A stretch of 63,510 bases of DNA, filler included, from Psammoneis japonica (lineage: Eukaryota), in the NCBI GenBank assembly GCA_008632985.1. It is 3 parts of 3 records of this genome, joined end to end, with 100 filler letters (N's around TTAATTAATTAA, not from the genome) between each part and the next. Parts side by side here need not be neighbours in the genome. Positions count along the whole stretch, not along the records: positions 29,655 to 58,341 come from QPGO01000404.1; 2 more parts are not named here. The stretch is one strand, 5' to 3'. Below, in pieces: positions 1-63,510 of this stretch. The position numbers were made by a program, and so were the translations under genes. Positions within the stretch are counted from its first letter, which is position 1. The number at the start of each line of letters is the position of its first letter. The notes under the pieces were generated by a model, which was not told the DNA's origin, ran no database searches, and was given only the letters and a program-made list of their open reading frames with translations.

Positions 1-174
1 ACTCATGACCACTCAGAACACTGCACACTGCCTGACGAGTGCGGGAGGTTCTCAACAACCCAAGAGGCAAAGAAATTGCCACTCGGCTGGTTGTTGAGTC
101 CCTTCTCCGCACACACATTTGGGCATGTGTTGTGCACAGCATCATCACACAGCATTTGTCCAACTCTCCCTCTA
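1..174. repeat. Partial copy of the ~421-bp repeat unit arrayed at 2332-3921
   Basis: Near-identical to ~2633-2806 (cactcagaa...ctcaacaacccaagaggcaaagaa...ccaactctccctct). Confidence 0.9.
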
Positions 175-180
175 GTCGAG

Positions 181-2331
181 GTGCAGTCCTGCAGCTGAGT
201 AGGATGGACAAGACCTCGGAGGTTGGCAGCAATGTGAGTGGCGACAGAGGCAAACAGACGCTTGTTGAAAGTCATTGTCTGGAAATTGTGACGAATGTCG
301 TTGCTTCTGTTTGAATCGATTTTGTGATGAGCTAATTATTTCGAAGAGAAAATCTGAGTCTGGGTTGCAGTCGTGAGATGCGACCAGAATGACGTTGAGT
401 CGTGACTCTCCCTCTCAACCGAGAGAGCTTGCCAGCCCACAAGAGCCTTTCTGGCTGTGCGGAACGCATCGGTCCGCAGTCCCTTCGTGAACTGATCGGC
501 TGGTTGCTCTAGAGTGCTGACAGGTTGGATGTCGATCTCCAATTGTTCGACTTTAGTCCTAAACCAGTGGCACGGGACACCGATGTGTTTGGTTCGCGGA
601 GACAACTTGGGCACACGTGCGAACTTGAGGCACGCGGAGTTATCTTCGTACACAACGGACGCAGGCAGGACATTCTGCTCTACAGGCGAGTCATCGGTGC
701 CTTGGGTTGCGAGCTCAAAAGCCTTGGAGTGAGTCGTGACAGGGTTTTGGCGGTCAGACTTTCCGAATGCGTGGTGGTTGAGCTCCTTGAGAACTTCACG
801 AACAGGGATGAGATCGCGCACAGCTTGAGAAAGTGCGACATGTTCCACTTCCACAGTCGACAGTGCTGCAAGAGTCTGCAGCTTGGACACCCAGATGAGC
901 GGGCAGCCGGCGCAGTAGATGAGGCATCCAGTCCTGGACTTGACAGAAACTGGGTCTTGACCATCTTCCACACCAAATGACCCCGCGAAGTCAGAATCGA
1001 TGTAACAATCAACTCGATGATCTTGCACAGGCTTGAGAATGAGACCTTCAGTGGCAGTTGCTTTGAGGTGTTGGAGCATCCGCTTCACTGCAGCAGCGTG
1101 GGACGCTCGGGGCGCAAACGAGAATCGAGCTACTTGATGTGTGGCATGTGCAATGTCTGGCCGGCTGTTCGCTGCCAAGTGCATCAACATTCCAACAACT
1201 GAGCGATAATCGCAGGGTTCATCAAAAGGCAGGCCGTCCGTGTCGGCACCAACAGCCGCAGGTAGAGCTGGAGCAGATGCTCCATTGCAATCCTGCATCT
1301 GTGCGGCACGTAGGACCTTGTCAATTAGACCGGGTTGAGTGAGTAGAAATCGACCCTCGGAGAGCTTTTCGATCTTGACACCGAGAAAGTTGCCGACTTC
1401 TCCTTCGTCTCTAAGTTCAAATGCGTGGCGATGTTCGTCGTCGGAGACTCCTGACTTGCGAATTTCGGCTTCTAGAGCTTCAGCTGAAGCTCCAGCAAAA
1501 ACGGTGTCGTCAACGTGCACCACACACATCATGCCCCATTTGAAATACAAACAGGGATCTATGGCTGAAGGCACCCATCCGCGCTCGGTTAAACCAGCTC
1601 GCAACTTCTCGCAGAAGCCCTTGGGAGACTGTTTTAGGCCGTGCAGTCCTTTCAAAAGTTTGAGAACCATGTTGAGTCCCGACCTTGGCGCAAATCCCTT
1701 CGGCGGTGTCATGTGAACTTCCTCGGCGATGTCAGCTTGGCAAAAGGCTGTGGCACAGTCCACCTGTTGTGCAGTCCATCCCTCCTTTAATGCCGTAGTG
1801 AGCATGAGTCGGACACTGGACCATTGCACAACCGGCGCGCAGGTTTCGAAGCAGTCGACTCCTTCTTTCTGCAAATCACCGCGGATGCAGCATCGGGCCT
1901 TGTGCTTGAGAGGGGTTCCATCTGGGAGTCTCTTGAGCTTCAGTGCCCATGTGCCTGGAAGTACATTCACACGCAGCTGACGCTCGACTGCTTTCCAGGC
2001 TCGACGATGCATGAGTGCGTTGACTTCAATTTTCATCGCCTCAATCCATTCGTTGGCGTCCGGACCTTTCAGAGCATTGTGTGACGAAGGCACATCAGGG
2101 TCCTTGGTTTTCTTGCTAGCTGCGTAGGCTCGTGGATCGCCGATGTTGATGGCACCACTGTCCAAATCCGTCTCGAGAGTCGCCAGATACGCCAGTTGAG
2201 CCTTGTGTCCGATCGGCAGCGGCATTTCCTTGACGGAGCTGAAGCAGACCTCATCTACAAACTTGGCAGAGTTGAACTGTCCCTTGGTTGACCGTGAAGA
2301 CCGTCGCAGCCCTGGTGCTCCCTCTGGATTC
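181..2331 (-). mobile_element. Ty1/Copia LTR retrotransposon A, 5'-truncated: RT, RNase H, PPT and part of the 3' LTR
   Basis: ORF 336-2540 has KARxxxRGDLQ, QVD..TAF, LxGLKQSP, VHVDD (YVDD), SRPDIA, YIDSDFAG, RTKHI and ADQFTKGL. A purine tract GAGAGGGAGAG at 416-406 follows the RNase H end. Many conserved Tyr are Cys/His. Confidence 0.93.
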
Positions 2332-3343
2332 GCATGTGTTGTGCACAGCATCATCACACAGCATTCACCCAACTCTCCCTCTCGTCGCAGGATGGGTTGT
2401 CGCCATGTGGCGCATCCGCACGGCGGACTTACGAAATTTTGACCATGCACTCCCTCTGTTAGGCAGGCGGATGGGTTAGCGCCATGTGGCACATCCGGCC
2501 AATGCCAAGGGAGGAGTGGGTTCGAAGCCCAACCGCCCACCCCGGATGGGGTTGGAAAGGGGCAGGCCGAGAAAGAAAAGGAGGCTTGGATTTGAGGCCG
2601 ACTCGAACCAGCGACCTCAGGAAGCGTAAAGACTCACAACCACTCAGAATGCTGTACACTACCTGACGAGCACGGGAGGTTCTCAACAACCCAAGAGGCA
2701 AAGAAGTTGCCACTCGGCTGGTTGTTGAGTCCCTTCTCCGCACACACATTTAGGCATGTGTTGTGCACAGCATCATCACACAGCATTCATCCAACTCTCC
2801 CTCTCGTCGCAGGATGGGGTGTCGCCTTGGGGCGCATCCGCACGGCGGACTTACAAATTTTGACCATGCACTCCCTCTGATGGGCAGGCGGATGGGTTGG
2901 CGCCATGTGGCGCATCCGGCCAATGCCAAGGGAGGAGTGGGTTCGAAGCCCAACCGCCCACCCCGGATGGGGTTGGAAAGGGGCAGGCCGAGAAAGAAAA
3001 GGAGGCTTGGATTTGAGGCCGACTCGAACCAGCGACCTCAGGAAGCGCAAAGACTCACAACCACTCAGAACACTGTACACCGCCTGACGAGTGCGGGAGG
3101 TTCTCAACAACCCAAGAGGCAAAGAAATTGCCACTCGGCCAATTGTTGAGTCCCTTCTCCGCACACACATTTGGGCATGTGTTGTGCACAGCATCATCAC
3201 ACAGCATTCACCCAACTCTCCCTCTCGTCGCAGGATGGGTTGTCACCATGTGGCGCATCCGCACGGCGGACTTATGAAATTTTGACCATGCACTCCCTCT
3301 GTTGGGCAGGCGGATGGGTTAGCGCCATGTGGCGCATCCGGCC
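2332..3343. repeat. Tandem array of a 421-422-bp unit (~2.4 copies)
   Basis: gcatgtgttgtgcacagcatc recurs at 2332, 2754 and 3175 with high identity. Confidence 0.95.
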
Positions 3344-3921
3344 AGTTGGACAAATGCTGTGTGATGATGCTGTGCACAACACATGCCTAAATGTGTGTGC
3401 GGAGAAGGGACTCAACAATTAGCCGAGTGGCAATTTCTTTGCCTCTTGGGTTGTTGAGAACCTCCCGCACTCGTTGGGCAGTGTACAGCATTCTGAGTGG
3501 TTGTGAGTCTTTGCGCTTCCTGAGGTCGCTGGTTCGAGTCGGCCTCAAATCCAAGCCTCCTTTTCTTTCTCGGCCTGCCCCTTTCCAACCCCATCCGGGG
3601 TGGGCGGTTGGGCTTCGAACCCACTCCTCCCTTGGCATTGGCCGGATGCGCCACATGGCGCCAACCCATCCGCCTGCCCAACAGAGGGAGTGCATGGTCA
3701 AAATTTCGTAAGTCCGCTGTGCGGATGCGCCACATGGCGACAACCCATCCTGCGACGAGAGGGAGAGTTGGATAAATGCTGTGTGATGATGCTGTGCACA
3801 ACACATGCCTAAATGTGTGTGCGGAGAAGGGACCCAACAATTGGCCGAGTGGCAATTTCTTTGCCTCTTGGGTTGTTGAGAACCTCCTGCACTCATTGGG
3901 CAGTGTGCAGCATTCTGAGTG
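3344..3921. repeat. Inverted ~1.4 copies of the same unit, forming a long inverted repeat with 2641-3217
   Basis: 3344-3921 is the reverse complement of ~2641-3217; spacer ~126 bp. Confidence 0.92.
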
Positions 3922-4330
3922 CAACTCAACACGCGAACAAGAGTTCGAAGTCACAGCACTGAACATCAAACATTGACATCAAGTCTCACAGCATTCTTTG
4001 TTGTTGTCGTTGTTGACTTGCCTGCAATCGGTGAGTGTTGCTCTTTCGCCTTCCCTTCTTGTTTTCCTTGCGTCTTGCATCCTCACTCATTGTCTCACGT
4101 CTCGTGCCTTGCTTGTAGCAACGTTGGGAGAAGCTCTTTGTCAAGCAACAAAATCAAAGGACTTCGTTTGAAACGTCGGCTTTCCAAATCCAAATCGCCG
4201 CGAAAAACCGTTGGCCTGCTTGAAAAAGGCGACAATTGCTTTGCATCACTGTTGTGTTCATTCGCACTTCTCCCCATCAAGTCTCCCTCTCACATGCAAG
4301 CTTCGTTTTCTTATCCAACTCTTGTGCAGC

Positions 4331-7300
4331 TGCTGGAAGCGGCTCGAATTGAATGTGCCGAGATTCACGGCACCATCATCATCGGATGAAGATTCGCCGT
4401 CGGCAAATCCTCTCTACGAAAAACTGACTCTTGATTCGCACATATCTAAAAGGAGGAGGGGAAAACGAGACAAGGATCGGAATTGGTCTAAGCGACGGAA
4501 GTTATCTGATGAAGCGAACAAAGCTCCAAAGTGTCATTCAAACGGGGTGAGGAATCACCAAAGAGAGCTCGACTCGAAACGGTCTTCAGAGCCCCTCCGC
4601 GCCCGCCAAAGCTCGCGTGAGACGGGCCGCGCTGAAACTATCCAATACCAAGAATATCTGACGTGGACGGAGATTGATAAAAGCCTAGGGCCTATTCTCG
4701 GGAATGCGACACTTCAACGACCCTACTTGGTTAGGAGGCCGATTGGATTGTCGGAAGAAGAAACGAAAGCTCTGACCATGACTCGAGTTTGCAACGATTT
4801 CAAACCATTTCAAGGGCCCAGTAATGAAATTCGAAAACGAAATCAAGGTAAGCGACACGCATTTCATTTTGTTGCCAGCGCGATCACGACACTTTCTTCT
4901 CATCGACTTCATCTCTTTCTTTTGAATTTAGAAATAGCGAAGGCACCTTCTGCCTGGCATTATTTTGTCAACGATACGAAACCGGCAGTCACTCCCAAGC
5001 AAACTTCGAGCAATACTATGGAATCGAGCAGAGCTCTAGAGGCAAACGGATTATCGTCTGACACGAAAGCCGGGAGTGCCGTTGTCTTGGACGCGTCTGG
5101 TGTTGTGAATCAGCGTGATACCAGCCCAGCTAGATTCAAGACGCAAGGGGGCACTGGAGGCCGCCCGGTGCTTGTCAATAGCACGAATCATCAAAGCCTT
5201 CGCCGCGCTTCCTCTGGCAACCATTCAACTCGGACAAGGACATTTTCTTCTGCAGCCACTCCACCCAAGAAGAAAACGCATCGGCCACTCTATCCCATTC
5301 CGGGTGTTTGCGAGACGAACGAAAAGGAAAACCAAGAAGCTGAACAAAACAAAGTCAACTGCATTTCGTCCAAAGCTCCGCCCAACAGAGGTGTCAGGTC
5401 TACCAGCCGCAGTAAAGCAAATTCCGCATCACTTGATAGAGTACGCACTGCGTCGACAGTGGATGCTGGCCTCGACAAATCCAGCTCCAAACGGAGTGGT
5501 CCTTCCGCAAAAGCGACACCTGCCACAAATGAAAACGTCTTTGCAGCCACCGCAGATTCAATGTTAGGTGCAAATAAGAGTCCTGAAAACAGTGGTTTGT
5601 CAGGGCACACTGTTTCAAATGTTCGCGGTAAGACATTGGTTTGATTTGTTTGCATCTTGTGTTTTTTCTTTACCCAATGCTCATTCTTGTCAATTTTTGT
5701 CTTGAATCTGCTATCCTTTAGTAGATGGCGCATCTATCAACACCCGGGCTGCTACGACAGTGGAAGTTGTCGCCAATGGATCAACATCAGGGAGGACACA
5801 ACTCAAGTTGCCAGTGGATCCGAAGTGCGAAGTGGGAAATCTCCTTCTGCCACTTTTTTGATTGGTGCAACCATGGGTATAGGAAGCACGCCCACTGCTG
5901 ATGGACAAGAACGGGACGCCCTCAAGAAGACATCCGCTTCACCGCGTCAGTTTCCTGTTGCCCACAACAAGGAAGGGCCAACCAAACATTTCATACCTCC
6001 TTTTTCCCATTACAATGCAGAGCCAACCGAAGATACGGCAAACGACTACGACCACACGGGGAAAAATCTTATAAGAAATGACAGTTCCATGTCTCGATTG
6101 AGTGTGTACGATGCAGATTCGTTCGAGGTGAAGGGAGAAGAAGAAGCAAATAAAGAAGTCGTTGATAGCACCGTTATAGCCGCATCAGTCACACGAGTGT
6201 GCAATCTTGCCTCTGGAGTACCCCAAGTTGCGAACGGAACTGATGAGATGACCAACTTACAGGGACCATGTTCGGCNAAGAAGCCGCGACCAGTTCAAGG
6301 TAAGAAAATCGACTCGCTTTTTGTTGCTGCCTGTGCGAATTGATTGTTGTTGCCACGACCTCCTTCATACCTTGCCAGTGCCTTCTCCTTTGTTTCAAAT
6401 AGACGCAGACAATGGATCTTCTTGCGACAATAAAGGGCTGCTTGTTATCTCCCATGAAGAGGGAGAGGAGCAGGCCAAGGCACCCACGCCTTTCGCGAAA
6501 GCCGGCGACCGTGAATCTAGTGGATTAGGTACCTGTAGCTCGTTCATTGGAGGAGCGTCCGACGGGTGTGGCCTTGCTTCGAAGGCACCCGCTAGAACGA
6601 CTAAGAACGTTACCTCCGATGGGTCAATGGATCCAACCAGCAAATTCTCAGACATTTCTTCGAAAGAATCAGTTTTTACCCTGGATTCGGAAATGCCGAA
6701 GGGCAAGAGCAGTGAATGTTGTCCACAAAATGAAACCGCTGTGACCGTCACGGACTCATTACCAACGCAAGACCCGAGCGAGGAATGGAACGAAGAAGTC
6801 GATGACCGCTGCAAGCCCAACACCAAAGATTCTGCCATTTCAGAATCAGCGATACAAGTGCACAGTGTTGCCTCTAGATCGTCACAAGCTGCAAACATAT
6901 CCGATGCAATGGCCTCCTTGAACGGAGAAAGTCCCGCAAGAAAACGCAATCGAATTATAGGTAAGAGAATATCTCGTGTTGTTGCTACTTGCACGACCGT
7001 AATTGTTGTTGACGCAATCTGCTGCAAATCAGTTTCAGATCATTTGCTGAATACAGACATAGGCAATGAATCTTCTGGTGACGATAAATCGCAGCGGTTT
7101 CTCTATGACTCTGATGAAGAAGAGGAAGGAGAAGTCAATGCGCCCGGATACTGCACGACAGTTGGCGACCGCGGAGCTAGCACTGTGGGCTACTCTGCCG
7201 CCGAGGCAGGAGCCTCCAATGTCTCTACTGAGGATACCGAAACAGCTACAATTGGTGACTTGAGCGGCGTACGCTTGGAGGATCCGTCTGCTACTGCGAC

Positions 7301-8234
7301 CGGGGACTCTGAGGTAGTTGCTCCTGTCAAGGAAACTGCCAAACCGTCGAGAAAAGAACGTGTGAACAGAAGAAATAACGCGGTTGTGGGTGCTAGAATT
7401 ATGCCCCTAGCCGAGGCTAAAGAACACGGATTTTGTTACGACAAAAGGCGCGTGCCGGTCGGATATTGCATTCCGGACACTTCATTTCGTATTCTGAAGC
7501 GCATGATTCCGGACAAAAAGGAGAGAGCGAAACAAGATATTTCTAAGCTGGCGATTCGAAACGAATTAGCTCCAAGACGCGAATGGGTATCGGCCAAGAA
7601 ATTCATACCGTTTTTTGAGAGTAAAGGATTCGAAGCGCAAAAGTTACGCCACAACGAAAACCAAAGTAAACTGGAATTGCTTCTAAAAGGAGAGGGCGTG
7701 TATCTTGTGATCATTGATTTTTGGGACGAGGTTGGCAGGAAAGTCAAACACGCAGTGGCATATTTTGCAGAGAATGGCGTCCTTATGGACACTCAGCCTC
7801 GTCTTACCTATGTCAAGCTTGATGAAAGGGATCGGGAGTTGTTGAATCGCCGAGACGACAACGCGAAACAGACAGCCAGAGAGATCTTTTGGACGTTATT
7901 TGATCAGCGAAATATCATCGACAGCATATTCAAGATCACAAGGAAAGTGGATCCGACAGCGGCATTAAGTCAAAAAGATAAGGAAGACACTTCTTCAGAT
8001 ACCAACAAGGTTGTAAGACAAGTGGAACCGACCGTGGGAGCAAGTCCAATGGAGGAGGACGACACAGCTTCATATGTACTCAAGAGACAAGAACCCTTAG
8101 ATGAACAACAAGAACGGATAAAACAAAACAGGAGACAGAGACGCGCAAGAAACAAAAAGAGAAGGAAAGAGGCCAAACAGGCGAAGAGGGAGGAAGAAAA
8201 GAGGCTCTCAGAAATGGCTGCTTCGACCGAATAG
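4331..8234 (+). CDS. Multi-exon host gene, 5' end unresolved: large Ser/Thr/acidic low-complexity protein with a C-terminal globular domain and a basic tail
   Basis: GT..AG introns inferred at 4848-4931, 5628-5721 (or 5724), 6300-6402 and 6961-7056. The 6300-6402 intron joins ORF 5657-6343 to ORF 6321-8234 in phase. One apparent 1-nt frameshift in the G run near 5790. TA/Tyr content is normal; stop TAG at 8232-8234. Confidence 0.7.
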
Positions 8235-9923
8235 ATGTGTTCGAATCCTACGACTATTGCAACGACACCGTTTTCACTACACAAGAAAATAAATTGGAAA
8301 GTATAAATTATACCGGTATTTTGACTAGCTAGCTCTAGCTAGAGAAGAATCTAGAGCAACAGGAGGAGCAAAGCAGCGCCATCTTTTTGCTGGTCGGACG
8401 TCGTAGTTGAGCAAACCACTGTACGGTACCGTAGCTAAAAGCGGGCACCACAAAATAGCCAATTTAGATCACAAAAATGACATCACGAGAAGGCGTTGCG
8501 TGCAAAATTGAATGCGTGTAAGTAGAGCGCCATTATTTTTGGGAAAGTATCTATTCTGAAACGAGAAAAGATTTGAGCTATAAGTACAGTTTGTGAGCAT
8601 AGCTGCGTACGAGTGAAAACCTTACGAAACAACAAGCGAACACCCAGAACAGCAAACCACTTGCTTTGGTTGAAATCTATCTCCCCCCTTGTTCAATAAT
8701 ATCATTCGTACCTTCGCTCTGTTTGTGTTAGCCTCCTTAGTATGGCCGGCTGAGAACAAATGTAAATGGAATCGGCAAAGGTCAAGTGACTGGCCACGTC
8801 CCACGTCTTTCAACGCTCTGTTCCTCCTCACCGTCCTCACGACAACTGACAGCAAAAGAACCAACTTGGCATTCTTATTTCCACAAACACAACGATGAAC
8901 TCCAGTCTCCACCCTGGTCTTGATAACCCTTCACGAAACATGGTGGATAGACAATGTGTAGTCTCGTTGCAACGTCCGCCACGGAAATATTGTGAGTTCA
9001 AGCGTCCAAGACGAATTCACCACGACAACTCTAGCCATCTACAGCACCGCATTGCCCATGGAGCAGACCAGACTAGACATTAACACCAATTTGATGGTCG
9101 TTGTCACAATATACTGTCGGCTGTCGGCACGACGAGTGTCATTATTTTTGCACGCTAGTTGCCATTGCCAGCCCGGCAACATCATATCATTGTGGGAATA
9201 GAAACGAAAAGGCAAAAATTTTGATTCAAGAGCGTGAGGCTGAATTCCGCATAGCACGCGAAACGAAGTGCAGTGGGTGTACGAAAGCTAATGAAGGTTT
9301 GGAGCAAACGATTACTTGCTCAAGGTCACCATCGTCGGCGGTTGGCGACAGGCGACATGGAGGCAGGCGACAGGCGACCCAGCCAGCAGCCAGCCATTTT
9401 CAGAGCTTCGAAATCGAGTGGCTTCCGGCTTCCAGATCCGAGTCAGCGGGCTCTTTGAAAACTAATACTTATGTATATATTCTAGAGCAACATAATTTAT
9501 ATTTCATTAAATATGATAGATACGAAAAGTAAATTTACATTTAAACATCTACATATCTTATTTCATCAGTGATCCTGTGCTATGTTCTCTTCTGTACATA
9601 CAGTGCTGAATAAGTTTCGCAGCGCATCGCTGTTTCTCTTTTTTCGGCGAGCGAGCCAGTTTTCAAAAACCAAAACTGAAACTGCTCAGAACTTCGCCAA
9701 CACAATGATAGGCGGCGATATCCGTGCGATTGTAGTTGTCGACAATGGACAATCCATCAAGCTGTCCTGCTCCGAGTGAAGCTCCAAACAGAACACCGAG
9801 TACAAGCCCTGCTCCCAGCTTGGAGCACAGTGCTCTAACGCCAATGCCTTTCCATCCACCGAGAGCGAGTCCCGCTCAGAATGATGTACAGACTCACACG
9901 ACACGACACGACACGACAACCGA

Positions 9924-10567
9924 GTCGTAGTCCTGCTCGAGTGATACGCCCAGTACGACTCCAAGTAGCAGCCCAGCGCCGAGCTCTAGTCCAAATGCAG
10001 CTCCGTTGTAGCTAACAACTGAACACTCGATGTACGTAAATTCCAAAATTGTGAGCATCAAAAAAGTAAAGTTTTTGGTAAAGACTGACGCGTGTTTCGC
10101 TCTTGTTGTCGTTGTCAAAGTTTGAAAGGGACCCCGTCGTAGTCCCGCACCAAGTGATACGCCCAGTACGACTCCAAGTAGCAGCCCAGCGCCGAGCTCT
10201 AGTCCAAACGCAGCTCCGTTGTAGCCAATAACTGCACACTCAATGTACGTAAATTCCAAATTTGTGAGTATAAAAAAGTGAAGTTTTTGGTAAAGACTGA
10301 CGCGTGTTTCGCTCTTGTTGTCGTTGTCAAAGTTTGAAAGGGACCCCGTCGTAGTCCCGCACCGAGTGATACGCCCAGTACGACTCCAAGTAGCAGCCCA
10401 GCGCCGAGCTCTAGTCCAAACGCAGCTCCGTTGTAGCCAATAACTGCACACTCGATCGATGTACGTAAATTCCAAATTTGTGAGTATAAAAAAGTGAAGT
10501 TTTTGGTAAAGACTGACGCGTGTTTTGCTCTTGTTGTCGTTGTCAAAGTTTGAAAGGGACCCCGTCG
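9924..10567 (+). repeat. Three tandem 212-216-bp units, each a Pro/Ser/Thr-linker coding segment plus an intron-like segment
   Basis: The unit start gtcg recurs at 9924, 10136, 10348 and 10564. Units read SPAPSDTPSTTPSSSPAPSSSPNAAPL* followed by GTACGT...CTGAC...AAG. Confidence 0.9.
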
Positions 10568-10640
10568 CCTAAAACTACCCCGATCCAATGGCTCCGTCAA
10601 CCCTGGGGCCCAAAAAAGTATCTACACTTTATCCTACATC

Positions 10641-12168
10641 AATTCCGAATCGGCTTGGCCCACCTGCTCCGCCTCTCGCACTATTGTACTGAGTCCGAAT
10701 CCAAGTCCTCCCACTACTACACCGGATCCGAATCCGATCCAACTCCATCACCGACATTAGCCACTTCTGCTTGGGACAGAGAGAGCCAAGGGAATGTCCA
10801 CACTTGGACGTAGCATTTTTTTAGCAATCCCTTTTCGTTGGCTGCACCTTGAGCTCTCTTGTCCAACACAGCAACCCTTAATTTGATGAGGGTTTATTGG
10901 TTGGATCTGGCAACAGCGTACTGAGCCCGATCCTGCCACACAAACAACCCGACACCGTTCCCTACTCACCAATTCCGAATCGGCTTGGCCCATCTGCTCC
11001 ACCTCTTGCACTGCTGTACCGAGTCCGAATCCAAGTCCTCCCACTACTACGCCGAATCCGAATCCGATCCAACTCCATCACCGACATTAGCCACTTCTGC
11101 TTGGGACAGAGAGAGCCAAGGGAATGTCCACACTTGGACGTAGCATTTTTTTAGCAATCCCTTTTCGTTGGCTGCACCTTGAGCTCTCTTGTCCCACACA
11201 GCAACCCTTAATTTGATGAGGGTTTATTGGTTGGATCTGGCAACAGCGTACTGAGCCCGATCCTGCCACACAAACAACCCGACACCGTTCCCTACTCACC
11301 AATTCCGAATCGGCTTGGCCCATCTGCTCCACCTCTTGCACTGCTGTACCGAGTCCGAATCTAGTCCTCCCACTACTACGCCGAATCCGAATCCGATCCA
11401 ACTCCATCACCGACATTAGCCACTTCTGCTTGGGACAGAGAGAGCCAAGGGAATGTCCACACTTGGACGTAGCATTTTTTTAGCAATCCCTTTTCGTTGG
11501 CTGCACCTTGAGCTCTCTTGTCCCACACAGCAACCCTTAATTTGATGAGGGTTCATTGGTTGGACATGACGACAGCGTGCCAAGCCCGATCCTGCCGCAC
11601 AGTCAATCCGACACCATCCCCTGCTCACCAATTTCGAATCGGCCATTGGCCCACCTGCTCTGCCTCTTGCACCACTGCGCCAAGTCCGAATCAAAGTGCT
11701 CCCACTGTTGCGCTGAATCCGAATCCGATCCAACTCCATCACTGACATTGGCCAATTCTGCTTGGACAAAGAGAGCCAAGGGAATGTCCGCACTTGGACG
11801 TAGCATTTTTTAGCAATCCCTTTTCATTGGCTGCACCTTGAGCTCTCTTGCACCACACAGCAACCCTTGAGATTGATGAGGGTTCATTGGTTGGATCTGA
11901 CGACATTGCACCAAGCCCAATCCTGCCACACAAGCAACCCAACACCATTCCCTGCTCCTCATTTCCAAATCAGCTTGGCCCACCTGCTCCACCTTTCCTG
12001 CTGCTGCACTGAGTGCAAGTCCAAGTCCTGCGACTGCTGCGCCAAATCCGAATCCGATCCAACTCCATCACTGACATCAGCCACTTCTGCAGAGAGAGCC
12101 AAGGGAATGTCCACACTTGGACACAGCATTTTTTGCAATCCCTTTTCATTGGCTGCACCTTGAGCTCT
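10641..12168. repeat. 330-bp tandem repeat, ~4.6 copies
   Basis: aattccgaatcggc at 10641, 10971, 11301, ~11630 and ~11961. Copies 2 and 3 are nearly identical; copies 4 and 5 are diverged. Confidence 0.95.
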
Positions 12169-12449
12169 GTGGTGCCATTGACAAGCTGATCAGATGTCCT
12201 GCAATTGACACCTGGCAATGCCCATTACCTTGATTGTCCGCAAAGCCAAGGGATGTGCTTTTTCAGGAGCCTTCTGCAGTGTCTTCAATCAGCCCATCAG
12301 CTGTCCCGAGTTGACCACCCAGTGAGGTCCTGTCAATTTGCCTTTTGGCCTTGGCCAAGTGATGTGCCTCATTTTCTGTGGTGTGTTCTTGGCACCCAGC
12401 AACATCCCATGGACTGGAGGAGTCCATCTGCTCTGTCAAGTGCTGTGCT

Positions 12450-15000
12450 TTTTCTGCAACTGTCCACACAAGAAGCACTCTTTTCATCCTTGATCCCACT
12501 GCAGCTGCATCACGGGAGTCCAATCATTTTGTTTTGAGTTTTTTGCATGTCAAGAGTTCCCTTTTGCTTCCCTCTTGTTGGGTTGTCCAGTCAGACACCC
12601 TGATTGAAAGCTTTCATGCACCGCTCTCATGCAAAAATTTCACTCAACTGTCCCACTGATCTTTTTGGCCAGGGATCTTACAGGCAAGAACAGTGCAGAG
12701 GCCTTGAAGGCCATTGCATGCTCTTCAACATTTCATTGCTTGCCGCAGCAACTGTGTGATCATCCAGGGTGGTTTCCTGTGTCTGTTTCTTGACAGCTCT
12801 TCATCGTCAAACCCAACACAGCTGCATCAAGGGAGTGCAACCTTTCAGTTTTTGGATTTCTTGCAAGTCAAGAGTTTCCCTTTTGCTCCCCTCTTGCAAG
12901 GTCGTTCAGTTGGATGCCCAAATTGAAAGCTTCTGCATGCCTTCCTCATGCAACAATTTCACCCAGCAACCTTTCCAATCTTTTTAGCTAGGGATCTCAT
13001 GGGTGAGAACAAAATGGAGGCTTTAGAAGTCACACTCTGCAACACTCAATTGTGCGCCACAGCAACTTTATGATCCTGGGTGGTCTTCTGTGTCTGTTTC
13101 TCAGCTCTGTGACCTTTCATGTCTTTCGTCACACTGCAGCAACTGTGTGATTTGGGGTGGTCTCTTGTTTCTGTTTTTTGACAGTTCTTCATCCTCAAAC
13201 CCAATGCAGCTGCATCACGGAAGTGCAGCCCTCCAGTTTTTGGATTTCTTGCAAGTTGAGAGTTTCCCTTTTGCTCCCCTCTTGTCAGGTCTTTCAGTTG
13301 GGTGCCCAAATCGAAGCTTTTGCACACTGCTCTCATGCAACAATTTCATCCAGCGACCTTTCTAATCTTTTTGGCAAGGGATCTTGCAGGTGAGAACAGA
13401 GTGGAGGCTTTAGAAGTCACATTCTTCAATGTTTCATTGCTCACCACAGCAGCTTTGTGATTCTTTGGGTGGTCTTCTGCTCAGCTCTGCAACCTTTGAT
13501 GCCTTTCATCTCTTTGGATTGTGTTGGAAGAACATGTGTGCAAGTCAATCAAGATTCATTCAAAGGGTTTGCCATGTGCTGTTCCAGATGTCAGAGGGTG
13601 TGGCAAATGGTGTTGAGGGTGGAATTGATCTTTTGCCATGTCACTTCATCTGAGATGGCAATTGCCATTTTTGGTGGTCTCTGAAAGAGCCAAAAAAAAA
13701 GCAAAGCCAGAGCAAAGAGGCTGGAGCCCATGGCATCCTTGCTTTCTGTGGCAGCACCGAGATGTGTTCCCAGAGCACATGAGTCAGATTTCTGTTCCAT
13801 CACATTTTGAAGCCATGGTCGGGCGACTCTCAATGAAACATCAAGCAGTGCCACCTGGCAATGTGGAAAAATCAGAACATGCAGGGGCAGGCAATGGCAC
13901 CTGCAATGGCCTTGAATGTTCTTGGAATGAGATGCAACATGTTCTGTGCACAAACCAGAAACTGCAGTGGGCAAAGTCATGGGTTTTTTCAAGGAGATTC
14001 ATTTGCCAATTTCCCCACGACACTGAGCACACCAGGATGTTGCTTTCACATGCTTCTTTGAACTTCAGAAACAACTTCTGCAAAAGCCAAAAGGTGTTTG
14101 TTGTGGCAGCATCACACTGCCAAGCTCCACAGCATGTCCAGCCTTCAAGCTGTTGTCAGCAGGTCAAGAAAACCTGCAAGAAACTGTGCATGGACATGTT
14201 GCTTGCATGCAGGGTGTGAGCTTTCATTTCCCACCCCACTGGCATCCACATCATTTTCACAAGTTTTGTTTTCCTGGAAAACTGGCCACCCATGGCAGCA
14301 CAACAATGTGTCAAATCATTTGCCACAACAAGATGGTCAGCATTCCCAGAGCACATTTGCTAGATTTCCATCCCAGCACCACATGCTTTGGAGCCACGGT
14401 TGGTTGATTCTCAATGAAATGTCAAGAGGTGATGCATGGTGATGTTGAAAAATCAGGAAATGTGTGGAACCACTGCTGTGATGCCTGCAATTGCTTTGCA
14501 TTTGTTTTTGAAGCAAGTTACAACATCTTCAGTGCACACACTCCCTGGAAGCTGCAACAGGCAAAATTGTGGTCCCTGAAGGAGACTCATTTGCTGCTTT
14601 TTTTTTTTGCATCACCAAGCTCCAGAACACTGCTTTCTGCATGCTTCTGGGCTTCTCTTTGAAAATGTCTTCCACAAACCTCAAAATGTGCCTGTCATTG
14701 CAGTGCCATGATGTCAAGCTTCACAGCATGCCTTGCCTTCCAGCAGTTGTCAGTGGGTCAAGAAAACCTGCAAAGGTGGTGTGGCATTGATGTGCTGCTC
14801 ACAGGGCATGAGCTTTTGTTTGCCCAACCCAGTGCTGCTGTTGTCTCTACATTTTTCATTTCCCTTGCAAGCTGGGCACCTGTGGCAGTGTGACAATCTG
14901 TCAAAATCATTTCTCTCAATGAGACAGCCAATGTTTGCTCAACTCTCAACACAGATTTCCCAAATGAGAAAATTGCTGTGTTTGGTGAAGAGATGTTCTT
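12450..15000. repeat. Degenerate tandem repeats: ~320-390-bp units at 12.45-13.5 kb and ~590-bp units at 13.8-15.0 kb
   Basis: gagt(t)tcccttttgct at ~12553, ~12872 and ~13259; gttgtcag..ggtcaagaaaacctgcaa at ~14152 and ~14745. Confidence 0.7.
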
Positions 15001-16437
15001 CACCAGAGGCAGCCTGCCACTGATGTGTTCTTCCTGTCTGAGCAAAAAAGAAATTCCATCCAAAGTCAGCAGCATCTGAAAAAAGCTGACAAAGGCTCAG
15101 ATGTTCATGCCAAAATGATGCACAGGCAAAGGGAGTGCAGTGCCATGCAGCCTGTAAGAATTGCAAGGTGAAACAACACATCTTTGTGCAAGGCAACCAG
15201 GTCCTCAAGCTCATCCACCTGTTTCACCCATTGCCCTGCACACTGCCAGGACCATGCGGTGCTCAAGCCAATGGTGTGAGCCAAAGTGCAGAGTCTAGCA
15301 GCACCAAGTGTCCATGTCTGTCCAACCCACTGTGGTTGTCTTCCATGCTGCAAAGAACTGCGTTCTTGCTTCTGGCACTCTTTCAAATGCAGTTGCATGT
15401 TTTTTGTTGCCAGAGTTGAAAAGAAAGCCACACACATCACAAGCACTCAATGCAACAACTCGTTGACAGCATGTCACAGGCAGCAGGACTGACTGGCTCT
15501 GATTTTTTTGCCCGCTTGTCTGTCTGTCTCAATGCCAACCACACTTGGGCTCTTTTCTCCTGCTTGCTTTGGGAGGAAGAAATCCATTGTTGGCATGGCT
15601 TCATTTGCACTGTCATTGCTGCTTGCAGATGAAGATGACAGCATGAAGTCACCTCAAATTCTCTGATTCTTGGGAGCACAACAGTGTGCGTGCAAGCTGC
15701 TGAAGTGAAACATCATTGCAACAGTGTGGTGTTGTTGCCCCCTGCTCTCCATCTTTGCCACACTGGATGCAGGTGGAAAAAAGTTGAGTGGGCAAGTGGC
15801 TGCACAGCAAGAGTTGCACAGTGACACATTGTGGCCCAGTTGAAGCCAATGATTTAGAGTTTGTGAAAATGCCAAATGCACAAACAAGGGTTGGGGACAC
15901 CTTGTTTTGGTCTGTGACTCCGGCACAGCACCAGAAAATGAACAACAGCCAGCACAGCATGTGCAGCTGTGTTGTGTTTGCACCAGTGTGGATTTCTTGC
16001 AAGTGCCATCAAGTGGGTTTCAGCACCAACATTTGTGTCAGTTAAAAGTGCAGAAATTCTGGCTTGAGGCTGTTGCTGAAGACAGAGTTGCTGCTGCTGT
16101 GGCAGCACTCTTTGCCAACATCCAAAAGATGCTGTGGCCTCACTGCCATTTGCTCCAATGCAGCAAATCAAGAAATCCCACATTGGGTGCATTTCTTTCT
16201 CCTGGGCAAGTGTAAGAAGTGCTCACCTTGCTTTGCACCAGCACTCTTGAGCAGCAGACTGGGGCATGCCAAGTGCCAGCAACCATGCCCCAATGACAAC
16301 AAAAGAAAACACTCAATTTTCTCCAAAGCACAAGGCACTTGACATGGGTGCTGCTGACTGTCCCAGCTGATCTCTCAATCCAGAAGCACAGAAAGGCACC
16401 AAGCTCAAAACTCACAGGTGCCCTGCAAGAATGTGAA

Positions 16438-17005
16438 NNNNNNNNNNNNNNNNNNNNNNNNNNNNNNNNNNNNNNNNNNNNNNNNNNNNNNNNNNNNNNN
16501 NNNNNNNNNNNNNNNNNNNNNNNNNNNNNNNNNNNNNNNNNNNNNNNNNNNNNNNNNNNNNNNNNNNNNNNNNNNNNNNNNNNNNNNNNNNNNNNNNNNN
16601 NNNNNNNNNNNNNNNNNNNNNNNNNNNNNNNNNNNNNNNNNNNNNNNNNNNNNNNNNNNNNNNNNNNNNNNNNNNNNNNNNNNNNNNNNNNNNNNNNNNN
16701 NNNNNNNNNNNNNNNNNNNNNNNNNNNNNNNNNNNNNNNNNNNNNNNNNNNNNNNNNNNNNNNNNNNNNNNNNNNNNNNNNNNNNNNNNNNNNNNNNNNN
16801 NNNNNNNNNNNNNNNNNNNNNNNNNNNNNNNNNNNNNNNNNNNNNNNNNNNNNNNNNNNNNNNNNNNNNNNNNNNNNNNNNNNNNNNNNNNNNNNNNNNN
16901 NNNNNNNNNNNNNNNNNNNNNNNNNNNNNNNNNNNNNNNNNNNNNNNNNNNNNNNNNNNNNNNNNNNNNNNNNNNNNNNNNNNNNNNNNNNNNNNNNNNN
17001 NNNNN
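16438..17005. other. Assembly gap (N run)
   Basis: Ns. Confidence 1.
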
Positions 17006-20000
17006 AAGACACTTCATCTGTGTGTCACCCAAACATCAGCTCTCTAACATGCCAAACTTTTCACAGGGAACACATTGTGGTGTCCAGAGTCAAACATCCA
17101 ACCGACACAAACAACAACGCAGTGGTTGTGTGAAAAACAGCAAAGCAACAGCTTTGTGCCCATCAAATCTTCAACAACACAACTTCTGGGCTTGTTGCAA
17201 ATCACTTCTCTCTGTGCAGATGGTGATGCTTCAAAGCTGCGACAGTTTTTGGAGGAAACCTGTGTTGCAAAAACCCTTCATTTGAGCTGCAAACACAAGT
17301 TGATGATTGCCAGCTGCACCACAGCTGGTGGACACATTGATGTTGTCTGCAGTGCAATCCTTGCAGGGAAGAAAAATGCACAAGAAGTGTTTTCTGAGCC
17401 TTTCTTTGGGAGTCTGGCTGGACAACAACCACCAGTTGTTGACAACCTGCACTGAGCTGCACATTGTAGAACATTTTCTTGTGGCAACTTGCATGCTTTG
17501 CTGGGCTTTAGACTCTGAACAGCCTTGACTGCTTCTGGGTGCTGCCCTGCTTTTAAAATTGCACTGGCCTGTTCCCACAAACAGCATTTTGATGTTGACT
17601 GGCTGCTGTCCAAGTTCAAAAACCAAGAGGCTCTTCTTCTCCTGTTTTGTTGTCATCTGCCACAGAGTGCTCCTTGGCTTCTTCTGCATCAAGCACTTGC
17701 ACTTTGTCTGCTTCTTGACAAAATCTTCTGAAGTTCTTGACAAGAATCTTTCTGAAGTTCTTCTTGTTTCTTCAATTTCCCAACCTGCTGTTGGCTCAGC
17801 AGCACTCAAATGTTTGAGCATTGTTTTTTGGCTTTTTCAACAACAGATCTTGTTTTTTGACATGCCAAGACCCAGAAGGTCATGCCTTGTTCTGCTGCAA
17901 GAGCTCAGCCATTGTGCCCATTTTCACACTCCCAGCCACACAAGTGAAGGGGAAAGCCATGCAGCCAAGAATCTTTGGAGCATGTCAAGGGGTCAATCTG
18001 TTTCAACTGCCTTGTTGCCATGAGACGGTTGGTGTCATCACAAATCAACTTTGCTTCAAATCATGCAGTGCAGCATTTTTTTCTGAAGCTGAGGAGCTCA
18101 AGTAAGAAGACCAGCACCACAACCCTCTTGCACATTGTCAAGTGACTGGCACTGCAGTTTGTTGAAAGACATTTTGCAGAAATTGCAAGGCTGGCACATG
18201 TCTGTGAAAATGGAGCTGTGCAAACAAGGAGCTGTGTGAACTCTTTCATTGGCCCATGTTTTGCATTGCACAACATGATCATCTCTGGGGAGTGCATCAG
18301 CTGCGACAGCAGAGAAGGCAGGCAGCAGGTGACAGAGGGCAGGGTTGCAGAATTTTTCTTGCACATGTCTTGTGTGCCATTTTGCACATGCAGCACATTT
18401 CTTGCCAAAGCAGGCATTGCTGTTTGGACAAAAAATTCCATGCAAAAACATCTTGCTTTCTCTTCCTGAAGCAAAACAGTGACCCCATTTCTGGGTGACC
18501 CCAAAGCCATTGCACAAAATCTCACACAAAACAAACACCAGATTTTGAACACAACTTCAAAAAACAACACACCGCAGCACCACTGCAATTGCTTTTGTTG
18601 TTTGCAGTTTGTCATTTCCTTGTTGGGCTCACCTCTGCACCAGAAGGGCAGACAACTCAAAGCAGTGCCATTGGGTGCACAGTGGACCAGCTTGAGCTGC
18701 TTGCCAGCACATGACAAGCCTGGCAGCAATGCCCCAACTTGGTGCAAGGAAGTTTGGAGTCAGCAAGCATCAACTCAAACTCAAACATTGGTTTGGATGA
18801 GCACAACACTGGCAACATTGCAAGTCAGTGTCTCCATTGTTGCACCAGCAATGTTGTCAGTGGACATTTTGAGCACTGAACAGGCATTGTTGCCAGTGGC
18901 TGTCTTGAGCATTGTGCTGGCAACATTGTTGGCGGTTGCCTCAATGGTGCTGCATGTTGTGCTGTCATTGTCATTGTGGTGGGTGCCTTGAGCATCACAA
19001 ACAGCAGTGTTGCTGACCAATTGAGCACATGGTTGTCAGGCAGTTGCTCCACCTTTGGCATGGATGCATGCGGGGTTTGTGGCCCCTTGTGAAGATCAAT
19101 GCCAAAAGTCCCAAGAACAATGTGAGTCATCATTGGCTTGTTTGGAGCATGGATGGTGCAATCAGGCAGCACAGCCAGCCTCACCATCACAATGCAGAGC
19201 TCTCTGATTTGACTCCCTTGAAAACCAGTGGTTGGATCAAGAAGTTGCCCAGCGTTCCACTGAGCAGACCCCCATTTGAAAGGATCTGTTGCACCTTTTC
19301 TGGGTGCTTTGTAGAGAATGTGCAAAGAGCAGCCATCTTGTTCTATGATGCACAATTAACTTTTCTGATGAGGGACAATGTGCCAACCTGCAGTGCTGCA
19401 GTTTGGAGGGTGTCAGTGCTCTGAGACAAGACAACAGCAGGTCTTGCTGGTGCTGATCTGGTTGCCACGACACCACCAGAGGGGATTCTCATTTTCCCCA
19501 ATTTTTAGAAATGCTGGTGTGAGCGGCAGGGGTGTGTTGGAACATCTGGATCACAGGGACCACAAGAAACCTGGGTTCTCTGAGGAAAAGATGCTTTAGC
19601 TCCAAAATGTGGTGAACCAAGTGAAGCCACTGTTTGCTGAAGATTTTTCTCTGTTGCCAACCTTCCATCACCATTTTTGTCTCACACTTTGGAGTGAATC
19701 ATTTGGCTCACTTGGCTCATTTGATTTGTCACCTGCTGCTGTTGTCATTTTTGAGTTTGGAGTTTGTGCTGACAACTTCAGGGCAACCTGACAAGTGCCA
19801 CAGGAAGCCCAGCAGGGCCCCCTTTTGGCAACATCAATTTTCTGGTTCGATGTCACCTGGAGGTTGTCAGTGCAAACTTTAAACTCACAAAATGACAACA
19901 ACAGCTGTCCAGTGATGATGCTGAACAACATGTCAAGTGACAAACCAAATTGCTCACTCTAAAAAAGGAGGTGAAAGCAGAGGCAAGGGGTTGGCGACAG

Positions 20001-21459
20001 AGGAAATTCCCTGCCAGAGACCAGTCACTTGAGTCAACCACATCAGGAGTCAAAGCATCTTTTCCTCAATGGGCCCAGTGCAGGTTCTTTGCAATCCCTG
20101 TCCCCGTGACACAGGTGTTCCAACATTTTTTGCTGAACAGCTTAACAAAGCCCACTTGCCCCACTTTTGCTCACCTGAAAAGTGCTTGCATGTGCTTGAA
20201 GAAACCTCCTGTGCAAAGCAGGTTGATTGTGCTTTTTGCTGAAATGACATGAGGCAGGTGGGAGTGATGCACAGACTGCACTGCATTCTTGGGTGGAAAT
20301 CCAGCAGCTGCAAGCAATGAATCTACTTGATTTTTCTTGCAAAATCACCAAAGTCCACCAGCAAGCATCTTGAGCCTTGCCTTGGGTGATGGCATCATTT
20401 CAGTCCTTTCATGATCTCATGTGATGGGCTGCTTGGCAAAGAAGCCAAGGCAGCACTCTGGTTGACAGCTGCATGGCTCTGGTGAGCAAGCAGCAGAAGC
20501 CACCCTCTGAAGCATGTGGTTTTGCAAATGCAAGCACAAGCACTGCAGTTGTCAAAGCCACTCACATGTGCCTCTGAGGGTCCCACACATGCCCTCATCC
20601 CAGCTCAGCTCCTGGCACCCAAACAGGGAGCCGCTCTGCCCCTCTACAAGAATTGCCTCGCCAAGTCAAAAAATGACAAAAGCACACAGGTTTCTGCATG
20701 AATTTGGCACAAAACGAGTGCAAAGCTGCCCTCTGGGCACCACAGAAAAAAACCAGCACCTTTGATCACTTCATTGTTGCTGCACTCTTCTTTTCATCAT
20801 TCAACTGAGCTGTTGTTGCCATGACATTGCATGCCTCCACATCATCTGTCAGTGCTGAGAGATTGCGCTGCCAGAAACAACTCAACTTTCATTGGCTGCT
20901 GTTCAGTGCCCTCAAGGGGAGGTGACACTGGGCTTGAAGGTGGAACATGGCAAAACTGTCAGCATCATGCTGCCATCACCAAGTGAGTGCAACATGACTC
21001 CAGCTCTTCTTGGAGCAAAAGAGTTGATGCCCATGAAGGAAAAACCAAAACAAAAAGTGGCAAACAAACAGCTCAGTCAATGTGACCACTTGTTGAGTGG
21101 CCAACCAGTGGCAACAGTCACAGCAGCTCTTCTTGTCAAGCTTGGAAGCTCAATTTGTCCTCATCACATTGTCTTCTCTTCAAAAGTGAAGCTGAGAGAT
21201 TGCTGGAGCTTGAAGATCTTGAGTTTTGTGGCAAGAGAAGAAGCAAATTTGCTTTTGGCAGAAGGCACTCCAGTCATTCAACATGTGAGACTGCCATGAG
21301 ATTTGGCCACTGGCACTGCACAGGAAGCCTGGTGGGATTTTCTTTTGGCGACATTGACTTGCCAGCTCAACATTCACTCTAAAGAGTTGTTTGCTCATGT
21401 TGAGTGCACACCTGTCCATCAGTCCATCAGAAGATCATAAGATCATTGATGTCTGCACC

Positions 21460-23080
21460 ATGAGCAACAAAGAACATGGGAGGTTTGGAAAAGACCATGA
21501 TCAACACAAGGGTCATGGTGGAAAAGGCAACAAGAGCCACACCAAGAGCAAGAAGTCCTTCAAGCATGAAATGAAGTTTTCCATCCTTCAACCTGAACAG
21601 CAACATGTGCAATGCAGCACGCAAAGTGTCAAAGAGAAGATCAGCAGATGCACACAGAAGGAGTTTAAACAGGGCAAATGTGTGGCAAGGTCCCCAGAGG
21701 ACATGACGCATCCTGACTTTATGGCAGAAAAGCCAAAATTGAAACAGCCAGAGATCACACCCAATGAAGATGACTCCACATGCAAGGCTGACCCAAAGGA
21801 CATGGAACACAAGAACAAACAGTGTGAGTGCAAGCATCATGCAGAATCCAAAGATTGCTGTGCCAAGCTGAAATGGTTTGAAGAGAACAAATCAAAGGCA
21901 TTTGCCATGATTGTGGATGATCAACATCTGTTCTGTGCATTTCCCTGAAGAACACACTGCAGGTGAGGCAACAAGAGAATGAGTCCATTGCAGATTGCCT
22001 GTCAAAAGATTCAAGAACCAACAAGACTCCACCAGAGATGGTCTGGGTGCTGGCAAGATGCTAAATGGGTTCATTGAGAACACCAAGGAGCACAAGACAA
22101 GTGGCACTGGCAAGCAGGCTGAGCTGAAGAAGATGGCATTTGAGGCCTGGACTGCTTTCATGTTCATCAAGAACAGCAACGGCCATTGCTGCAAGACATT
22201 GAAGCAAAGTTTTGTGAGAGACTGTGCAGTCTGGGAAATGATGCATGCCCAAAAGACCTGGACAGAGCAATGGATGCATTGCTCAATCATGAGTGGGGCA
22301 ACAAGCAGAAATGTGCCAAGAATCCTGACCATTGTGACAATGAGAATGGTGAGGACAAGAATGGGAACAAGGGCAAGATCCAGAGCCATGCCCAGAAGGG
22401 TGACACACAAGGCAAGACAATGTGTCACTGTTGCAGCAAGGAAGACCACAAGTCCCCAGATTGCCAACACAAGGACAAGGCAGCTGCCAATGACTGTTTC
22501 AAAAAGACCAGAAGGAAACCAGATCTGAGAGGGCAGAGTCATGCACTGACAAGAGATGGCAATGATGACCACTCTTTGGTGGACAGTGATGTGAGCATCA
22601 ATGCCACCAGATTGACATGTTCAATCTGGAGCAAGGGAGCTGCTTGGCATGGGTCACAACTGGTCAATGAGTGACCAGAGACAAGCATGAGCCAGACCAG
22701 CATGGGCATTGAGGCTGATGAGATGGTCCTTGACAACTGCTCTGCCCTTGGCATGGCAGCAAGCTGGAGATTGGCACACAATGTGTGACTGGCAAAGATC
22801 AAGATTGGCCCATCCACAAACACAAGAGTGAACACCCTGGACAAGGACTGCACTGTGCCAGGTTGGGGCAACATGAAGCTGGGGTCAAAACCCACAACAG
22901 CAAACATCCTGAGTCTAAAGGATGTGAAGGCCAAGTGCCACATGATGACATGCTGCAAGAACCAAGTGGTGGAGGTGCTCCAGCTGCTGGACAAGAAAAC
23001 TGGCAAACAAGTCACAGCATTTAAAGCAAATGACATTGGACTGCTCTTGTGCACGCCACCTTTGGCCACAATGGCTGCGG
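21460..23080 (+). pseudogene. Heavily mutated Copia (CoDi-like) gag-protease relic
   Basis: Translations give CSLGNDACPKDLDRAMDALLNHEW (cf. YSLGNDQYPK..HxW of diatom Copia gag), zinc knuckle CHCCSKEDHKSPDC, and protease-like MVLDNCSAL. Confidence 0.75.
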
Positions 23081-25199
23081 CAGAAAGAGATGCACGAATT
23101 CAAATGGGATGTGCATGGCACATTGGTTGTGCACTTCCTCAGAATCTGCAGCATCAGCAACCACAAGTGAGTGCAGTCCCTTGGGTGTCACCACAACATG
23201 CTGCTGGGAGCACAGCATGCATTGGCGCCCATGTTCCATGTGGTGCCAACTGAAATGCAGCATCACCAACAGGGGTGAGGCAAACTGTCCCTTGCCATGT
23301 CACCCACAAGCACAGGTGTTGCCATCCCAAAGCTCCGGCGGTCTCATTGCCATGACCAGGCAAGCAGCAATGTGGTGCATGACTTGTGTGATGCCCTCGT
23401 TGGCATTGTCTTGGGGGTGTGACAGTGCATTGTGTGTGCCACAGGCATGTCATGACTCGACGTCGCCATGACTCACCCATGAAGGGCAGCCGGGTTGTGT
23501 TGGAGCTGTCCCTGTGATGGGGCTGCAAAGTCTGCCATGGAATCTGCACAGGCCCCATGGCAGCCATGGGTCATTTGCTCCAGCATTTTTATGATGATCC
23601 TGGCAATTGTGTGTGACCAGTGGCGGTGGTGGTCAATCTGAGGTGCTGGCTGTGCTTTCAGAGGTTGTTGCACTCCTTGCTGTCCTCCCACTGGAGGCAC
23701 CACATTTTTTTTTCACTGGTGCCTGAGGCGGTGGCAGCATGTTGCCCACTGGCAGAGGTTGCTGTGCACTGCCAGCAGTGCAGCATCATTTTGACCTTGC
23801 GAATTTGCTTTCTGTCCTGGCGGAGGCTGTCCTGCCTCTGCATTTGGTGCTGCTTGGTCACTCATCTTCCTGCAAGTGAAGCACACAGTGCCAGTGCAAT
23901 GGCAAAGGCATCCTCAGTGCATCAACAGCAATGGAACTGTCCAGCTGGTTGTTGTTGCTTTGCTCCTCTTTGGAATGAGAGGAAGCAACACAAGCACTTT
24001 GCTCGACAACTTGCACAAGAAGCGCCGCGTTCAAATGGTTTGGCAGTTGGAATGACTCCAACGGTCGGAGGGTCATTTCACCTTTGTTGAACTTTGCGAG
24101 GTTGGTGCAATGGACATCAAAGTGTCAACCAACTGTTGTGACTGAAATCGATTCCTTGAGGTCATGGTCTGCCTGTGACTCGCAAAGCACGGGAAAAACA
24201 CCACGAGTGAGATTTCCCACACGATTTTCTGTTTAAATTTTGCCCCAGAAATCTGCCCAGNCCCCTGTGCTGCATTTGTTTTCTTGTTGTGGGCAGGACA
24301 AGGGCAGGAGTCTCTAGCTAGATGGCAGAGAGAGTCAGGTCATGTCCGTCACTCTCTACCGGCAGGGCCCTGCACTCTGGCACCGGCATTTAGAGGGCAA
24401 CAACATCCACAGCACCGGCATGCTTTCTTGCACCGCATCTGCCGGCACTCGCACAGTGCTCTCTACTCTACTCTCTGCCAGCAGCTGGGAGCACCGGTGC
24501 CGGTGCGGCAGCAGCCACCGGCAGAGCAGAGCTCCGGCACTGTGCTCTTAGTCCGCGCCGTCACTGAAGACCAGTGACCAGTTTGTGTCTGATCTTAAAT
24601 GCCTTTTTGTAACATGCTTCATCACATGTGAAGATGTCCTGCCATTCCTGCAGCACTTGCACCTGAATCTGAACAAAAAGCATTGCTGTGACAGTTCACT
24701 GCCATGCCACCAACAGTGCTCTCCATTTTTCTGATGCAACAAATGAGTGTAGCCAGAAAACATGCATCAGTGTGTGATGCCAAGCATCACATGAAATGTG
24801 TTGAGCACTGAATGACAATGCAAGAGACAACAACATGTCTTGCTTTAACCACGAAACAAAAGCTTGCTTGCATCTCTTTTGCCCCCCTTCCACAATTCCA
24901 AGCACAGCTCACAGTTGGAATGTCTCACACAGCAACAACAACAGCAACCACATGAATGCAGTCAAATTGTTGCAGAGGAAAAATTGGCAATGACAGCAAC
25001 TACAACATTGAAATAAAAAAAAATGCCACTGGAAAATGGTGGAGGACATCACCTGCCATGGTGGCTCTGCAACAATGGCAAATGCAACAATGCTGTTGTG
25101 GCTGTTGGCATCACCACCCTTGTGGTGGTGGTGTGGGTGCACATCATGAAAAACATGTGCATCTGCACACCATGCAAAAAATTCCAATCTAATCTATTC

Positions 25200-26110
25200 T
25201 GGCAAACAAAGAGTTAAGATGGCACACAGTTCTCACACCACCAATTTCCAGTTGCCAGAATTGTCCACAACTGCAGAACTTTGTGTGAAGTTCACCACAC
25301 ACACAGCTGATCATTGGGCAAACCTGACATGGTTGTTGGATGAGACATGCTAGAGTGGCCAAAGGTTAACAACAAGATGCCATTTAAATGCACAGAAGCC
25401 ACTGCAGAAACCTCCATCTGTTTTCAAGATCCAGAGCCACTGTTTTCAGAAAGCAATGGAATTTTAAAGATCTCAGATGCCAAGCATGTGCCAGCATGCC
25501 TTGAGGACACAATGCAGGGAGCAACAGGACTTGACAGCAACTGGAAAGTGAAGCTGCTTAGTTTGTTGAAAAAGTGTGAGTCCTTGTTTGATGGCATGTC
25601 AGGTGAATGGAAAGGGGGTCCTCACCACACCCAGCTTAAAGAGGATCATGCTGAGCCATGTTGCTGACAACAGACATCCTTGCAAAGCCCCAAGGGGATG
25701 TGAAGCGATGCCAAGAGAAAGGAAGTGGAGCGCATTTGTGAAATTCTCATCACTGGATGCACAACCAACTGTGTCTGCAGTGTGCAGCTCCATCATTTTC
25801 CTTGCCAAAGCAAGATTTTGTGCTGGCATGGTTTCTTGGTGATTTCTGGGAGCTCAACAATGGGGTCAAAAGATTGACCCACCCAATTCCTCACATCCAG
25901 GACATGCTGCATGAGCTTGAAGGCTTTGTGTGGTGGGTGACATCATCGGATCTCCTCAATGCTGGATGCTGCCACATTTGACTTGTTGATGGTGGCAGCC
26001 AAAAGATGTGCATGCTTGTCTGCCCATGAGGAAGGTGGTGCAAGACACGCAGGTCCTGCAAATGGGCTCATGCAATGACTCACCCAACATTCTCTAGGAA
26101 AAGATGTCAT
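25200..26110 (+). pseudogene. Gypsy protease/RT relic, same clade as 54828-58341
   Basis: ETSICFQDPEPL..ILKISDAKHVPACLEDTMQGATG and DFWELNNGVKRLTHPIPHIQDML align to ORFs 57897-58304 and 57322-57618. Confidence 0.85.
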
Positions 26111-26639
26111 GGCCATGGAAAGCTTAGAGAGCTCATTTTGGTGTGCAAGTGCAACCCCATGTGGGCTCCATGCATGCATGCGCCATGCACAATTCTGTGA
26201 TGCACCATGCAGACATCATGAAGAGACATGAGGAGTGAAGATGCTGCACTCTACAATGGTGCAACAGCAGAGGCCACCATTTGAAGTTCCCACCACTTCA
26301 TGGCAACTGCAGCATTGTCTCTGCATGACAATGTCCCACAAGTGTGCATGTGCTGCCATCAGAGTGTTTGGACCACATGCTGAGACTTGTTTTGTGGCAA
26401 TTGAAAAAGCAGATGTTGCCAACATGGAAGTTGTTTTTAGGCAGGGTGCCCCATGGATTCAAAGCACAATCTCTGCCAGTCTTCCAAAATGACCAAATCA
26501 TGCATCAGGACCATCTGAAGATCAACGCTTGCTTGGCAGTTCTGAGGCACTCATGGGGGTGGTGCAGCAGCCAAGCTCACAAACCACCATTTAATGTGCA
26601 CCTTGGCAGTGTGCCAATGACAGGAACATTGTGCTGCCC

Positions 26640-27400
26640 AGTGCATCTCCAAATTGCTGATGTGTGCCAGAACATGACATGTTCATCAACAATCATTTGT
26701 GCTGTCTTGTCAAGAAAGACACACTGTGGCAAGGCTGCAAGAAAGTGCTGACAACTCTGCCACATCATCATCACAAAAAAGTGCTGTTGGCTGTCTCATG
26801 CAAGCTTGAACAACAATGTGATGAACTCCTGCAGTTTGAGCAAAACAGGCTGCTCTCCTTCACACCAGCCATCAATGCTCATCTGCAGTCTTGTCACATC
26901 ATGAAAGACACGCTGTTGTGGCACAGCTGTGGGAAAGTGTTGACATGCCACCACCATGTTGTCATTGTGTTGGCACCATTGGTCTCTCCTTCAAATTCGA
27001 ACAAGCCAGTGACTCCCACAATTTGAGCAAAAGTGGTTGTTCTCTTTTTTGTGCCAGCCATCAGCACTCATCTGTGTTGTGAAGAAAGACACCCTGCAAC
27101 AAGGCTGCAGAAAAGTGCTTGCAACACCATCATGAAAGTGGTGCCAGTCTCATGCAAGTTTGAACAAAATGATGAGCTCCTGCAGTTTGAGCAAAATGGG
27201 CCATTCTGATGCACCAGCCATTGGCACTCATCTGTGTTGTCATGTCAATGACAACATTGTGCCATTGCATGGCAGCAGAAAAGTGCTGACAGTTCTGCCA
27301 CCACACTGTCATCATGTTCATCCATTGGCCTCTCATGCAAATTTGGGAGAGCCAATGACTCCTGCACATCAACCATCAGTGCTCATCTGCATTGTTGCAT
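26640..27400. repeat. Degenerate ~160-190-bp tandem repeat, 4-5 copies
   Basis: tcat(c/t)tg..(t)tgt...aaagtg(c/t)t(g) recurs at ~26692, 26879, 27068, 27228 and 27383. Confidence 0.7.
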
Positions 27401-27419
27401 CAAGAAAAATGTGATGTGG

Positions 27420-28620
27420 CATGGCAGTGCACAATCTGCCACAGATTGCACATGTCTGTGTCAGCACACCATCTTGTGGATGCAAAGTGTTGCTGTCACT
27501 CATGCTGACAACACTGGCAGGACCTGCATGACAACCAGTTCTGTGTTTTGTCTTTTTGCCCTTGTTTGACAACAAGTGCCAACTGCCCTGTGGTGTGTTG
27601 GCACTCCTTTTGTTCATGCTTTTGCATTTGTCATTTGAGTGCATCAGCTTCAGCTTTCTGCATCAGGTGTGCCACCACTTGGCACAAAGGGCAATGGACA
27701 GAAGAGCTGCATCATGTCAAAGGCCAATTGTTTGGGATTTGCCCATGCAGTGGCATGTGATGCAGCATGCATGACAGAAGCCATGGCTGAAAGGATGCCC
27801 TTCCCCTTGTCCAACTCCATGTCCCACACTGAAAATGAGCACACCACATTTCCAAGTGTCTGTTGTGTGCACTTTGCAGAAGTGCTTGCCTGTGGATTTG
27901 GATGCACCTGCACATGGCCAGGGAGGTTTGCTTCATGACATTTGCCCTGGTGACTCTGTGACACCTGCATCATGTTTGGCAGACACTTCCACAATCTTGG
28001 CACTTGAATCTTCCTGGTGCCTGGGCAGTCACAGTTGCTGTTCACTGTTGCAGAGTGTCTTTTCCAAATCACTCAATTTGGTGGGACCCCATGTCACATC
28101 CACACACAAGGTCTCCTGCAGGATTCTTTTGGCTGTTTTTTGGACTTCTGACAGCTTCTTGCAATGCTGTGTCTGGCATTTCATCTCCTGGCATTGTTTG
28201 CACTTGACACATGCAGAATGCACTGCAGCACTCATGATGCCAGGCCAGTGGAAGTGATGGGCAGTGGATGTTTCTGCACATGTCTTGCCAGGGCAGTGCA
28301 GCTGCTCATGCACCACTCAGCTGGTGGAGGCATTGTCAACACCTCCAGGCAGCACAACAATTTTGTCTTGATGGCATCCTGGCTGTTGTTGTGTGCCTCC
28401 CCCCACAAAGCACACAGGTGAAGGGTGAACTGGAGTGCAGTGCATTTGGCAAACATGCAGCTGCTCTTTTTGCAGCTGCACTTTTTGATGTCAGCTGCAC
28501 ATTCTGGTCTCCATGCGGGTTTGTGCACAACTTCTTGCACTGATGTTGCCCTTCTCAGATGGTGTCATGTTGGCTCCAACAAGCCCATTTTGTTCACATT
28601 TGCCAACTGCAGCATGACAA
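27420..28620 (-). pseudogene. Gypsy integrase relic, same clade as 52325-57330
   Basis: HCPGKTCAETSTAHHFHWPG..HSACVKCKQCQ matches CHPGETRTEISIAQHFYWPS..HSTCVKCDRCQ; TLGNVVCSFSVWDMELD also matches. Confidence 0.85.
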
Positions 28621-29145
28621 GCAACATTCTTCAGCAGAAAATTGTGTGTGTCAAAGCCTTGTGGCTCACACACTGGTTGTTGTTTCTCTCAAATTTCTGT
28701 CATCTCAGAAACCTTTTTGCACAGGTTCCAGCTCAAGTTCTGCAGGACTCAGAAGAAACTGTTGACAATCTGCATGTCACATCTCTAGACTGCTTCTGTC
28801 CATGCCAGTGGGTTCTCTTCAACACTGCTTCTTTTTCCCTCACTCTGAAAGCACTGCCTCTGTTGTGGATCCCTTTCTAGCGCAAGCATGAGTCATCCTC
28901 CAGTGTCCATTGATCATTCATTTGCTGTGCCTGTTGGCTTTTCTGGGCAAGATCTGGCATTGTTTCTGCATGAAGCCACTGACTGTCAGCTTGTCATGAC
29001 TCTGGATGACTGCTTCCATCCACACCAGTCAGTCTTCAATGCCACCTCTTTTCTTTGCTGTTCAATCAAGTCCTTTGCTCTTCAGGGTAAAAGTGTTGCC
29101 TCTGTTGCAGTCCTTGTGAGCATGAATGTGAGTTCACAGAAAACA

Positions 29146-29554
29146 AAGATGACTGGGTGGAAGAAAACAATGACTCCTTGCTGCTGTCTAAACAGCAGAT
29201 GAGTGCTCATGCAGACAATGTGTTGTGGGAGCCCAAAGACGGGTGTCATGATGTGGGTGCCACTGTCACAATTCTCATGAGCCAAGTGGCTCAAAAGCAA
29301 ACTGCATTGTGTGTCATGTGCAGAACTGAAAGCACACACATTTTTGTGCAACAAACTAAAATCTTGTTCAAATCCTGTCACTCCTCAGTTTGCTTGAGGA
29401 GTCCACAGCAGCAACAGATTCAAAGTCAGATTGACTAAAGGCCTCAGGATCAAAGTCCAAAACATGAGAGGATGGAGGAGGTTCCAACCCTGGGAGCAAC
29501 CCCAGTGTTTGCTGAGGATGTCAGCGGGTTGCAGAACCTTCAAGGAAGTCGAAC
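29146..29554 (-). mobile_element. 3' end of a Copia family C copy: RNase H tail, PPT, and LTR 29380-~29146
   Basis: Homologous to ~45640-46030; LTR starts TGACAGGATTTGAACAAG. Confidence 0.88.
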
Positions 29555-29654
29555 NNNNNNNNNNNNNNNNNNNNNNNNNNNNNNNNNNNNNNNNNNNNTT
29601 AATTAATTAANNNNNNNNNNNNNNNNNNNNNNNNNNNNNNNNNNNNNNNNNNNN
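29555..29654. other. Scaffolding gap with artificial TTAATTAATTAA linker
   Basis: 100-nt N/linker/N block; an identical block is at 58342-58441. Confidence 0.95.
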
Positions 29655-32600
29655 CGGTATTCTGCCGCTTAGAGTAACACAAGATGGGTGCTCGTTGGAT
29701 GAATGTCAGGATCCCAGCATGGGACCTGCACATCACACGGCATCCGGCGTGATCAGCATCGACAAAGCAAGTGGTGGTCACTCTAATCCCACGTGCCTCC
29801 AGCATGTTCGGCGGCATTGGTTCAGCTGTGCCAGGATAACATTGTTCCCAATCGCACTTGGTAAAATGACTCTCGTCAAAGACAGGCTCAGTGTCGTCGA
29901 ACACTAGCACAGACTTAGAGTGAGCCTTCAAGTGTGCAAAGATATGGAGCACCTCGTCCAGGTGTCCAACTCATGGTGCTGCTAAGTAGGAGGACATGAG
30001 CGAGACAGCGACAAAAATGTCCACTCGCCCTAGTTCAACTGCCCATCGTAGCACACCAATAAGGCCTTGGTAGCAGTTGGCCGTTTTGGCATTCAACTTG
30101 GGTGAACCGTCCAGTTCAGGCCTGTGTCCCGAGCTCAAGGGCGTTGACGCCTTCGTCGGAAGGCGCCTGTCAGTTTTCTTAAGCTCTAATTCAACATCAG
30201 CTAATGCATTTTTGACATGAAGGTCAGAGGACATAGCCCAGCGTGTCTCACTGTCCGAGTCAGACAGCTGGTGCTTTCTGATCTGGGCACCCAAGTGCTC
30301 TTCCGGCTCGCAGACACTTCCGTCCTTGAGCGTGCACCTAGAGCTCATATAATCCATGACCTTCTGAGGTTCATGGGAGATGCACAACAAGTCGTCCACG
30401 TAGACAAGTACATGTTCCCAACACTTGAAGCCATCCGGCTTAACCGCAGCTCGCATCCAGACATCTGGGTCAGCCTTACAAGACTCAAACCCAGCATCAC
30501 GCAAAGTGGCTGCCATGTGTTCCCTAAATCTTGCACCTGAAGACTTGAGACCATACAAGGCTCGGACAATAATCACCGGCCTTCCCTCGTCATGCTTCCC
30601 AAATTCCAGGCCAGCAGCAGTGTAACACTTTTCCTTAGTGTGTGCGTTCAAGCAGGCATTCTGAACGTCAGCACTCAGGACCTCCACGTCATTCAGAGCT
30701 GCTATAGTGAATGCTATCCTAATGCTGTCACGTGATGCCACGCTGGAATAAGTCGATTCCTTGGGTGGATCGGTTTGATGGCCTCCGGCCACGAACCTCG
30801 CTTTACGTTGGAGGGTGCTCTTGATGTCAAAGATCATGTGACAATCAACATGTTTGTACCCGACCGGTGCAGTATCGTCATCGCGGAATTCGAACGCAGG
30901 CATGACGTTACGCATCTCCTTCTCGACAGCCTTGAACCAGAAGTCAGTCCCCATTCTGTTATCTATCTCCACAGCTTCCTCAACAGATTTTGGGAGTTCA
31001 GTTCCGAACTTATGCATGCGTTTCCAGTGATGCGAGTTGACTTTCTTCAGGATCCTTGACCTGCGATGCAAGACGTCTCGGACCCACCAGTTAAAAGCTG
31101 GTTCACTAGCTACCTTGTTCGCTACAGCGTACTCAGCAACCTCGACTGGATTGGATTCCTTCAAATCCTTGAGAGGAACCCAGGATGTAGTCCCATCCTT
31201 CCATTCGACTTGTGGGTCCCAGCCTACGGTCGTCCTCCTAGGAGCACGCCTGCCAGTCTTAGTTGTTGTGTATCCGTCATCAGCGGTTGCGGCACGGGCA
31301 TCACGTCGGTGATCGACTGTCTCTTTCATAATCTGGCAGGCATTCCCTTCAGAGTCTATCTGAGCAAATAGGTTCTCTGCAATTACGTTAGCAGTGTAGG
31401 AATCAGTGGATCCATCAGGAAACTCCACATCGCACATCCTCGAGTCTAGGACAGGGTTGTCATTCCCAGTGCCAACAGGAACCCCGTCGCCATCTCGTTT
31501 GCGTGCAACAACCCTAGCATGAGACAGCTCGCCTCCACGTGGTAACATGACTTGAGCTGTGAGGTGTTCATCTAGCCCCTCCGGGGTGTGCTCATCAGCT
31601 TCCGGTTTGGAAGCGTCGGGTTCCGAGGGTTCAACGGCATCGTCCCATTCATCCAAGAAGTCGTCAGGGAGTTCAGGGAAGCATTGGCATCCTGTTCCGG
31701 GATGTTAAGCCGTTCGATCAAAGCCTGATCGACTGATGCAAGATCCGCTTGGATTGCCGGAGTTTTAAGGTCCTCTGGTGTGGCCCACACATCTTTCCGA
31801 ATGATGGGTCTGCCTGATTCGGGCAGGAAAATAAATGCCACATCGTCAGTGCAGTTGTCAGCCACTCCGAGCCAACGGCCGATGCACTTCTTCTCATGTG
31901 GGAACTCCGCCACAGGCATGTAGTGACAGACAGGTTGATGCCAATCAAAGAGAGAGAGGGACGAAATATCAGGTGTTGAACCTGTCACCTCTTCTTCTGG
32001 GACTCGTCCTCCCACATCCAACATGCTATTCGCAATCATGCGTCGGATGTCACATGTCCATTTGGCACTATAGGACCAAAGTCGCCTGTGAGCACCAGTC
32101 CGGTGTAGAGTCACGCGGACTCTCTTCTTCAACTCATGAATGGATGCCTTGGCTAGGTTCTGCCAGGGGCTGTGCGGGGTGGACACCTCCTGGTGCATCC
32201 TGCATTCCTTGCAAATCTCCTTGGTCTGGCCTTCCGCCATTTCCGGCGTGCCATCCGACACAAGGACTTGTGTTGCGCCAACATCATGTGTGAATGACAT
32301 GATGGTGTTTGGGTGGTCCTGTTTCCTCTTCCAAGGATAGAACCTGTCACACCCTCTTCCATTGGTAAACACACTTCCTCCTATCTCACCATGTGTCAAT
32401 TTAACCTTCGAAAACATCTGGTCAGAGTAGAAGCGTCCCTTGACAGCAGGGAACTTAAGCCACGGGGCTTTCTTCCGGACTTTCCGTTCGGATGGTGTGT
32501 GGACATTATGGACCCCTGCCTGGGTCGTCACTCTAAGGGTGTTCTTAGCGGCCGTCAGGCCAATGTTCCACCTTTTAGAGAGCATCTCGGGTGTGACAGT

Positions 32601-34946
32601 CGATGCACGACTCGAGGTCGACAGTGCATGCACACCCGTTTCCGCTCGGCACAATCCGGGTGGACATCTGGGTCATGCCGGTCGTGTAGCCCGTCTCCCT
32701 CAATGTCGTTGTGGGAGACATTTACCTGAGCAACCAGGCGGTGATACAGAGAATCGTCGTCATCAGTGTCCATAATGACATTCTCGTCGTGATAGGACGT
32801 TTGATGTGAATGAATTGAAGCGACACACCTGGTCGCATTCATCATCATCGCCTGTCCGTCAGACTTTACTGATCCTTGGCGTGCACCAGCACACACACAT
32901 GCTTCCTCCTTTTGCGCCAGGGCATCAGTAGAAGGCTCCCATCTCAGGGGTGATGTGAGTTCCAGCCGGGGAAGGTTCTCCAGATCCTCCTTTGTCGGCT
33001 TGTGTGAGTCAAAGACTGAAGCAACACCTCGTATGCGCAATGGCATCCTGATCTTCGAGTCAGGGAAAGCAATAGAGTGTGTGCTGTTGGGATCAAACTG
33101 GCGAGGGGTGTCGTGGACAGTCAGTCCATTCGCTCGCAGTTGGTTGGGACACAGCAGAGTGTTAGTCATCCTGTCCCCGAAAAACATAGCCTCATGGACT
33201 AACAGCAGGCATGGTTGTCCATTAGTTGGATCAACCCACACGGTAGCAGCCATGCAAATAGGAATATTTTTCATTGGTGCATGCTCTTCGGAGTAAGGGT
33301 GTACCACGACAGTTCTGTCAACATCAGAGTGCATTACAAAATTGGATCCAACAGCACACACATCAGCGTGCGAGTCCAAATCATTGGTTGCTTCACCATC
33401 TGAATGTCCAGCAGATGACAAAGAGATGTGTGTGTCCTTTAAGAATCGCCTAGATAAATGTATGGTGCCAGCAGGTTTAGCAACAGTCGGTTCTATACCT
33501 TTTAGTGCTGGTGCAAATATTCATTCCTCTTTCTGAGGTTTCTTGTGGGCGCTACGTCCAAACTGGGTGCCTGCATTGGCGGCAGGTTTATCCGACTCTT
33601 CGGAGTCCTTTTGTTCATCAGCAGGTTTAGGTTCAGGCTCGGCAATAGCCACCTTCTTAACAGCGCACGTTTCAGCATCGACCGACTCAGCCTCCGAGGA
33701 CGCAGCTGCAGCTTTGCGTTTCTTCTCGGCTTTCTTGGCATCGCGGAGCTTCTTGACTTGCTCTTGCTCAGGACCGTCAAGAGCGTTCCACTCTTCAATA
33801 GGATAATGGCCTGCCCTGATCCTGGGCTTATCCTTTTTAGGTTGGTGCTTACCGCCAGGGTTTCCGCGCCGGTTGTTGCAGCGTTGGATGGACGCGATTC
33901 CACGAGCATCAGCGTTGCGGTTCTTGGCATTCTCTACCAGAGTCTTCACACACTGCTGGCATGCTTCGAAATCCGCTAGCTTTGTCGGGTCTCCATCCAC
34001 TGCACTCTCACCAGTTTCCAACCTGGGGTCGGAGATGCCCTTGAGAAAGTCAGAGACCTTCTTGGTCTCGGCTACCGGTTCATCAAGCTCGGACAAGTCA
34101 TTGTGAGCCTTTTGATGACGTTGAATGTACTGGTCAAAAGTAAATTGACCCCGTCCGGTGTACTTCGCGGTAGCAATCTATGCACAAGCATGGTTCTTTC
34201 GGGCAGTGGCGGCAGCCGATCCTTCAGCCTGCCTCTTGAGGGCAAAGAAAGCAGCACGACCATCGCATTTGCGATGTTGGAAGGTTTGACAAAAGCCCAT
34301 CCGGGCCCCCCTGTCACTAACTTCTTCAAGAGATCATACAGGCGTTGCCTGTCCTGCATGTGCTGAGCTCCTGCAAGTCGAGTAGTGGCAATGAGGTCTT
34401 CGTCAATGGCAGTGTAGGCAGCAGCCAACATTTCGGCGGTGATGGCTTCATGCTCCCTAATTAGGTAGATAAGGGGTGCGCCGGTAACGGCACTGCGGTG
34501 GTGGCGTAGTTCGGTCTCCAGTGACTCTTGGAAGGTAGGCCAGTCATGTGGATTCTTGAGTTCCACGGCCGTCTTGGTAGCCGATTCGTCGTCCGAGTCT
34601 GCTGACTTGAATTGTTCCAGTTCTGTGAGACGTGCCGTCCATGTCCCAATAACGTCACCAGTAAAGAGAGCAGCAGTCGGCTGTTGATTCTGGGCTCTGC
34701 GGCAGTCAATCCATGTGCGCAGTGCCTTGAACTTGCAATTTGCCAGGTATGGGAAGCGGACTTGGGGGTTAGCGGTGGCATCCACGCTCTTCATAATGCC
34801 CTTAGTCACATCAGTGATCTCTGCCAAAGGGACCTGTTCCAAGTCCTCAACAGTGGTAAAGCCTTGACCGGCTATGTAGGTGCGCGTCTGCGCATTGTAT
34901 CCACAACGCGTAAGACAAGTGGTGTAAAGGCTGCGGCAGCGGCCAT
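29655..34946 (-). mobile_element. Near-complete Copia (CoDi-type) element B: gag-PR-INT-RT-RNase H, frameshifted
   Basis: gag 34946-33521; PR LDSHADVCAVG; INT LVSDG..PHSPWQNLA; VEWKDGTTSWVPLKDLKESNPVEVAEYA; RT KARFVAGGH, ALYGLKSSGA and YVDDLL; RH FVDADHAG and YSKRQNT. INT precedes RT, the Copia order. Confidence 0.95.
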
Positions 34947-35829
34947 GGTGCATCAGTAGTTATTCGCGTTTCGACGCGTGAGCATCCACTTGTGTGAGTG
35001 GAGAAAAGTGAGAAAATGTGTGGTTCTCGTGCCGATTTGGCGGTTTCTACTTAGCGAACCAGCAAGCAGGCAGTGTTACTCCTAAGCAATAATTTCCAAC
35101 AGACATGTATCCACATGTGCAGTGTCTAAACAATTTGATAACGTATTTTGGTTAATCAAATGTATGTGATCAAATAACAGACCTCAATGCAAACAGACCT
35201 CAATGCATAAATCATTGTGTCAAGAGTCAGAAGCTGCTGGGCTGTGACATCCCATTCGTAGTTGTGTGCTGAGCTTCCCACCCGGTCCGTAGAGTTGTGC
35301 TGGCACATCCGAACCCACAGCTTGTGACACTTTAGGTTGCCTGAGAGCAGAGTAACGGGTTTAAAACCCCTGCTGACAAGCCAACTAGTGTTGGTTGGAT
35401 AACCTGATCCTCTCAGAGTTGCCCTCGTGGACCTTGTAGGACTGTAGAAGACCAGCAATCCAGTGTAGATACGAGGCAGTAGACTTGGCGTGCATGAAGC
35501 AGGGCCAGAGTCAAGGGTTTATATCCTGTGTGCGTGAACGCGAGCGGATGTATTGGTCTGTCTGCCAACCAGGGTAGAATCCGCTACAGGGAATCCGGAA
35601 TCTCGGATGCCTGAGAATTCGGGAATTCCTGACCAAACAAACATCCGTTGAATAAATGTGTCCAACGATGGGAGGCATTGGATAAATCCAAATGCATGGA
35701 TTTAATCCAGTGTCCAGCAGCAAAGAAGGTAGGCACACTTCCACCACCAACGGTGTGCGCGTCATCGAATTTTTTTTTCGATGATGATGATGAACGCTCA
35801 ATGGACAAGAATGAGCGAGACTGTTAATC

Positions 35830-36081
35830 TGACAGAAATTGAAGATGGCTGGGTGGAAGAAAACAATGACTCCTTGCTGCTGTCTAAACAGCAGATGAGT
35901 CTCCGTGCAGAGACCGTTACAGGAGCTGAAAGAGTGGTGTTGTGATGTCGGTGCTGCTGTTTTTATTCTTGTGAGCCAAGTGGCTCGAAAGCAAACTACA
36001 TGCGTGCGGAACTAAGTGACAGAAAATGAAGATGACACACAATCATGTGTGACAAACTAAAATCTTGTTCAAATCCTGTCA
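35830..36081 (-). mobile_element. Isolated LTR of Copia family C
   Basis: Matches 45633-45872 and 29146-29380; no PPT next to it. Confidence 0.85.
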
Positions 36082-38350
36082 CCGCAACAATGGCGGCATC
36101 AGTCAACCATCCAAGAAATTGAACTATTGGGACAAGCCATTGATGAGCTGATTGAGAGTTTTGAGTCCGACAGAGGTCGTTGATGATGTCCATGACGAAA
36201 AAATATATCAAATCAGGCTCTGACAGTGAAGTTGGTTCCAAAAACCAATGGTCGACGCGTTCCAGCTCTAGGTGGGACCTCGCACTACTGAACTGTGACA
36301 TTGACAGTTTTTTGGATCGCGTCGTATGTCGCGCACGTACATTTCTACGTGTGACACTCTACTAAATTGTTTCATACTCCCTGTTTTGCGAAGCCAAAGG
36401 CTTTCTATTTTCAACATTTATGAGAATGAAAATATGCTGGGTACATTCTTTAATGTCTGAAGAACACACCCGGGCAAACTGTCAATGATGTACTCCAAGT
36501 ATGAAGGAGGAGATACATTCGTAAAATTGCCTCTTTTTCTGTTGGCGATCATACATATTTTCATTGCAGTATAAATTTACTACGGAGCTCGCACGTAGAA
36601 TTCTACGGGCCCAATGTCACACGGAGTCCCACCTAGGACTGGAACCCATCGGTCGACATGTGGTGCCCAAGCATTCCCAAGTGAATGAGAGGCCCAATCT
36701 TTGAAAAAAGAACACCCACATCACAGACTGAAGTTTTTCTGAAAAGAAACTAGCAAAAGAGTGCAAGGGTGGCTCTGAAAGAGACCCAAAAATATGATGC
36801 TCTAATAGAAATTGCACGCGGTTGCGTGACGACAGCAGAAACACCTCTGTGAAAGAGGAATTGAACTCTGTGATGATCTAGGTAGTTCACAAAAACAATT
36901 GAAGTGAGTTCCTTGGCAAAGGAACGAGAAAATAAGAACAAAAATTATGACTCTAAAACGCTCAGTGAACAAAACTGTCAATTTCGAAAAATTGACCCGA
37001 TCGATTTCGATCAAAGATTCACACTGCTCGAGCAGCACAACTTGTTGCAGGACATCTAGCAACCCAGAAAAAGCATCATAGTGTGTTACACTAGTCCCAT
37101 TGTCTCTGTTTATATGACCACTTCTCTGAGAAAAGCAAAAAACAATCTTCTACACGTTCTTCTTGATGCAGAACATCGTCAACCATAATTTTGCGCAAAT
37201 TCACGCGGAAGTTGAGAATGAAGAAATCCGCCACCAAAACTTGGGAAACCAAGGGTGGACTCTTCACGACAGACAGTTGCTGTTCAATGCAGTTCTCTTT
37301 ACCTGAATTTGACAACCATATGACAATGTGTTAACAACACACATGTTGATAACACCCAATCTTCTTCAAGTCCATGTGGGGTGTGATCATGTGATGTGAC
37401 TTAATGTCCAGTCTTGGAATCACATTGGACCATGCAAATATGAAGAAATCAAATGGGGAGAAACAACTGCCCCATGAAAAATGTTGATGCACTCTTCGAT
37501 GGCGATGTTTTCCAGCTGAAAACCAATCACATTGAAAAACACAATGCCATGAATAGAGTTGACAACGGGACCAATGGTCCTTGACTCACATTGTCACGCC
37601 ATCAATTCTAATCAAGTGACTGCTGCAGCAATGCATCTGGCCCAAAAGAATGTAACCAACTCAATCTTCTTCTTAAGATGTTTGAAACCCTTTTGAAAAG
37701 CTCCTCAGACAAATGAATGGGAAGAACCAGTGGATCTCACCATGAAAAATCTGGTGCGATTCCACGATGCGTGAGAACATTCTCCTGTCATGGTCTTTGG
37801 AGGCATCCAATCAACAGGAATTTAACCAATTATGAAAGATTGGAGTCTTAAAAATGAAATTACTCTGAACAAATTGCCATGAGACTCATTTTCTAAAGAA
37901 AACAGGTCGAGTTTGACCTCATCCGACACTCAGAAGCTTGGCAAAAGGTTCACACACACAGTGCATCCTTTGCCCAATAATCAGGAAATGCTGTTGAAGC
38001 AAAAACATTTCACACATGTGTTATCTCATTCGCGATTCAAACATGGAACACCACCATGTCAAATAAAAAGCACACATCGTGCTCACACGAAAATGATGCC
38101 GTGGGGGAAAATGAGTGCCATGGACCTCCAATGAGAATCTATAGAGCCCCAGACATTTTCATACAACACATGAGCAAACTCACAACAGGTTTGGAGGAGT
38201 TGTCAGAATGACCATAAATGATCATTTGTTCCTGACAAAAAGTGACTTCAAAACATCACGGTCCTAAGGCAGAACAGCAGACCCCCATTGGAGTGCAGAC
38301 ATTCTGCACTACAACGGAAAAAACTTCTGTCCATACACAGTGGAAACACT
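36082..38350 (+). pseudogene. Decayed Gypsy fragment (gag end, protease, RT start) carrying a MITE
   Basis: Colinear with 40550-40860 and with reverse complements of 40865-41640 and 44650-45430; HPLPNNQEMLLK and MPWGK RT remnants. Confidence 0.75.
36253..36651. mobile_element. 399-bp MITE, copy 1
   Basis: Imperfect ~25-bp TIRs (CGACGCGTTCCAGCTCTAGGTGGGAC / GTCCCACCTAGGACTGGAACCCATCG), flanked by GT..GT; second copy at 46618-47016. Confidence 0.85.
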
Positions 38351-39096
38351 TACGAAATTCTAGAATGTGTTGTTTGGCCAACACATTAATGCATCTACAG
38401 ATCATAAGACACAAGGGGCAGAGTCATGTGTTGGCGACTTATAACAGGAATCTACAGTCCCCAAATAATCTGTTGCTGTTTGAGGAAAAAAATGTCACAG
38501 GGTTCAAGAGAGAGAGAGCAGAGGTGTCTCTCTTTTTCTTTTTTCTTCGACAACAACTTTCCAGGTTCCTCTCAACAGTCACATAGAATTGCACACAAAA
38601 TGAGCACTAGAATTTGAGATGCAGGAGGTTCTGGCAAATCCGTTGAAAGTACGGAGTTCTTTGCCATGATGTGATTAGCACTGTAGTTAACGTCAATGAT
38701 GATGTCATTCGCTAATCATCATACTTGTGCTACTTACATCGCCCATAAATGTCCACAATAAAGATCAATTTACAAGGGATAACTTACTGTCTGATGACAC
38801 AGTGTGTCACACATCAGCATTTGTCTGTGTGGGATTTTTCTTTGACACACACACCATGTGGCATTTTTATCCATGCATGCAGGGTCACCGATCTAGTGTT
38901 CAGCATTTGTTGTTCCTATGATTACTTGTCCGTTAGACATTGTCAGCAAAGAAATGTGACAAATGCATTTTTTGTAACTTGCATTCGAACATTTAGTCTT
39001 AGTTTAACTTACGTCATCAATGACATCACATGTGTGCATCAAGCTGTACAGTGCGCTTGCATGCGTCAGAACCGCGCAGGTCGGAACTGACTGACA

Positions 39097-39493
39097 CCGG
39101 CCTGGCGGCGGGCGTGGAGAAGCATAGACCTCAAAGCTCTCGTAACAGCTCTTCATCTGCATCTCCCTCATCACTGCTGCTATCAGTGCTGGTGTCAATT
39201 GCACTTCCGTCCTCGCTCGACTGAGCATCAGAAGTAAGCATGCGCAAATATATTGAAGGATTGGTGGTCCATTCCTCTTCATCCAGGACCCATGTAGGAA
39301 AACATCCGATGTGTCTGATTTTGTCAACAGGATTTTATTTATGTAAATAACAAACACTACATTTACGGTCAAATATAGAAACAATGTCATTTCTATTTGT
39401 GAACATTACAATCTGGTGAAAGCAATGCGTGAAACAAAAAAAAAAAACAGATCTATTTTTTAAGTGCTGTCACTCCTTTGCCAGCCAGGCCGG
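39097..39493. mobile_element. Possible ~397-bp MITE
   Basis: CCGGCCTGGC...GCCAGGCCGG termini, CA on both flanks, AT-rich interior; single copy here. Confidence 0.4.
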
Positions 39494-39619
39494 CACCGGC
39501 TGACCCACACTCCCAGTGCACAGTTAAGTGCAGCAGGAGCTTTGCAATGTGCGTTGTTATGTACATCATGTGTGTGTGTATAAAGATGTTAAATAAATTT
39601 GTGCTTCAATCGTACGTCA

Positions 39620-40870
39620 ATCGTGGGTTCGTACGAAGGACAGATCAATCACACAGAATTGATCGGATGTCGAAAATGGCAAATACGATCGTACGATGAT
39701 GTTGACATCTCACGTCAATGTCAATCATATCCGGACAATCTGTTGTCACAATCTCATTCTCCGAAAGGCCTCTTGTCTGTAGGAACAGCACAAATGCTTT
39801 AGGCCATGCATTGAGAACTCGTTCGGAGAAACCCAAAATGATTGAATGGAAATAATTATCATAATTTTCACTTTTCACACTTGATTCTACTTTCGTTTGT
39901 GCTCATTCTTTGAGCACAGTGCATTGTGCACACACACCACAGAAGGTAACAAGTCAAAGATGAAGCTTTCACCTCATGCAACTAACGCCAAGACTTCGTT
40001 AAGGCAAGAGAAAATCGTTCCTCAGCCGTTGGAATCGAATTCCGAGCTGAAGAGGCTCAAACCGAGTCAGCACCTCAAGATGGAGCAGTGTTTTCATCCC
40101 GAGAAAAAGGACAGTCGTACCTACACTGTCAATGTCGAGTGCTGCAAGAAGCAGGGCATTCCCAAGTACATCAAATTTCTCAAGAGCTACGATCAACTTC
40201 TAGTGGGCCAGAACATCAAGAAGCAAGCGGATGAGTTCCGTCTCATGCACATGCTGTTGCAAGGAGATGCTCTGCGTGCTTTTGAGAATGGAGCGATGAA
40301 TGTTGAAGACAAATCTGAAGAAGGAAGCTTCAAGAAATGCCTGCAGCAACTAACGCGACATGTGTTTCCCAAGAACGCACTCCAGATTCAGAAACGTTAT
40401 TTGCATCGCAATCTCAAGAAGCCGGACTCCATGAAAGCACGCGAAATCGCCGCTTGGGTCCAGGAAGTCAATGAAGACCTCAAGTTCTATCCTCCCTTTG
40501 GAGAGGATCAGAAGATTGAGGAGGACGAGCTCAAGGACATCCTCTTTAACCTTGCACCTCGAAAGTGGCAGCGTCAGTTGACCGTCCAGGGTTTCGAAAT
40601 TTTGAAACATGCCTGCAACAAGTTGGTTGAGTTTCTGGAGCGCCTAGAGGTTGCAGAGGACGCATTTGAAAGCGTTCATGTCAAGGCTGATCCCAGTGGC
40701 AGTGCTGGATTGAAAGCCAAGAATGGTTCCTAACGTGGTTCCAAAAATGGTCACCAACATGGCACCAAAAATTCTCAGTCCGACAAGTGGTGCATTTTGT
40801 GCAAAAAATCCACTCACAACACGGACAAATGCTGGTCGATTAAGAAACTAGCGAAAGAACACCATGGTGG
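39620..40870 (+). mobile_element. Gypsy 5' region and gag (ORF 39960-40733, then zinc knuckle after a stop)
   Basis: LLQGDALRAF, VFPKNALQIQKRYL..LKKP, PRKWQRQL..QGF and LVEFLERLE; WCILCKKSTHNTDKC at ~40790-40835. Confidence 0.85.
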
Positions 40871-42580
40871 CGGATTTCTTCATTCTCACTTCCACGTGAA
40901 TTTGTGCAAAATTATGGATGACAATGTTCTTTAATGAAAAGAATGGCGTTGAAGCTTGTTTTTTGCTTTCCTCAGAGAAGTGCTCACATGAACAGCGAGA
41001 ATAGGACTAACATGACATGCTATGATGCTTTTTCTGGATTGCCAGACGTCCTGTAACGCGTTATACTCCTCGAGTGGTATAAATTTTTGATCGGAATCAA
41101 TCGGATCAATTTTTCCAAATTGACAGTTTCATTCACCAAGCGTTTTAGAGTCGTAATTTTTGCTCTTATTTTCTCGTTCCTTTGCCAAGGAACTCGCTTT
41201 AATTGTTTTTGTGAACTGCCTGGTCACTGTGGCGTTCAACTCCTCTTTCACAGAGATGTTTTTCTGTTGTCGTCACGTCGCGTGCGATTGCTGTTAGAGC
41301 ATCATATTTTTGGGTCTCTCTCAGAGCCACCCATGCTCTTTTTTGCTACTTCATTTGTAGAATAGCTTTAATCCGTGATGCAGGTGTGTTCTTTTTTCAA
41401 AGATTGGACCTCTTGTTCACTTTGGATTGTTCAGGCACCACACAGGAGACCATTTTGGAATCAAATTTGGAACCATTTTGGTTTTGGAATCAACTTTGCT
41501 GTCAGCGCATGATTTGACACATTTTTTCGTCACAGACGTCACAAACAACTTCTAGACGACTCAAAACTCAATCAGCTCATCAAGAGCATGTTCCAGCATT
41601 TCAGTGTTTTGGACAGTCGACTGATGCCGCCATCCTTGCGGTGCGAGTGATAGCCAATAGCTCATGGCTTGGTTTCCCACTAGATTCAACTTAGAATCGA
41701 TTGAAGGGTCGCACAGACACTCTTCATTGACCTCTTGGGTCCAACAGGCACTCTCTTGCTGCTGAGGGCCTTTGTTTTCTTCAGATCATCTCGAAAATAA
41801 CAACTCTGATTCTGAAGTGTAATTTCTCGGGAGACATGAGTTAAGAGACACTTGAGGTACTTTTCAATGGTTCCTTCTTGCTCTTTGGACTCCAGGCTCG
41901 TCGATTCGGTCTCTAAAAACTCTGCAATAGTCTCTCCTTGCATGGCAGCTGTATTTCCCGGACCTGATCGACTCAAGACTTGAAATTCTACCCAGCCATG
42001 ACTTGGTGTAGACATTTCGATAATGCTGTGCTCTTGTAGAGTCCTTGGTCCTGAGGCACTTGTAACAGATCGTGTTAGAACGAATCTTCTTGTTTTGTAG
42101 ACGAAACACAATGTTCCTTCTTGAAGCACTGCTGGGATTGAGCTTCTTCCGCTCAGAATTCGATTCCAGCAGCACTGGTGCGATTCGTTCCTGTTTACAG
42201 AAGAATGCACAAAGGCACATCAGTTGAAATTTTCATTTTCCGTGTTTTTATCTTCTGTGGTGTGCATGCACAATGCACCATGCTCGAAGAATGAGCACAA
42301 ACGAAAGTAGAATCAAGTGTGAAAAGTGAAAATTATGAGATTAAAAGTTTTGGTCTGTGATTTTTGGTTTCTCCGAACGAGTTCTCAATGGCCTGAAGCT
42401 TTTGCACCAGTCCTGCAGACTAAAAGGCCTTTCGGATAATATGTTCGTGACAACAGATTGTCCGGATACGACTGCCATTGACACGTAAGATGTCAACATC
42501 GTCAATCGATCGTATTTGCGATTTTCGACATCCGATCAACTCTGTGTGATCGTTCTGTCCTTTGTACGTATCCACGACTG
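40865..42580 (-). mobile_element. Second, more diverged copy of the same Gypsy 5'/gag region in inverted orientation
   Basis: 42250-42580 is the reverse-complement homologue of 39620-39950; 40870-41400 matches 36700-37235. Confidence 0.82.
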
Positions 42581-42899
42581 TGGTGCGATTGACACACAAA
42601 TAACAAACAATTGTGAACATGCTTGCAACAGTCGCGTGCTGCATTCGCCTCCCTAATTGCACATTAGAGTTATTCGTTAAGTGGAATAATTCGATGGACA
42701 TTGACATTGTCAACAATGTCTCCACGTTAACTGCACTGTGCCATTGGCAATGACTGTTGTTGTTTTATATAGGCCAGCATAGGGCCGTTTCAATTTCCAA
42801 ATGTCTTTCGAGAGTGTCATGGTTTGTCTCACGCTCTATGTGTGTGTGTGACGCTCTGTGTGTGTGCATGTGTAAATGTGCTGTAGCATTGCGTCGAGC

Positions 42900-45430
42900 A
42901 TTCTCTCTGACATTATTTTGTTCATGTGGACACAAGGACCAATTGTCCTGCTGTTCTTTCATGGTGTCGATTGTACACAGCATTGTGCCCAGTGCTCGAT
43001 GTATGCTCTTGTTTATGGCGTTCACTTGCTTGTGGATTTCGTGTAGTTTGGTGGGCTTACTTTATGTGCCATGTTGCTCTGCTGCACTACCACGTTTCAT
43101 AAGTAACCAAGGGGGGTCATCCCCGCGTTTATCCTAAAATTACCTTTGCATTTGAATGAGGTTTTTTACAGTGTTTATTTTTGAATACAAGAATTATTCA
43201 TAGTCACACCCGATCACGCACGAAAACGAGAACCATCAACACCGCGATCGAAGCACGACGATGATGACAATCATCGACATTTCTCAAAAACGTAGTTTGC
43301 CGTCTACCAACTTTTCATGCATGTGCAATCTTTGATACATGACAAACATAAAATAGATGAGAGTTGGTAGACGAACCACCTCCGTCACAGACTTATGGCT
43401 TGTTGTTTTCACCACGGTGAAGCACGGTGAAATTCAGGAAAAATCATGCAAAACACGAGCTATTCGGCCGAATTTGAGCTAAAAAAAGTAGCAACCGACC
43501 ACCCTTAATGATGGTCAAGGATGTGACCATTTCGTCTTGACAATCAATCCTGTGATGGTTATGAATTCCATTGTGGATTTTTTGTACTTCAACCATCTAT
43601 CAGTTGGATTTTAATTGTCATTTGGACGTTTCTTTTTGACATGCCGGTGTTATTTTGTCATTCCGAAGGCACTGCTTTCGTGCACTAAGTGGACAAATGT
43701 CCATTTTTCTTTTCTTTTTCTGAATCTTTGGCACATCTCGTGTGTCGACATGATAAGTTGTTTATGTCTTGCCTCATACATTGTACAACACAACCGTGCG
43801 GGTGTTGTGAGATTGTCTTTTGCCAGTGTGAAGTGGACACTGTATAATCGTGTGCCAATCTGTCACAGAGTTTTTTTCTAACCGTCCTCATGCAAGACGA
43901 TTTTATCCTTATGACATGAGCATTTTTTCGATCTCGCTCAACTCCACGAAAAGTGTTTGTATGATATGTCACGTCGGACAATTTGGAGGGAAATGTCTTT
44001 ATCCCGTTTTAACGGTGGGACATTGTTGTAGGATTCAATTTTCTTTATGGCAAGTCAGCTGATTGTGTCGATCGACAGTATCGCGATGACGTTCGCCTTG
44101 CCCTTGATGCACATTATTTTGGGACTGAAGTTTTCTGTTGTAAGTCGCCAACGTGTGACTTTGTCCGTTGTGTCTTATGATCCATGTGTGTGTTAATCTG
44201 TTGGCCAAACAGCATATTTTGGAATTTTATAAGTGTTTTCACTGTGGACAGAAGTTCTTTTTTTCGTTGTAACGTACAACATTGAAATTTGTGTATGATG
44301 ACAACACAGTTTTTGATTTGATGCACTCCACATTTTTGGAGACTTTTTGTTCCATACTTGCACTTTTGCCGTTTGACCTTCATTGAGGTGAATTTGGCTA
44401 GCACTGTACAGGAGATCGTTGAGACTACATGTCTCGATGGCAGCAACGTATGACGATGAGATGTCGTCATGTTCTTTACGTTTTTCTCGTGTTGCCATTG
44501 CCTGAATCGCCTCCATTTCCTTTGCAATCGATTGCATGTCGTTACGTGTGGAAGTCTTGATAGTTTATTTCAAGTTAAGCAGTGAAGGACTTTTGTTGTT
44601 AACCTTCCAAGCGACTGTTCTAGTCGCACAATGCCGTTTCAACCTTTTCTTGTACAGGTGACATTTTGAAGTCACTTTTTGTCAGGTACAAATGATCACA
44701 CACAGTCGTTCTGACAACTTCAAACCTGTTGTGAGTTCACTCATGTGTTGCACAAAAACATCTGGGGCTCTGTGGCTTCTCATGGGAAGTCCACAGCACT
44801 TGTTTTCTCCCCACGGCATGATTTTTGTGTTGGCACGACATGTGCTTTTTTAATTTGATGTGACAATGTCCCACATTCAAATCAAGTGAGGTCGCACACA
44901 TGAAACCTTTTAGTTTCTGAAGCACATCCTGAACATTTGGTAGAGGATGCGGTGTACGTGCTGGCCTCTTATTCAGTTCAAGAAAGTCGGACAGAAACCG
45001 AGCTTCGACCATTTTTCTATTTTTTAAATGTTGGAGCTGTCCATTCAGAATGGCTTGTTTTTCTTTAGGACTTTTAGCTTACAGAGCCTTTCAATCTCCT
45101 TACGAGTCGCCTCCAAGGCTTGTGGAAACAGGAAACCTTTCGCCTGATGCGGTTTCGAGCCAGATTTCACTGCGAGGTTTTCCGGTCCACTCACCTAGAG
45201 AACCATCGAAAAGAGATTTAAATCTTTTCAAAGGGAAGATCAATTGCTTCTGCTCCTCTGGAGTCAGATGAGTTGCCGCAGCTGTCACATTGTTGAGATT
45301 AGCAGCATGATAATGTGAGTCGAGGACCATTGGTTCCATTGTCAACTCCATTCATGGCGTCACATTTTTCAATGTGATCGGCATTCAGCTGGAAACATCG
45401 GCTTCAAAGAGTGGATCAACATTCTTCATA
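42900..45430 (-). pseudogene. Decayed Gypsy RT-RNase H-integrase
   Basis: SLFDGSLGEWTG, RFLSDFLELNKR..HPLPNVQDVLQKLKGFMCATSLDLNVGHCHI, and KELLSTVKTL..FQNMLFGQQI..HMDHK. Confidence 0.82.
43111..43504. mobile_element. ~394-bp insertion with short GGG(G/T)GGTC inverted termini inside the Gypsy integrase
   Basis: Flanks rejoin to integrase-like HP*PS/LVTY; TTAA on the right flank, CCAA on the left. Confidence 0.45.
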
Positions 45431-45437
45431 GATGAAG

Positions 45438-48400
45438 GAAAATGAAGATGACTGGGTGGAAGAAAACAACAACTCCTTGCTGCTGTCTAAACAGCAGATG
45501 AGGCTCCGTGCAGAGACCACCACAGGAGCCGAAAGACTGGTGTCATGATGTCGGCACTGCTGTTGTTATTCTTGTGAGCCGAGTGGCTCGAAAGCAAACT
45601 ACACCACATGATGCGTGCGGAACTGAGTGACAGAAAATGAAGATGACTGGGTGGAAGAAAACAATGACTCCTTGCTGCTGTCTAAACAGCAGATGAGTCT
45701 CCGTGCAGAGACCGTTAAAGAAGCCGAAAGACTGGTGTCATGACATCGGCACTGCTGTCATCATTCTTGTGAGCCGAGTGGCTTGAAAGCAAACTACATC
45801 GCACGACGCGTGCAGAACTAAGAGCACACATAATTGTGTGTGACAAACTAAAATCTTGTTCAAATCCTGTCACTCCCCAGTTTGCTTGAGGGGTCAACAG
45901 CAATAGATTCGAGGTCAGATTGGTTGAAAGCCTCAGGATCGAAGTTCCAAAACATTAGAGGACGAAGGAGGTTCCAGATTTGGGAGTGACCCCAATGCTT
46001 GCTGAGGATGTCAGCCGGGTTGTGGGAGCCTTTGACAAAATGAAACTCGAGGAAACCGGAGGCAATCGCCTCACCCACATGATGGAACGAGAGGGCAGTG
46101 TGTCGCTTGTGCATCTTGGAGTGCGGGATGGTGGCACTGTCCACAACCGACTTGTTGTCGTCCCCAAACATGTAACATTTTTCACAAATGGGAACGCCAA
46201 GGTAACATAAAGTGATGCCACAGAGAGACACTGCTCCGGAATGGACACTGTCGATGGGCACGTCTGTGAGGTGTCCATCGGCAACAAGCCTTGCTTTGTG
46301 CCATCCATCATGTTTGACGTCACAGACGAGATGCACCTGGATCTTCTTGTGTCCTGATGGAGCACTGGAATCCTTGTGGTGTCCGCAGTCGTGGAAGACC
46401 TCGCACTCATCAAGCTGAGTCATCTCGAGGTCCATTGCATCTCCCCACTTGCGGTTGCTGTTGCGCTCATCAAGGGCCATGGCATGCTTGTAGTCCCGTG
46501 GCACTTCATGCCCGTGCTTGCATCGTGGCGCAGTACGAAAGGAGCACAACTTGGCTTGGTTGGCCATGCAGAATAGCTTCTTCTGACGAAGGGCTGTCTT
46601 GTGAAAACGTCTCCATCTGACGGGTTCCAGTCCTGGGTGGGACTCCGTGTGACATTGGGCCCATAGAATTCTACGTGCAAGCTCCGTAGTAAATTTATAT
46701 GGCAATGAAAATACAAATGATCGCCAACAGAAAAAAAGGCAATTTTACGAACGTATCTCCTCCTTCACACTTGTGGCACATCATTGACAGTTTGCCCGGG
46801 TGCATTCTACAGACATTAAAGAATATACCCAGAGTATTTTCATTCTCATAAATGTTGAAAATAGAAAGCCTTTGGCTTCGCAAAATGGGAAGTGTGAAAC
46901 AATTTCGTAGAATGTCACACGTAGAAATCTACGTGCGCGACATACGACGCGATCCAAAAAACTCTCGATGTCACAGTGCAGTAGTGCAAGGTCCCACCTA
47001 GAGCTGGAACGCGTCATCCTTCGGTTTCTAGAAGGCCATGCTCACGTGCATAGACAGCACAGGTGACGGGGGTCGTCCTTGGCAATGATGGCAAGGGGTT
47101 CGGACGTGATCTCCCCATTCTCCCATTCAAGCATGACGTTGTAGCTTGAGCCTTTCCAAGAGGGATCATGGGGTCACAATGGTCCTTTGTGCGATACGAT
47201 GTGTTGGAACTTCCAGAGGGTGGTGTCCTCGTCTTCTTGCTCAATGTGGTGCATGATGTCATTGCAGGCTAGGACTTCCTCACATTCGTCATTGTTGATG
47301 GAGCAAATGAACTTGACCAGTTCAGGATTGTCTCCAATTTTCCAGTCGTGGTCCTCAACGGATTTGACGATGTGGGCTCTGTGGTGTTGTCCATCCTCTT
47401 GTGGCTTCACGAGGAAGGTGCATCCTGTGACATCCTCGGGACCAAAGACTGGCATTTTGGGCATCCTGATCACCTCCCCATCTGGTGAATCTGGCGAATC
47501 CTCGGAGTCGTGGCGGGATTTAATGACAGGTTCAGCAGATTTCTTATCAGGAGGATCAAGACGTAGGTTTGGAGCAGACGGATCAAGGCGGAGTGCACGT
47601 TGGAATGGCAGAGAATCTTCTGAGTGTCATCAGAAAGAATCTTGAATGTCATTTGGTGACCAACGTGCTCGGCAATGCCAACGAAGTGACTGTGTAATTC
47701 ACGGGATTCGGACGGCCAGTCGGGATCATCCAGGTGGTGGCACACGAGGATGGCAATGGCAGGGCCGCGTTGTGTGTGGATGACACCACCAGCAGTGACA
47801 ATGGGAATGTCTGCCAGTTGATGATCGTTGACACCTTGGACGTCAACCTGGCGACCAGTGCGGGCAATGACACAAACATCATCACCAGTGATGCCACCAT
47901 TTGCACCACAATCCATGAGAGCACCTTTGCGAGTTGACTTGTGGGTCGAGGCAGAGTAGACGACATTGTGGTTGTTGACACGACAGCATTTGTGGCCATT
48001 GATCTCAATGTCAGTGTCATTGGGCTTCGCGTCAGAGTGGACGGAAGGTGCAGATCCAGGCGGTTTCTCGCCAGAACGGGCGGAAGGAGGCCGTTCAGGT
48101 GCCAGGAGACATTGCAAGTTGCTGGGTGGCAGGGGCTTGCGCCTGGTGAGATGAGCCAGAATGGGGTTAGCATCGGCTGCATCGGCTGCAGCATCAGATT
48201 GTGCAAAGGCTGATGCAAGATCGTGAGTGTTGGCAGACAAGTTGACATCGCCATCGCTGCCAATGCGGAGGTCATGCAGGTTGACCACCGTCAAGTCATG
48301 GCAGTTGCCAGTGTGGGTGGTGCGCGAGCCAAGAATGATGGCCGTGGTGGACTGGGGCAAGGTGTCCCAAATGCGCTGATGGTCCGGTGGGATGTGACGC

Positions 48401-48710
48401 CATTGTTCCTTGGTGAGGGAATTGCCGTGAGTTTGTGCAGCATGAGCTTGGATGACGTCAACATCACTGTCGATGTTGAAGAACACATCATCATCAGGGT
48501 CATCAGGGACCAGGTCATGTTCGTAGATGGCACGGCGCGGAGCGCGAGGAGCCGTCTTGGGGGCGAACGTGCTGTCGTACTGTGCTGCAGCAGAAAGCAG
48601 GAGTCCACAGTGCTCTTCGTAAGAGAGCCCCTTTCCATTCTGCGTGCAGAACTGATTGGCCTGATTCTTCACCAAATGGAGTTCTTCGATAGAATGACGG
48701 CGTGCAAGGC
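45438..48710 (-). mobile_element. Internally deleted Copia family C element with 3' LTR (45872-45438, 195-bp internal duplication)
   Basis: gag LSYEEHCGLLLSAAAQYD; PR ALMDCGANGGITG; KARLVADGHLTDVPIDSV; RH HKRHTALSFH and NPADILSKHWG; PPT GGGGAG at 45878-45873. Integrase and RT cores are missing. Confidence 0.92.
46618..47016. mobile_element. 399-bp MITE, copy 2 (inverted relative to copy 1), inserted in Copia C pol
   Basis: TGACGGGTTCC...GGAACGCGTCA termini and TC..TC flanks; removal restores LLETEG-W-RRF. Confidence 0.88.
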
Positions 48711-49229
48711 CTATAAAAAAATGGCCTAGAGCTACAGCAATGCTCATGTGCTGTTCCGATGCGCAGCATCCTGCGTGCGTCATAGACACTTCTTCCTCAC
48801 CTGCCGCACCTCAAGACGACCCTCAAGATAAGACAAGATGAACCTCGAGACGAAAGGTGGTGCCTACCTGCTAGAGCAGGGCCTGCTGTACGGCAGACGA
48901 TCCGATTCCGCATGGGGCCCTAAACGACTGAGTCGTGAGAGTCATGCGCCGAGCGTGTCGGCAGAAGCGAGCTTCGATGACGTCAGATGCTACGCGTGCT
49001 GTAACAGCACAGGAAGTGCATGCTCCACTACATGACGTCAGCTCAGAAAACGACTGATGCACGAATACGTGGCAAAATGTCCACTGAAACAGCAACAATG
49101 ACAATGACATCCTTCGTGCATGAGAAGGCATGTATGCTGGTTTTTTTGGACACACCAAAAAATGTCCTTTTTCCAGCAGTGGGACCCTTCTGTCACTCGT
49201 ACGACCTTGTCATAGGGGCAAGTGCAGTG

Positions 49230-49665
49230 GGCATCCCTGCCGTGGCCGCCAATGATGCCACTTTCCTGTGTCTGTAGGCTGTCCATAGCGACGCTGATCC
49301 CGCAAAAGCGTGTTGCAGAAAACACGACTCCTGGAGTACGAGACCTGTGACAGGTTACAGGAGTGACCCATACGACTGAGACCGGCGCGACTGGCCATCG
49401 CGCACGTGACTCACCTTGTATGAAGGGTCTGCGTAGGATGTACGCAGTGCCGAGTGTGAGCCTGCTAATTGGCTCCGCATGAGTGTCAACAAGTGTTACA
49501 AAAGACTTATGCGTAAGTCTTTCCAATGACTTATCATACAACAAGAATTCTTGTTTCTTGGAAAAAGACACCATCGCGCATTTGTACTCTAACTGAAATA
49601 ATCTTATAATTTTTACACACACAGAAAATCTCTATCTCTACGGTTTAAGCACTTGTTCCCTGTTT
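49230..49665 (+). repeat. Copy of the non-coding (LTR/5'UTR-like) region preceding the Gypsy gag at 51.5 kb
   Basis: 49230-49455 matches 50700-50925, and 49570-49665 matches 51295-51390. Confidence 0.7.
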
Positions 49666-49679
49666 CTGCATGGGTCACT

Positions 49680-50047
49680 GTGCGCGATCTCATCCCTCTA
49701 TCCGTGAAGTTCTCAAGGAACTCAACCGTCACGTATTCGGAAAGTCTGACCACCAAAACCCTGTCACGACTCACTCCAAGGCTTTTGAGCTCGCAAACCA
49801 AGGCACCGATGACTCGCCTGTTGAGCAGAATGTCCCACCTACGTCCGTTGTGTTGCATGAAGGCAACTCCGCGTGCCTCAAGTTTGCATGCACATGCCCA
49901 AGTTGTCTCCACAAACCAAGCACATTGGCATCCCGTGCCACTGGCACAGGACTAAAGTCGAACAATTGGAGATCGATGTCCAACCCATCAGCACTCTAGA
50001 GCAACTAGCCGATCAGTTCATGAAGGGACTACGGACTGATGCGTTCC
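49680..50047 (+). pseudogene. RNase H fragment of Copia family A
   Basis: Reverse-complement match to ~462-822 (REVLKELN..QTKHIGIPCHW..ADQFMKGLRTDAF). Confidence 0.92.
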
Positions 50048-50690
50048 ACATGACATGATCCCTGTCTTCCATTGGATGTTCACAGTGCAGGTGGTGATGA
50101 GGTCGTACCGAGTCACATCGCTCAACTGTCATGTTGGCAGGTAATAGATCATGAACCAGCTTGACTGTCCCAACATGTTGCTTGGAGTGGTGATTGATTA
50201 GGATGGCGTGAGCATCCCAGTCGATCTGATCAATCACATTGGGATGCCACTGATTGCGTTGAATGATGCACTGCAGGAGCTGTGGAGCGGTGGCGGCATG
50301 CCAAATTTGCCGCTTGTATCCTGATGTCAGGGTGCCATCTTGGAGACTCAGGTGTGAAGGACAGTGGGGGAAAGGGAGCACCATTGTAGCATCCCAATGG
50401 CATTGGCCTTGACATGCGCCTGTCAATCGATTGGCTCGTGTGCATTCACTCCAGCGTTGAGGGGGAGAGTGTGGACTGGAGCGTGACGGTCCTGGTGCCC
50501 TTTCACCCATTTTACCTGAAGTAGCCTCAGGGATGACAGAGATGAATAGGATCTCTCCACTTCTAGTCATGTGTGTACAATCTCGTTGATTGCGTCCCAA
50601 TCGGAGGATGGAGTGTTGGCTCTGTGGTGTCTGATGTGGAAATCTTGCACGTCATCTGACTGTTCTCCCAGAGAGGGAGCAGGAGGGGTG
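50048..50690 (-). pseudogene. Non-LTR (LINE) retrotransposon ORF C-terminal fragment
   Basis: QIDWDAH..VKLVHDLLP..HCEHPMEDRDHV resembles the post-RT/RNase H CCHC region of diatom LINEs. Confidence 0.65.
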
Positions 50691-50699
50691 AAGGTGCAG

Positions 50700-52325
50700 C
50701 AGGCATCCCCACCGTAGCCGCCGATGATGCTACTTTCCTGCATCTGTAGGCTGTCCGTAGCGACGCTGATCCCGCAGAAGCGCGTGCTAGAAAACGTGAC
50801 TCCTGGCATGAGTCCTACGATGGGCTACAGGAGATCCATACGACTGAGACCGGCGTGACTGGCCATCGTGCACGTGACTCACCTTGCATGAAGGGTACGC
50901 GTAGGATGTACGCAGTGCCGAGTCAACAGGAATCATTCGGGTCCTCAGAGTCATCATGCAGAAATTGTGCAGGAGAGCACTAAAAATAATTATGATCAGT
51001 CTGTCCATCCATCCATGTGCGAATGTCAACTTCTCGGGAAATCAATTGAAATGCTGTCTGATTGACGGCATTTTGATTCACATGGTGAAGGCCAATGCCG
51101 TCAATCAGATGGCATTTCAATTCAGTTCCCGAAAAGTCATTAGCTCTAATCACTCTCTTGTATGACATTGTGTACATTTCTACACGATTTTGTGTTTTTC
51201 CTTATGTAAAACACCAATTATGACCCACGTGACATTTTCGAATGCTTCCTGTTGTGATTGGTTCCGCGGGAGGACTGAAGCTCCGTATGTCCTACTATCG
51301 CGCATGCACGTGCTCTACATAAAATAATCTCATAATTTTCGTGCAACACAGAAAACCTCCACCTAAGTACTTGTGCCCTATTCCTGCATAGGTCACAGTA
51401 ACATTGCTCCCAGTAAGTGCAAGAATGTCTTGATTGGTTAACCATGAAAGTCAGACACATCGCGCACACTACATGCATGCGACAGGCGGTTATTCTGCCG
51501 ATAGCATTTCAACGTCCAGAGAAACGTGAGCTTAAGGAGAATGAGAATCAGACATACAAGCTCCGTATGAACCCGAACGATCCCCGGACAGTCCTACGTA
51601 TGAACTTGCCATTGGCCCTGCCTACTTCTCGGCGCAGACGCCTGAGGAACTGCTCCTTTTCTTAAAGGATTATGACCCTGTGTGCATTGGTCAAGGCATT
51701 GCAACAGGACCCAGAAAGTTTTTACTCACGCGAAGGCTGTTGGAAGTCGAAGCCCTCACTGCCTTTGAGAATGCAGCGGCTGCCCAGAACACAGAGACAT
51801 TGGTGTCTTTCGTGCATTGTGTGGCAGCCGTTGTTAAAAGCATTTTCCCAGAAAGGGCTGCACTGACTCAGAAGCGCTACATAAGGCGTTTTATGAGAAA
51901 GCCGTTAACTGTGAAAATTCGTGAGTATGTTGCCCACGTTGTGGAAATGAACGCGTACATCACGAAATTTCCACCTGTCGAAGATGGTGGACCTGCACCT
52001 CAACCACTTTCAGATGATGAGCTGACAGATGTCATTGAACATGGCACTCCACGTTCTTGGCAGCATGAGCTGAAAATCCAGGGATGGAATCCCTTGGCCC
52101 ACACTACAGCAGAACTTGTGGCATTCTGTGAATGTGTCGAGGAGATAGAAGCGTCAGAAAAGCCGATCGCCGCTGACCCTCAGAAAAATGACCCGATTCC
52201 ACGGAAAAGGCAGGGTAGTCGTAAATGCCGTAACTCGCATGATTTGACATCAGAAGCAGAAAAGCGAACCGCAGTGATGTCAGATGGAAAACGTGGTCAC
52301 GTGTGCATGTTACACGGCGCATTGC
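50700..52325 (+). mobile_element. Gypsy 5' region and frameshifted gag (~51477-52325)
   Basis: TYKLRMNPNDP, RRLLEVEALTAF, IFPERAALTQKRYIRRFMRKP, PRSWQHELKIQGW and CMLHG knuckle start. Confidence 0.85.
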
Positions 52326-54827
52326 CCTGTGTATGTACTAGGCGCTGAAAAGAAGATGTGTTACGACTTTGTCGTTGTGAAAATTATGAGCTAGTTTAGA
52401 GTAGAGAAAGTGGGATCGTGCGAATAGGGAATCTTGCCAAATCCCCATTCGTTCGCATTGGGATCGTATCAAATCGATCGTGCGTTCGCATTGTGGATCG
52501 TGCAAATCAAGCCATCACGCGCCATGCACGAGTGATGTCATCGTGTGGAATCACACTGCCATCGTGGGCCAGACGACAGGCTAGTGTGCTTCACACGGAT
52601 GCTCTCTTAGCATCCTTCTGGAATTGCCTGAGACCTAGAGCCACGCCCTCCTGTGGTCGTGCTTCCCAGGTACGCATTAACAACACTACGTTGCCACGTA
52701 CAAGAGGCTTATGCACGGTCTCGCCATGTTGTCCAGTGGTGAGGCACACTGCACACTCCCCCATGATCAGGGCCGTTAAGTGACAGGATGTCTTACTGGT
52801 GACAGGGTGCAATCTGCCGTAGATTGTACGTGTCTGTCAGCGCTCCGTTCTGGATACGCAACGTGCCATTGTCATATACACGGACAACTCTGGCGGGTCC
52901 TGCATAGCTGTCAGAACCGCATTTAGAGGATTGTTCCTGTTTGATAAGTGCCAATTGCCCTACGGTATATTGGTGCTCCTTGCATTTCTGATTTTCACGC
53001 TTGTTATTTAAGTGGACAAGCTTCTGTTTTCTGGTTTCTATGTACTTCCACTTAGCACGATGGGCAATAGATAAAACCGCATCGCGTCCGAAGACCAATT
53101 GCATGGGACTTGCACGCGTGGTCGTATGTGCCGTAGCTCTAATGGGCGAAGGCTACTGTGGAGAGGATGCCACTCCATGGGTCATCTTCATCCAGTTCCA
53201 TGTCCTGCACTGAAAAGGAACGTACCATGTTACCAAGTGTCTGGGGCACACGTTCCACTATGGCATTCGCCTGTGGATTCCGTTTACTTATGGGTTTCTT
53301 CAAAATCCCATAGTCATTTTTAATCATCTGGCTAAATTCTGCCATAAATTCTGTCCCACGGTCATAAACCACCTGGGTTGGCCACGGATGTCTGCACAGC
53401 CACGTTTGTTCCACGACGTTTGCTACGACGTCTGCGCGTTTCGTAGACACTTCTTTAATCTCGAACCACCCCGGTTGCTGGGTCAATCATTGTGACTGCC
53501 CATAATTGCAAAGTGTCCTTTCCGCGTCTTTGAATTTTATATGGCCCTATCATGTCTGTGCATGGAGTCTCCCATGGAATTATCTCGGCGACCTTTTCTG
53601 GTGGCTTCCCATAACGCTGCGTTCGGCGTTTTGTCTTCTGGCATCGATCGCACTTAACGCACGTAGAATGCACCGTAGACCTCATACTAGGCCAGTAGAA
53701 GTGCTGGGCAATAGATATTTCCGTACGTGTCTCACCTGGATGACACAGTGTCTCGTGGTGCCATTCAGTTAGCGGGATCTGCAATGACTGTGGTACTGCG
53801 ATTTTGTCCTTATGACAGATTAACTGTTGTGATGACCCTCCCCCACGATACGCGCAAATGGAGTAGTCGGACGAGTCCTTAGCTCGTGAGAGTAGGCGCT
53901 TGTCCTTTTGTTGTGCTTTTTGAATGTGCTTGAAGCTAACAGGCAGAGATGCATCGTCTTGCGCGTCTGCATTAAAGGCTTCATGTAAAGGATGACTCGA
54001 TGGAGTGTCTTTTACATCCGGATTGGCCTCAGAAGGCAAGCTGGGTGCTAGCCGAAGGCGACTAAGAGCGTCAGCGACTAGGTTGTGGGTGCCCTTAACA
54101 TAGCGTAATTCGGGACCGTATTCTTCGCATGCCAACCGCCAGCGCATAACGCGCTCGGTATTGAATACTTTGTACGTAAGATTTTTATGATCAGCACATA
54201 TAATTATACGATGACCAAGGAGAATCGTTTGAAATTCTTTCAACGTCTCCACAATGGCGAGTAATTCTCTCTCCGTTGTTGTATAATTTAATTGCGCACT
54301 GTTAAGCTTTCTGCTATAAAAGGCGATAGGTTTATTATCTTGGGACACAACTGCTCCCAATTGACATTTAGAGGCATCGGCATGTATCTCAAAGGGTTTA
54401 TTAAAATCAGGATGTGACAATAAAACATCATCCGATATCACCCGTTTAATGGTTTCGAACGCCTCGTCTTCGACGGACGTCCACTCCCACTTAACAGTCT
54501 CACTTACGAGTCGTGTTAGCGGAGCCAAGACTTCAGAACATCTAATCCATGTGTCACGGTAGTAGTTCACCATACCAATAAATGACCGTAGGTCGCGTTT
54601 ATTGGTTGGGGTCGTGATTCGCTTAATGGCGTCGACTTTATTGGGTGTTGGTCGTATTCCGTCTCTGTTGACCAGGTAACCCAAGTATTCTAATTGGGTT
54701 TGACAGAAGTGAGATTTAGTTGCGTTAACTTTTAGTCCTGCTTTCTGGACCCTCAATAAAACTTCTTCAAGTTTGTTGAGGTGATCTTCATGGGTGCCTT
54801 TCGTCATGACGAGAAGGTCATCTAAGT
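52325..54827 (-). mobile_element. Gypsy 3' half (RT end, RNase H, INT, PPT, LTR 52755-52325), duplicate 1
   Basis: DASK.QLGAV, FYSRKLN, ERELLAIVE, HPG..HFYWP, YDRGTEF and NPQANAIVER; PPT GGGGGAG at 52762-52756. Confidence 0.95.
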
Positions 54828-57800
54828 GCCCTATGTATGTGCCAGGCGCTGAAAAAGAAGATGTGTTACGACTTTGTCGTTGTGAAAATTATGAGCTAGT
54901 TTAGAGTAGAGAAAATGGGATCGTGTGAATAGGGAATCTTGCCAAATCCCTATTCGTTCGCATTTGGATCGTATTAAATCGATCGTGCGTTCGCATTGTG
55001 GATCGTGCGAATCAAGCCATCACGCGCCATGCACGAGTGATGTCATCGTGTGGAATCACGCTACCATCGTGGGCCAGACGATGGGCTAGTGTGCTTCACA
55101 CGGATGCTCTCTTAGCATCCTTCTGGAATTGCCCAAGACCTAGAGCCACGCCCTCCTGTGGTCGTGCTTCCCAGGTACGTGTAAACAACACCACGTTGCC
55201 ACGTACAAGAGGCTTATGCACGGTCTCGCTGTGTTGTCCAGTAGCGAGGCATGCTGCACACTCCCCCATGATCAGGGCCGTTAAGTGACAGGATGTCTTA
55301 CTGGTGACAGGGTACAATCTGTCGTAGATTGTACGCATCTATCAGCGCTCCGTTCTGGACACGCAACATGCTGTTGTCATATACACGGACAACTCTGGCG
55401 GGTCCTGCATAGCTGTCAGAACCGTATTTAGAGGATTGTTCCTGTTTGACAAGTGCCAATTGCCCTACAGTGTGTTGACACTCCTTGCGTTTCTGATTTT
55501 CATGCTTGTTGTTTAAGTGGACAAGCTTCTGCTTTCTGGTTTCTATATACTTCCACTTAGCACGATGGGCAATAGATAAAACTGCATCGCGTCCGAAGAC
55601 CAATTGCATGGGACTTGCACGCGTGGTCGTATGTACCGTAGCTCTAATAGCGAAGGCTACTGCGGAGAGGATGCCACTCCATGGGTCATCTTCGTCCAGT
55701 TCCACATCCTGCACTGAAAAGGAACGTACCATGTTACCAAGTGTCTGGTGTGCACGTTCCACTATGGCATTCACCTGTGGATTCCGTTTACTTATGGGTT
55801 TCTTCAAAATCCCATAGTCATTTTTAATCATCTGGCTAAATTCTGCCATAAATTCTGTCCCACGGTCATAAACCACCTGGGTTGGCCACGGACATCTGCA
55901 CAGCCACGTTTGTTCCACGAAGTTTGCTACGACGTCTGCGCGTTTCGTAGACACTTCTTTAATCTCGAACCACCCGGTTGCTGGGTCAATCATTGTGACT
56001 GCCCATAATTGCAAAGTGTCCTTTCCGCGTCTTTGAATTTTATATGGCCCCATCACATCTATGCATGGAGTCTCCCATGGAATTATCTCTGCAACCTTTT
56101 CTGGTAGCTTCCCATAACGCTGCGTTCGGCGTTTTGTCTTCTGGCATCGATCGCACTTAACGCACGTAGAATGCACCGTAGACCTCACACTAGGCCAATA
56201 GAAGTGCTGGGCAATAGATATTTCCGTACGTGTCTCACCTGGATGACACAGTGTCTCGTGGCACCATTCAGTTAGCGGAACCTGCAATGACTGTGGCACT
56301 ACGATTTTGTCCTTATGACAGATTAACTGTCGTGATGACCCTCCCCCACGATACGCGCGAATGGAGTAGTCGGACGAGTCCTTAGCTCGTGAGAGTAGGT
56401 GCTTGTCCTTTTGTTGTGCTTTTTGAATGTGCTTGAAGCTAACAGGCAGAGATGTCTCATCTTGCGCGTCTGCATTAAAAGCTTCATGCAAAGGATGACT
56501 CGATGGAGTGTCTTTTACATCCGGATTGGCCTCGGAAGGCAAACTGGGTGCTAGTCGAAGGCGACTAAGAGCGTCAGCGACTAGGTTATGGGTGCCCTTA
56601 ACATAGCGTAATTCGGGACCGCATTCTTCGCATATTAACCGCCAGCGCATAACGCGCTCGGCATTGAATGCTTTGTACGTAAAGATTTTTATGATCAGCA
56701 CATATAATTATACGATGACCAAGGAGAATCGTTCGAAATTCTTTCAACGTCTCCACAATGGCGAGCAATTCTCTCTCCGTTGTTGCATAATTTAATTGCG
56801 CACTATTGAGCTTTCTGCTGTAAAAGGCGATAGGTTTATTATTTTGGGATGTGACTGCTCCCAATTGATATTTAGAGGCATCGGTATGTATCTCAAAGGG
56901 TTTATTAAAATCAGGATGTGACAATAAAACATCATCCGATATCACCCGTTTAACGGTTTCGAACGCCTCGTCTTCAACGGACGTCCACTCCCACTTAACA
57001 GTCTCGCTTACGAGTCGTGTTAGCGGAGCCAAGACTTCAGAACGTCTAATCCACGTGTCGCGGTAGTAGTTCACCATACCAATAAATGACCGTAGGTCGC
57101 GTTTATTGGTTGGGGTCGCGATTCGCTTAATGGCGTCGACTTTATTAGGCATTGGTCGTATTCCGTCTCTGTTAACCAGATAACCCAAGTGTTCTAATTG
57201 GGTTTGACAGAAGTGAGATTTAGTTGCGTTAACTTTTAGTCCTGCTTTCTGGACCCTCAATAGAACTTCTTCAAGTTTGTTGAGGTGATCTTCACAGGTG
57301 CCTTTCGTCACGACGAGAAGGTCATCTAAGTACGTTCGAACGAACGAACGATAGATCTTCAAATAAGCCTGACATGCGTTCTTGGAAAATGTCTGGCGAA
57401 TTACATAATCCCATGGGCAACACCTGCATCTCATGCTTGCCCCACGGGAAGATGAGCGTGCAGAGCTTCTTGCTGTCAGTGTCCAATCGGATATGACAAT
57501 GGCCCATGTTTAAATCCAGCGATGTAGCCCACATAAAGCCTTCGAGCTTAAGTAGCACATCTTGGAGATGAGGAATCGGATAAGGCAATCGCTTGATCCG
57601 TTTATTCAGCTCTCTCAAATCATTAAATAAAGCGTACCGTTAAATCTTTCTTCGGTATGATAAATGATGGAGCTGCCCATTGGGATCGGTTAACGCGTTT
57701 GAGAACACCGATACGTGCTAGGCGTTCTACTTCTTTACGTAGCGTAGCTTCGTATGCACGAGGTGCTTTACACGGACGAGCGTGGTGTGGTTCTACACCC

Positions 57801-58341
57801 TCCTTAAGTTGGACATGGTAGGGTTCTCCCTTCCATTCCTCCTAATGTCCCATCAAATAGGGACTCATGGCGTTTCAATAGTGCCAAAAGGTCGTTTTAA
57901 TGAACTATAGAAAATCCCATTGCCCCTCGCGTCATGTCCTCGAGGCAGGCCGGCGCGCACTTAGCGTCTAAAATACGCGAAATCCGGTCGGTTTCCGAAG
58001 ATAAGGCTTCTGGATCTTGAAGATAGAAGGAGGTTTCTACCGTAGCATCTACGTGCCTCATTGGCACTTCTCCACTGACTAATGGCCACTCTATCATCTG
58101 TTTAGAGAAGACAATGTCAATGCCTTGTGTCTCCAGAATGTCACGTCCAATAATCATGTCGTACTTGCCCAACTTTCCGTTGTGTGCGTGGACGGTATGT
58201 TTAAGTTCTGCAGTTTCGGATAATTCTGGTAACCGAAATTTAACGGTGCAGTCGTTAGACGTACTGAACGAGCCTGCTACCGTAGTCCAGTTTGTCTCAG
58301 CCATTGAATGGCTTCGCAGACGTTTACAGCCATCGACTGTC
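54828..58341 (-). mobile_element. Gypsy PR-RT-RNase H-INT-PPT-LTR, duplicate 2 (extends to the gap)
   Basis: YDMIIGRD, RELNKRIKRLPYPIP, LPMGLCNSPDIFQ and TYLDDLL; RT-RH-INT order; LTR 55260-54828. Confidence 0.95.
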
Positions 58342-58441
58342 NNNNNNNNNNNNNNNNNNNNNNNNNNNNNNNNNNNNNNNNNNNNTTAATTAATTAANNN
58401 NNNNNNNNNNNNNNNNNNNNNNNNNNNNNNNNNNNNNNNNN

Positions 58442-60570
58442 GACAAAGAATTGCTGCAAGTTGGCATTGGCCTTGTTTGCGCCTTGCAGAACAATGACGG
58501 AACTCAAACCAACAACCCATGCATGCCTGTGAATTCCAACTCTCCGCAGGCCGGTGTCATTGCAGAGGAAAACTTGAACTTCTTGCAGAACCTGCAGGAT
58601 GCCAAGTCCAACTGCCTTCGTCTCAAAAGCATCTGACGATCTGCAAAGAAAGACGGAGCAATTTAGACCTGCTGACGTTGCGTTTGACTGTTGCGAAAGT
58701 GACGAGGAAGAAGGTCTTTCAGGCGCCGTTCAGGGTCAACTGCTGGATGCACTCTTGGAAGAAATGGCAGAGCAGCCAGAAGACGATGACATTGGGTTGA
58801 GCGACCAAGCAGTTGTTCCTGCGCATTTGAGCGGCAAACGTGCAAGACAGAAAGGTTCACACATGGGTGGTTGCAAATGCTTGGCAGACATGCACACTGA
58901 CCCACCAAACGAGGAAAGCCAGGTCAATGAACGACAACTTTTTGAGAATCTAGAGGGCGGCGATGACACCGACGAGGAAGACCAGAATGAAGGAGTGCAA
59001 CAACACATCCACAGCAGACCACTGTCAAGAGACGACATTGTTCGAGTGACTGACTAGAACGCAAAGAACAAGAAGGTCGTTTGAGGACATGACAGGTTTG
59101 GAAGAACACGTCGATGTACGTCAAGCAAACGGATCTGCAGCAAGTCGTAGACTGGGCTAGGAAAGCAAGACTGGATGGGCAACAGCAGCGTGCCTTTGAA
59201 ATTCTAGCAGGAACCTTTGTGCTCACTTGCTGCAAAGACGCTCTTCAAGACGAGACGTCACGCAATGGACTTAACAGGAGAAACAGCAGACACGAATTCG
59301 CAACAAACCTTCGCCGATTGAAGAAACTCGTGGAAGTGCAAAGACGCAGAACGTTGCAACTTGTGTGTTTTTTACATGGTGCAGGTGGAAGTGGCAAATC
59401 AACCACAATGGACCTCGTCGTGGAATGCGGAAGAGAGCATTGCTCGCTTGTTGAGCAGCCGTTCACAACAAGCACAATCAGAGTGACTGCACTGACCGGA
59501 GTGGCTGCCACTGTTCTCAAAGGGGACACAATCCACCGAGTTGCATGCCTCATGAGAAGAAAGCAAACAACCGAAGAGCAAATTGAAGCATGGTCAGACA
59601 CGAGACTTTTGGTGGCAGACGATTTCTTTTGCAAGCAAGAGAGAACTAGAAAAACTCCATGAGAATTTAACAGTGTTGAAGAGCGAATTGAGCAAGCCGT
59701 GCGGTGGCATGAACATTGTTTTCGCAGGTGACCTCAGGCAACTAGAACCAGTCGGAAAAGGAGTGAAACCACTGTACAAAGATGCATGTCCCGAGTTTCA
59801 CGAGTGGATCAACTGCTGCACAGAACTTCGTGGTGCGCGCAGGTTCAAAGACGATCCATCATGGGGAAAACTGCTCAAGAGATTCCGCACTGGTGAGATT
59901 GCAGTTGACGATGTAGAGCACATCAACGAACGAGCAGTTCAGAATGAAGATGATCTGCCCAGTGACCTCCGCCATGCCACGTGCGCAAATAAGGACAGAG
60001 ATGCAATTGACACTGGCCCATTCGAAAAAAGAGTAAAAACACTGCATGGAAGAGATGGAGACGTCCTTGACTCAATGTTGATTTTCAGTGACGACTTGCA
60101 GGTGCAGAATGGCACGAGACTCTGCCAACCATTTCCGGTTTGCAACAGCTTCTGGAACAACTGTGGTGAAGGAGACGTTGTCATGCAATCAGGAAGAATG
60201 GATCCAGTCTTACGAATTTACAGAAGATGCAGAGTCATGACACCTTTCAACGAAAATGCAGCAAACGGTCAAGCAAACGGAACGCAAGCCACTGTTGACA
60301 AGGTCGTTCTCAAACCAGGACAGGAACCAAGACTGGTGACTTTAGACAACAACATTGGCATTCCTGCTGCTTGCCAGTCAGGTAGACCACGTTGCATTGG
60401 AACACTGCAACAAAAGCATCGACCCCGCGAAGTTTTTAGTTGAGCCAAAAACAAATGCTTTCAGGGCTTGCATCGCCAAGCCCAGCCCAATTTTAGAAGA
60501 AGGCGACAAACAAAGGCACACTTTCCAACTGAAGGCAACCCAGCTGCCGTTTGTCATCAACAATGCCACT
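58442..60570 (+). pseudogene. PIF1-family SF1B helicase, probably Helitron-like, frameshifted near 59625
   Basis: FLHGAGGSGKST, VTALTGVAAT..GDTIH, LLVADD(IS), GGMNIVFAGDLRQLEPV, RRFKDD, ANGQANGT and QLPFVINNAT. The Rep/HUH domain is not visible. Confidence 0.85.
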
Positions 60571-61240
60571 NNNNNNNNNNNNNNNNNNNNNNNNNNNNNN
60601 NNNNNNNNNNNNNNNNNNNNNNNNNNNNNNNNNNNNNNNNNNNNNNNNNNNNNNNNNNNNNNNNNNNNNNNNNNNNNNNNNNNNNNNNNNNNNNNNNNNN
60701 NNNNNNNNNNNNNNNNNNNNNNNNNNNNNNNNNNNNNNNNNNNNNNNNNNNNNNNNNNNNNNNNNNNNNNNNNNNNNNNNNNNNNNNNNNNNNNNNNNNN
60801 NNNNNNNNNNNNNNNNNNNNNNNNNNNNNNNNNNNNNNNNNNNNNNNNNNNNNNNNNNNNNNNNNNNNNNNNNNNNNNNNNNNNNNNNNNNNNNNNNNNN
60901 NNNNNNNNNNNNNNNNNNNNNNNNNNNNNNNNNNNNNNNNNNNNNNNNNNNNNNNNNNNNNNNNNNNNNNNNNNNNNNNNNNNNNNNNNNNNNNNNNNNN
61001 NNNNNNNNNNNNNNNNNNNNNNNNNNNNNNNNNNNNNNNNNNNNNNNNNNNNNNNNNNNNNNNNNNNNNNNNNNNNNNNNNNNNNNNNNNNNNNNNNNNN
61101 NNNNNNNNNNNNNNNNNNNNNNNNNNNNNNNNNNNNNNNNNNNNNNNNNNNNNNNNNNNNNNNNNNNNNNNNNNNNNNNNNNNNNNNNNNNNNNNNNNNN
61201 NNNNNNNNNNNNNNNNNNNNNNNNNNNNNNNNNNNNNNNN
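60571..61240. other. Assembly gap (N run)
   Basis: Ns. Confidence 1.
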
Positions 61241-62047
61241 CAGTCATCATGTGGAAACAACGGTCGCCCAAGGATGATTCAACCATGGAGGAGCTAAAGG
61301 CAGCATGTGCAGCGGCGATTCCACAGCGGTCGGGGAGATTTTTCACCGAGGAGGAGATGGCGGAGCAGGAGAAGGAGCAAGCAAAGTCCCTTCAGAAGAA
61401 GCATGGCCAGAAAGAATGGAATTGAGCAAATTGCAAATGACCATTTAGCAAAGACAACAGCATCAATGTGCAAAATGCACACACATGGACTTTCACTTGA
61501 GCCGCCGCGGATTGAGTGTGGCCATGAATGAGGACCAACTGTTTGGCAAAGAAACTGCAACAATGCGCAAATTTCGCACATTTCCACACTCACTTAATCC
61601 AACGCAGCTTGCCTTGGACAACATCAACATGCACAACTAGACAACATCAACACACACAGACAGCCTCATGAAACCTCACAGAAGACAGAATGGTCAGAAG
61701 CAAAACAACCAGCACCACGCTCTAACGCATGTTGGTCATGTCGCGTGGGTCGCGCAAAAGTGCGCACCGAAATGACCGTCATGTGTTGTAATTAATTCGA
61801 ACGCCCGGCGCAAAATGCAGCAAAATGATTGGTGCAGGCAATCGTCATGGCTCTATTTTCTGACAGTAGCGAGGGCGGCAATCCAAAATCTTTCGGTTTC
61901 AGACTTCGATCTAGAGAGTTCCACCTAAAAAAGAGGAGGAACCAATTTGTTTCCCGCCATATCACGCGCAAGTGGATGATGATTCGCGCGGAGCCTCACA
62001 TCTCTCCACCCTCGCTCAGCCGCGCAAAGCCAGAAAATCAAACAACC

Positions 62048-62623
62048 ATGGCCACTTGCGTTTGTAGTTTGAGCGGCGAGACGGGTTCTTCCGTATCAGG
62101 GGTGTTGAAACTTGTACAGTCAAGTGAAGATGCACCCACCACCATTGAAGGCGAGCTTCGAGGCTTGACACCGGGAAAGCACGGCATTACAGTCAATGTG
62201 TACGGCGACCTTTCTCAAGGCGCTACTACATGCGGAGAGATTTTCAACCCATTTGGTGAGAATTATATTGCGGTCTGTGCGAATCGTGCTTGTCTTCATC
62301 ATTGTGTCGTAGCTTATGATCCTTTTGTGTTTTGTTTCTGAACAGGCAAATCACACGGATCACCACAAGACGATCCGAGCAATCGCATGGTGGGTGATTT
62401 GGGAAACATTGACGCTGGATCGGATGGAAAGTGTGCCGTGTCGTTGTCGGATTCACTCGTGAAATTGTTGGGGCCCCATTCCGTCATTGGAAGGTCGATT
62501 GTCGTGTATACTTCTGCGGATGATGGTGGACGTGGCGGCCAACCGTCGTCACTTACAACCGGCAACACTGGAACACGAGTAGCTGCCGGTGTGATTGGAA
62601 TTGCCGCAGCTGCGGCGCCATGA
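62048..62623 (+). CDS. Cu/Zn superoxide dismutase-fold protein, 161 aa; exons 62048-62255 and 62346-62623; copper ligands absent
   Basis: GLTPGKHG, GD, FNPFGKSHG, VGDLGNI, GPHSVIGRSIVV, DD, TTGNTGTR and GVIG. The phase-1 intron GTGAGA..AACAG (62256-62345) restores the frame. Confidence 0.93.
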
Positions 62624-63191
62624 GGTGGGAGAAACGATTGTTTAAATAAGGATCAACATGGTAGACTTGAAAGGGTTTTGTCTGACATTATGGCTACTGT
62701 CCTGAAGCAGATTAGAATAAGGAGTACTTTTTAGCGAGTGAGAATGGCCACCAACGGTCTGATTTATAAATCGTCAAGAACCCGGCCGCCAAAGCTCTGC
62801 ATCCAACATCAAATGTTGGATTCTTTTGCACTGATGTGAGCAGGTAGTTTTGAAACTTTCAGTACTCGCGTCGCATTGTTCAACGCCTTACTCTTAGGTC
62901 CTACACCAGCACTTTCACAGTACATCAGCCCGAGGCCTTCCTCGCCTAGATTCTTCATAGAGGTGGCGTTTCAAACAACGGGCTTGTTTGGGCTCGTCTA
63001 GAAAAAAAATCGAGAGGCACTGTCCATACAATTCTTTCTCCCCTCCGCAAGGAAATTCCCCCCAAAGGATTCGCCTATTCTTCTTCTTGTTGGTTCTCGT
63101 TTTAACGCAGAGCGGCGGCGTCTCCATTGTTGACAGCGCTAAAGTGAGCAAACTGGTTCGCGGGAGGAACGTAGTCTTCTCGATGCCCACC

Positions 63192-63510
63192 TTATATTGC
63201 TGTCCGCATACTTAGACTGGCATCCACATACAAAGGTTTCGGGCAGGCTTGAAACTGTGGATTGAATCGTTTCGAGCGGCACAAAACGTGCACGCGGCAT
63301 CTCCAGCTAAAGATAAAGGTGCGAATGGAGTCACCAAGATTCTTGAGAGAGTCGGCATTCACCGCAGTGTCCCCGTCAAGACTGCTGATTGCCAGAATTC
63401 CCCATGTGGCATTGACCTCCGTCATTCTCAAGGAAAAACACGAAAGTCCCGTTACTTTGTCAGTAAAGGAATCAAACCGATCAATAAATTTAAAGCCCAC
63501 CTAAATGTAC
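63192..63510 (-). CDS. Possible 3' part of a convergent host gene running off the window
   Basis: Open frame with normal composition; no recognisable motif. Confidence 0.3.

Follow-up and report, generated by a model that had tools for sequence, protein, structure and literature searches.

What has removed the TA dinucleotide from so much of this diatom-like DNA, and does the same process act on all of it? The window, meaning the whole 63,510-nt stretch from Psammoneis japonica that was analysed, has a TA observed/expected ratio (o/e) of 0.37 and a TG/CA o/e of about 1.5. A first reading made from the letters alone (hereafter the sequence-only reading) had noticed this TpA depletion with TpG/CpA gain, and dinucleotide ratios for the whole window and in 500-bp bins bore it out: TA o/e is at or below 0.14 in 32 of the 35 bins from 11.5 to 29.5 kb and 0.24-0.26 in the other three. 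The losses are specific in dinucleotide and flank, symmetrical between the strands, independent of element class and bounded by a positional edge within a tandem array. We propose, with a probability of about 0.68, that two site-specific transition processes, one superimposed on the other, have altered mobile DNA in place, both ending in TpG/CpA and strongest in silenced or relic transposons.

Table 1. Features of the window, in window coordinates.
Feature	Position	Strand	Description
Copia A, rearranged repeat fragments and ~400 bp of flank	336..4400	-	pol ORF 339-2633; RVT_2, Pfam E=8.6e-35
Expressed spliced gene	4954..8316	+	3119-nt contig of run X2
330-bp tandem array	10637..12177		spans left edge of saturated domain; 5 units aligned
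Saturated domain	11550..29554		relic mobile DNA; TpA and CpG almost erased, TpG/CpA doubled
Degraded Gypsy fragment	25243..25933	-	blastn to 58240-57529, 68-71% identity; within saturated domain
Degraded Gypsy fragment	27422..28285	+	blastn to 55305-56235, 66-71% identity; within saturated domain
Copia B	29974..31704	-	RVT_2, Pfam E=1.5e-14
Two tandem 2.5-kb Gypsy pol copies	52323..57331	-	Pfam RVT_1, RNase H, integrase; 94.9% alike
Helitron-type (RepHel/PIF1) helicase remnant	58442..61500	+	Pfam PIF1, AAA_30; ORFs 59093-59659, 59556-60440
Cu/Zn-SOD-like host gene	62048..62620	+	Pfam Sod_Cu; two exons

The effect is most complete in the saturated domain, where, over 17,387 nt, 75 TA were observed and 1169 expected, with 116 CG for an expected 1006, while TG reached 1992 (1062 expected) and CA 2089 (1108 expected). 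The combined TA and CG deficit of 1984 is thus nearly balanced by a TG and CA excess of 1911. Across 12-30 kb, AA stayed at an o/e of 1.03-1.29 in every 2-kb bin but the one at 16 kb, which N's distort, and ORFs of the domain gave no Pfam matches. The loss of CpG between 11.5 and 29.5 kb (CG o/e ~0.1), as complete as that of TpA, is an observation that the first reading did not contain.

Comparison of the two degraded Gypsy fragments with their undepleted counterparts gives the direction of change. With both fragments pooled, 59 TA sites left none in place, 24 having become TG and 21 CA, and 60 CG sites likewise left none (25 TG, 22 CA), showing that TA and CG were lost to TG/CA. It is very improbable that such a pattern is a technical artefact of miscalls at modified bases or of assembly and polishing errors. 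Runs X1-X3 share a single sample, which may also have supplied the assembly, and the assembly does differ from X1 at some TA/CG sites. However, the separately built X1 contigs, at a depth of ~175, match the domain at ~99% and reproduce its TA/CG-free sequence (2 differences in 441 nt, 5 in 932 nt and 1 in 586 nt); the loss is region-specific and ends at element junctions, with normal TA and CG in the neighbouring Gypsy; and retention of 0/59 and 0/60 lies far beyond any miscall rate known to us.

The 330-bp tandem array shows what sets the rate. In 200-bp counts the left edge of the saturated domain falls at ~11.55 kb for TA and ~11.8 kb for CG. When unit u1 was taken as ancestor, 23 TA sites in u2-u4 gave 8 kept, 8 TG, 6 CA and 1 CG, and all 8 TA were kept when the comparison was reversed, indicating that TA was lost and never gained. 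The 41 CG sites gave 24 kept, 12 CA and 5 TG. The units descend from a common ancestor, and TA and CG were lost only on the domain side of ~11.55 kb, implying that the rate is set by position and not by retrotransposition. The edges at 29.55 and 58.4 kb are sharp and fall where elements adjoin or N's begin; insertion age may be a cause of their sharpness.

These results bear on a rival account, in which TpA and methyl-CpG are hypermutable genome-wide without targeting, genes retain TA and CG by selection, old relics decay furthest and no defence is involved. TA- and CG-type changes do dominate every compartment in which they could be tested, including an undepleted array at 9.9-10.6 kb (11 of 14 between-unit differences) and the region 3989-9443, where they account for 17 of the 22 differences between assembly and X1 contigs among those listed (40 of 307 rows). 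Depletion also tracks apparent age, with TA o/e falling from ~0.8-1.0 in young Gypsy to ~0.25 in Copia A and ~0.05 in relics. Nevertheless, we consider this account unlikely. Array units of equal age have lost TA and CG only past ~11.55 kb, and the stretch at 8.0-11.4 kb, with CG at ~1, keeps a TA o/e of 0.58-0.84, which would be unexpected at equilibrium with a ~40-fold TA rate unless selection acted on the whole stretch. Among the same listed differences, 10 are TA-type, and in 9 of these the contig has TA and the window TG or CA, with 8 of the 9 window-side losses lying within the 550 bp at 3989-4533 that adjoin Copia A. In addition, a between-region rate contrast of ~1000-fold has been directly measured in the alga Bigelowiella natans (10.64898/2026.01.13.699255).

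The direction of change is also legible in proteins. The sequence-only reading had placed the signal in most recognisable transposon proteins, which holds for Copia A and the Helitron-type helicase but not for the intact Gypsy copies or Copia B. Each of the five Copia A peptides that it cited (KARCC, GVDCFETCAPV, LHGLKQ, VVHVDD and DIAHA) occurs when ORF 339-2633(-) is translated, and the TGG-CAA of the presumed stop was found at 429-431. Taking as conserved-Tyr columns those with Y in at least 70% of 60 Copia A homologues, we found Cys or His in 10 of 17 (4 C and 6 H, with 4 Y kept), as against 280 of 330 other conserved columns kept (Fisher p=1e-7 for Tyr versus others). Of the 63 conserved residues that changed, 26 are explained by a single TA step (16 TA>TG, 10 TA>CA). 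At 1-4 kb TpA o/e is 0.12-0.32 and CpG only mildly low (0.63-0.92). The helicase, whose homologues are ~1900 aa long and match at residues ~1500-1760, shows the pattern as well: of its five conserved Tyr columns, two retain Y, two have C and one has H, single TA steps account for 8 of 29 changed residues, Y content is 0.5-0.7%, and the zone at 58.5-61.5 kb has a TpA o/e of 0.07-0.23 with CpG at 0.53-0.90. Copia B is moderately TA-poor (o/e ~0.5-0.6) and has no Y>C/H in 11 conserved columns, a weak test in a distant lineage, so that Tyr loss throughout Copia was not upheld; nor was the pattern in LINEs, since Pfam found no LINE among 125 ORFs of at least 110 aa in the window.

In animals, A>G hypermutation of retroelements can arise via edited RNA, and Copia A is a retroelement. 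ADAR-like A-to-I editing of RNA, or error-prone reverse transcription, fixed by retrotransposition, is nonetheless already contradicted here and has next to no probability. The first reading had argued this from strand symmetry and independence from TE class. The signature is carried alike by Copia, by degraded Gypsy, by a DNA transposon of Helitron type and by the one-sided array at the domain edge; both strands are affected equally, and non-coding arrays are affected too; and AA is spared. The findings speak against two further candidates. Pol-eta-type WA>WG synthesis, suggested at the outset, is argued against by the sparing of AA, the strand symmetry and the spread over element classes, and repeat-induced point mutation (RIP) by TpA>TpG/CpA changes that are in place, strand-symmetric and spread across element classes with AA spared.

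It had further been claimed that the process acts on genomic DNA and is restricted to repeats. In-place TpA transitions stand; the restriction is not supported as worded, because TA-type changes also dominate the differences between young Gypsy copies, between units of the undepleted array and, among those listed, between assembly and contigs in or near the expressed gene. The two intact Gypsy copies (52.3-57.3 kb) show no visible depletion (TA o/e 0.75-0.99; Y 3.1-4.0%); within Gypsy, strong depletion is seen in the degraded fragments of the saturated domain. Yet the signature is present in the differences between these copies: 39 of 107 are TA<->TG/CA, 27 CG<->TG/CA and 17 TG<->CA doubles, the remainder being 12 transitions of other types, 5 transversions and 7 changes that are adjacent or of another kind. 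The host gene beside Copia A had been said to keep TA at 4.3-8.2 kb, which is true only in part: o/e falls to 0.18 at 4.0-4.5 kb and lies at 0.35-0.69 from there to 8 kb, the gene itself being only moderately low. This gene, in which some of the listed assembly-versus-contig differences lie, yielded no family in a Pfam search; the X2 contig lacks 5627-5720 and 6959-7030, both GT..AG introns. Contig depth over Copia A is 3000-9000 versus ~175, which suggests ~20-50 copies. Given that young Gypsy and the assembly-versus-contig differences carry the signature, the process looks recent or ongoing, and it may be graded and not confined to repeats, in a window that holds no clearly neutral single-copy DNA as control.

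The target site has a flank rule. Among the 75 TA that survive in the saturated zone, RTAY is absent (0/75; 24% expected, p=2e-9) and YTAR makes up 48 (26% expected). Among mixed sites, hits fell on the A with a Y after it 37 times versus 15 (p=0.003), and the base 3' of 100 hit adenines was C in 41, T in 29, G in 18 and A in 12. The hit adenine therefore prefers T-A-Y, and RTAY is the hottest site, wiped out in the saturated zone. Both strands are hit equally (TG 24 versus CA 21 in degraded Gypsy, 16 versus 10 in Copia A), the TG-CA variance is 1.0, and runs tests (z -0.1 to -0.9) revealed no strand-coordinated runs. Single-strand deaminases often leave such runs, and long-term saturation would erase them.

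The same site rule would also suit a different chemistry under the same targeting, in which the lesion at TpA is a putative modified base and not an enzymatically deaminated adenine. Thymine might be converted by a TET/JBP-type enzyme to 5-hydroxymethyl- or 5-formyluracil that mispairs with G, or an RTAY-reading methyltransferase might make N6-methyladenine that is later lost or miscopied. RTAY is a 4-bp palindrome and the strands are hit equally and independently, as by a duplex-reading enzyme; this would parallel the co-located decay of palindromic methyl-CpG, and base modifications of these types occur in other protists. On the other hand, the mixed-site asymmetry (37 versus 15) is a strand-specific reading of the flank, a deaminase fits equally well, and the mutagenicity of these bases is modest. 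We regard this chemistry as possible but doubtful.

In the mechanism that we favour, with adenine itself as the target, the first process would be a TpA-specific A:T>G:C hypermutation yielding TpG, or CpA via the other strand, which would read 5'-T-A-Y-3' on one strand and strike the palindrome RTAY hardest. The second would be ordinary CpG>TpG/CpA decay, as for methylated CpG. Both would peak in transposon DNA that is silenced or a relic, and in the sequence directly beside it, and saturation of both would leave DNA free of TA and CG with normal G+C and long false ORFs. The first process is probably the same kind of regulated, foreign-DNA-directed hypermutation as in B. natans. The genome defence put forward in the sequence-only reading would be a possible role. 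As the chemistry of the first process we infer enzymatic adenine deamination in duplex or transiently opened DNA, for which a TadA/ADAT2-like enzyme is a candidate.

Several known systems share parts of this pattern. ADAR and APOBEC in animals likewise aim deaminase-type transition hypermutation at parasitic nucleic acids. The substrate of ADAR is dsRNA, and a preceding A is among the favoured neighbours of its edited A, whereas AA is spared here; APOBEC changes C>U on single strands and leaves clusters that are strand-coordinated, whereas no strand coordination is seen here; and, unlike their action on retroelements and viruses, DNA transposon and array DNA are also affected. TadA and ADAT2 are tRNA adenosine-34 deaminases whose natural tRNA substrate has U before the edited A; the natural TadA site is U-A-C-G, and early TadA-derived DNA base editors preferred Y-A-C. 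The edited A after U/T and the C-rich 3' base counted above are a likeness in sequence preference only, and we know of no action of these enzymes on chromatin domains.

Methyl-CpG decay of silenced transposons resembles the CpG>TpG/CpA change at 11.5-29.5 kb, and DNA methylation has been described in a diatom, Phaeodactylum (PMC6604790). Such decay explains only about half of the TG/CA gain, cannot remove TpA and does not match the loss of TpA well ahead of CpG in Copia A and the Helitron zone. Fungal RIP also ruins repeated or mobile DNA by strand-symmetric, dinucleotide-specific DNA-level transitions in compositional domains with sharp bounds. Its direction is the opposite, changing C:G>T:A, mostly CpA>TpA, so that TpA is made and G+C lowered, whereas here TpA is destroyed and G+C unchanged; the likeness carries no claim of duplication dependence or of a premeiotic stage.

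The closest match is one for which the sequence-only reading knew of no description. For Bigelowiella natans, a 2026 preprint (Mettrop et al., bioRxiv 10.64898/2026.01.13.699255) reports TpA-only hypermutation of DNA that NCLDVs and virophages have integrated. Two such viral regions carried 231 mutations in mutation-accumulation lines, of which 230 were A>G/T>C, all on TpA; TpA-poor coding sequences were enriched in RT and DDE domains, and an ADAT2-like deaminase was proposed (10.64898/2026.01.13.699255). As that text describes it, TpA alone is hit there too, giving TpG or CpA by strand and localised to foreign or mobile DNA, with clustered TpA depletion and CpA and TpG gain as the long-term footprint. 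The differences from this text are several. The DNA hit here belongs to LTR retrotransposons, a Helitron-type element and relic repeats rather than giant-virus and virophage inserts; TA depletion (o/e ~0.05) is far deeper than the Rho of 0.45 given for the B. natans NCLDV region; and CpG is also erased and a T-A-Y/RTAY flank rule can be seen, whereas flanking context, CpG and diatoms all go unmentioned in the main text of the preprint. De novo rates were measured in B. natans, and here the process is known from sequence comparison. B. natans is a chlorarachniophyte (Rhizaria), while the best named relatives of the Cu/Zn-SOD-like gene are diatoms (Stramenopiles), and it is this one host gene, together with the relatives of Copia, that makes a diatom source probable. 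On this footing, the source looks like a second lineage with TpA-specific hypermutation, reported once before, in an unrelated alga.

A sequence-only reading of the window had called for TpA and CpG ratios to be plotted along it, and in 500-bp bins TA depletion indeed proved to be regional and not uniform. Over the whole window the observed/expected ratios (o/e) were 0.37 for TA, 0.65 for CG, 1.49 for TG and 1.53 for CA. At 11.5-29.5 kb, which corresponds to a domain of relic mobile DNA here called the saturated zone, TA o/e was at most 0.14 in 32 of the 35 bins, TG/CA o/e was ~2 and CG was also near-absent. A TA o/e of at most 0.24 was combined with a mean TG/CA of 1.63-2.24 in 34 of these bins, the TG/CA value being 1.49 in the bin at 24001. 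TA was likewise low in the retroelement Copia A and its flank (1-4.4 kb; TA o/e 0.12-0.32, CG 0.63-0.92) and in the PIF1/Helitron zone, which carries a helicase remnant (58.5-61.5 kb; TA 0.07-0.23, CG 0.53-0.90). The Gypsy block at 53.5-58 kb (TA 0.75-0.99, CG ~1) and the DNA at 8-11.4 kb (TA 0.58-0.84, CG ~1) had higher values. The near-complete loss of CpG is an addition to the sequence-only reading, which had left it out. In the saturated zone, counted over 17,387 unambiguous bases, the gain of 1911 TG and CA matches the loss of 1984 TA and CG, and it is because of this balance that the G+C content is unremarkable.

Dinucleotide counts in the saturated zone, observed and expected
Dinucleotide	Region	Observed	Expected
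TA	saturated zone	75	1169
CG	saturated zone	116	1006
TG	saturated zone	1992	1062
CA	saturated zone	2089	1108

Two further features of the composition profile were recorded. A pattern of 44 N, 12 bases and 44 N occupies both 29555-29654 and 58342-58441, each at a junction between strong and weaker depletion, and these stretches may represent masking, or scaffolding gaps where elements end. Between 45.8 and 50.7 kb, TA o/e falls to 0.04-0.18 in patches (46.0-46.5 and 47.0-48.5 kb) amid less depleted DNA. An ORF at 47473-48810 in this interval gave a weak Copia gag/integrase lead (ESM-Atlas, score 0.78) and the sequence at 49678-50050 shares 88% identity with Copia A at 458-823; the interval probably holds a second, broken Copia A-like copy.

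The direction of change was read from four comparisons: a degraded Gypsy element, a 330-bp tandem array, the Copia A pol and a Helitron-type ORF. When the degraded Gypsy pieces at 25243-25933 and 27422-28285 were aligned to the undepleted Gypsy at 52-58 kb, none of 59 TA sites was kept, 24 having become TG and 21 CA (45/59). None of 60 CG sites was kept either, 25 having become TG and 22 CA (47/60), which is the pattern that methyl-CpG decay would leave. Other dinucleotides were kept at 37-77%, and the mismatches comprised 53 A>G, 52 T>C, 46 G>A and 45 C>T. Pol-eta-type WA>WG synthesis, one of the candidates put forward in the sequence-only reading, requires A>G at both TA and AA; AA, however, is not depleted, and in this alignment 34 of 58 AA sites survive as against none of the 59 TA sites. 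This candidate therefore falls away.

The 330-bp array (10637-12177) spans the left edge of the saturated zone. Its units u0 and u1 and most of u2 are near-identical and retain TA and CG, both of which are lost from ~11.55 kb on. With u1 as reference, 8 of 23 TA sites were kept, 8 had become TG, 6 CA and 1 CG, so that TG or CA accounts for 14 of the 15 changed sites; among 41 CG sites, 24 were kept, 12 had become CA and 5 TG. In the reverse comparison, all TA still present in u2-u4 (8/8) were also TA in u1, and TA was therefore lost, not gained. Since the array units derive from one ancestor and have had equal time, the asymmetry reflects position, not age and not retrotransposition. Fungal RIP, a C:G>T:A change in duplicated DNA that creates TpA (CpA>TpA), acts in the opposite direction; its exclusion by the sequence-only reading is upheld by the shortfall of TA (75 against 1169 expected) and by the 8/8 result.

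The same signature was found at the protein level. The Copia A pol ORF (339-2633, minus strand; RVT_2) was aligned to 60 homologues at 49-60% identity, and its translation contains all five peptide strings that had been quoted for it. Across 17 conserved tyrosine columns it has 4 Tyr, 4 Cys and 6 His, compared with 280 of 330 other conserved residues kept (Fisher p=1e-7). Of its 63 changed conserved residues, 26 are explained by a single TA step (TA>TG 16, TA>CA 10) and 3 by a CG-type step, and where the preceding codon ends in T, the single-step changes also take the form of Thr>Ala, Met>Val and Ile>Val. The ORF at 59556-60440 encodes a Helitron-type RepHel protein that matches homologues of ~1900 aa at their residues ~1500-1760. 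Two of its five conserved tyrosine columns are kept, two are Cys and one is His, and single TA steps account for 8 of 29 changed residues. Tyrosine makes up 0.9% of Copia A and 0.5-0.7% of the Helitron ORFs, whereas the Copia homologues have 3.1% and the intact Gypsy ORFs 3.1-4.0%. Contigs of sequencing run X1 indicate tens of copies of Copia A. A near-palindrome of 1.3 kb (2641-3921) with arms ~90% alike lies downstream of its pol, and copies of a 165-590-bp unit were located at 1-178, 2332-2922, 2632-2809, 2754-3344, 3053-3230, 3344-3508 and 3753-3921; the repeat-unit copies in 1-3921 are rearranged LTR-like fragments.

The range of elements affected is narrower than in the sequence-only reading, which had included Copia, Gypsy and LINE sequences. 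The two intact Gypsy copies are not depleted, nor is a second Copia element (Copia B, 29974-31704, minus strand), and no LINE appeared in Pfam scans of 22 and 125 ORFs. In Copia B, 5 of 11 conserved tyrosine columns keep Tyr and none is Cys or His; only 62 of 208 conserved columns are kept overall, and this tyrosine test is unfair because the homologue set is too distant.

Neither strand is favoured, and the two are hit independently of each other. The ratio of TG to CA was 24:21 in the degraded Gypsy, 8:6 in the array and 16:10 in Copia A, and no strand-coordinated mutation runs were found (runs-test z -0.1 to -0.9; TG-CA variance 1.0 over 34 bins). ADAR-type editing fixed by retrotransposition would leave one strand changed per copy, would reach retroelements only and would make A>G changes after either A or U. 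The first two expectations are contradicted here by changes on both strands (24:21 and 16:10) and by the involvement of a Helitron-type element and a tandem array, as the sequence-only reading had argued, and the third by an AA o/e of 1.03-1.29 in undistorted bins. A technical artefact is the last of four alternatives that failed their tests, together with RIP, ADAR-type editing and Pol-eta synthesis.

We further examined the bases flanking the target. None of the 75 surviving TA in the saturated zone is RTAY (R, purine; Y, pyrimidine), compared with 24% of TA in undepleted DNA (p=2e-9), and 48 of the 75 are YTAR, against 26% expected. When each change was assigned to the strand whose A changed, the A with a 3' pyrimidine was hit 37 times versus 15 at mixed RTAR/YTAY sites (p=0.003), and the base 3' of the hit A in 100 polarised events was C in 41, T in 29, G in 18 and A in 12. 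In the young Gypsy pair (the two intact copies), the changed fraction was 18/60 for RTAY, 12/69 for YTAY, 5/62 for RTAR and 6/80 for YTAR (chi-square p=0.0008). By a rough estimate, the 17 TG<->CA doubles in this pair compare with ~2 if all sites were equal, and of the 14 clean doubles 9 are flanked by R..Y, for which the background is 25%; the excess is probably due to RTAY sites being hot. In Copia A and the Helitron zone the loss of TA has gone further than that of CG, and the left edges of the saturated zone differ (TA ~11.55 kb, CG ~11.8 kb); we therefore treat TA and CG loss as two processes. A single enzyme for both was set aside: the mutated base is 3' in TA but 5' in CG, and the unlike edges (~11.55 versus 11.8 kb) and unequal relative rates also count against it. 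Taken together, these results show that TpA is changed to TpG/CpA at the DNA level, in a position-dependent and strand-symmetric manner and preferentially at T-A-Y, and that CpG decay occurs as well. The signature (45/59 Gypsy TA sites, 14/15 changed array sites, 26/63 Copia A residue changes) is real and striking, and the sequence-only interpretation of it is largely correct.

TadA/ADAT2-like deaminases are known from tRNA and base-editor work to favour U/T before the target A and C/T after it. Adenine deamination by an enzyme of this kind would be compatible with the T-A-Y preference. A modification that reads the duplex, either 6mA or an oxidised thymine at RTAY, also fits as a route, and it accords with the palindromic hot site and with the strand independence. 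By whichever chemistry, we infer that the TpA process is probably a regulated hypermutation aimed at silenced mobile DNA, of the kind seen in the chlorarachniophyte Bigelowiella natans.

The process also appears in younger sequence. The Gypsy pair is 94.9% identical over 2501 aligned bases, and its 107 differences comprise 39 TA<->TG/CA, 27 CG<->TG/CA, 17 TG<->CA doubles, 12 other transitions, 5 transversions and 7 adjacent or other changes; a rough calculation from these counts has TA sites changing ~40 times faster than other sites. The pair lies in a 2.5-kb head-to-tail duplication of the pol region (52323-57331), with RT-RNaseH-integrase present twice, so that either the copies are nested or in tandem, or the assembler has joined two haplotypes or two paralogues. 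X1 contigs (depth ~175) match the saturated zone at ~99% identity; the runs derive from a single sample, which may also have been the source of the assembly. Of the 40 differences listed out of 307 that separate window and contigs, 22 fall at 3989-9443. Among these 22, the window has TG/CA where the contig has TA in 9 and the reverse in 1, with 7 CG-type and 5 other differences. Eight of the nine window-side TA losses listed lie at 3989-4533, beside Copia A, a clustering in keeping with a recent spread of the process out of the element and into its flank. The contigs covering 3989-4231 are short, however, and may come from paralogues.

On restriction to repeats, as originally claimed, the observations point both ways. 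Net TA depletion within the window is confined to transposon and relic DNA and ~400 bp of flank, but TA-type differences dominate elsewhere too. In the undepleted array at 9.9-10.6 kb, 11 of 14 between-unit differences are TA- or CG-type, which counts against strict targeting in a window without clearly neutral single-copy DNA. The host gene at 4.2-8.3 kb, said to keep its TA, is real and spliced, but its first 400 bp, beside Copia A, are TA-poor (o/e 0.18). At 4954-8316, a 3119-nt contig of run X2 is spliced over two GT..AG introns (5627-5720 and 6959-7030), and the protein matched no Pfam family. Run X2 is RNA-like, as judged from its spliced contigs, and leaves 10.0-20 kb almost uncovered. 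At a single N at 6277, the X2 contig has 21 other letters for ~100 assembly bases (6277-6376), which suggests a local assembly error.

The diatom affinity of the host rests on few genes, namely a SOD-like gene and a Copia A relative. On their evidence the window most likely belongs to a diatom rather than to Bigelowiella. Copia A has a single named relative, which comes from Fragilaria crotonensis. For exon 2 of the SOD-like gene (62.3-62.6 kb) no identical protein was found; its named relatives, at 59-75% identity, come from Asterionellopsis glacialis, Trieres, Stephanopyxis, 'Cosci...' (probably Coscinodiscus) and Ditylum, with Phaeodactylum, Mayamaea, Fistulifera and Epithemia bringing the diatoms to nine. 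Entomoneis (cluster of P0245) makes a tenth, and one xanthophyte, Tribonema, is also among the relatives. Active SODs carry metal-binding histidines in the exon 1 motif. The Cu/Zn-SOD-like gene here (62048-62620) reads GKHGITVNVYGD at that place, and its predicted product may be a non-catalytic SOD-like or chaperone-like protein.

DNA of this composition is a hazard for annotation. Since TpA and CpG loss in the same domains cancel in G+C, such domains escape GC-based scans. At 11600-29554, TAA/TAG occur at 2.0 and 1.6 per kb (both strands) versus 24.5 for TGA, and at 12.6-17.7 in the neighbouring Gypsy; ORFs of 110-240 aa are found in all six frames without a Pfam match. TA-free DNA lacking TAA/TAG thus yields long false ORFs in six frames, a trap for gene callers, and it hides transposon relics from homology searches, of which annotators should be warned.

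The sequence-only reading knew of no description of the TpA process, but there is a precedent in B. natans. In mutation-accumulation lines of that alga, 231 of 302 nuclear mutations fell in one integrated NCLDV and one virophage region, and 230 of these 231 were A>G or T>C, all on TpA, at a rate of ~6e-7 per site per generation in only some lines (Mettrop et al., bioRxiv 10.64898/2026.01.13.699255). The same preprint reports 124 TpA-poor, CpA+TpG-rich clusters in the genome and enrichment of RT and DDE domains in TpA-poor coding sequences, and proposes an ADAT2-like deaminase; its main text makes no mention of flanking context, CpG or diatoms. A full-text literature search for a description in diatoms or elsewhere returned none besides this preprint; a match in PMC4504042 was to the unrelated word 'Tpase'. 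In a mutation-accumulation study of Phaeodactylum tricornutum, mutation was biased towards GC>AT and the mutagenic contexts were CG, CC and TG; the available text of that report mentions no TpA effect (PMC6604790).

The 2026 preprint, on a single rhizarian alga, is the one earlier account of TpA-specific hypermutation, and the window provides a far more saturated second case. Coming from a probable diatom, it would indicate that the process is limited neither to one species nor to giant-virus inserts, and that it acts on ordinary transposons. It also narrows the target motif to T-A-Y, RTAY being the hottest form, which any candidate enzyme must reproduce, and it opens a comparative route to the gene in a group that is genetically tractable. 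There is roughly one chance in three that an ancient DNA-editing defence guided by chromatin, a 'reverse RIP', is common to diatoms and chlorarachniophytes. It would convert T-A-Y adenines in silenced transposons and integrated viruses, act alongside CpG methylation and reach a few hundred bases into neighbouring genes. In that case a comparison of SAR genomes that do and do not carry the TA-free footprint could reveal the enzyme, which would be a natural adenine editor acting sequence-specifically on double-stranded chromatin.

As in B. natans, substitutions in the window fall on TpA and yield TpG or CpA. Unlike the almost exclusively A:T>G:C changes of B. natans, the saturated zone shows an equally complete CpG>TpG/CpA, that is G:C>A:T, conversion, which we read as a second process on top and not as a different first process. 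A further trait of the B. natans system is that it acts on integrated foreign or mobile DNA, at rates far above those in the rest of the genome. In the window, net depletion is likewise limited to transposon and relic DNA and its near flank, and one domain edge lies inside a tandem array, but TA-type changes prevail among differences elsewhere too. High de novo rates, as in some B. natans lines, are hinted at indirectly by the Gypsy copies that have diverged by 5% and by the assembly-versus-contig differences. The window is best regarded as a new and deeper instance of the TpA hypermutation reported in a chlorarachniophyte, in a probable diatom and on ordinary transposons, and it adds information on the target motif and on a coupling with CpG loss.

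Follow-up and report, generated by a model that had tools for sequence, protein, structure and literature searches.

Loss of TpA and CpG steps by transition in a Ty3/Gypsy pair and other repeats of the diatom Psammoneis japonica

Background

Repeat-induced point mutation (RIP) converts C to T mostly at CpA, creates TpA, lowers GC content, and depends on RID and a premeiotic stage. The decay of repeated DNA described here for Psammoneis japonica resembles RIP of Neurospora and other fungi in being a transition-only, context-specific hypermutation that disables repeats and transposons at the DNA level and on both strands. It is unlike RIP in that TpA is removed, by T>C and A>G, in that CpA/TpG is the sink and not the target, and in that GC content stays constant.

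Decay of transposon CpG driven by 5-methylcytosine (5mC) offers another likeness: seven changes polarised below are CpG to TpG or CpA, and the ratio of observed to expected CG (O/E) in old copies is 0.10 (the CG O/E of a vertebrate genome is typically roughly 0.2). On the other hand, 5mC decay is silent on TpA, and depletion here goes deeper (no CG at all in 1.5 kb). ADAR and APOBEC leave footprints in animal retroelement copies as clusters of transitions, A>G or G>A, by which related copies differ. These changes arise in RNA or cDNA, on one strand per event, and satellites are spared; here, in contrast, each copy has changes on both strands, and the losses extend to a satellite. To our knowledge, all repeat-directed DNA mutators (RIP, 5mC decay and the sources of APOBEC footprints) act by cytosine deamination.

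In a dinoflagellate, repeats are enriched in a thymine mark, 5-hydroxymethyluracil (5hmU; PMC11572971, PMC11071213), through which transposons are silenced, and older nearest-neighbour work cited in PMC11572971 gives it a preference for TA and TC. This is a likeness to the present case, but dinoflagellates are another lineage, the accessible text of the two papers reports no mutational footprint, and base-resolution mapping in Breviolum yielded no sequence preference of 5hmU (PMC11071213). What is visible in Psammoneis is a mutational footprint.

Two head-to-tail copies of one Gypsy family

The DNA analysed (the window) is a stretch of 63,510 nucleotides from assembly GCA_008632985.1, in which scaffolds are concatenated. 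Its segment 52323-58341 is two head-to-tail copies, on the minus strand, of one high-copy Ty3/Gypsy family. Copy A (52323..54827, minus strand) is the 3' 2.5 kb of an element, comprising the reverse transcriptase (RT) YLDD motif, RNase H, integrase and a terminal LTR-like region. This assignment is based on an ORF at 53455-54888 (minus strand) with Pfam domains RVT_1, RT_RNaseH_2, RT_RNaseH and Integrase_H2C2, and on tblastn matches to P0121 at 63-68% identity. Copy B (54827..57331, minus strand; Pfam matches on ORFs 55298-56707 and 56598-57509) is the homologous stretch, also 2.5 kb, from another copy of this family. Its upstream continuation (57332..58341, minus strand) holds the protease and the N-terminal part of RT (tblastn to P0121 residues 64-396) and is cut by the scaffold end at 58341, beyond which lies the spacer 58342-58441 (44 N, TTAATTAATTAA, 44 N). 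The domain order RVT_1, RT_RNaseH_2/RT_RNaseH, Integrase_H2C2, rve on the minus strand fits that of Ty3/Gypsy pol, and the copies are 60-70% identical to pol proteins of 1050-1100 amino acids. A tRNA scan of the window returned none, and Pfam on 109 further ORFs almost nothing.

The 3' terminal ~470 bp of the element end in ...CA; the window holds no 5' copy of them, the scaffold ending at 58341. In copy B this non-coding LTR-like region occupies 54827..55297 (minus strand) and in copy A 52323..52795 (minus strand). Both end in ...GGGCA, and in copy A, whose terminal region is 94.5% identical to 54827-55300, unrelated DNA follows. Contigs sum to 3-4 times as much depth over the LTR-like terminal region as over the interior. 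Just below 52323 the depth of family contigs drops from ~13800 to ~116, and a contig without any difference spans 52000-52367 at depth 30. The copy number of the family is very high (4693 contigs with a summed depth of about 5000-48000 in one DNA run). This main run contains 0.36 of the window's words; two further DNA runs of the same sample contain next to none, and gave no contig and a single 165-bp contig. An extra base near 56681 in copy B is missing from 1213.5 of 1792.3 of summed contig depth (8 contigs).

Transitions at pyrimidine-purine steps

In self-BLAST, 54827-57331 and 52323-54827 form an alignment of 2507 columns with 94.894% identity and a period of 2504 (Tandem Repeats Finder, at a longest period of 500, reported nothing, and the 2.5-kb pair was seen by self-BLAST instead). 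A first-pass annotation had described two Gypsy copies, with a period of ~2503, that differ at many TA sites, and had illustrated this with six pairs of peptides. The description is borne out: all six pairs are found in the minus-strand translations of copies A and B, and TA faces CA or TG at 41 places in their alignment. Globally aligned, the copies differ by 124 substitutions, 118 of them transitions and 6 transversions, and by 4 gap columns. Pyrimidine-purine steps make up ~52% of positions and hold 102 of the 118 transitions (binomial p=2.9e-15). CG faces CA or TG at 27 places. The dinucleotides common to both copies number 115 (TA) and 129 (CG); CA faces TG 17 times, and CG never faces TA.

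Both strands are struck (TA/TG 23 vs TA/CA 18), and CA/TG pairs are seen 8 times in one orientation and 9 times in the other. (A sister-chromatid or strand-segregation model for these pairs was considered, and is ruled out by the mixed orientations.) A uniform rate would predict 2.4 CA/TG double hits, and the 17 observed exceed this sevenfold; the excess can only be called hot sites. No clustering or periodicity of changes is obvious along the 2.5-kb unit. Simple arithmetic from the A/B alignment puts the TpA/CpG process in the young copy at ~17 times the background rate per base. A purine precedes the mutated T at 30 of the 41 changed TA and the T at 99 of the 230 retained (p=5.6e-4), making R-T-A / T-A-Y the context of TpA loss. 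When 13 repeat pairs are taken together, this flanking-base preference is weak (p=0.04), and CpG has none (p=0.72).

Direction of change

Changes were polarised at the protein level with 120 full-length pol homologues (48-62% identity) as the outgroup; an earlier outgroup of 80 shorter homologues has identical residues at the key sites. A cluster look-up for eight of the homologues led to no informative name, three short members of the clusters being labelled 'hypothetical protein' (JGI). Polarisation was achieved for 18 of the 87 differing codons, all non-synonymous, giving 22 changes: TA>TG 9, TA>CA 5, CG>TG 4, CG>CA 3 and one transversion. None gains a TA or CG, and 21 of the 22 are losses (binomial p for 21/21 = 1e-6). 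The derived changes are evenly split, with 11 in each copy. Thus, the direction of A/B decay is loss, and loss of CpG is a second arm beside that of TpA. The earlier proposal that the direction is TA loss stands as regards the 14 changes of TA to TG or CA and the absence of any created TA, and falls short in that 7 of 22 changes are CpG>TpG/CpA and not TA alone.

Individual sites bear this out to differing degrees. For the pairs WHHETL/WCHETL and CRHPWP/CRCPWP an ancestral Tyr had been proposed, and Tyr is what 120/120 relatives have at both of these sites and at that of EYLGY/EHLGY; for EEYGP/EECGP, relatives are divided between Tyr (67) and Phe (53). The first site of KEHQYT/KECQHT, for which an ancestral Tyr had also been proposed, is His in 90/120 relatives and Tyr in 29, and SKCQL/SKYQL, which had been quoted as TA loss, does not allow polarisation (Thr 58, Tyr 27). 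Derivation of His/Cys (CAY/TGY) pairs from TAY codons, likewise proposed, holds for the two main examples; among CA/TG pairs in general, at least two come from CG: 52867/55372 (Gly in 119/120 relatives) and 52577/55082 (CG in the contig family majority).

The family majority from contigs is readable at 40 of 355 variable places and is not a clean outgroup. At 54132/56635 it implies Thr where the pol relatives have Ile, a conflict which indicates that recurrent hits blur family-majority evidence. Among the contigs themselves, A>G is seen at 119 places, T>C at 134, C>T at 40, G>A at 42 and transversions at 20.

The junction at 54827

At the junction, ...GGGCA is followed immediately by CTTAGATGAC, that is, the terminal ...CA of the element directly abuts the RT YLDD codons. 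Family contigs diverge at 54826, eleven of them with loose, disagreeing flanks; none of the contigs listed bridges 54827, and the junction is seen in assembly sequence alone. The most likely arrangement, as read from this sequence, is that copy B inserted into the RT gene of copy A in the same orientation, copy A probably being the older, interrupted target. Nested insertions of LTR retrotransposons occur in grass genomes, and the present case resembles them in the joining of an LTR's terminal CA to the interior of another element. It differs from the grass case in that host and insert are of the same family and orientation, so that the RT-RNaseH-IN-LTR segment shared by the nested copies would take on the look of a 2.5-kb tandem repeat.

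The first-pass annotation had instead proposed that 2.5 kb within one Gypsy copy were truly duplicated in tandem on the spot, and that the two halves then lost TA independently in situ. Such a duplication would suit the even split of derived changes (11 and 11), the non-consensus residues that A and B share at 9 of 257 highly conserved columns, and several departures from the family majority that are common to both. Against it, the unit ends at the element's terminal ...CA just where contigs diverge, which is unlikely for a random breakpoint and automatic for integration, and the junction has no more than 1 bp of microhomology. Moreover, synonymous A/B differences are over-represented (37/77 vs 34% expected, p=0.008), so that selection must still have acted on the lineages during part of their divergence. 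The scaffold end truncates the upstream side, so that nested insertion is uncontradicted there. Duplication and in situ divergence of one copy is therefore doubtful, and we regard it as unlikely.

An old transposon desert

The stretch 12300..29500 (no strand assigned) is a TA/CG desert of old transposon DNA, with CG O/E 0.10, TA O/E 0.06, CA/TG O/E about 1.9 and GC 0.48. (In absolute numbers, 16.6 kb contain 72 TA, 98 CG and 3927 CA+TG, and 27001-28500 contains neither TA nor CG.) It is complex sequence, not microsatellite, and its edges are sharp. Context of TpA is strong here: of the 72 surviving TA, 47 are YTAR and none is RTAY. Two Gypsy remnants lie within the desert. A protease/RT remnant at 25222..26038 (plus strand; tblastn to P0121, P0123 and P0142, 35-48% identity) has conserved Tyr changed to His or Cys and some conserved Arg changed to Cys; an integrase remnant lies at 27444..28487 (minus strand; tblastn to P0121 residues 702-1069, 28% identity, E 2e-14). 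Rates taken from the young pair predict equilibrium ratios of 0.044 (TA) and 0.070 (CG); those of the desert, 0.018 and 0.025, are within the same order of magnitude. The desert looks like the end state of the decay seen in the young Gypsy pair.

As a side observation, TA-free DNA yields spurious long ORFs in all frames.

Satellite, other repeats and a host gene

A 330-bp tandem satellite (10637..12168, no strand assigned) serves as a control that is not a retroelement, and loses TA and CG alike. Majority-rule polarisation of its 4 units gives TA loss 7, CG loss 9, TA gain 0, CG gain 3 and other changes 21, which for TA and CG together is 16 losses vs 3 gains. All other repeat pairs in the window also have their transitions concentrated at pyrimidine-purine steps, and CG faces TA 0-1 times per pair.

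A gene for Cu/Zn superoxide dismutase (SOD; Pfam Sod_Cu) at 62048..62622 (plus strand) has two exons and an 89-nt GT-AG intron (62256-62344), and its best named matches are diatoms. A search for the spliced-leader motif gave 0 matches. In view of these matches, the ordinary intron and the missing motif, the idea of a dinoflagellate host was abandoned. The gene is not depleted (CG O/E 0.96-1.22, TA O/E 0.29-0.62), and neither is an 888-bp flank (CG O/E 0.91, TA O/E 0.60). TA O/E is 0.26 in an intact Copia ORF, and 0.64-1.17 in metagenome relatives of the element, six short loci of which none is depleted. The decay is read as repeat-associated, a reading for which the clearly non-repeat comparison DNA amounts to ~1.9 kb, on a separate scaffold piece and with TA O/E that is already low (0.29-0.62 in the gene).

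Proposed process and competing explanations

The reading that we favour, and consider rather probable, is that both Gypsy copies have been eroded by DNA-level, strand-symmetric, repeat-associated transitions, the nesting of B in A being the most likely arrangement. TpA and CpG, the self-complementary pyrimidine-purine steps, would be converted to CpA/TpG, and His/Cys pairs would result when a single TAY Tyr codon is struck on opposite strands in the two copies. With time, nearly all TA and CG would be lost at constant GC content, as at 12.3-29.5 kb. Of this, the direction of change, its dinucleotide specificity, its presence on both strands and in a satellite that is no retroelement, and the lack of depletion in one gene with its flank are shown by the data above.

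It might be proposed instead that TpA and CpG are hypermutable genome-wide, with selection keeping TA and CG in genes and old transposons standing at neutral equilibrium. TA O/E is indeed below 1 throughout the window, the SOD gene and the Copia ORF included, and the desert values share their order of magnitude with the predicted equilibrium. However, the non-coding DNA of the SOD locus (888-bp flank and intron) has CG O/E 0.91-1.22 and TA O/E ~0.6, against 0.10 and 0.06 in the desert, and the edges of the desert are sharp; a genome-wide bias is improbable on this evidence. An artefact is less probable again, whether a contig that is chimeric or merged from haplotypes, the family having hundreds of copies, or base miscalling that is systematic at modified bases. 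The very high copy number and contig depth of the family, the limited share of the window's words in the run, a scaffold that breaks within the element and the want of a bridge over 54827 among the contigs listed all speak for it. On the other side, the run's own contigs differ in the same way, invariant residues have changed in a coherent direction, gap columns are few, and the desert, the satellite and the other repeats have a matching pattern. Moreover, even a mosaic contig would still carry real differences among family copies.

Editing at the RNA level that is fixed by retrotransposition (A-to-I with T at -1, together with a cytosine deaminase acting on cDNA) would draw on the nested arrangement, which would make A and B independent products of retrotransposition, and known adenosine deaminases prefer a neighbour similar to the 5' T of the A>G changes. 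Nevertheless, it is very unlikely. A>G and T>C are mixed within each copy in near-equal numbers where editing would confine a copy to one strand; the tandem satellite, which involves no reverse transcription, has lost 7 TA and gained none; and a desert stripped of nearly all TA and CG implies a process that goes on acting on resident DNA. An element would, besides, be disabled by changes at residues that 120/120 relatives have in common, so that such changes probably postdate insertion. Least likely of all, to the point of being negligible, is RIP of the fungal type: transitions greatly outnumber transversions in this repeated DNA, and diatoms have the RID-related DNMT4 (accessible text of PMC9998398), but 0 of 22 polarised changes create TA, TpA being destroyed instead, and the end state of TA O/E 0.06 at GC 0.48 is without AT enrichment.

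Possible chemistry of the two arms

The CpG arm is read as ordinary. CpG>TpG/CpA transitions in the repeats are as 5mC decay expects (7 polarised, 27 sites in the A/B alignment, 9 losses in the satellite), and diatom transposons are methylated by DNMT5a (accessible text of PMC9998398, which also describes the function of diatom DNMT4 as unknown). Deamination of 5mC on methylated repeats is quite probably its source.

The TpA arm is read as T>C/A>G change for which no earlier description was found: among the literature matches listed, those for TpA with transposons were to fungal RIP, and none concerned transposon-directed mutation of TpA to CpA/TpG. It would involve a further base modification, or a deamination, that targets TpA in silenced repeats. 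Tentatively, and as a guess that leads its competitors while falling short of even chances, this would be a thymine oxidised to a base of the 5hmU/5fU type, which pairs wrongly with G; deamination of adenine to hypoxanthine at T-A-Y is the next guess, and a somewhat weaker one. The Breviolum mapping cited above counts against 5hmU chemistry, and the matches listed for 5-hydroxymethyluracil with diatoms were confined, in their accessible text, to dinoflagellates/Symbiodinium, without a diatom. That a dedicated repeat-directed DNA pathway acts at TpA, with a putative thymine-modifying or adenine-deaminating activity beside CpG methylation, is conceivable, at a little under an even chance.

Implications

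Removal of TpA by T>C/A>G together with loss of CpG, near-complete in old copies, would be new, and would indicate an as yet undescribed modification of DNA, or a deaminase, at TpA. If true, this would be a GC-neutral analogue of RIP that drives transposons to sequence with no TA and no CG, an end state without TAA and TAG stops and without any Tyr or CGN-Arg codons. Gene prediction would be affected by the long ORFs that arise in all frames of TA-free DNA. The combination of CA+TG O/E near 2, TA and CG near 0 and unchanged GC would provide a signature for finding and dating dead transposons. Such decay would be invisible to scans based on GC content or RIP indices, and may be widespread and overlooked in diatoms and other algae.

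A Ty3/Gypsy pair diverging by loss of TA and CG

Positions 52323-57331 (minus strand) are Ty3/Gypsy pol, with RVT_1, RNase H, Integrase_H2C2 and rve domains. They comprise two copies, A (52323-54827) and B (54827-57331), which align at 94.9% identity over 2507 columns with a period of 2504 (self-BLAST of the window). The closest pol relatives are 1050-1100 aa long, come from metagenome and assembly contigs, and are at most 62% identical; among Atlas clusters, those nearest to the integrase list Bacillariophyta, with phylum known for one member only. One DNA run (X1) contains 0.36 of the words of this stretch. Its contigs matching the stretch at ≥80% likeness number 4693, and their summed depth (~5000-48000, against ~116 in the flank) leads to our own estimate of perhaps hundreds of copies of this Gypsy family. 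The terminal ~470 bp of each unit are covered 3-4x more deeply than the interior, as expected of an LTR. ORFs at 51545-52348 (+) and 39885-40871 (+), ~30% identical to the N-terminal (gag-like) part of the 1497-aa Gypsy polyprotein P0142, are what is left of further Gypsy copies, and one of the two adjoins the end of copy A in opposite orientation.

Globally aligned, A and B differ by 124 substitutions (118 transitions and 6 transversions) and 4 gap columns. Pyrimidine-then-purine sites, which make up ~52% of positions, carry 102 of the 118 transitions (p = 2.9e-15). This confirms the observation of the first-pass annotation that the two copies differ at many TA sites, and all six of the peptide pairs that it quoted are found in the minus-strand translations. 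Among aligned pyrimidine-purine dinucleotides, TA is retained in both copies at 115 sites and CG at 129; TA stands opposite CA or TG at 41 sites, CG opposite CA or TG at 27, CA opposite TG at 17, and CG opposite TA at none. The balance of TA/TG (23) and TA/CA (18) and of the two CA/TG orientations (8 and 9) implies a strand-symmetric process.

Direction of change

Changes were polarised at the protein level against all 120 full-length pol homologues listed (P0121-P0240; 48-62% identical). The 87 codons that differ between A and B include 37 synonymous, 32 non-polarisable (outgroup majority below 75%, or no unique candidate) and 18 polarisable ones. The last yield 22 changes, 11 in each copy: TA>TG 9, TA>CA 5, CG>TG 4, CG>CA 3 and one transversion, with no gain of TA or CG among them. 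An earlier outgroup, 80 of 120 shorter homologues listed, gave the same answer at key sites.

The annotation had read the direction as TA loss, with His/Cys pairs arising from TAY by separate hits on opposite strands. That derivation holds for WHHETL/WCHETL and CRHPWP/CRCPWP, where the outgroup has Tyr in 120/120 (as it does at EYLGY/EHLGY), but is not supported at the first site of KEHQYT/KECQHT (His 90, Tyr 29; the second site is Tyr in 117). EEYGP/EECGP has Tyr 67 and Phe 53 in the outgroup, and at SKCQL/SKYQL (Thr 58, Tyr 27) the ancestor is undecidable. Twelve of the 17 CA/TG sites are coding; their ancestor is clearly TA at 4, weakly favoured as TA at 4, clearly CG at one (52867/55372, Gly in 119/120 homologues) and uninformative at 3. 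At one non-coding pair, 52577/55082, most of the family has CG. Thus the direction proposed was right, but TA loss is not the sole process: polarised changes and CA/TG ancestors together indicate two arms, TA loss and CpG loss, both yielding CA/TG, and the annotation's interpretation is partly supported overall.

Sequence context and hot sites

In the A/B pair a purine lies 5' of the mutated T at 30/41 changed sites and at 99/230 retained ones (p = 5.6e-4); read on the opposite strand, the mutated A sits in T-A-Y. The flank effect is weak in a set of 13 non-overlapping repeat pairs from the window (TAC 0.32, TAT 0.28, TAG 0.20, TAA 0.18; p = 0.04), and CpG sites in these pairs show no flank effect (p = 0.72). 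The same TpA preference is independently supported by the 72 TA that survive in a TA/CG desert at 12.3-29.5 kb, of which 47 are YTAR (p = 7e-13) and none is RTAY (p = 1.5e-9), against 25% expected. CA/TG double hits between A and B (17, against 2.4 under a uniform rate; ~7x, p = 7e-10) are not clustered along the unit. Their excess implies that some TA/CG sites are far hotter than others, without an obvious flank or position rule.

Satellites, the desert and less depleted DNA

All other repeat pairs in the window have the same spectrum, with CG opposite TA 0-1 times per pair, and the same TA and CG losses are seen in two tandem repeats, of 330 bp (10637-12168, ~4.6 units) and 212 bp (9924-10567, 3 units). 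Majority-rule polarisation of four 330-bp units gives TA loss 7, CG loss 9, TA gain 0, CG gain 3 and other 21; the three 212-bp units give a weaker signal (losses 7, gains 2). Since a satellite suffers these losses, DNA itself must be a target, and reverse transcription cannot be the only route.

The desert consists of old Gypsy debris, complex in sequence rather than microsatellite. Its 16.6 kb hold 72 TA, 98 CG and 3927 CA+TG (O/E 0.06, 0.10 and 1.9, respectively; GC 0.48), and the 1.5 kb at 27001-28500 contain neither TA nor CG. In recognisable protease/RT and integrase remnants, conserved Tyr appears as His or Cys, and Cys also replaces some of the conserved Arg (for example, GYYHIKL > GCCHI*L and WYHEYLCHPGETRTE > VVHEQLHCPGKTCAE). 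An island at ~23.0-25.7 kb is less depleted, and surviving CG and TA cluster there. From the loss probabilities per lineage in the A/B pair (0.15 per TA and 0.095 per CG; background transitions 0.0067 per base), the ratios to CA+TG expected at equilibrium are 0.044 for TA and 0.070 for CG; the desert ratios, 0.018 and 0.025, are of the same order, somewhat lower.

A single gene of the window clearly belongs to the host; it encodes Cu/Zn SOD (62048-62622, +; one 89-nt GT-AG intron), and its best named relatives are from the diatoms Trieres chinensis (67%) and Nitzschia inconspicua (62%). Like the integrase clusters, these relatives are leads, short of proof, to a host that is probably a diatom or closely related to one. 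CG O/E is 0.91-1.22 in the gene, intron and 888-bp flank; TA O/E is 0.29 for exon 2, and 0.57-0.62 for exon 1, intron and flank. Among six metagenome relatives of the Gypsy element, TA O/E ranges over 0.64-1.17. Neither set shows depletion of the desert's kind, which suggests a process associated with repeats; the non-repeat DNA sampled is short and sits on a different scaffold piece. An open 765-aa Copia-type ORF at 339-2633 (-) (RVT_2, E 8.6e-35) has TA O/E 0.26 and CG O/E 0.85, so that TA depletion can far precede CG depletion, even in an open frame; copies of its first ~100 codons are repeated at 2753-3809. ORFs at 59093-60440 (+; TA O/E 0.21, CG O/E 0.78) match AAA_30 and PIF1-like helicases weakly and are possibly a Helitron-type remnant. 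The window has 123 ORFs of at least 110 aa, spread over six frames and almost none with a Pfam match; long ORFs arise in every frame because TA-free DNA lacks TAA and TAG stops, which makes such DNA a trap for gene prediction in genomes of this kind.

Nested insertion or tandem duplication

Read along the element's strand, both units terminate in ...ACATACAYAGGGCA. Past the end of copy A lies unrelated DNA; past that of copy B lies CTTAGATGACC, which encodes the L-D-D of the RT YLDD motif, with GCA at the junction in place of the motif's Tyr codon (microhomology, 1 bp). Exactly at 54826 the flanks of eleven family contigs come loose and disagree with one another, and family depth drops sharply just below 52323, which identifies 54827 and 52323 as element termini. 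With its terminal CA joined to foreign DNA, the junction reads as an integration product, and copy B probably inserted, in the same orientation, into the RT gene of copy A. The upstream part of A would then lie beyond the 5' LTR of B, in a region hidden by the scaffold end at 58341. (Identical artificial spacers of 44 N, TTAATTAATTAA and 44 N occupy 29555-29654 and 58342-58441; the window is therefore a concatenation of at least three pieces, and adjacency across spacers is not biological.)

The annotation's account, a tandem duplication followed by TA loss in situ, would fit the 11:11 balance of derived changes and the 9 non-consensus residues shared by A and B at 257 conserved columns. It is less favoured, in that unit termini coincide with element termini and the terminal CA abuts RT codons. 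The excess of synonymous differences (37/77 single-difference codons, against 34% under random TA/CG loss; p = 0.008) likewise favours two lineages that remained active during part of their divergence. Under either arrangement, changes at residues invariant in 120/120 relatives most likely arose after insertion.

Mechanism and relation to known systems

The data show that resident DNA loses TpA and CpG, and keeps CpA/TpG, through context-specific transitions that strike both strands. The CpG arm is probably deamination of 5mC on methylated transposons; PMC9998398 describes methylation of diatom transposons by DNMT5a, and the presence in diatoms of a RID-related DNMT4 whose function is not known. 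For the TpA arm, a lesion specific to TpA would have to cause T to be read as C, or A as G. Our tentative first choice is a modified thymine of the 5hmU/5fU type that mispairs with G, because the geometry is analogous, with a 5-methylpyrimidine occupying the 5' side of a self-complementary step. Dinoflagellate repeats are enriched in 5hmU, which silences transposons there and to which older work ascribed a TA and TC preference (PMC11572971). Against this choice, base-resolution mapping in Breviolum found no motif (PMC11071213), and the literature matches listed for 5hmU and diatom are, by title, all on dinoflagellates. Adenine deamination at T-A-Y comes next, as a rather unlikely candidate; adenosine deaminases are known to prefer 5' U. 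RNA-editing footprints are at odds with the satellite losses and mixed strands.

Fungal RIP follows the most similar logic, but its chemistry and its outcome are the reverse: RIP creates TpA and AT-rich DNA, whereas the process in this window destroys TpA and leaves GC content unchanged. CpG decay accounts for only one of the two arms. The literature searched (few subscription journals, supplements excluded) yielded no description of transposon-directed TpA>CpA/TpG mutation. GC-neutral erasure of TA and CG from repeats is unusual and testable, and is of more interest than the duplicate itself.

Follow-up and report, generated by a model that had tools for sequence, protein, structure and literature searches.

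Several described systems come close to the repeat decay reported here. In fungal RIP, repeats are degraded in place by transitions alone, with a dinucleotide preference, and copies of one family are mutated differently, all of which our locus shares. However, RIP changes C:G to T:A, mostly at CpA, and creates TpA and AT-rich DNA, whereas here TpA is destroyed, CpA/TpG is made and the G+C fraction is 0.48. CpG decay at 5-methylcytosine (5mC) offers another likeness, being the loss of a self-complementary dinucleotide to TG/CA on both strands at roughly ten times the rate of other sites. The difference is that TA decays here with CGN codons intact and with a flank bias; CpG decay itself also occurs in our DNA, at 12.2-29.5 kb. 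The tRNA substrate of TadA and ADAT2-3 presents U33-A34, so the target adenine follows U/T, as it does here, and DNA deamination has been shown for one ADAT2. This amphioxus enzyme, expressed in E. coli, deaminates both A and C in DNA but prefers GAA for adenine and TCG for cytosine, not TA; we found no TadA/ADAT2-3 gene in the analysed stretch, and the ADAT literature consulted does not document that a 3' pyrimidine is favoured, with T >= C. Finally, the substrates of APOBEC3 and ADAR are single-stranded cDNA or RNA, and the resulting changes are clustered and strand-asymmetric. These enzymes would have in common with our locus a deaminase-based attack on selfish nucleic acids, but the changes here are symmetric and not significantly clustered.

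The closest precedent comes from Bigelowiella natans. In mutation-accumulation lines carrying integrated giant-virus and virophage DNA, Mettrop et al. recorded 231 de novo mutations in two viral inserts, of which 230 were A>G/T>C at TpA (bioRxiv 10.64898/2026.01.13.699255). The rate was ~1000-fold over background, mutations arose in some lines only and in bursts (as many as 45 mutations per line), and hypermutated regions gained TpA changes exclusively (bioRxiv 10.64898/2026.01.13.699255). The same preprint describes 124 TpA-poor, CpA+TpG-rich clusters in the genome (cut-offs of Rho TpA <=0.43 and CpA+TpG >=1.52), together with an enrichment of RT and DDE domains; the candidate enzyme that it proposes is an adenine deaminase resembling ADAT2 (bioRxiv 10.64898/2026.01.13.699255). 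TpA-only hypermutation of foreign DNA is already reported, as of 2026. A term search of the preprint's main text returned no CpG, flanking, trinucleotide, context or retrotransposon; a TAY preference, independence from CpG loss, co-occurring CpG decay and the kinds of transposon targeted here are absent from that main text. Apart from this preprint, our searches for CpG-and-TpA loss in transposons or for A-to-G hypermutation returned at most RIP papers.

Here, we analysed a stretch of 63,510 nucleotides from Psammoneis japonica (assembly GCA_008632985.1), referred to below as the window (Table 1). An initial annotation of one of its repeats had proposed that TpA loss is uncoupled from CpG loss and spares YTAR, which pointed to a 5'-TAY target.

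Table 1. Annotated features of the window; O/E, observed over expected dinucleotide frequency
Feature	Position	Strand	Remarks
Copia A, Ty1/copia pol ORF 339-2633 + flanking internal repeats	1..4400	-	RVT_2 E=8.6e-35
17-kb decayed block, includes Gypsy relics	12200..29554	.	TA O/E 0.06, CG 0.10, CA/TG ~1.9
Copia B, second copia, more fragmented, intermediate decay	29971..34959	-	RVT_2; TA O/E 0.51, CG 0.72
Gypsy element with 2.5-kb tandem duplication (52323-54829, 54827-57333)	52323..58341	-	Pfam RT_RNaseH, Integrase_H2C2, rve
Helitron Rep/helicase gene fragment (PIF1-type helicase part)	58442..60570	+	frameshifted, TA-depleted, CG-retaining
Same high-depth repeat beyond N gap	61241..61990	.	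no protein match; TA O/E 0.26, CG 0.86
Cu/Zn superoxide dismutase (SOD) gene + flank, low-depth control	61991..63510	+	Pfam Sod_Cu on two ORFs

The repeat annotated initially is a dead Helitron fragment with a broken frame. Its ends are set by the start of the piece and by an N gap, it covers approximately residues 1104-1822 of homologs of roughly 1900 aa, and Pfam recognizes AAA_30 and PIF1. Many of the 63 homologs combine Helitron_like_N, PIF1 and DUF6570, and the tblastn segments are colinear while alternating among frames 1, 2 and 3. Its 2129 bases hold 22 TA (O/E 0.17) and 92 CG (O/E 0.73), with CA and TG raised to 1.42 and 1.61; together with the composition of the decayed block, this is a footprint of the B. 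natans type. With protein homologs as the outgroup, just 2 of 10 conserved Tyr (TAY) codons are kept, both as TAC, six having become TGC and two CAT, whereas 249 of 340 remaining conserved residues are retained (Fisher p=9e-4); six of seven inferred Arg CGN codons are intact. Since outgroup-polarised Tyr codons have been lost, the TA deficit is mutational, not compositional. Nor is the sequence an assembly artefact, because DNA contigs of run X1, which may be the source data of the assembly itself, agree with it exactly at high depth (0 differences over 58858-59050). A look-up of RNA data sets returned none for this region. The repeat has a read depth ~100-fold above that of the neighbouring gene, and across the N gap the summed contig depth is ~1000-6700 over 61241-61990 vs 47-57 over the adjoining gene. 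Among the 25 best-supported variants over this high-depth repeat, 24 are TA/TG/CA changes and none is CG-related; nine are TG<->CA dimorphisms and six TA<->TG/CA.

The other repeats record the same change to different degrees. In Copia A (TA O/E 0.21, CG 0.77), a single conserved Tyr of nine is kept, six being His and two Cys, and the YVDD motif now reads HVDD; 13 of 14 conserved Arg are kept (nine CGN intact, one CAA). Copia B retains 4/6 conserved Tyr. The Gypsy element is the least decayed repeat of the window (TA O/E 0.82, CG 1.03); it served as our baseline for NTAN classes and supplied the young events. It keeps 31 of 59 conserved Tyr (11 His, 8 Cys) and 41 CGN Arg codons, with three lost. 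Its tandem duplicates are 94.9% identical, or 99.6% with transitions masked, and differ by 119 transitions vs 6 transversions. These transitions comprise 42 TA<->CA/TG changes, 27 CG<->TG/CA changes, 34 that form 17 adjacent CA-vs-TG pairs, and 14 outside these classes; by simple arithmetic, a difference is roughly 10-20 times more frequent at TA than elsewhere in the duplicates. Two of the 17 pairs fall on conserved Tyr codons that are Cys in one copy and His in the other, so that an ancestral TA must have been resolved independently in each copy. At the far end stands the decayed block, in which one run of 2194 bp lacks TA and one of 1518 bp lacks TA and CG alike. Pfam gave no credible match on its 69 ORFs, but with transitions masked three of its segments (25351-26109, 27421-27899, 28003-28423) can be aligned to the copies of Gypsy at 84-88%. 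In these alignments the block has CA/TG at 64 Gypsy TA sites (TA is kept at one site) and at 67 Gypsy CG sites; of the conserved residues of the relic, 0/14 Tyr and 4/19 Arg are kept. Conserved residues besides Tyr are kept at ~73-85% across the Helitron, Copia A, Gypsy and the block relic. Our paralog analysis covered 15 of 43 pairs (one Gypsy duplicate, three block-vs-Gypsy and 11 others), while most of the pairs set aside match a tandem array to itself in a shifted register or pair internal repeats within the decayed block. Nearly all differences between paralogs are transitions at TA and CG, and identity rises to as much as 96-100% once transitions are masked.

Unique DNA appears to be spared from TA decay, judging from 1.5 kb. 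This part, 61991-63510, has a TA O/E of 0.53 and a CG O/E of 0.97, with no bias among NTAN classes (12 YTAR, 27 mixed, 14 RTAY). The SOD gene that it carries has two exons, and an X2 contig skips the intron at 62255-62344, which has GT..AG ends; the depth over this part is ~48. The stretch at 4.5-10.5 kb has a TA O/E of 0.60.

Taken together, these data show that TpA changes to TpG or CpA (A:T>G:C) at the DNA level, site by site and about equally on both strands. TG:CA outcomes are 24:18, 30:34 and 43:46, a binomial accounts for the local variation in TG/CA skew (chi2 58.3, 64 windows), and the targets include the Helitron, tandem duplicates and arrays. We also considered strand-coordinated bursts, for which the Gypsy copies (16 TG:6 CA vs 8:12, with 9 runs where 9.7 are expected and 7 where 10.6 are expected) gave a weak hint, and set the idea aside.

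The reading that we favour, by our estimate slightly better than an even call, is a DNA-level TpA decay of repeats through the same process as in B. natans, likely adenine deamination, with CpG decay being separate. According to this reading, adenine in TpA of DNA would be enzymatically deaminated to inosine, and the next round of replication would treat the inosine as G; the deaminase might be of the TadA/ADAT2 type or another nucleic-acid deaminase whose targets are silenced or selfish DNA. That the process is the one operating in B. natans is suggested by the signature. The two have in common A>G/T>C changes confined to TpA (here 8/10 Tyr in the Helitron, 8/9 in Copia A and the 42 TA changes in Gypsy), TpA-poor clusters, an enrichment of RT/transposase genes and, as it seems, foreign or selfish targets. 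On the other hand, the published B. natans data concern single-copy viral inserts and de novo mutations with no CpG signal, whereas here we deal with repeats and fixed differences, and one block is CpG-depleted. As to the annotation's comparison with TadA-derived deaminases, an ADAT2-like enzyme has been proposed for the same signature in B. natans, and here a deaminase or a modified base would each be conceivable.

An A>G change at TA on one strand looks like T>C on the other, and therefore a modified thymine fits equally well. It is conceivable, if on balance rather doubtful, that a heritable modified base at the palindromic TpA marks silenced repeats and that TA>CA/TG is its miscoding footprint, just as CpG decay is for 5mC. 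The base could be a thymine (5-hydroxymethyl- or 5-formyl-uracil, or a base-J type) or an adenine. TpA is self-complementary and its strands are hit equally and independently, as in CpG, and the loss looks slow, proceeding site by site towards an equilibrium that reaches a TA O/E of 0.06 in the old block. 5-Hydroxymethyluracil (5hmU) has been reported as enriched over repeats in a dinoflagellate, early work placed it in TA and TC contexts, and the title of one paper ties it to transposon silencing. Against this, base-resolution mapping in Breviolum, as reported, gave 5hmU no motif, and the B. natans bursts in some lines suit a switchable enzyme, although an epigenetic switch would also be compatible with them. 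The dinoflagellate version of 5hmU was rejected as the leading explanation on account of that missing motif and of the SOD intron, which is canonical, short and GT-AG. Neither Rfam nor the dinoflagellate spliced-leader motif gave a match, and the taxa attached to related protein clusters were of little use, copia pointing weakly to Basidiomycota (1-3 records) and SOD to bacterial or viral clusters.

As for the relationship between the two dinucleotides, the first annotation had noted few TpA and abundant CpG in the PIF1 relic and Copia A, and had concluded that TA loss is no by-product of CpG loss and appears to act earlier or faster; all of this is borne out. TAY vs CGN codons lost are 8/10 vs 1/7 in the Helitron, 8/9 vs 1/10 in Copia A and 19/50 vs 3/44 in Gypsy (Fisher p=0.015, 0.001 and 0.0005, respectively), and no element in the window has lost CG without losing TA. 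In other words, TA decay is shown to be independent of CpG>TpG/CpA decay and faster. G:C>A:T hypermutation is absent from the Helitron (6/7 CGN kept) and Copia A (9/10), but CG O/E is down to 0.10 in the block. There, and nowhere else in the window, CpG decay is complete, and it carries no flank bias; CG loss to TG/CA of the 5mC type is not seen in the Helitron relic. CpG decay appears to be a second, separate process, most simply 5-methylcytosine deamination. A single RIP-like process acting on self-complementary YR steps would remove both CG and TA, their uncoupling being a difference in rate. In keeping with this idea, both dinucleotides turn into CA/TG, the block at 12.2-29.5 kb has lost the two of them, their rates after the Gypsy duplication are comparable (42 TA vs 27 CG), and A and C in DNA are both substrates of one ADAT2. 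Nevertheless, we regard it as improbable, given that the TA:CG loss ratio varies widely among elements, that a strong R/Y flank bias affects TA and not CG in the same DNA, and that the hypermutated regions described in B. natans gained TpA changes only.

Per strand, TA decay is shown to run ~3-8 times faster where the A precedes a pyrimidine, in the order TAT >= TAC > TAA, TAG. The data further support that the changed pair adjoins the Y, i.e., TAY>TGY, which equals RTA>RCA. Among sites of the young Gypsy duplicate, the TAY side changed at 31/154 vs 11/160 (p=8e-4), and the base 5' of the T had no effect on TA loss. The 22 TA of the Helitron relic divide into 12 YTAR (six CTAG, four TTAG, two TTAA), 8 mixed and 2 RTAY; the count of 12 agrees exactly with the annotation, and the excess, in this relic alone, is modest (binomial p=0.01 against the Gypsy baseline of 97 YTAR, 169 mixed and 70 RTAY among 336). 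YTAR accounts for 8 of 12 TA in 61241-61990 (p=0.007) and for 19 of 50 in Copia A, which is not significant (p=0.1). Among survivors in the decayed block, said earlier to share the bias, 47 of 73 are YTAR, 26 mixed and none RTAY (p=3e-10 and 4e-8). Scaled to CA+TG in the deep part of the block, TA stands at 31/728 for YxxR, 17/1750 for mixed and 0/833 for RxxY, while CG, at 10, 33 and 13 on those denominators, has no such bias. A rule R-YR-Y common to CG and TA was dropped, as it vanished for CG after setting aside the CG-rich 23.0-25.75 kb and scaling to CA+TG sources. The proposed TAY target thus holds in the young duplicate, but the flank effect is absent in the 11 pooled older paralog pairs (45/178 vs 44/196), and one of five informative family polymorphisms in the high-depth repeat violates the rule. 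The claim that YTAR is spared has to be weakened, since its density in the block is 0.14-0.23 of that in Gypsy: YTAR is slower to decay.

Pol eta, which the annotation had also invoked, prefers TA>AA and reads a WA motif. Its errors in patch repair after 5mC deamination would restore CpG while mutating nearby A:T, permitting TA loss with no net CG loss. However, the suggested check on AA>AG changes speaks against it. The Gypsy duplicates have 7 AA<->AG vs 42 TA changes; in the decayed block, where TA is saturated, R-T-Y>R-C-Y occurs at 50/190 vs 25/157 for the reverse, and the net R-A-Y>R-G-Y excess in this old block is weak. Moreover, TAA is the slowest TA context (4/92 changed in the unpolarised 3'-A row), and Pol eta is not known to respond so strongly to the base that follows the A. 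We therefore hold this route to be very unlikely.

A-to-I editing of transposon transcripts by an ADAR- or ADAT-type enzyme, fixed by reverse transcription, is more remote still. In its Discussion, the B. natans preprint notes that RNA adenosine deaminases typically prefer a 5' U (bioRxiv 10.64898/2026.01.13.699255). Yet both strands are equally changed, which argues against editing: TG and CA are near-equal on the coding strand (8 Cys and 11 His in Gypsy). In addition, one of the affected elements, the Helitron, is a DNA transposon, the same differences are seen in arrays and between tandem copies in place, and the same site is resolved both ways among copies of one family. Least credible of all is that there is no mutational process, but codon usage, selection or base-calling and assembly error, for although TA is somewhat under-represented in most genomes and unique DNA is already at a TA O/E of 0.53, catalytic and conserved Tyr are replaced (YVDD>HVDD) in broken frames, paralogs differ by TA vs TG/CA, independent contigs agree exactly at high depth and a TA-free run extends over 2194 bp.

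What the window adds to the B. natans report is that ordinary transposons, not only viral inserts, are affected, that the decay is independent of CpG decay, and that it obeys a flank rule, by which the TA precedes T or C and the change falls on the adjacent pair. A DNA-level A:T>G:C attack on one dinucleotide of selfish DNA would represent a novel form of genome defence in eukaryotes, with its first report dating from 2026, and the flank rule provides a testable specification for the enzyme or modification. There is a practical side as well. The decay removes TAA/TAG stops together with Tyr codons, and dead elements keep long false ORFs, such as the 765-codon copia frame, which mislead gene prediction and similarity searches; masking transitions recovers 84-100% identity between copies. 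Databases contain Tyr-free copia proteins of 2061 aa, and a metagenome locus (L001) related to such a protein is not decayed, with a TA O/E of 0.41 and many TAC/TAT. It is tempting to speculate, though we consider it no better than a tentative idea, that TpA here plays the part of a 'second CpG': both strands of the step would receive the same mark or lesion, which would target silenced repeats whatever their class (LTR elements, Helitrons, arrays), beyond integrated viruses, and would read the base after the A (T-A-pyrimidine). If this is true, the Tyr-free copia polyproteins in unrelated public assemblies would be its footprint in other eukaryotes, and B. natans hypermutation would be the visible tip of a general genome-defence and heterochromatin system that mirrors fungal RIP.

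The window is rich in transposons, with overall observed/expected (O/E) dinucleotide ratios of 0.37 for TA, 0.63 for CG and ~1.48 for CA/TG, and both TA and CG vary sharply from region to region. In the block at 12-29 kb, where both are nearly gone, the CA/TG ratio reaches 1.9; one run of 2194 bp there is free of TA, and a 1518-bp run lacks TA and CG alike. Two tandem arrays lie at the border between this block and near-normal DNA. The drop of both dinucleotides to near zero takes place within ~500 bp, around 11.5-12.2 kb. Surviving CG in the block cluster at 23.0-24.75 kb (42/101; region 23000-24750), with CCGG and CCGC/GCGG over-represented among them, and surviving TA are concentrated at 24.25-25.5 kb (20/73; region 24250-25500). 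Each cluster may mark a younger insertion or DNA that is protected locally.

Features of the window and their TA and CG observed/expected ratios
Feature	Coordinates	TA O/E	CG O/E	Remarks
Joined pieces	1-29554, 29655-58341, 58442-63510			linkers N44-TTAATTAATTAA-N44
Copia A	1-4400	0.21	0.77	Ty1/copia element at 336-2633, minus strand, RVT_2
Near-normal region	4.5-10.5 kb	0.60	1.03	
First tandem array	9924-10568			units ~212 bp and ~330 bp in the two arrays
Second tandem array	10637-12178	0.44	0.67	
Decayed block	12200-29554	0.06	0.10	
Copia B	29971-34959	0.51	0.72	Ty1/copia element at 29971-31704, minus strand, RVT_2
Gypsy	52323-58341	0.82	1.03	baseline repeat
Gypsy tandem duplication	52323-57333			2.5 kb, head-to-tail, 94.9% identity
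Helitron relic	58442-60570	0.17 (22 TA)	0.73 (92 CG)	
Cu/Zn superoxide dismutase (SOD)	62.05-62.62 kb			sole clear host gene in the window

The TA-poor, CG-retaining stretch that opens the third piece matches AAA_30 and PIF1 (Pfam), and of 1589 candidates compared with its 295-aa frame, 63 proteins reach E<=0.001, with 52% identity in the best. Many of these are Helitron proteins of ~1900 aa (Helitron_like_N + PIF1 + DUF6570). Four of them are colinear with 58443-60570 over approximately residues 1104-1822, the alignment switching repeatedly among three forward frames; judged by these alignments, the stretch is a frameshifted helicase fragment, truncated by the piece start and the N gap. DNA contigs from sequencing run X1 were placed on the window at 80% likeness (n=993; 317 at >=99%, 271 at 95-99%, 296 at 90-95% and 109 below 90%). 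Their summed depth, which is not equal to copy number, is ~2300-5500 over the relic, 1000-6700 over 61146-61990 and 47-57 over the SOD gene, and this roughly hundred-fold difference points to a high-copy family reaching ~61990. Exactly matching contigs of depth >1000 confirm the letters of the window, X1 being possibly the assembly's own source data. As for the SOD gene, a contig from run X2 (labelled 'DNA?') connects 62254 to 62345, skipping a segment with GT..AG ends, so that X2 has the character of a transcriptome and the gene is both spliced and expressed. The predicted protein contains ...SNRMVGDLGN..., in which Met presumably occupies the position of a metal-binding His of Cu/Zn SODs.

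Mutation, running in the direction TA>TG/CA, accounts for the TA deficit. Self-BLAST pairs of 67-97% identity rise to 84-100% once A/G and C/T are merged. The two Gypsy duplicates, whose later divergence is almost confined to TA and CG, show 119 transitions and 6 transversions between them: 42 transitions are TA versus CA/TG, 27 are CG versus TG/CA, 34 lie in 17 adjacent CA-versus-TG pairs and 14 are elsewhere. TA outcomes are oppositely skewed between the copies (16 TG:6 CA versus 8:12), which hints weakly at patches coordinated by strand. Where they align to Gypsy, relics of the decayed block carry CA/TG at 64 Gypsy TA sites, retaining TA at 1, and at 67 Gypsy CG sites; a transition-level tally found only 3 and 2 cases in reverse. 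Variation within the high-copy family is of the same kind. Among the 40 X1 variants listed of 70, 25 fall in the high-depth repeat, where 18 make up 9 adjacent TG<->CA dimorphisms, 6 are single TA<->TG/CA changes, 1 is a transversion and none is a CG change; the remaining 15 belong to the mismatching end of one contig (62008-62044).

Homologs aligned to the DNA by tblastn served as an outgroup for polarity, a position counting as conserved when at least 10 homologs were aligned there (at least 20 for copia, for which 6 of the 150 homologs, each longer than 2200 aa, had been dropped) and >=60% of them agreed on one residue. Conserved Tyr is lost, mostly to Cys or His, more often than all other conserved residues (Fisher: Helitron p=9e-4, Copia A p=6e-6, Gypsy p=3e-6), and Copia A has HVDD in place of the YVDD motif. 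At two conserved Tyr positions the Gypsy copies are split, with Cys in one and His in its partner, which shows that CA-versus-TG pairs are independent resolutions of an ancestral TA.

Conserved Tyr and Arg codons in the elements of the window
Element	Homologs	Tyr kept	Tyr replaced by	All conserved kept	Arg CGN present	Arg CGN lost
Helitron relic	63	2/10	6 TGC (Cys), 2 CAT (His)	251/350	6	1 (CAG)
Copia A	144/150	1/9	6 His, 2 Cys	164/202	9	1 (CAA)
Gypsy	120	31/59	11 His, 8 Cys	868/1098	41	3 (TGY or CAA)
Gypsy relic, decayed block	120	0/14	5 Cys, 3 His, 6 other	160/303	1 (CGC)	most of 19 Arg positions
Copia B	144/150	4/6	1 His, 1 Trp	43/88		

The initial annotation held that TA loss is not a by-product of CpG loss, and the same codons bear this out: TA loss is INDEPENDENCE from CpG loss, faster or earlier and untied to it, CGN codons being kept where TAY codons are lost. 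Losses of TA and CGN were 8/10 versus 1/7 in the Helitron relic (p=0.015), 8/9 versus 1/10 in Copia A (p=0.001) and 19/50 versus 3/44 in Gypsy (p=5e-4), and CG loss without TA loss was found in no element of the window. Post-duplication Gypsy events are nearer in number (42 TA versus 27 CG). Both Gypsy copies share an identical loss at 3 conserved Tyr sites and at 0 Arg CGN codons, which, in these small numbers, is consistent with an earlier onset of TA loss.

To examine flanking bases, each event was folded to the strand on which A becomes G. For the young Gypsy pair, rates depend on the base 3' of A (A 4/92, C 15/73, G 7/68, T 16/81; Y 31/154 versus R 11/160, odds ratio 3.4, p=8e-4), and the base before T is without effect (12/81, 8/68, 12/73, 10/92). 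The changed pair therefore adjoins the pyrimidine (TAY>TGY = RTA>RCA). In the decayed block, survivor densities relative to Gypsy are 0-0.03 for ATAN/NTAT, 0 for GTAC, 0.09 for CTAC, 0.11 for GTAA, 0.14 for TTAA, 0.19 for CTAA and 0.23 for CTAG, which fits a per-strand survival factor set by the base after TA in the order G > A > C > T. When TA counts were scaled to CA+TG sources and the less decayed 23.0-25.75 kb part was left out, the block gave 31/728 for YxxR, 17/1750 for mixed and 0/833 for RxxY flanks, implying a difference of ~8-fold per strand, in agreement with the YTAR bias proposed for survivors at 12-29 kb; CG on these denominators (10, 33 and 13) shows no flank bias. In the Helitron relic the earlier manual count was exact (YTAR 12/22, RTAY 2/22), the bias there alone reaching only p=0.01. 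Of the family polymorphisms in mixed contexts, 4/5 obey the flank rule, and the 9 dimorphic sites are flanked by R..Y (5), R..R (3) and Y..R (1). The rule is absent from 11 pooled older pairs (45/178 versus 44/196). The proposed TAY target holds as a relative preference, in the Gypsy pair and the decayed-block survivors but not in the older pairs, and YTAR sites are not spared, since TTAA and CTAG decay too.

Several mechanisms were weighed against this pattern. Pol eta, invoked earlier, would be expected to cause AA>AG about as often as TA>TG; in the Gypsy pair, AA<->AG changes number 7 and TA changes 42. Outside TA, an A followed by a pyrimidine shows weak A>G change, at nowhere near the frequency seen for TA: R-T-Y>R-C-Y stands at 50/190 in the old block versus 25/157 for the reverse, and Y-T-Y at 30/198 versus 32/187. 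RNA editing should alter only the sense strand of retroelements. However, TG and CA outcomes are balanced (24:18, 30:34, 43:46), local TG/CA skew follows a binomial across 64 windows of 250 bp in the decayed block (chi2 58.3), and the affected DNA includes a DNA transposon and in-place duplicates; runs tests on TG/CA outcomes were not significant. RIP has the opposite polarity, and artefact and codon usage are ruled out by the paralog, conserved-codon and exact-contig evidence. The original observation stands, and its central reading is supported: a process specific to TA that does not depend on 5mC and for which TAY is a relative preference. Candidate chemistries are adenine deamination and a modified T or A.

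Since TA decay destroys TAA and TAG stops, Copia A, a dead gene, still has an unbroken frame of 765 codons (339-2633, minus strand), and long ORFs in TA-decayed DNA are no evidence of function. Stop-free frames of 490, 232 and 660 codons also lie at 4172-8234 (plus strand), in near-normal DNA. None of the three matched a Pfam family, two had no PDB sequence match, and the 660-aa frame had zero homologs among 8000 scored candidates; they could be a group of mobile-element or viral genes, as yet unrecognised, that was spared TA decay.

A phenomenon of this kind was first described in a 2026 preprint. According to the main text of that preprint, 231/302 nuclear point mutations in Bigelowiella natans mutation-accumulation lines fell in two integrated viral regions (~6e-7 mutations per site per generation); 230/231 were A>G/T>C, all 230 at TpA, and only some lines were hypermutated (bioRxiv 10.64898/2026.01.13.699255). 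It also describes 124 genomic clusters of TpA-poor, CpA+TpG-rich windows and an enrichment of reverse-transcriptase and DDE domains in TpA-poor genes, and its authors suggest that a DNA adenine deaminase resembling ADAT2 is responsible (bioRxiv 10.64898/2026.01.13.699255). The one ADAT2 reported to have been assayed on DNA preferred GAA and TCG, and 5hmU in a dinoflagellate is reported to be repeat-enriched and motif-less. Three copia polyproteins from ENA metagenome contigs, Logan and an NCBI 47-kb contig (P0321, 2061 aa; P0316, 611 aa; P0280, 919 aa) contain 0.05-0.8% Tyr. They keep 0/13, 0/10 and 1/12 conserved Tyr, respectively, mostly with Cys or His instead, and most conserved Arg, so the same TA-only footprint is present in other records; one related DNA locus shows no decay. 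The preprint's main text does not contain the words CpG, flanking, trinucleotide, context or retrotransposon, and the mutation list in its supplements may have a bearing on the flank rule (bioRxiv 10.64898/2026.01.13.699255). Relative to that main text, three things are new in the window: a flank rule that also identifies the base pair that changes, numerical evidence that TA loss is independent of CpG loss, with CpG decay as a separate process, and targets that are ordinary transposons.
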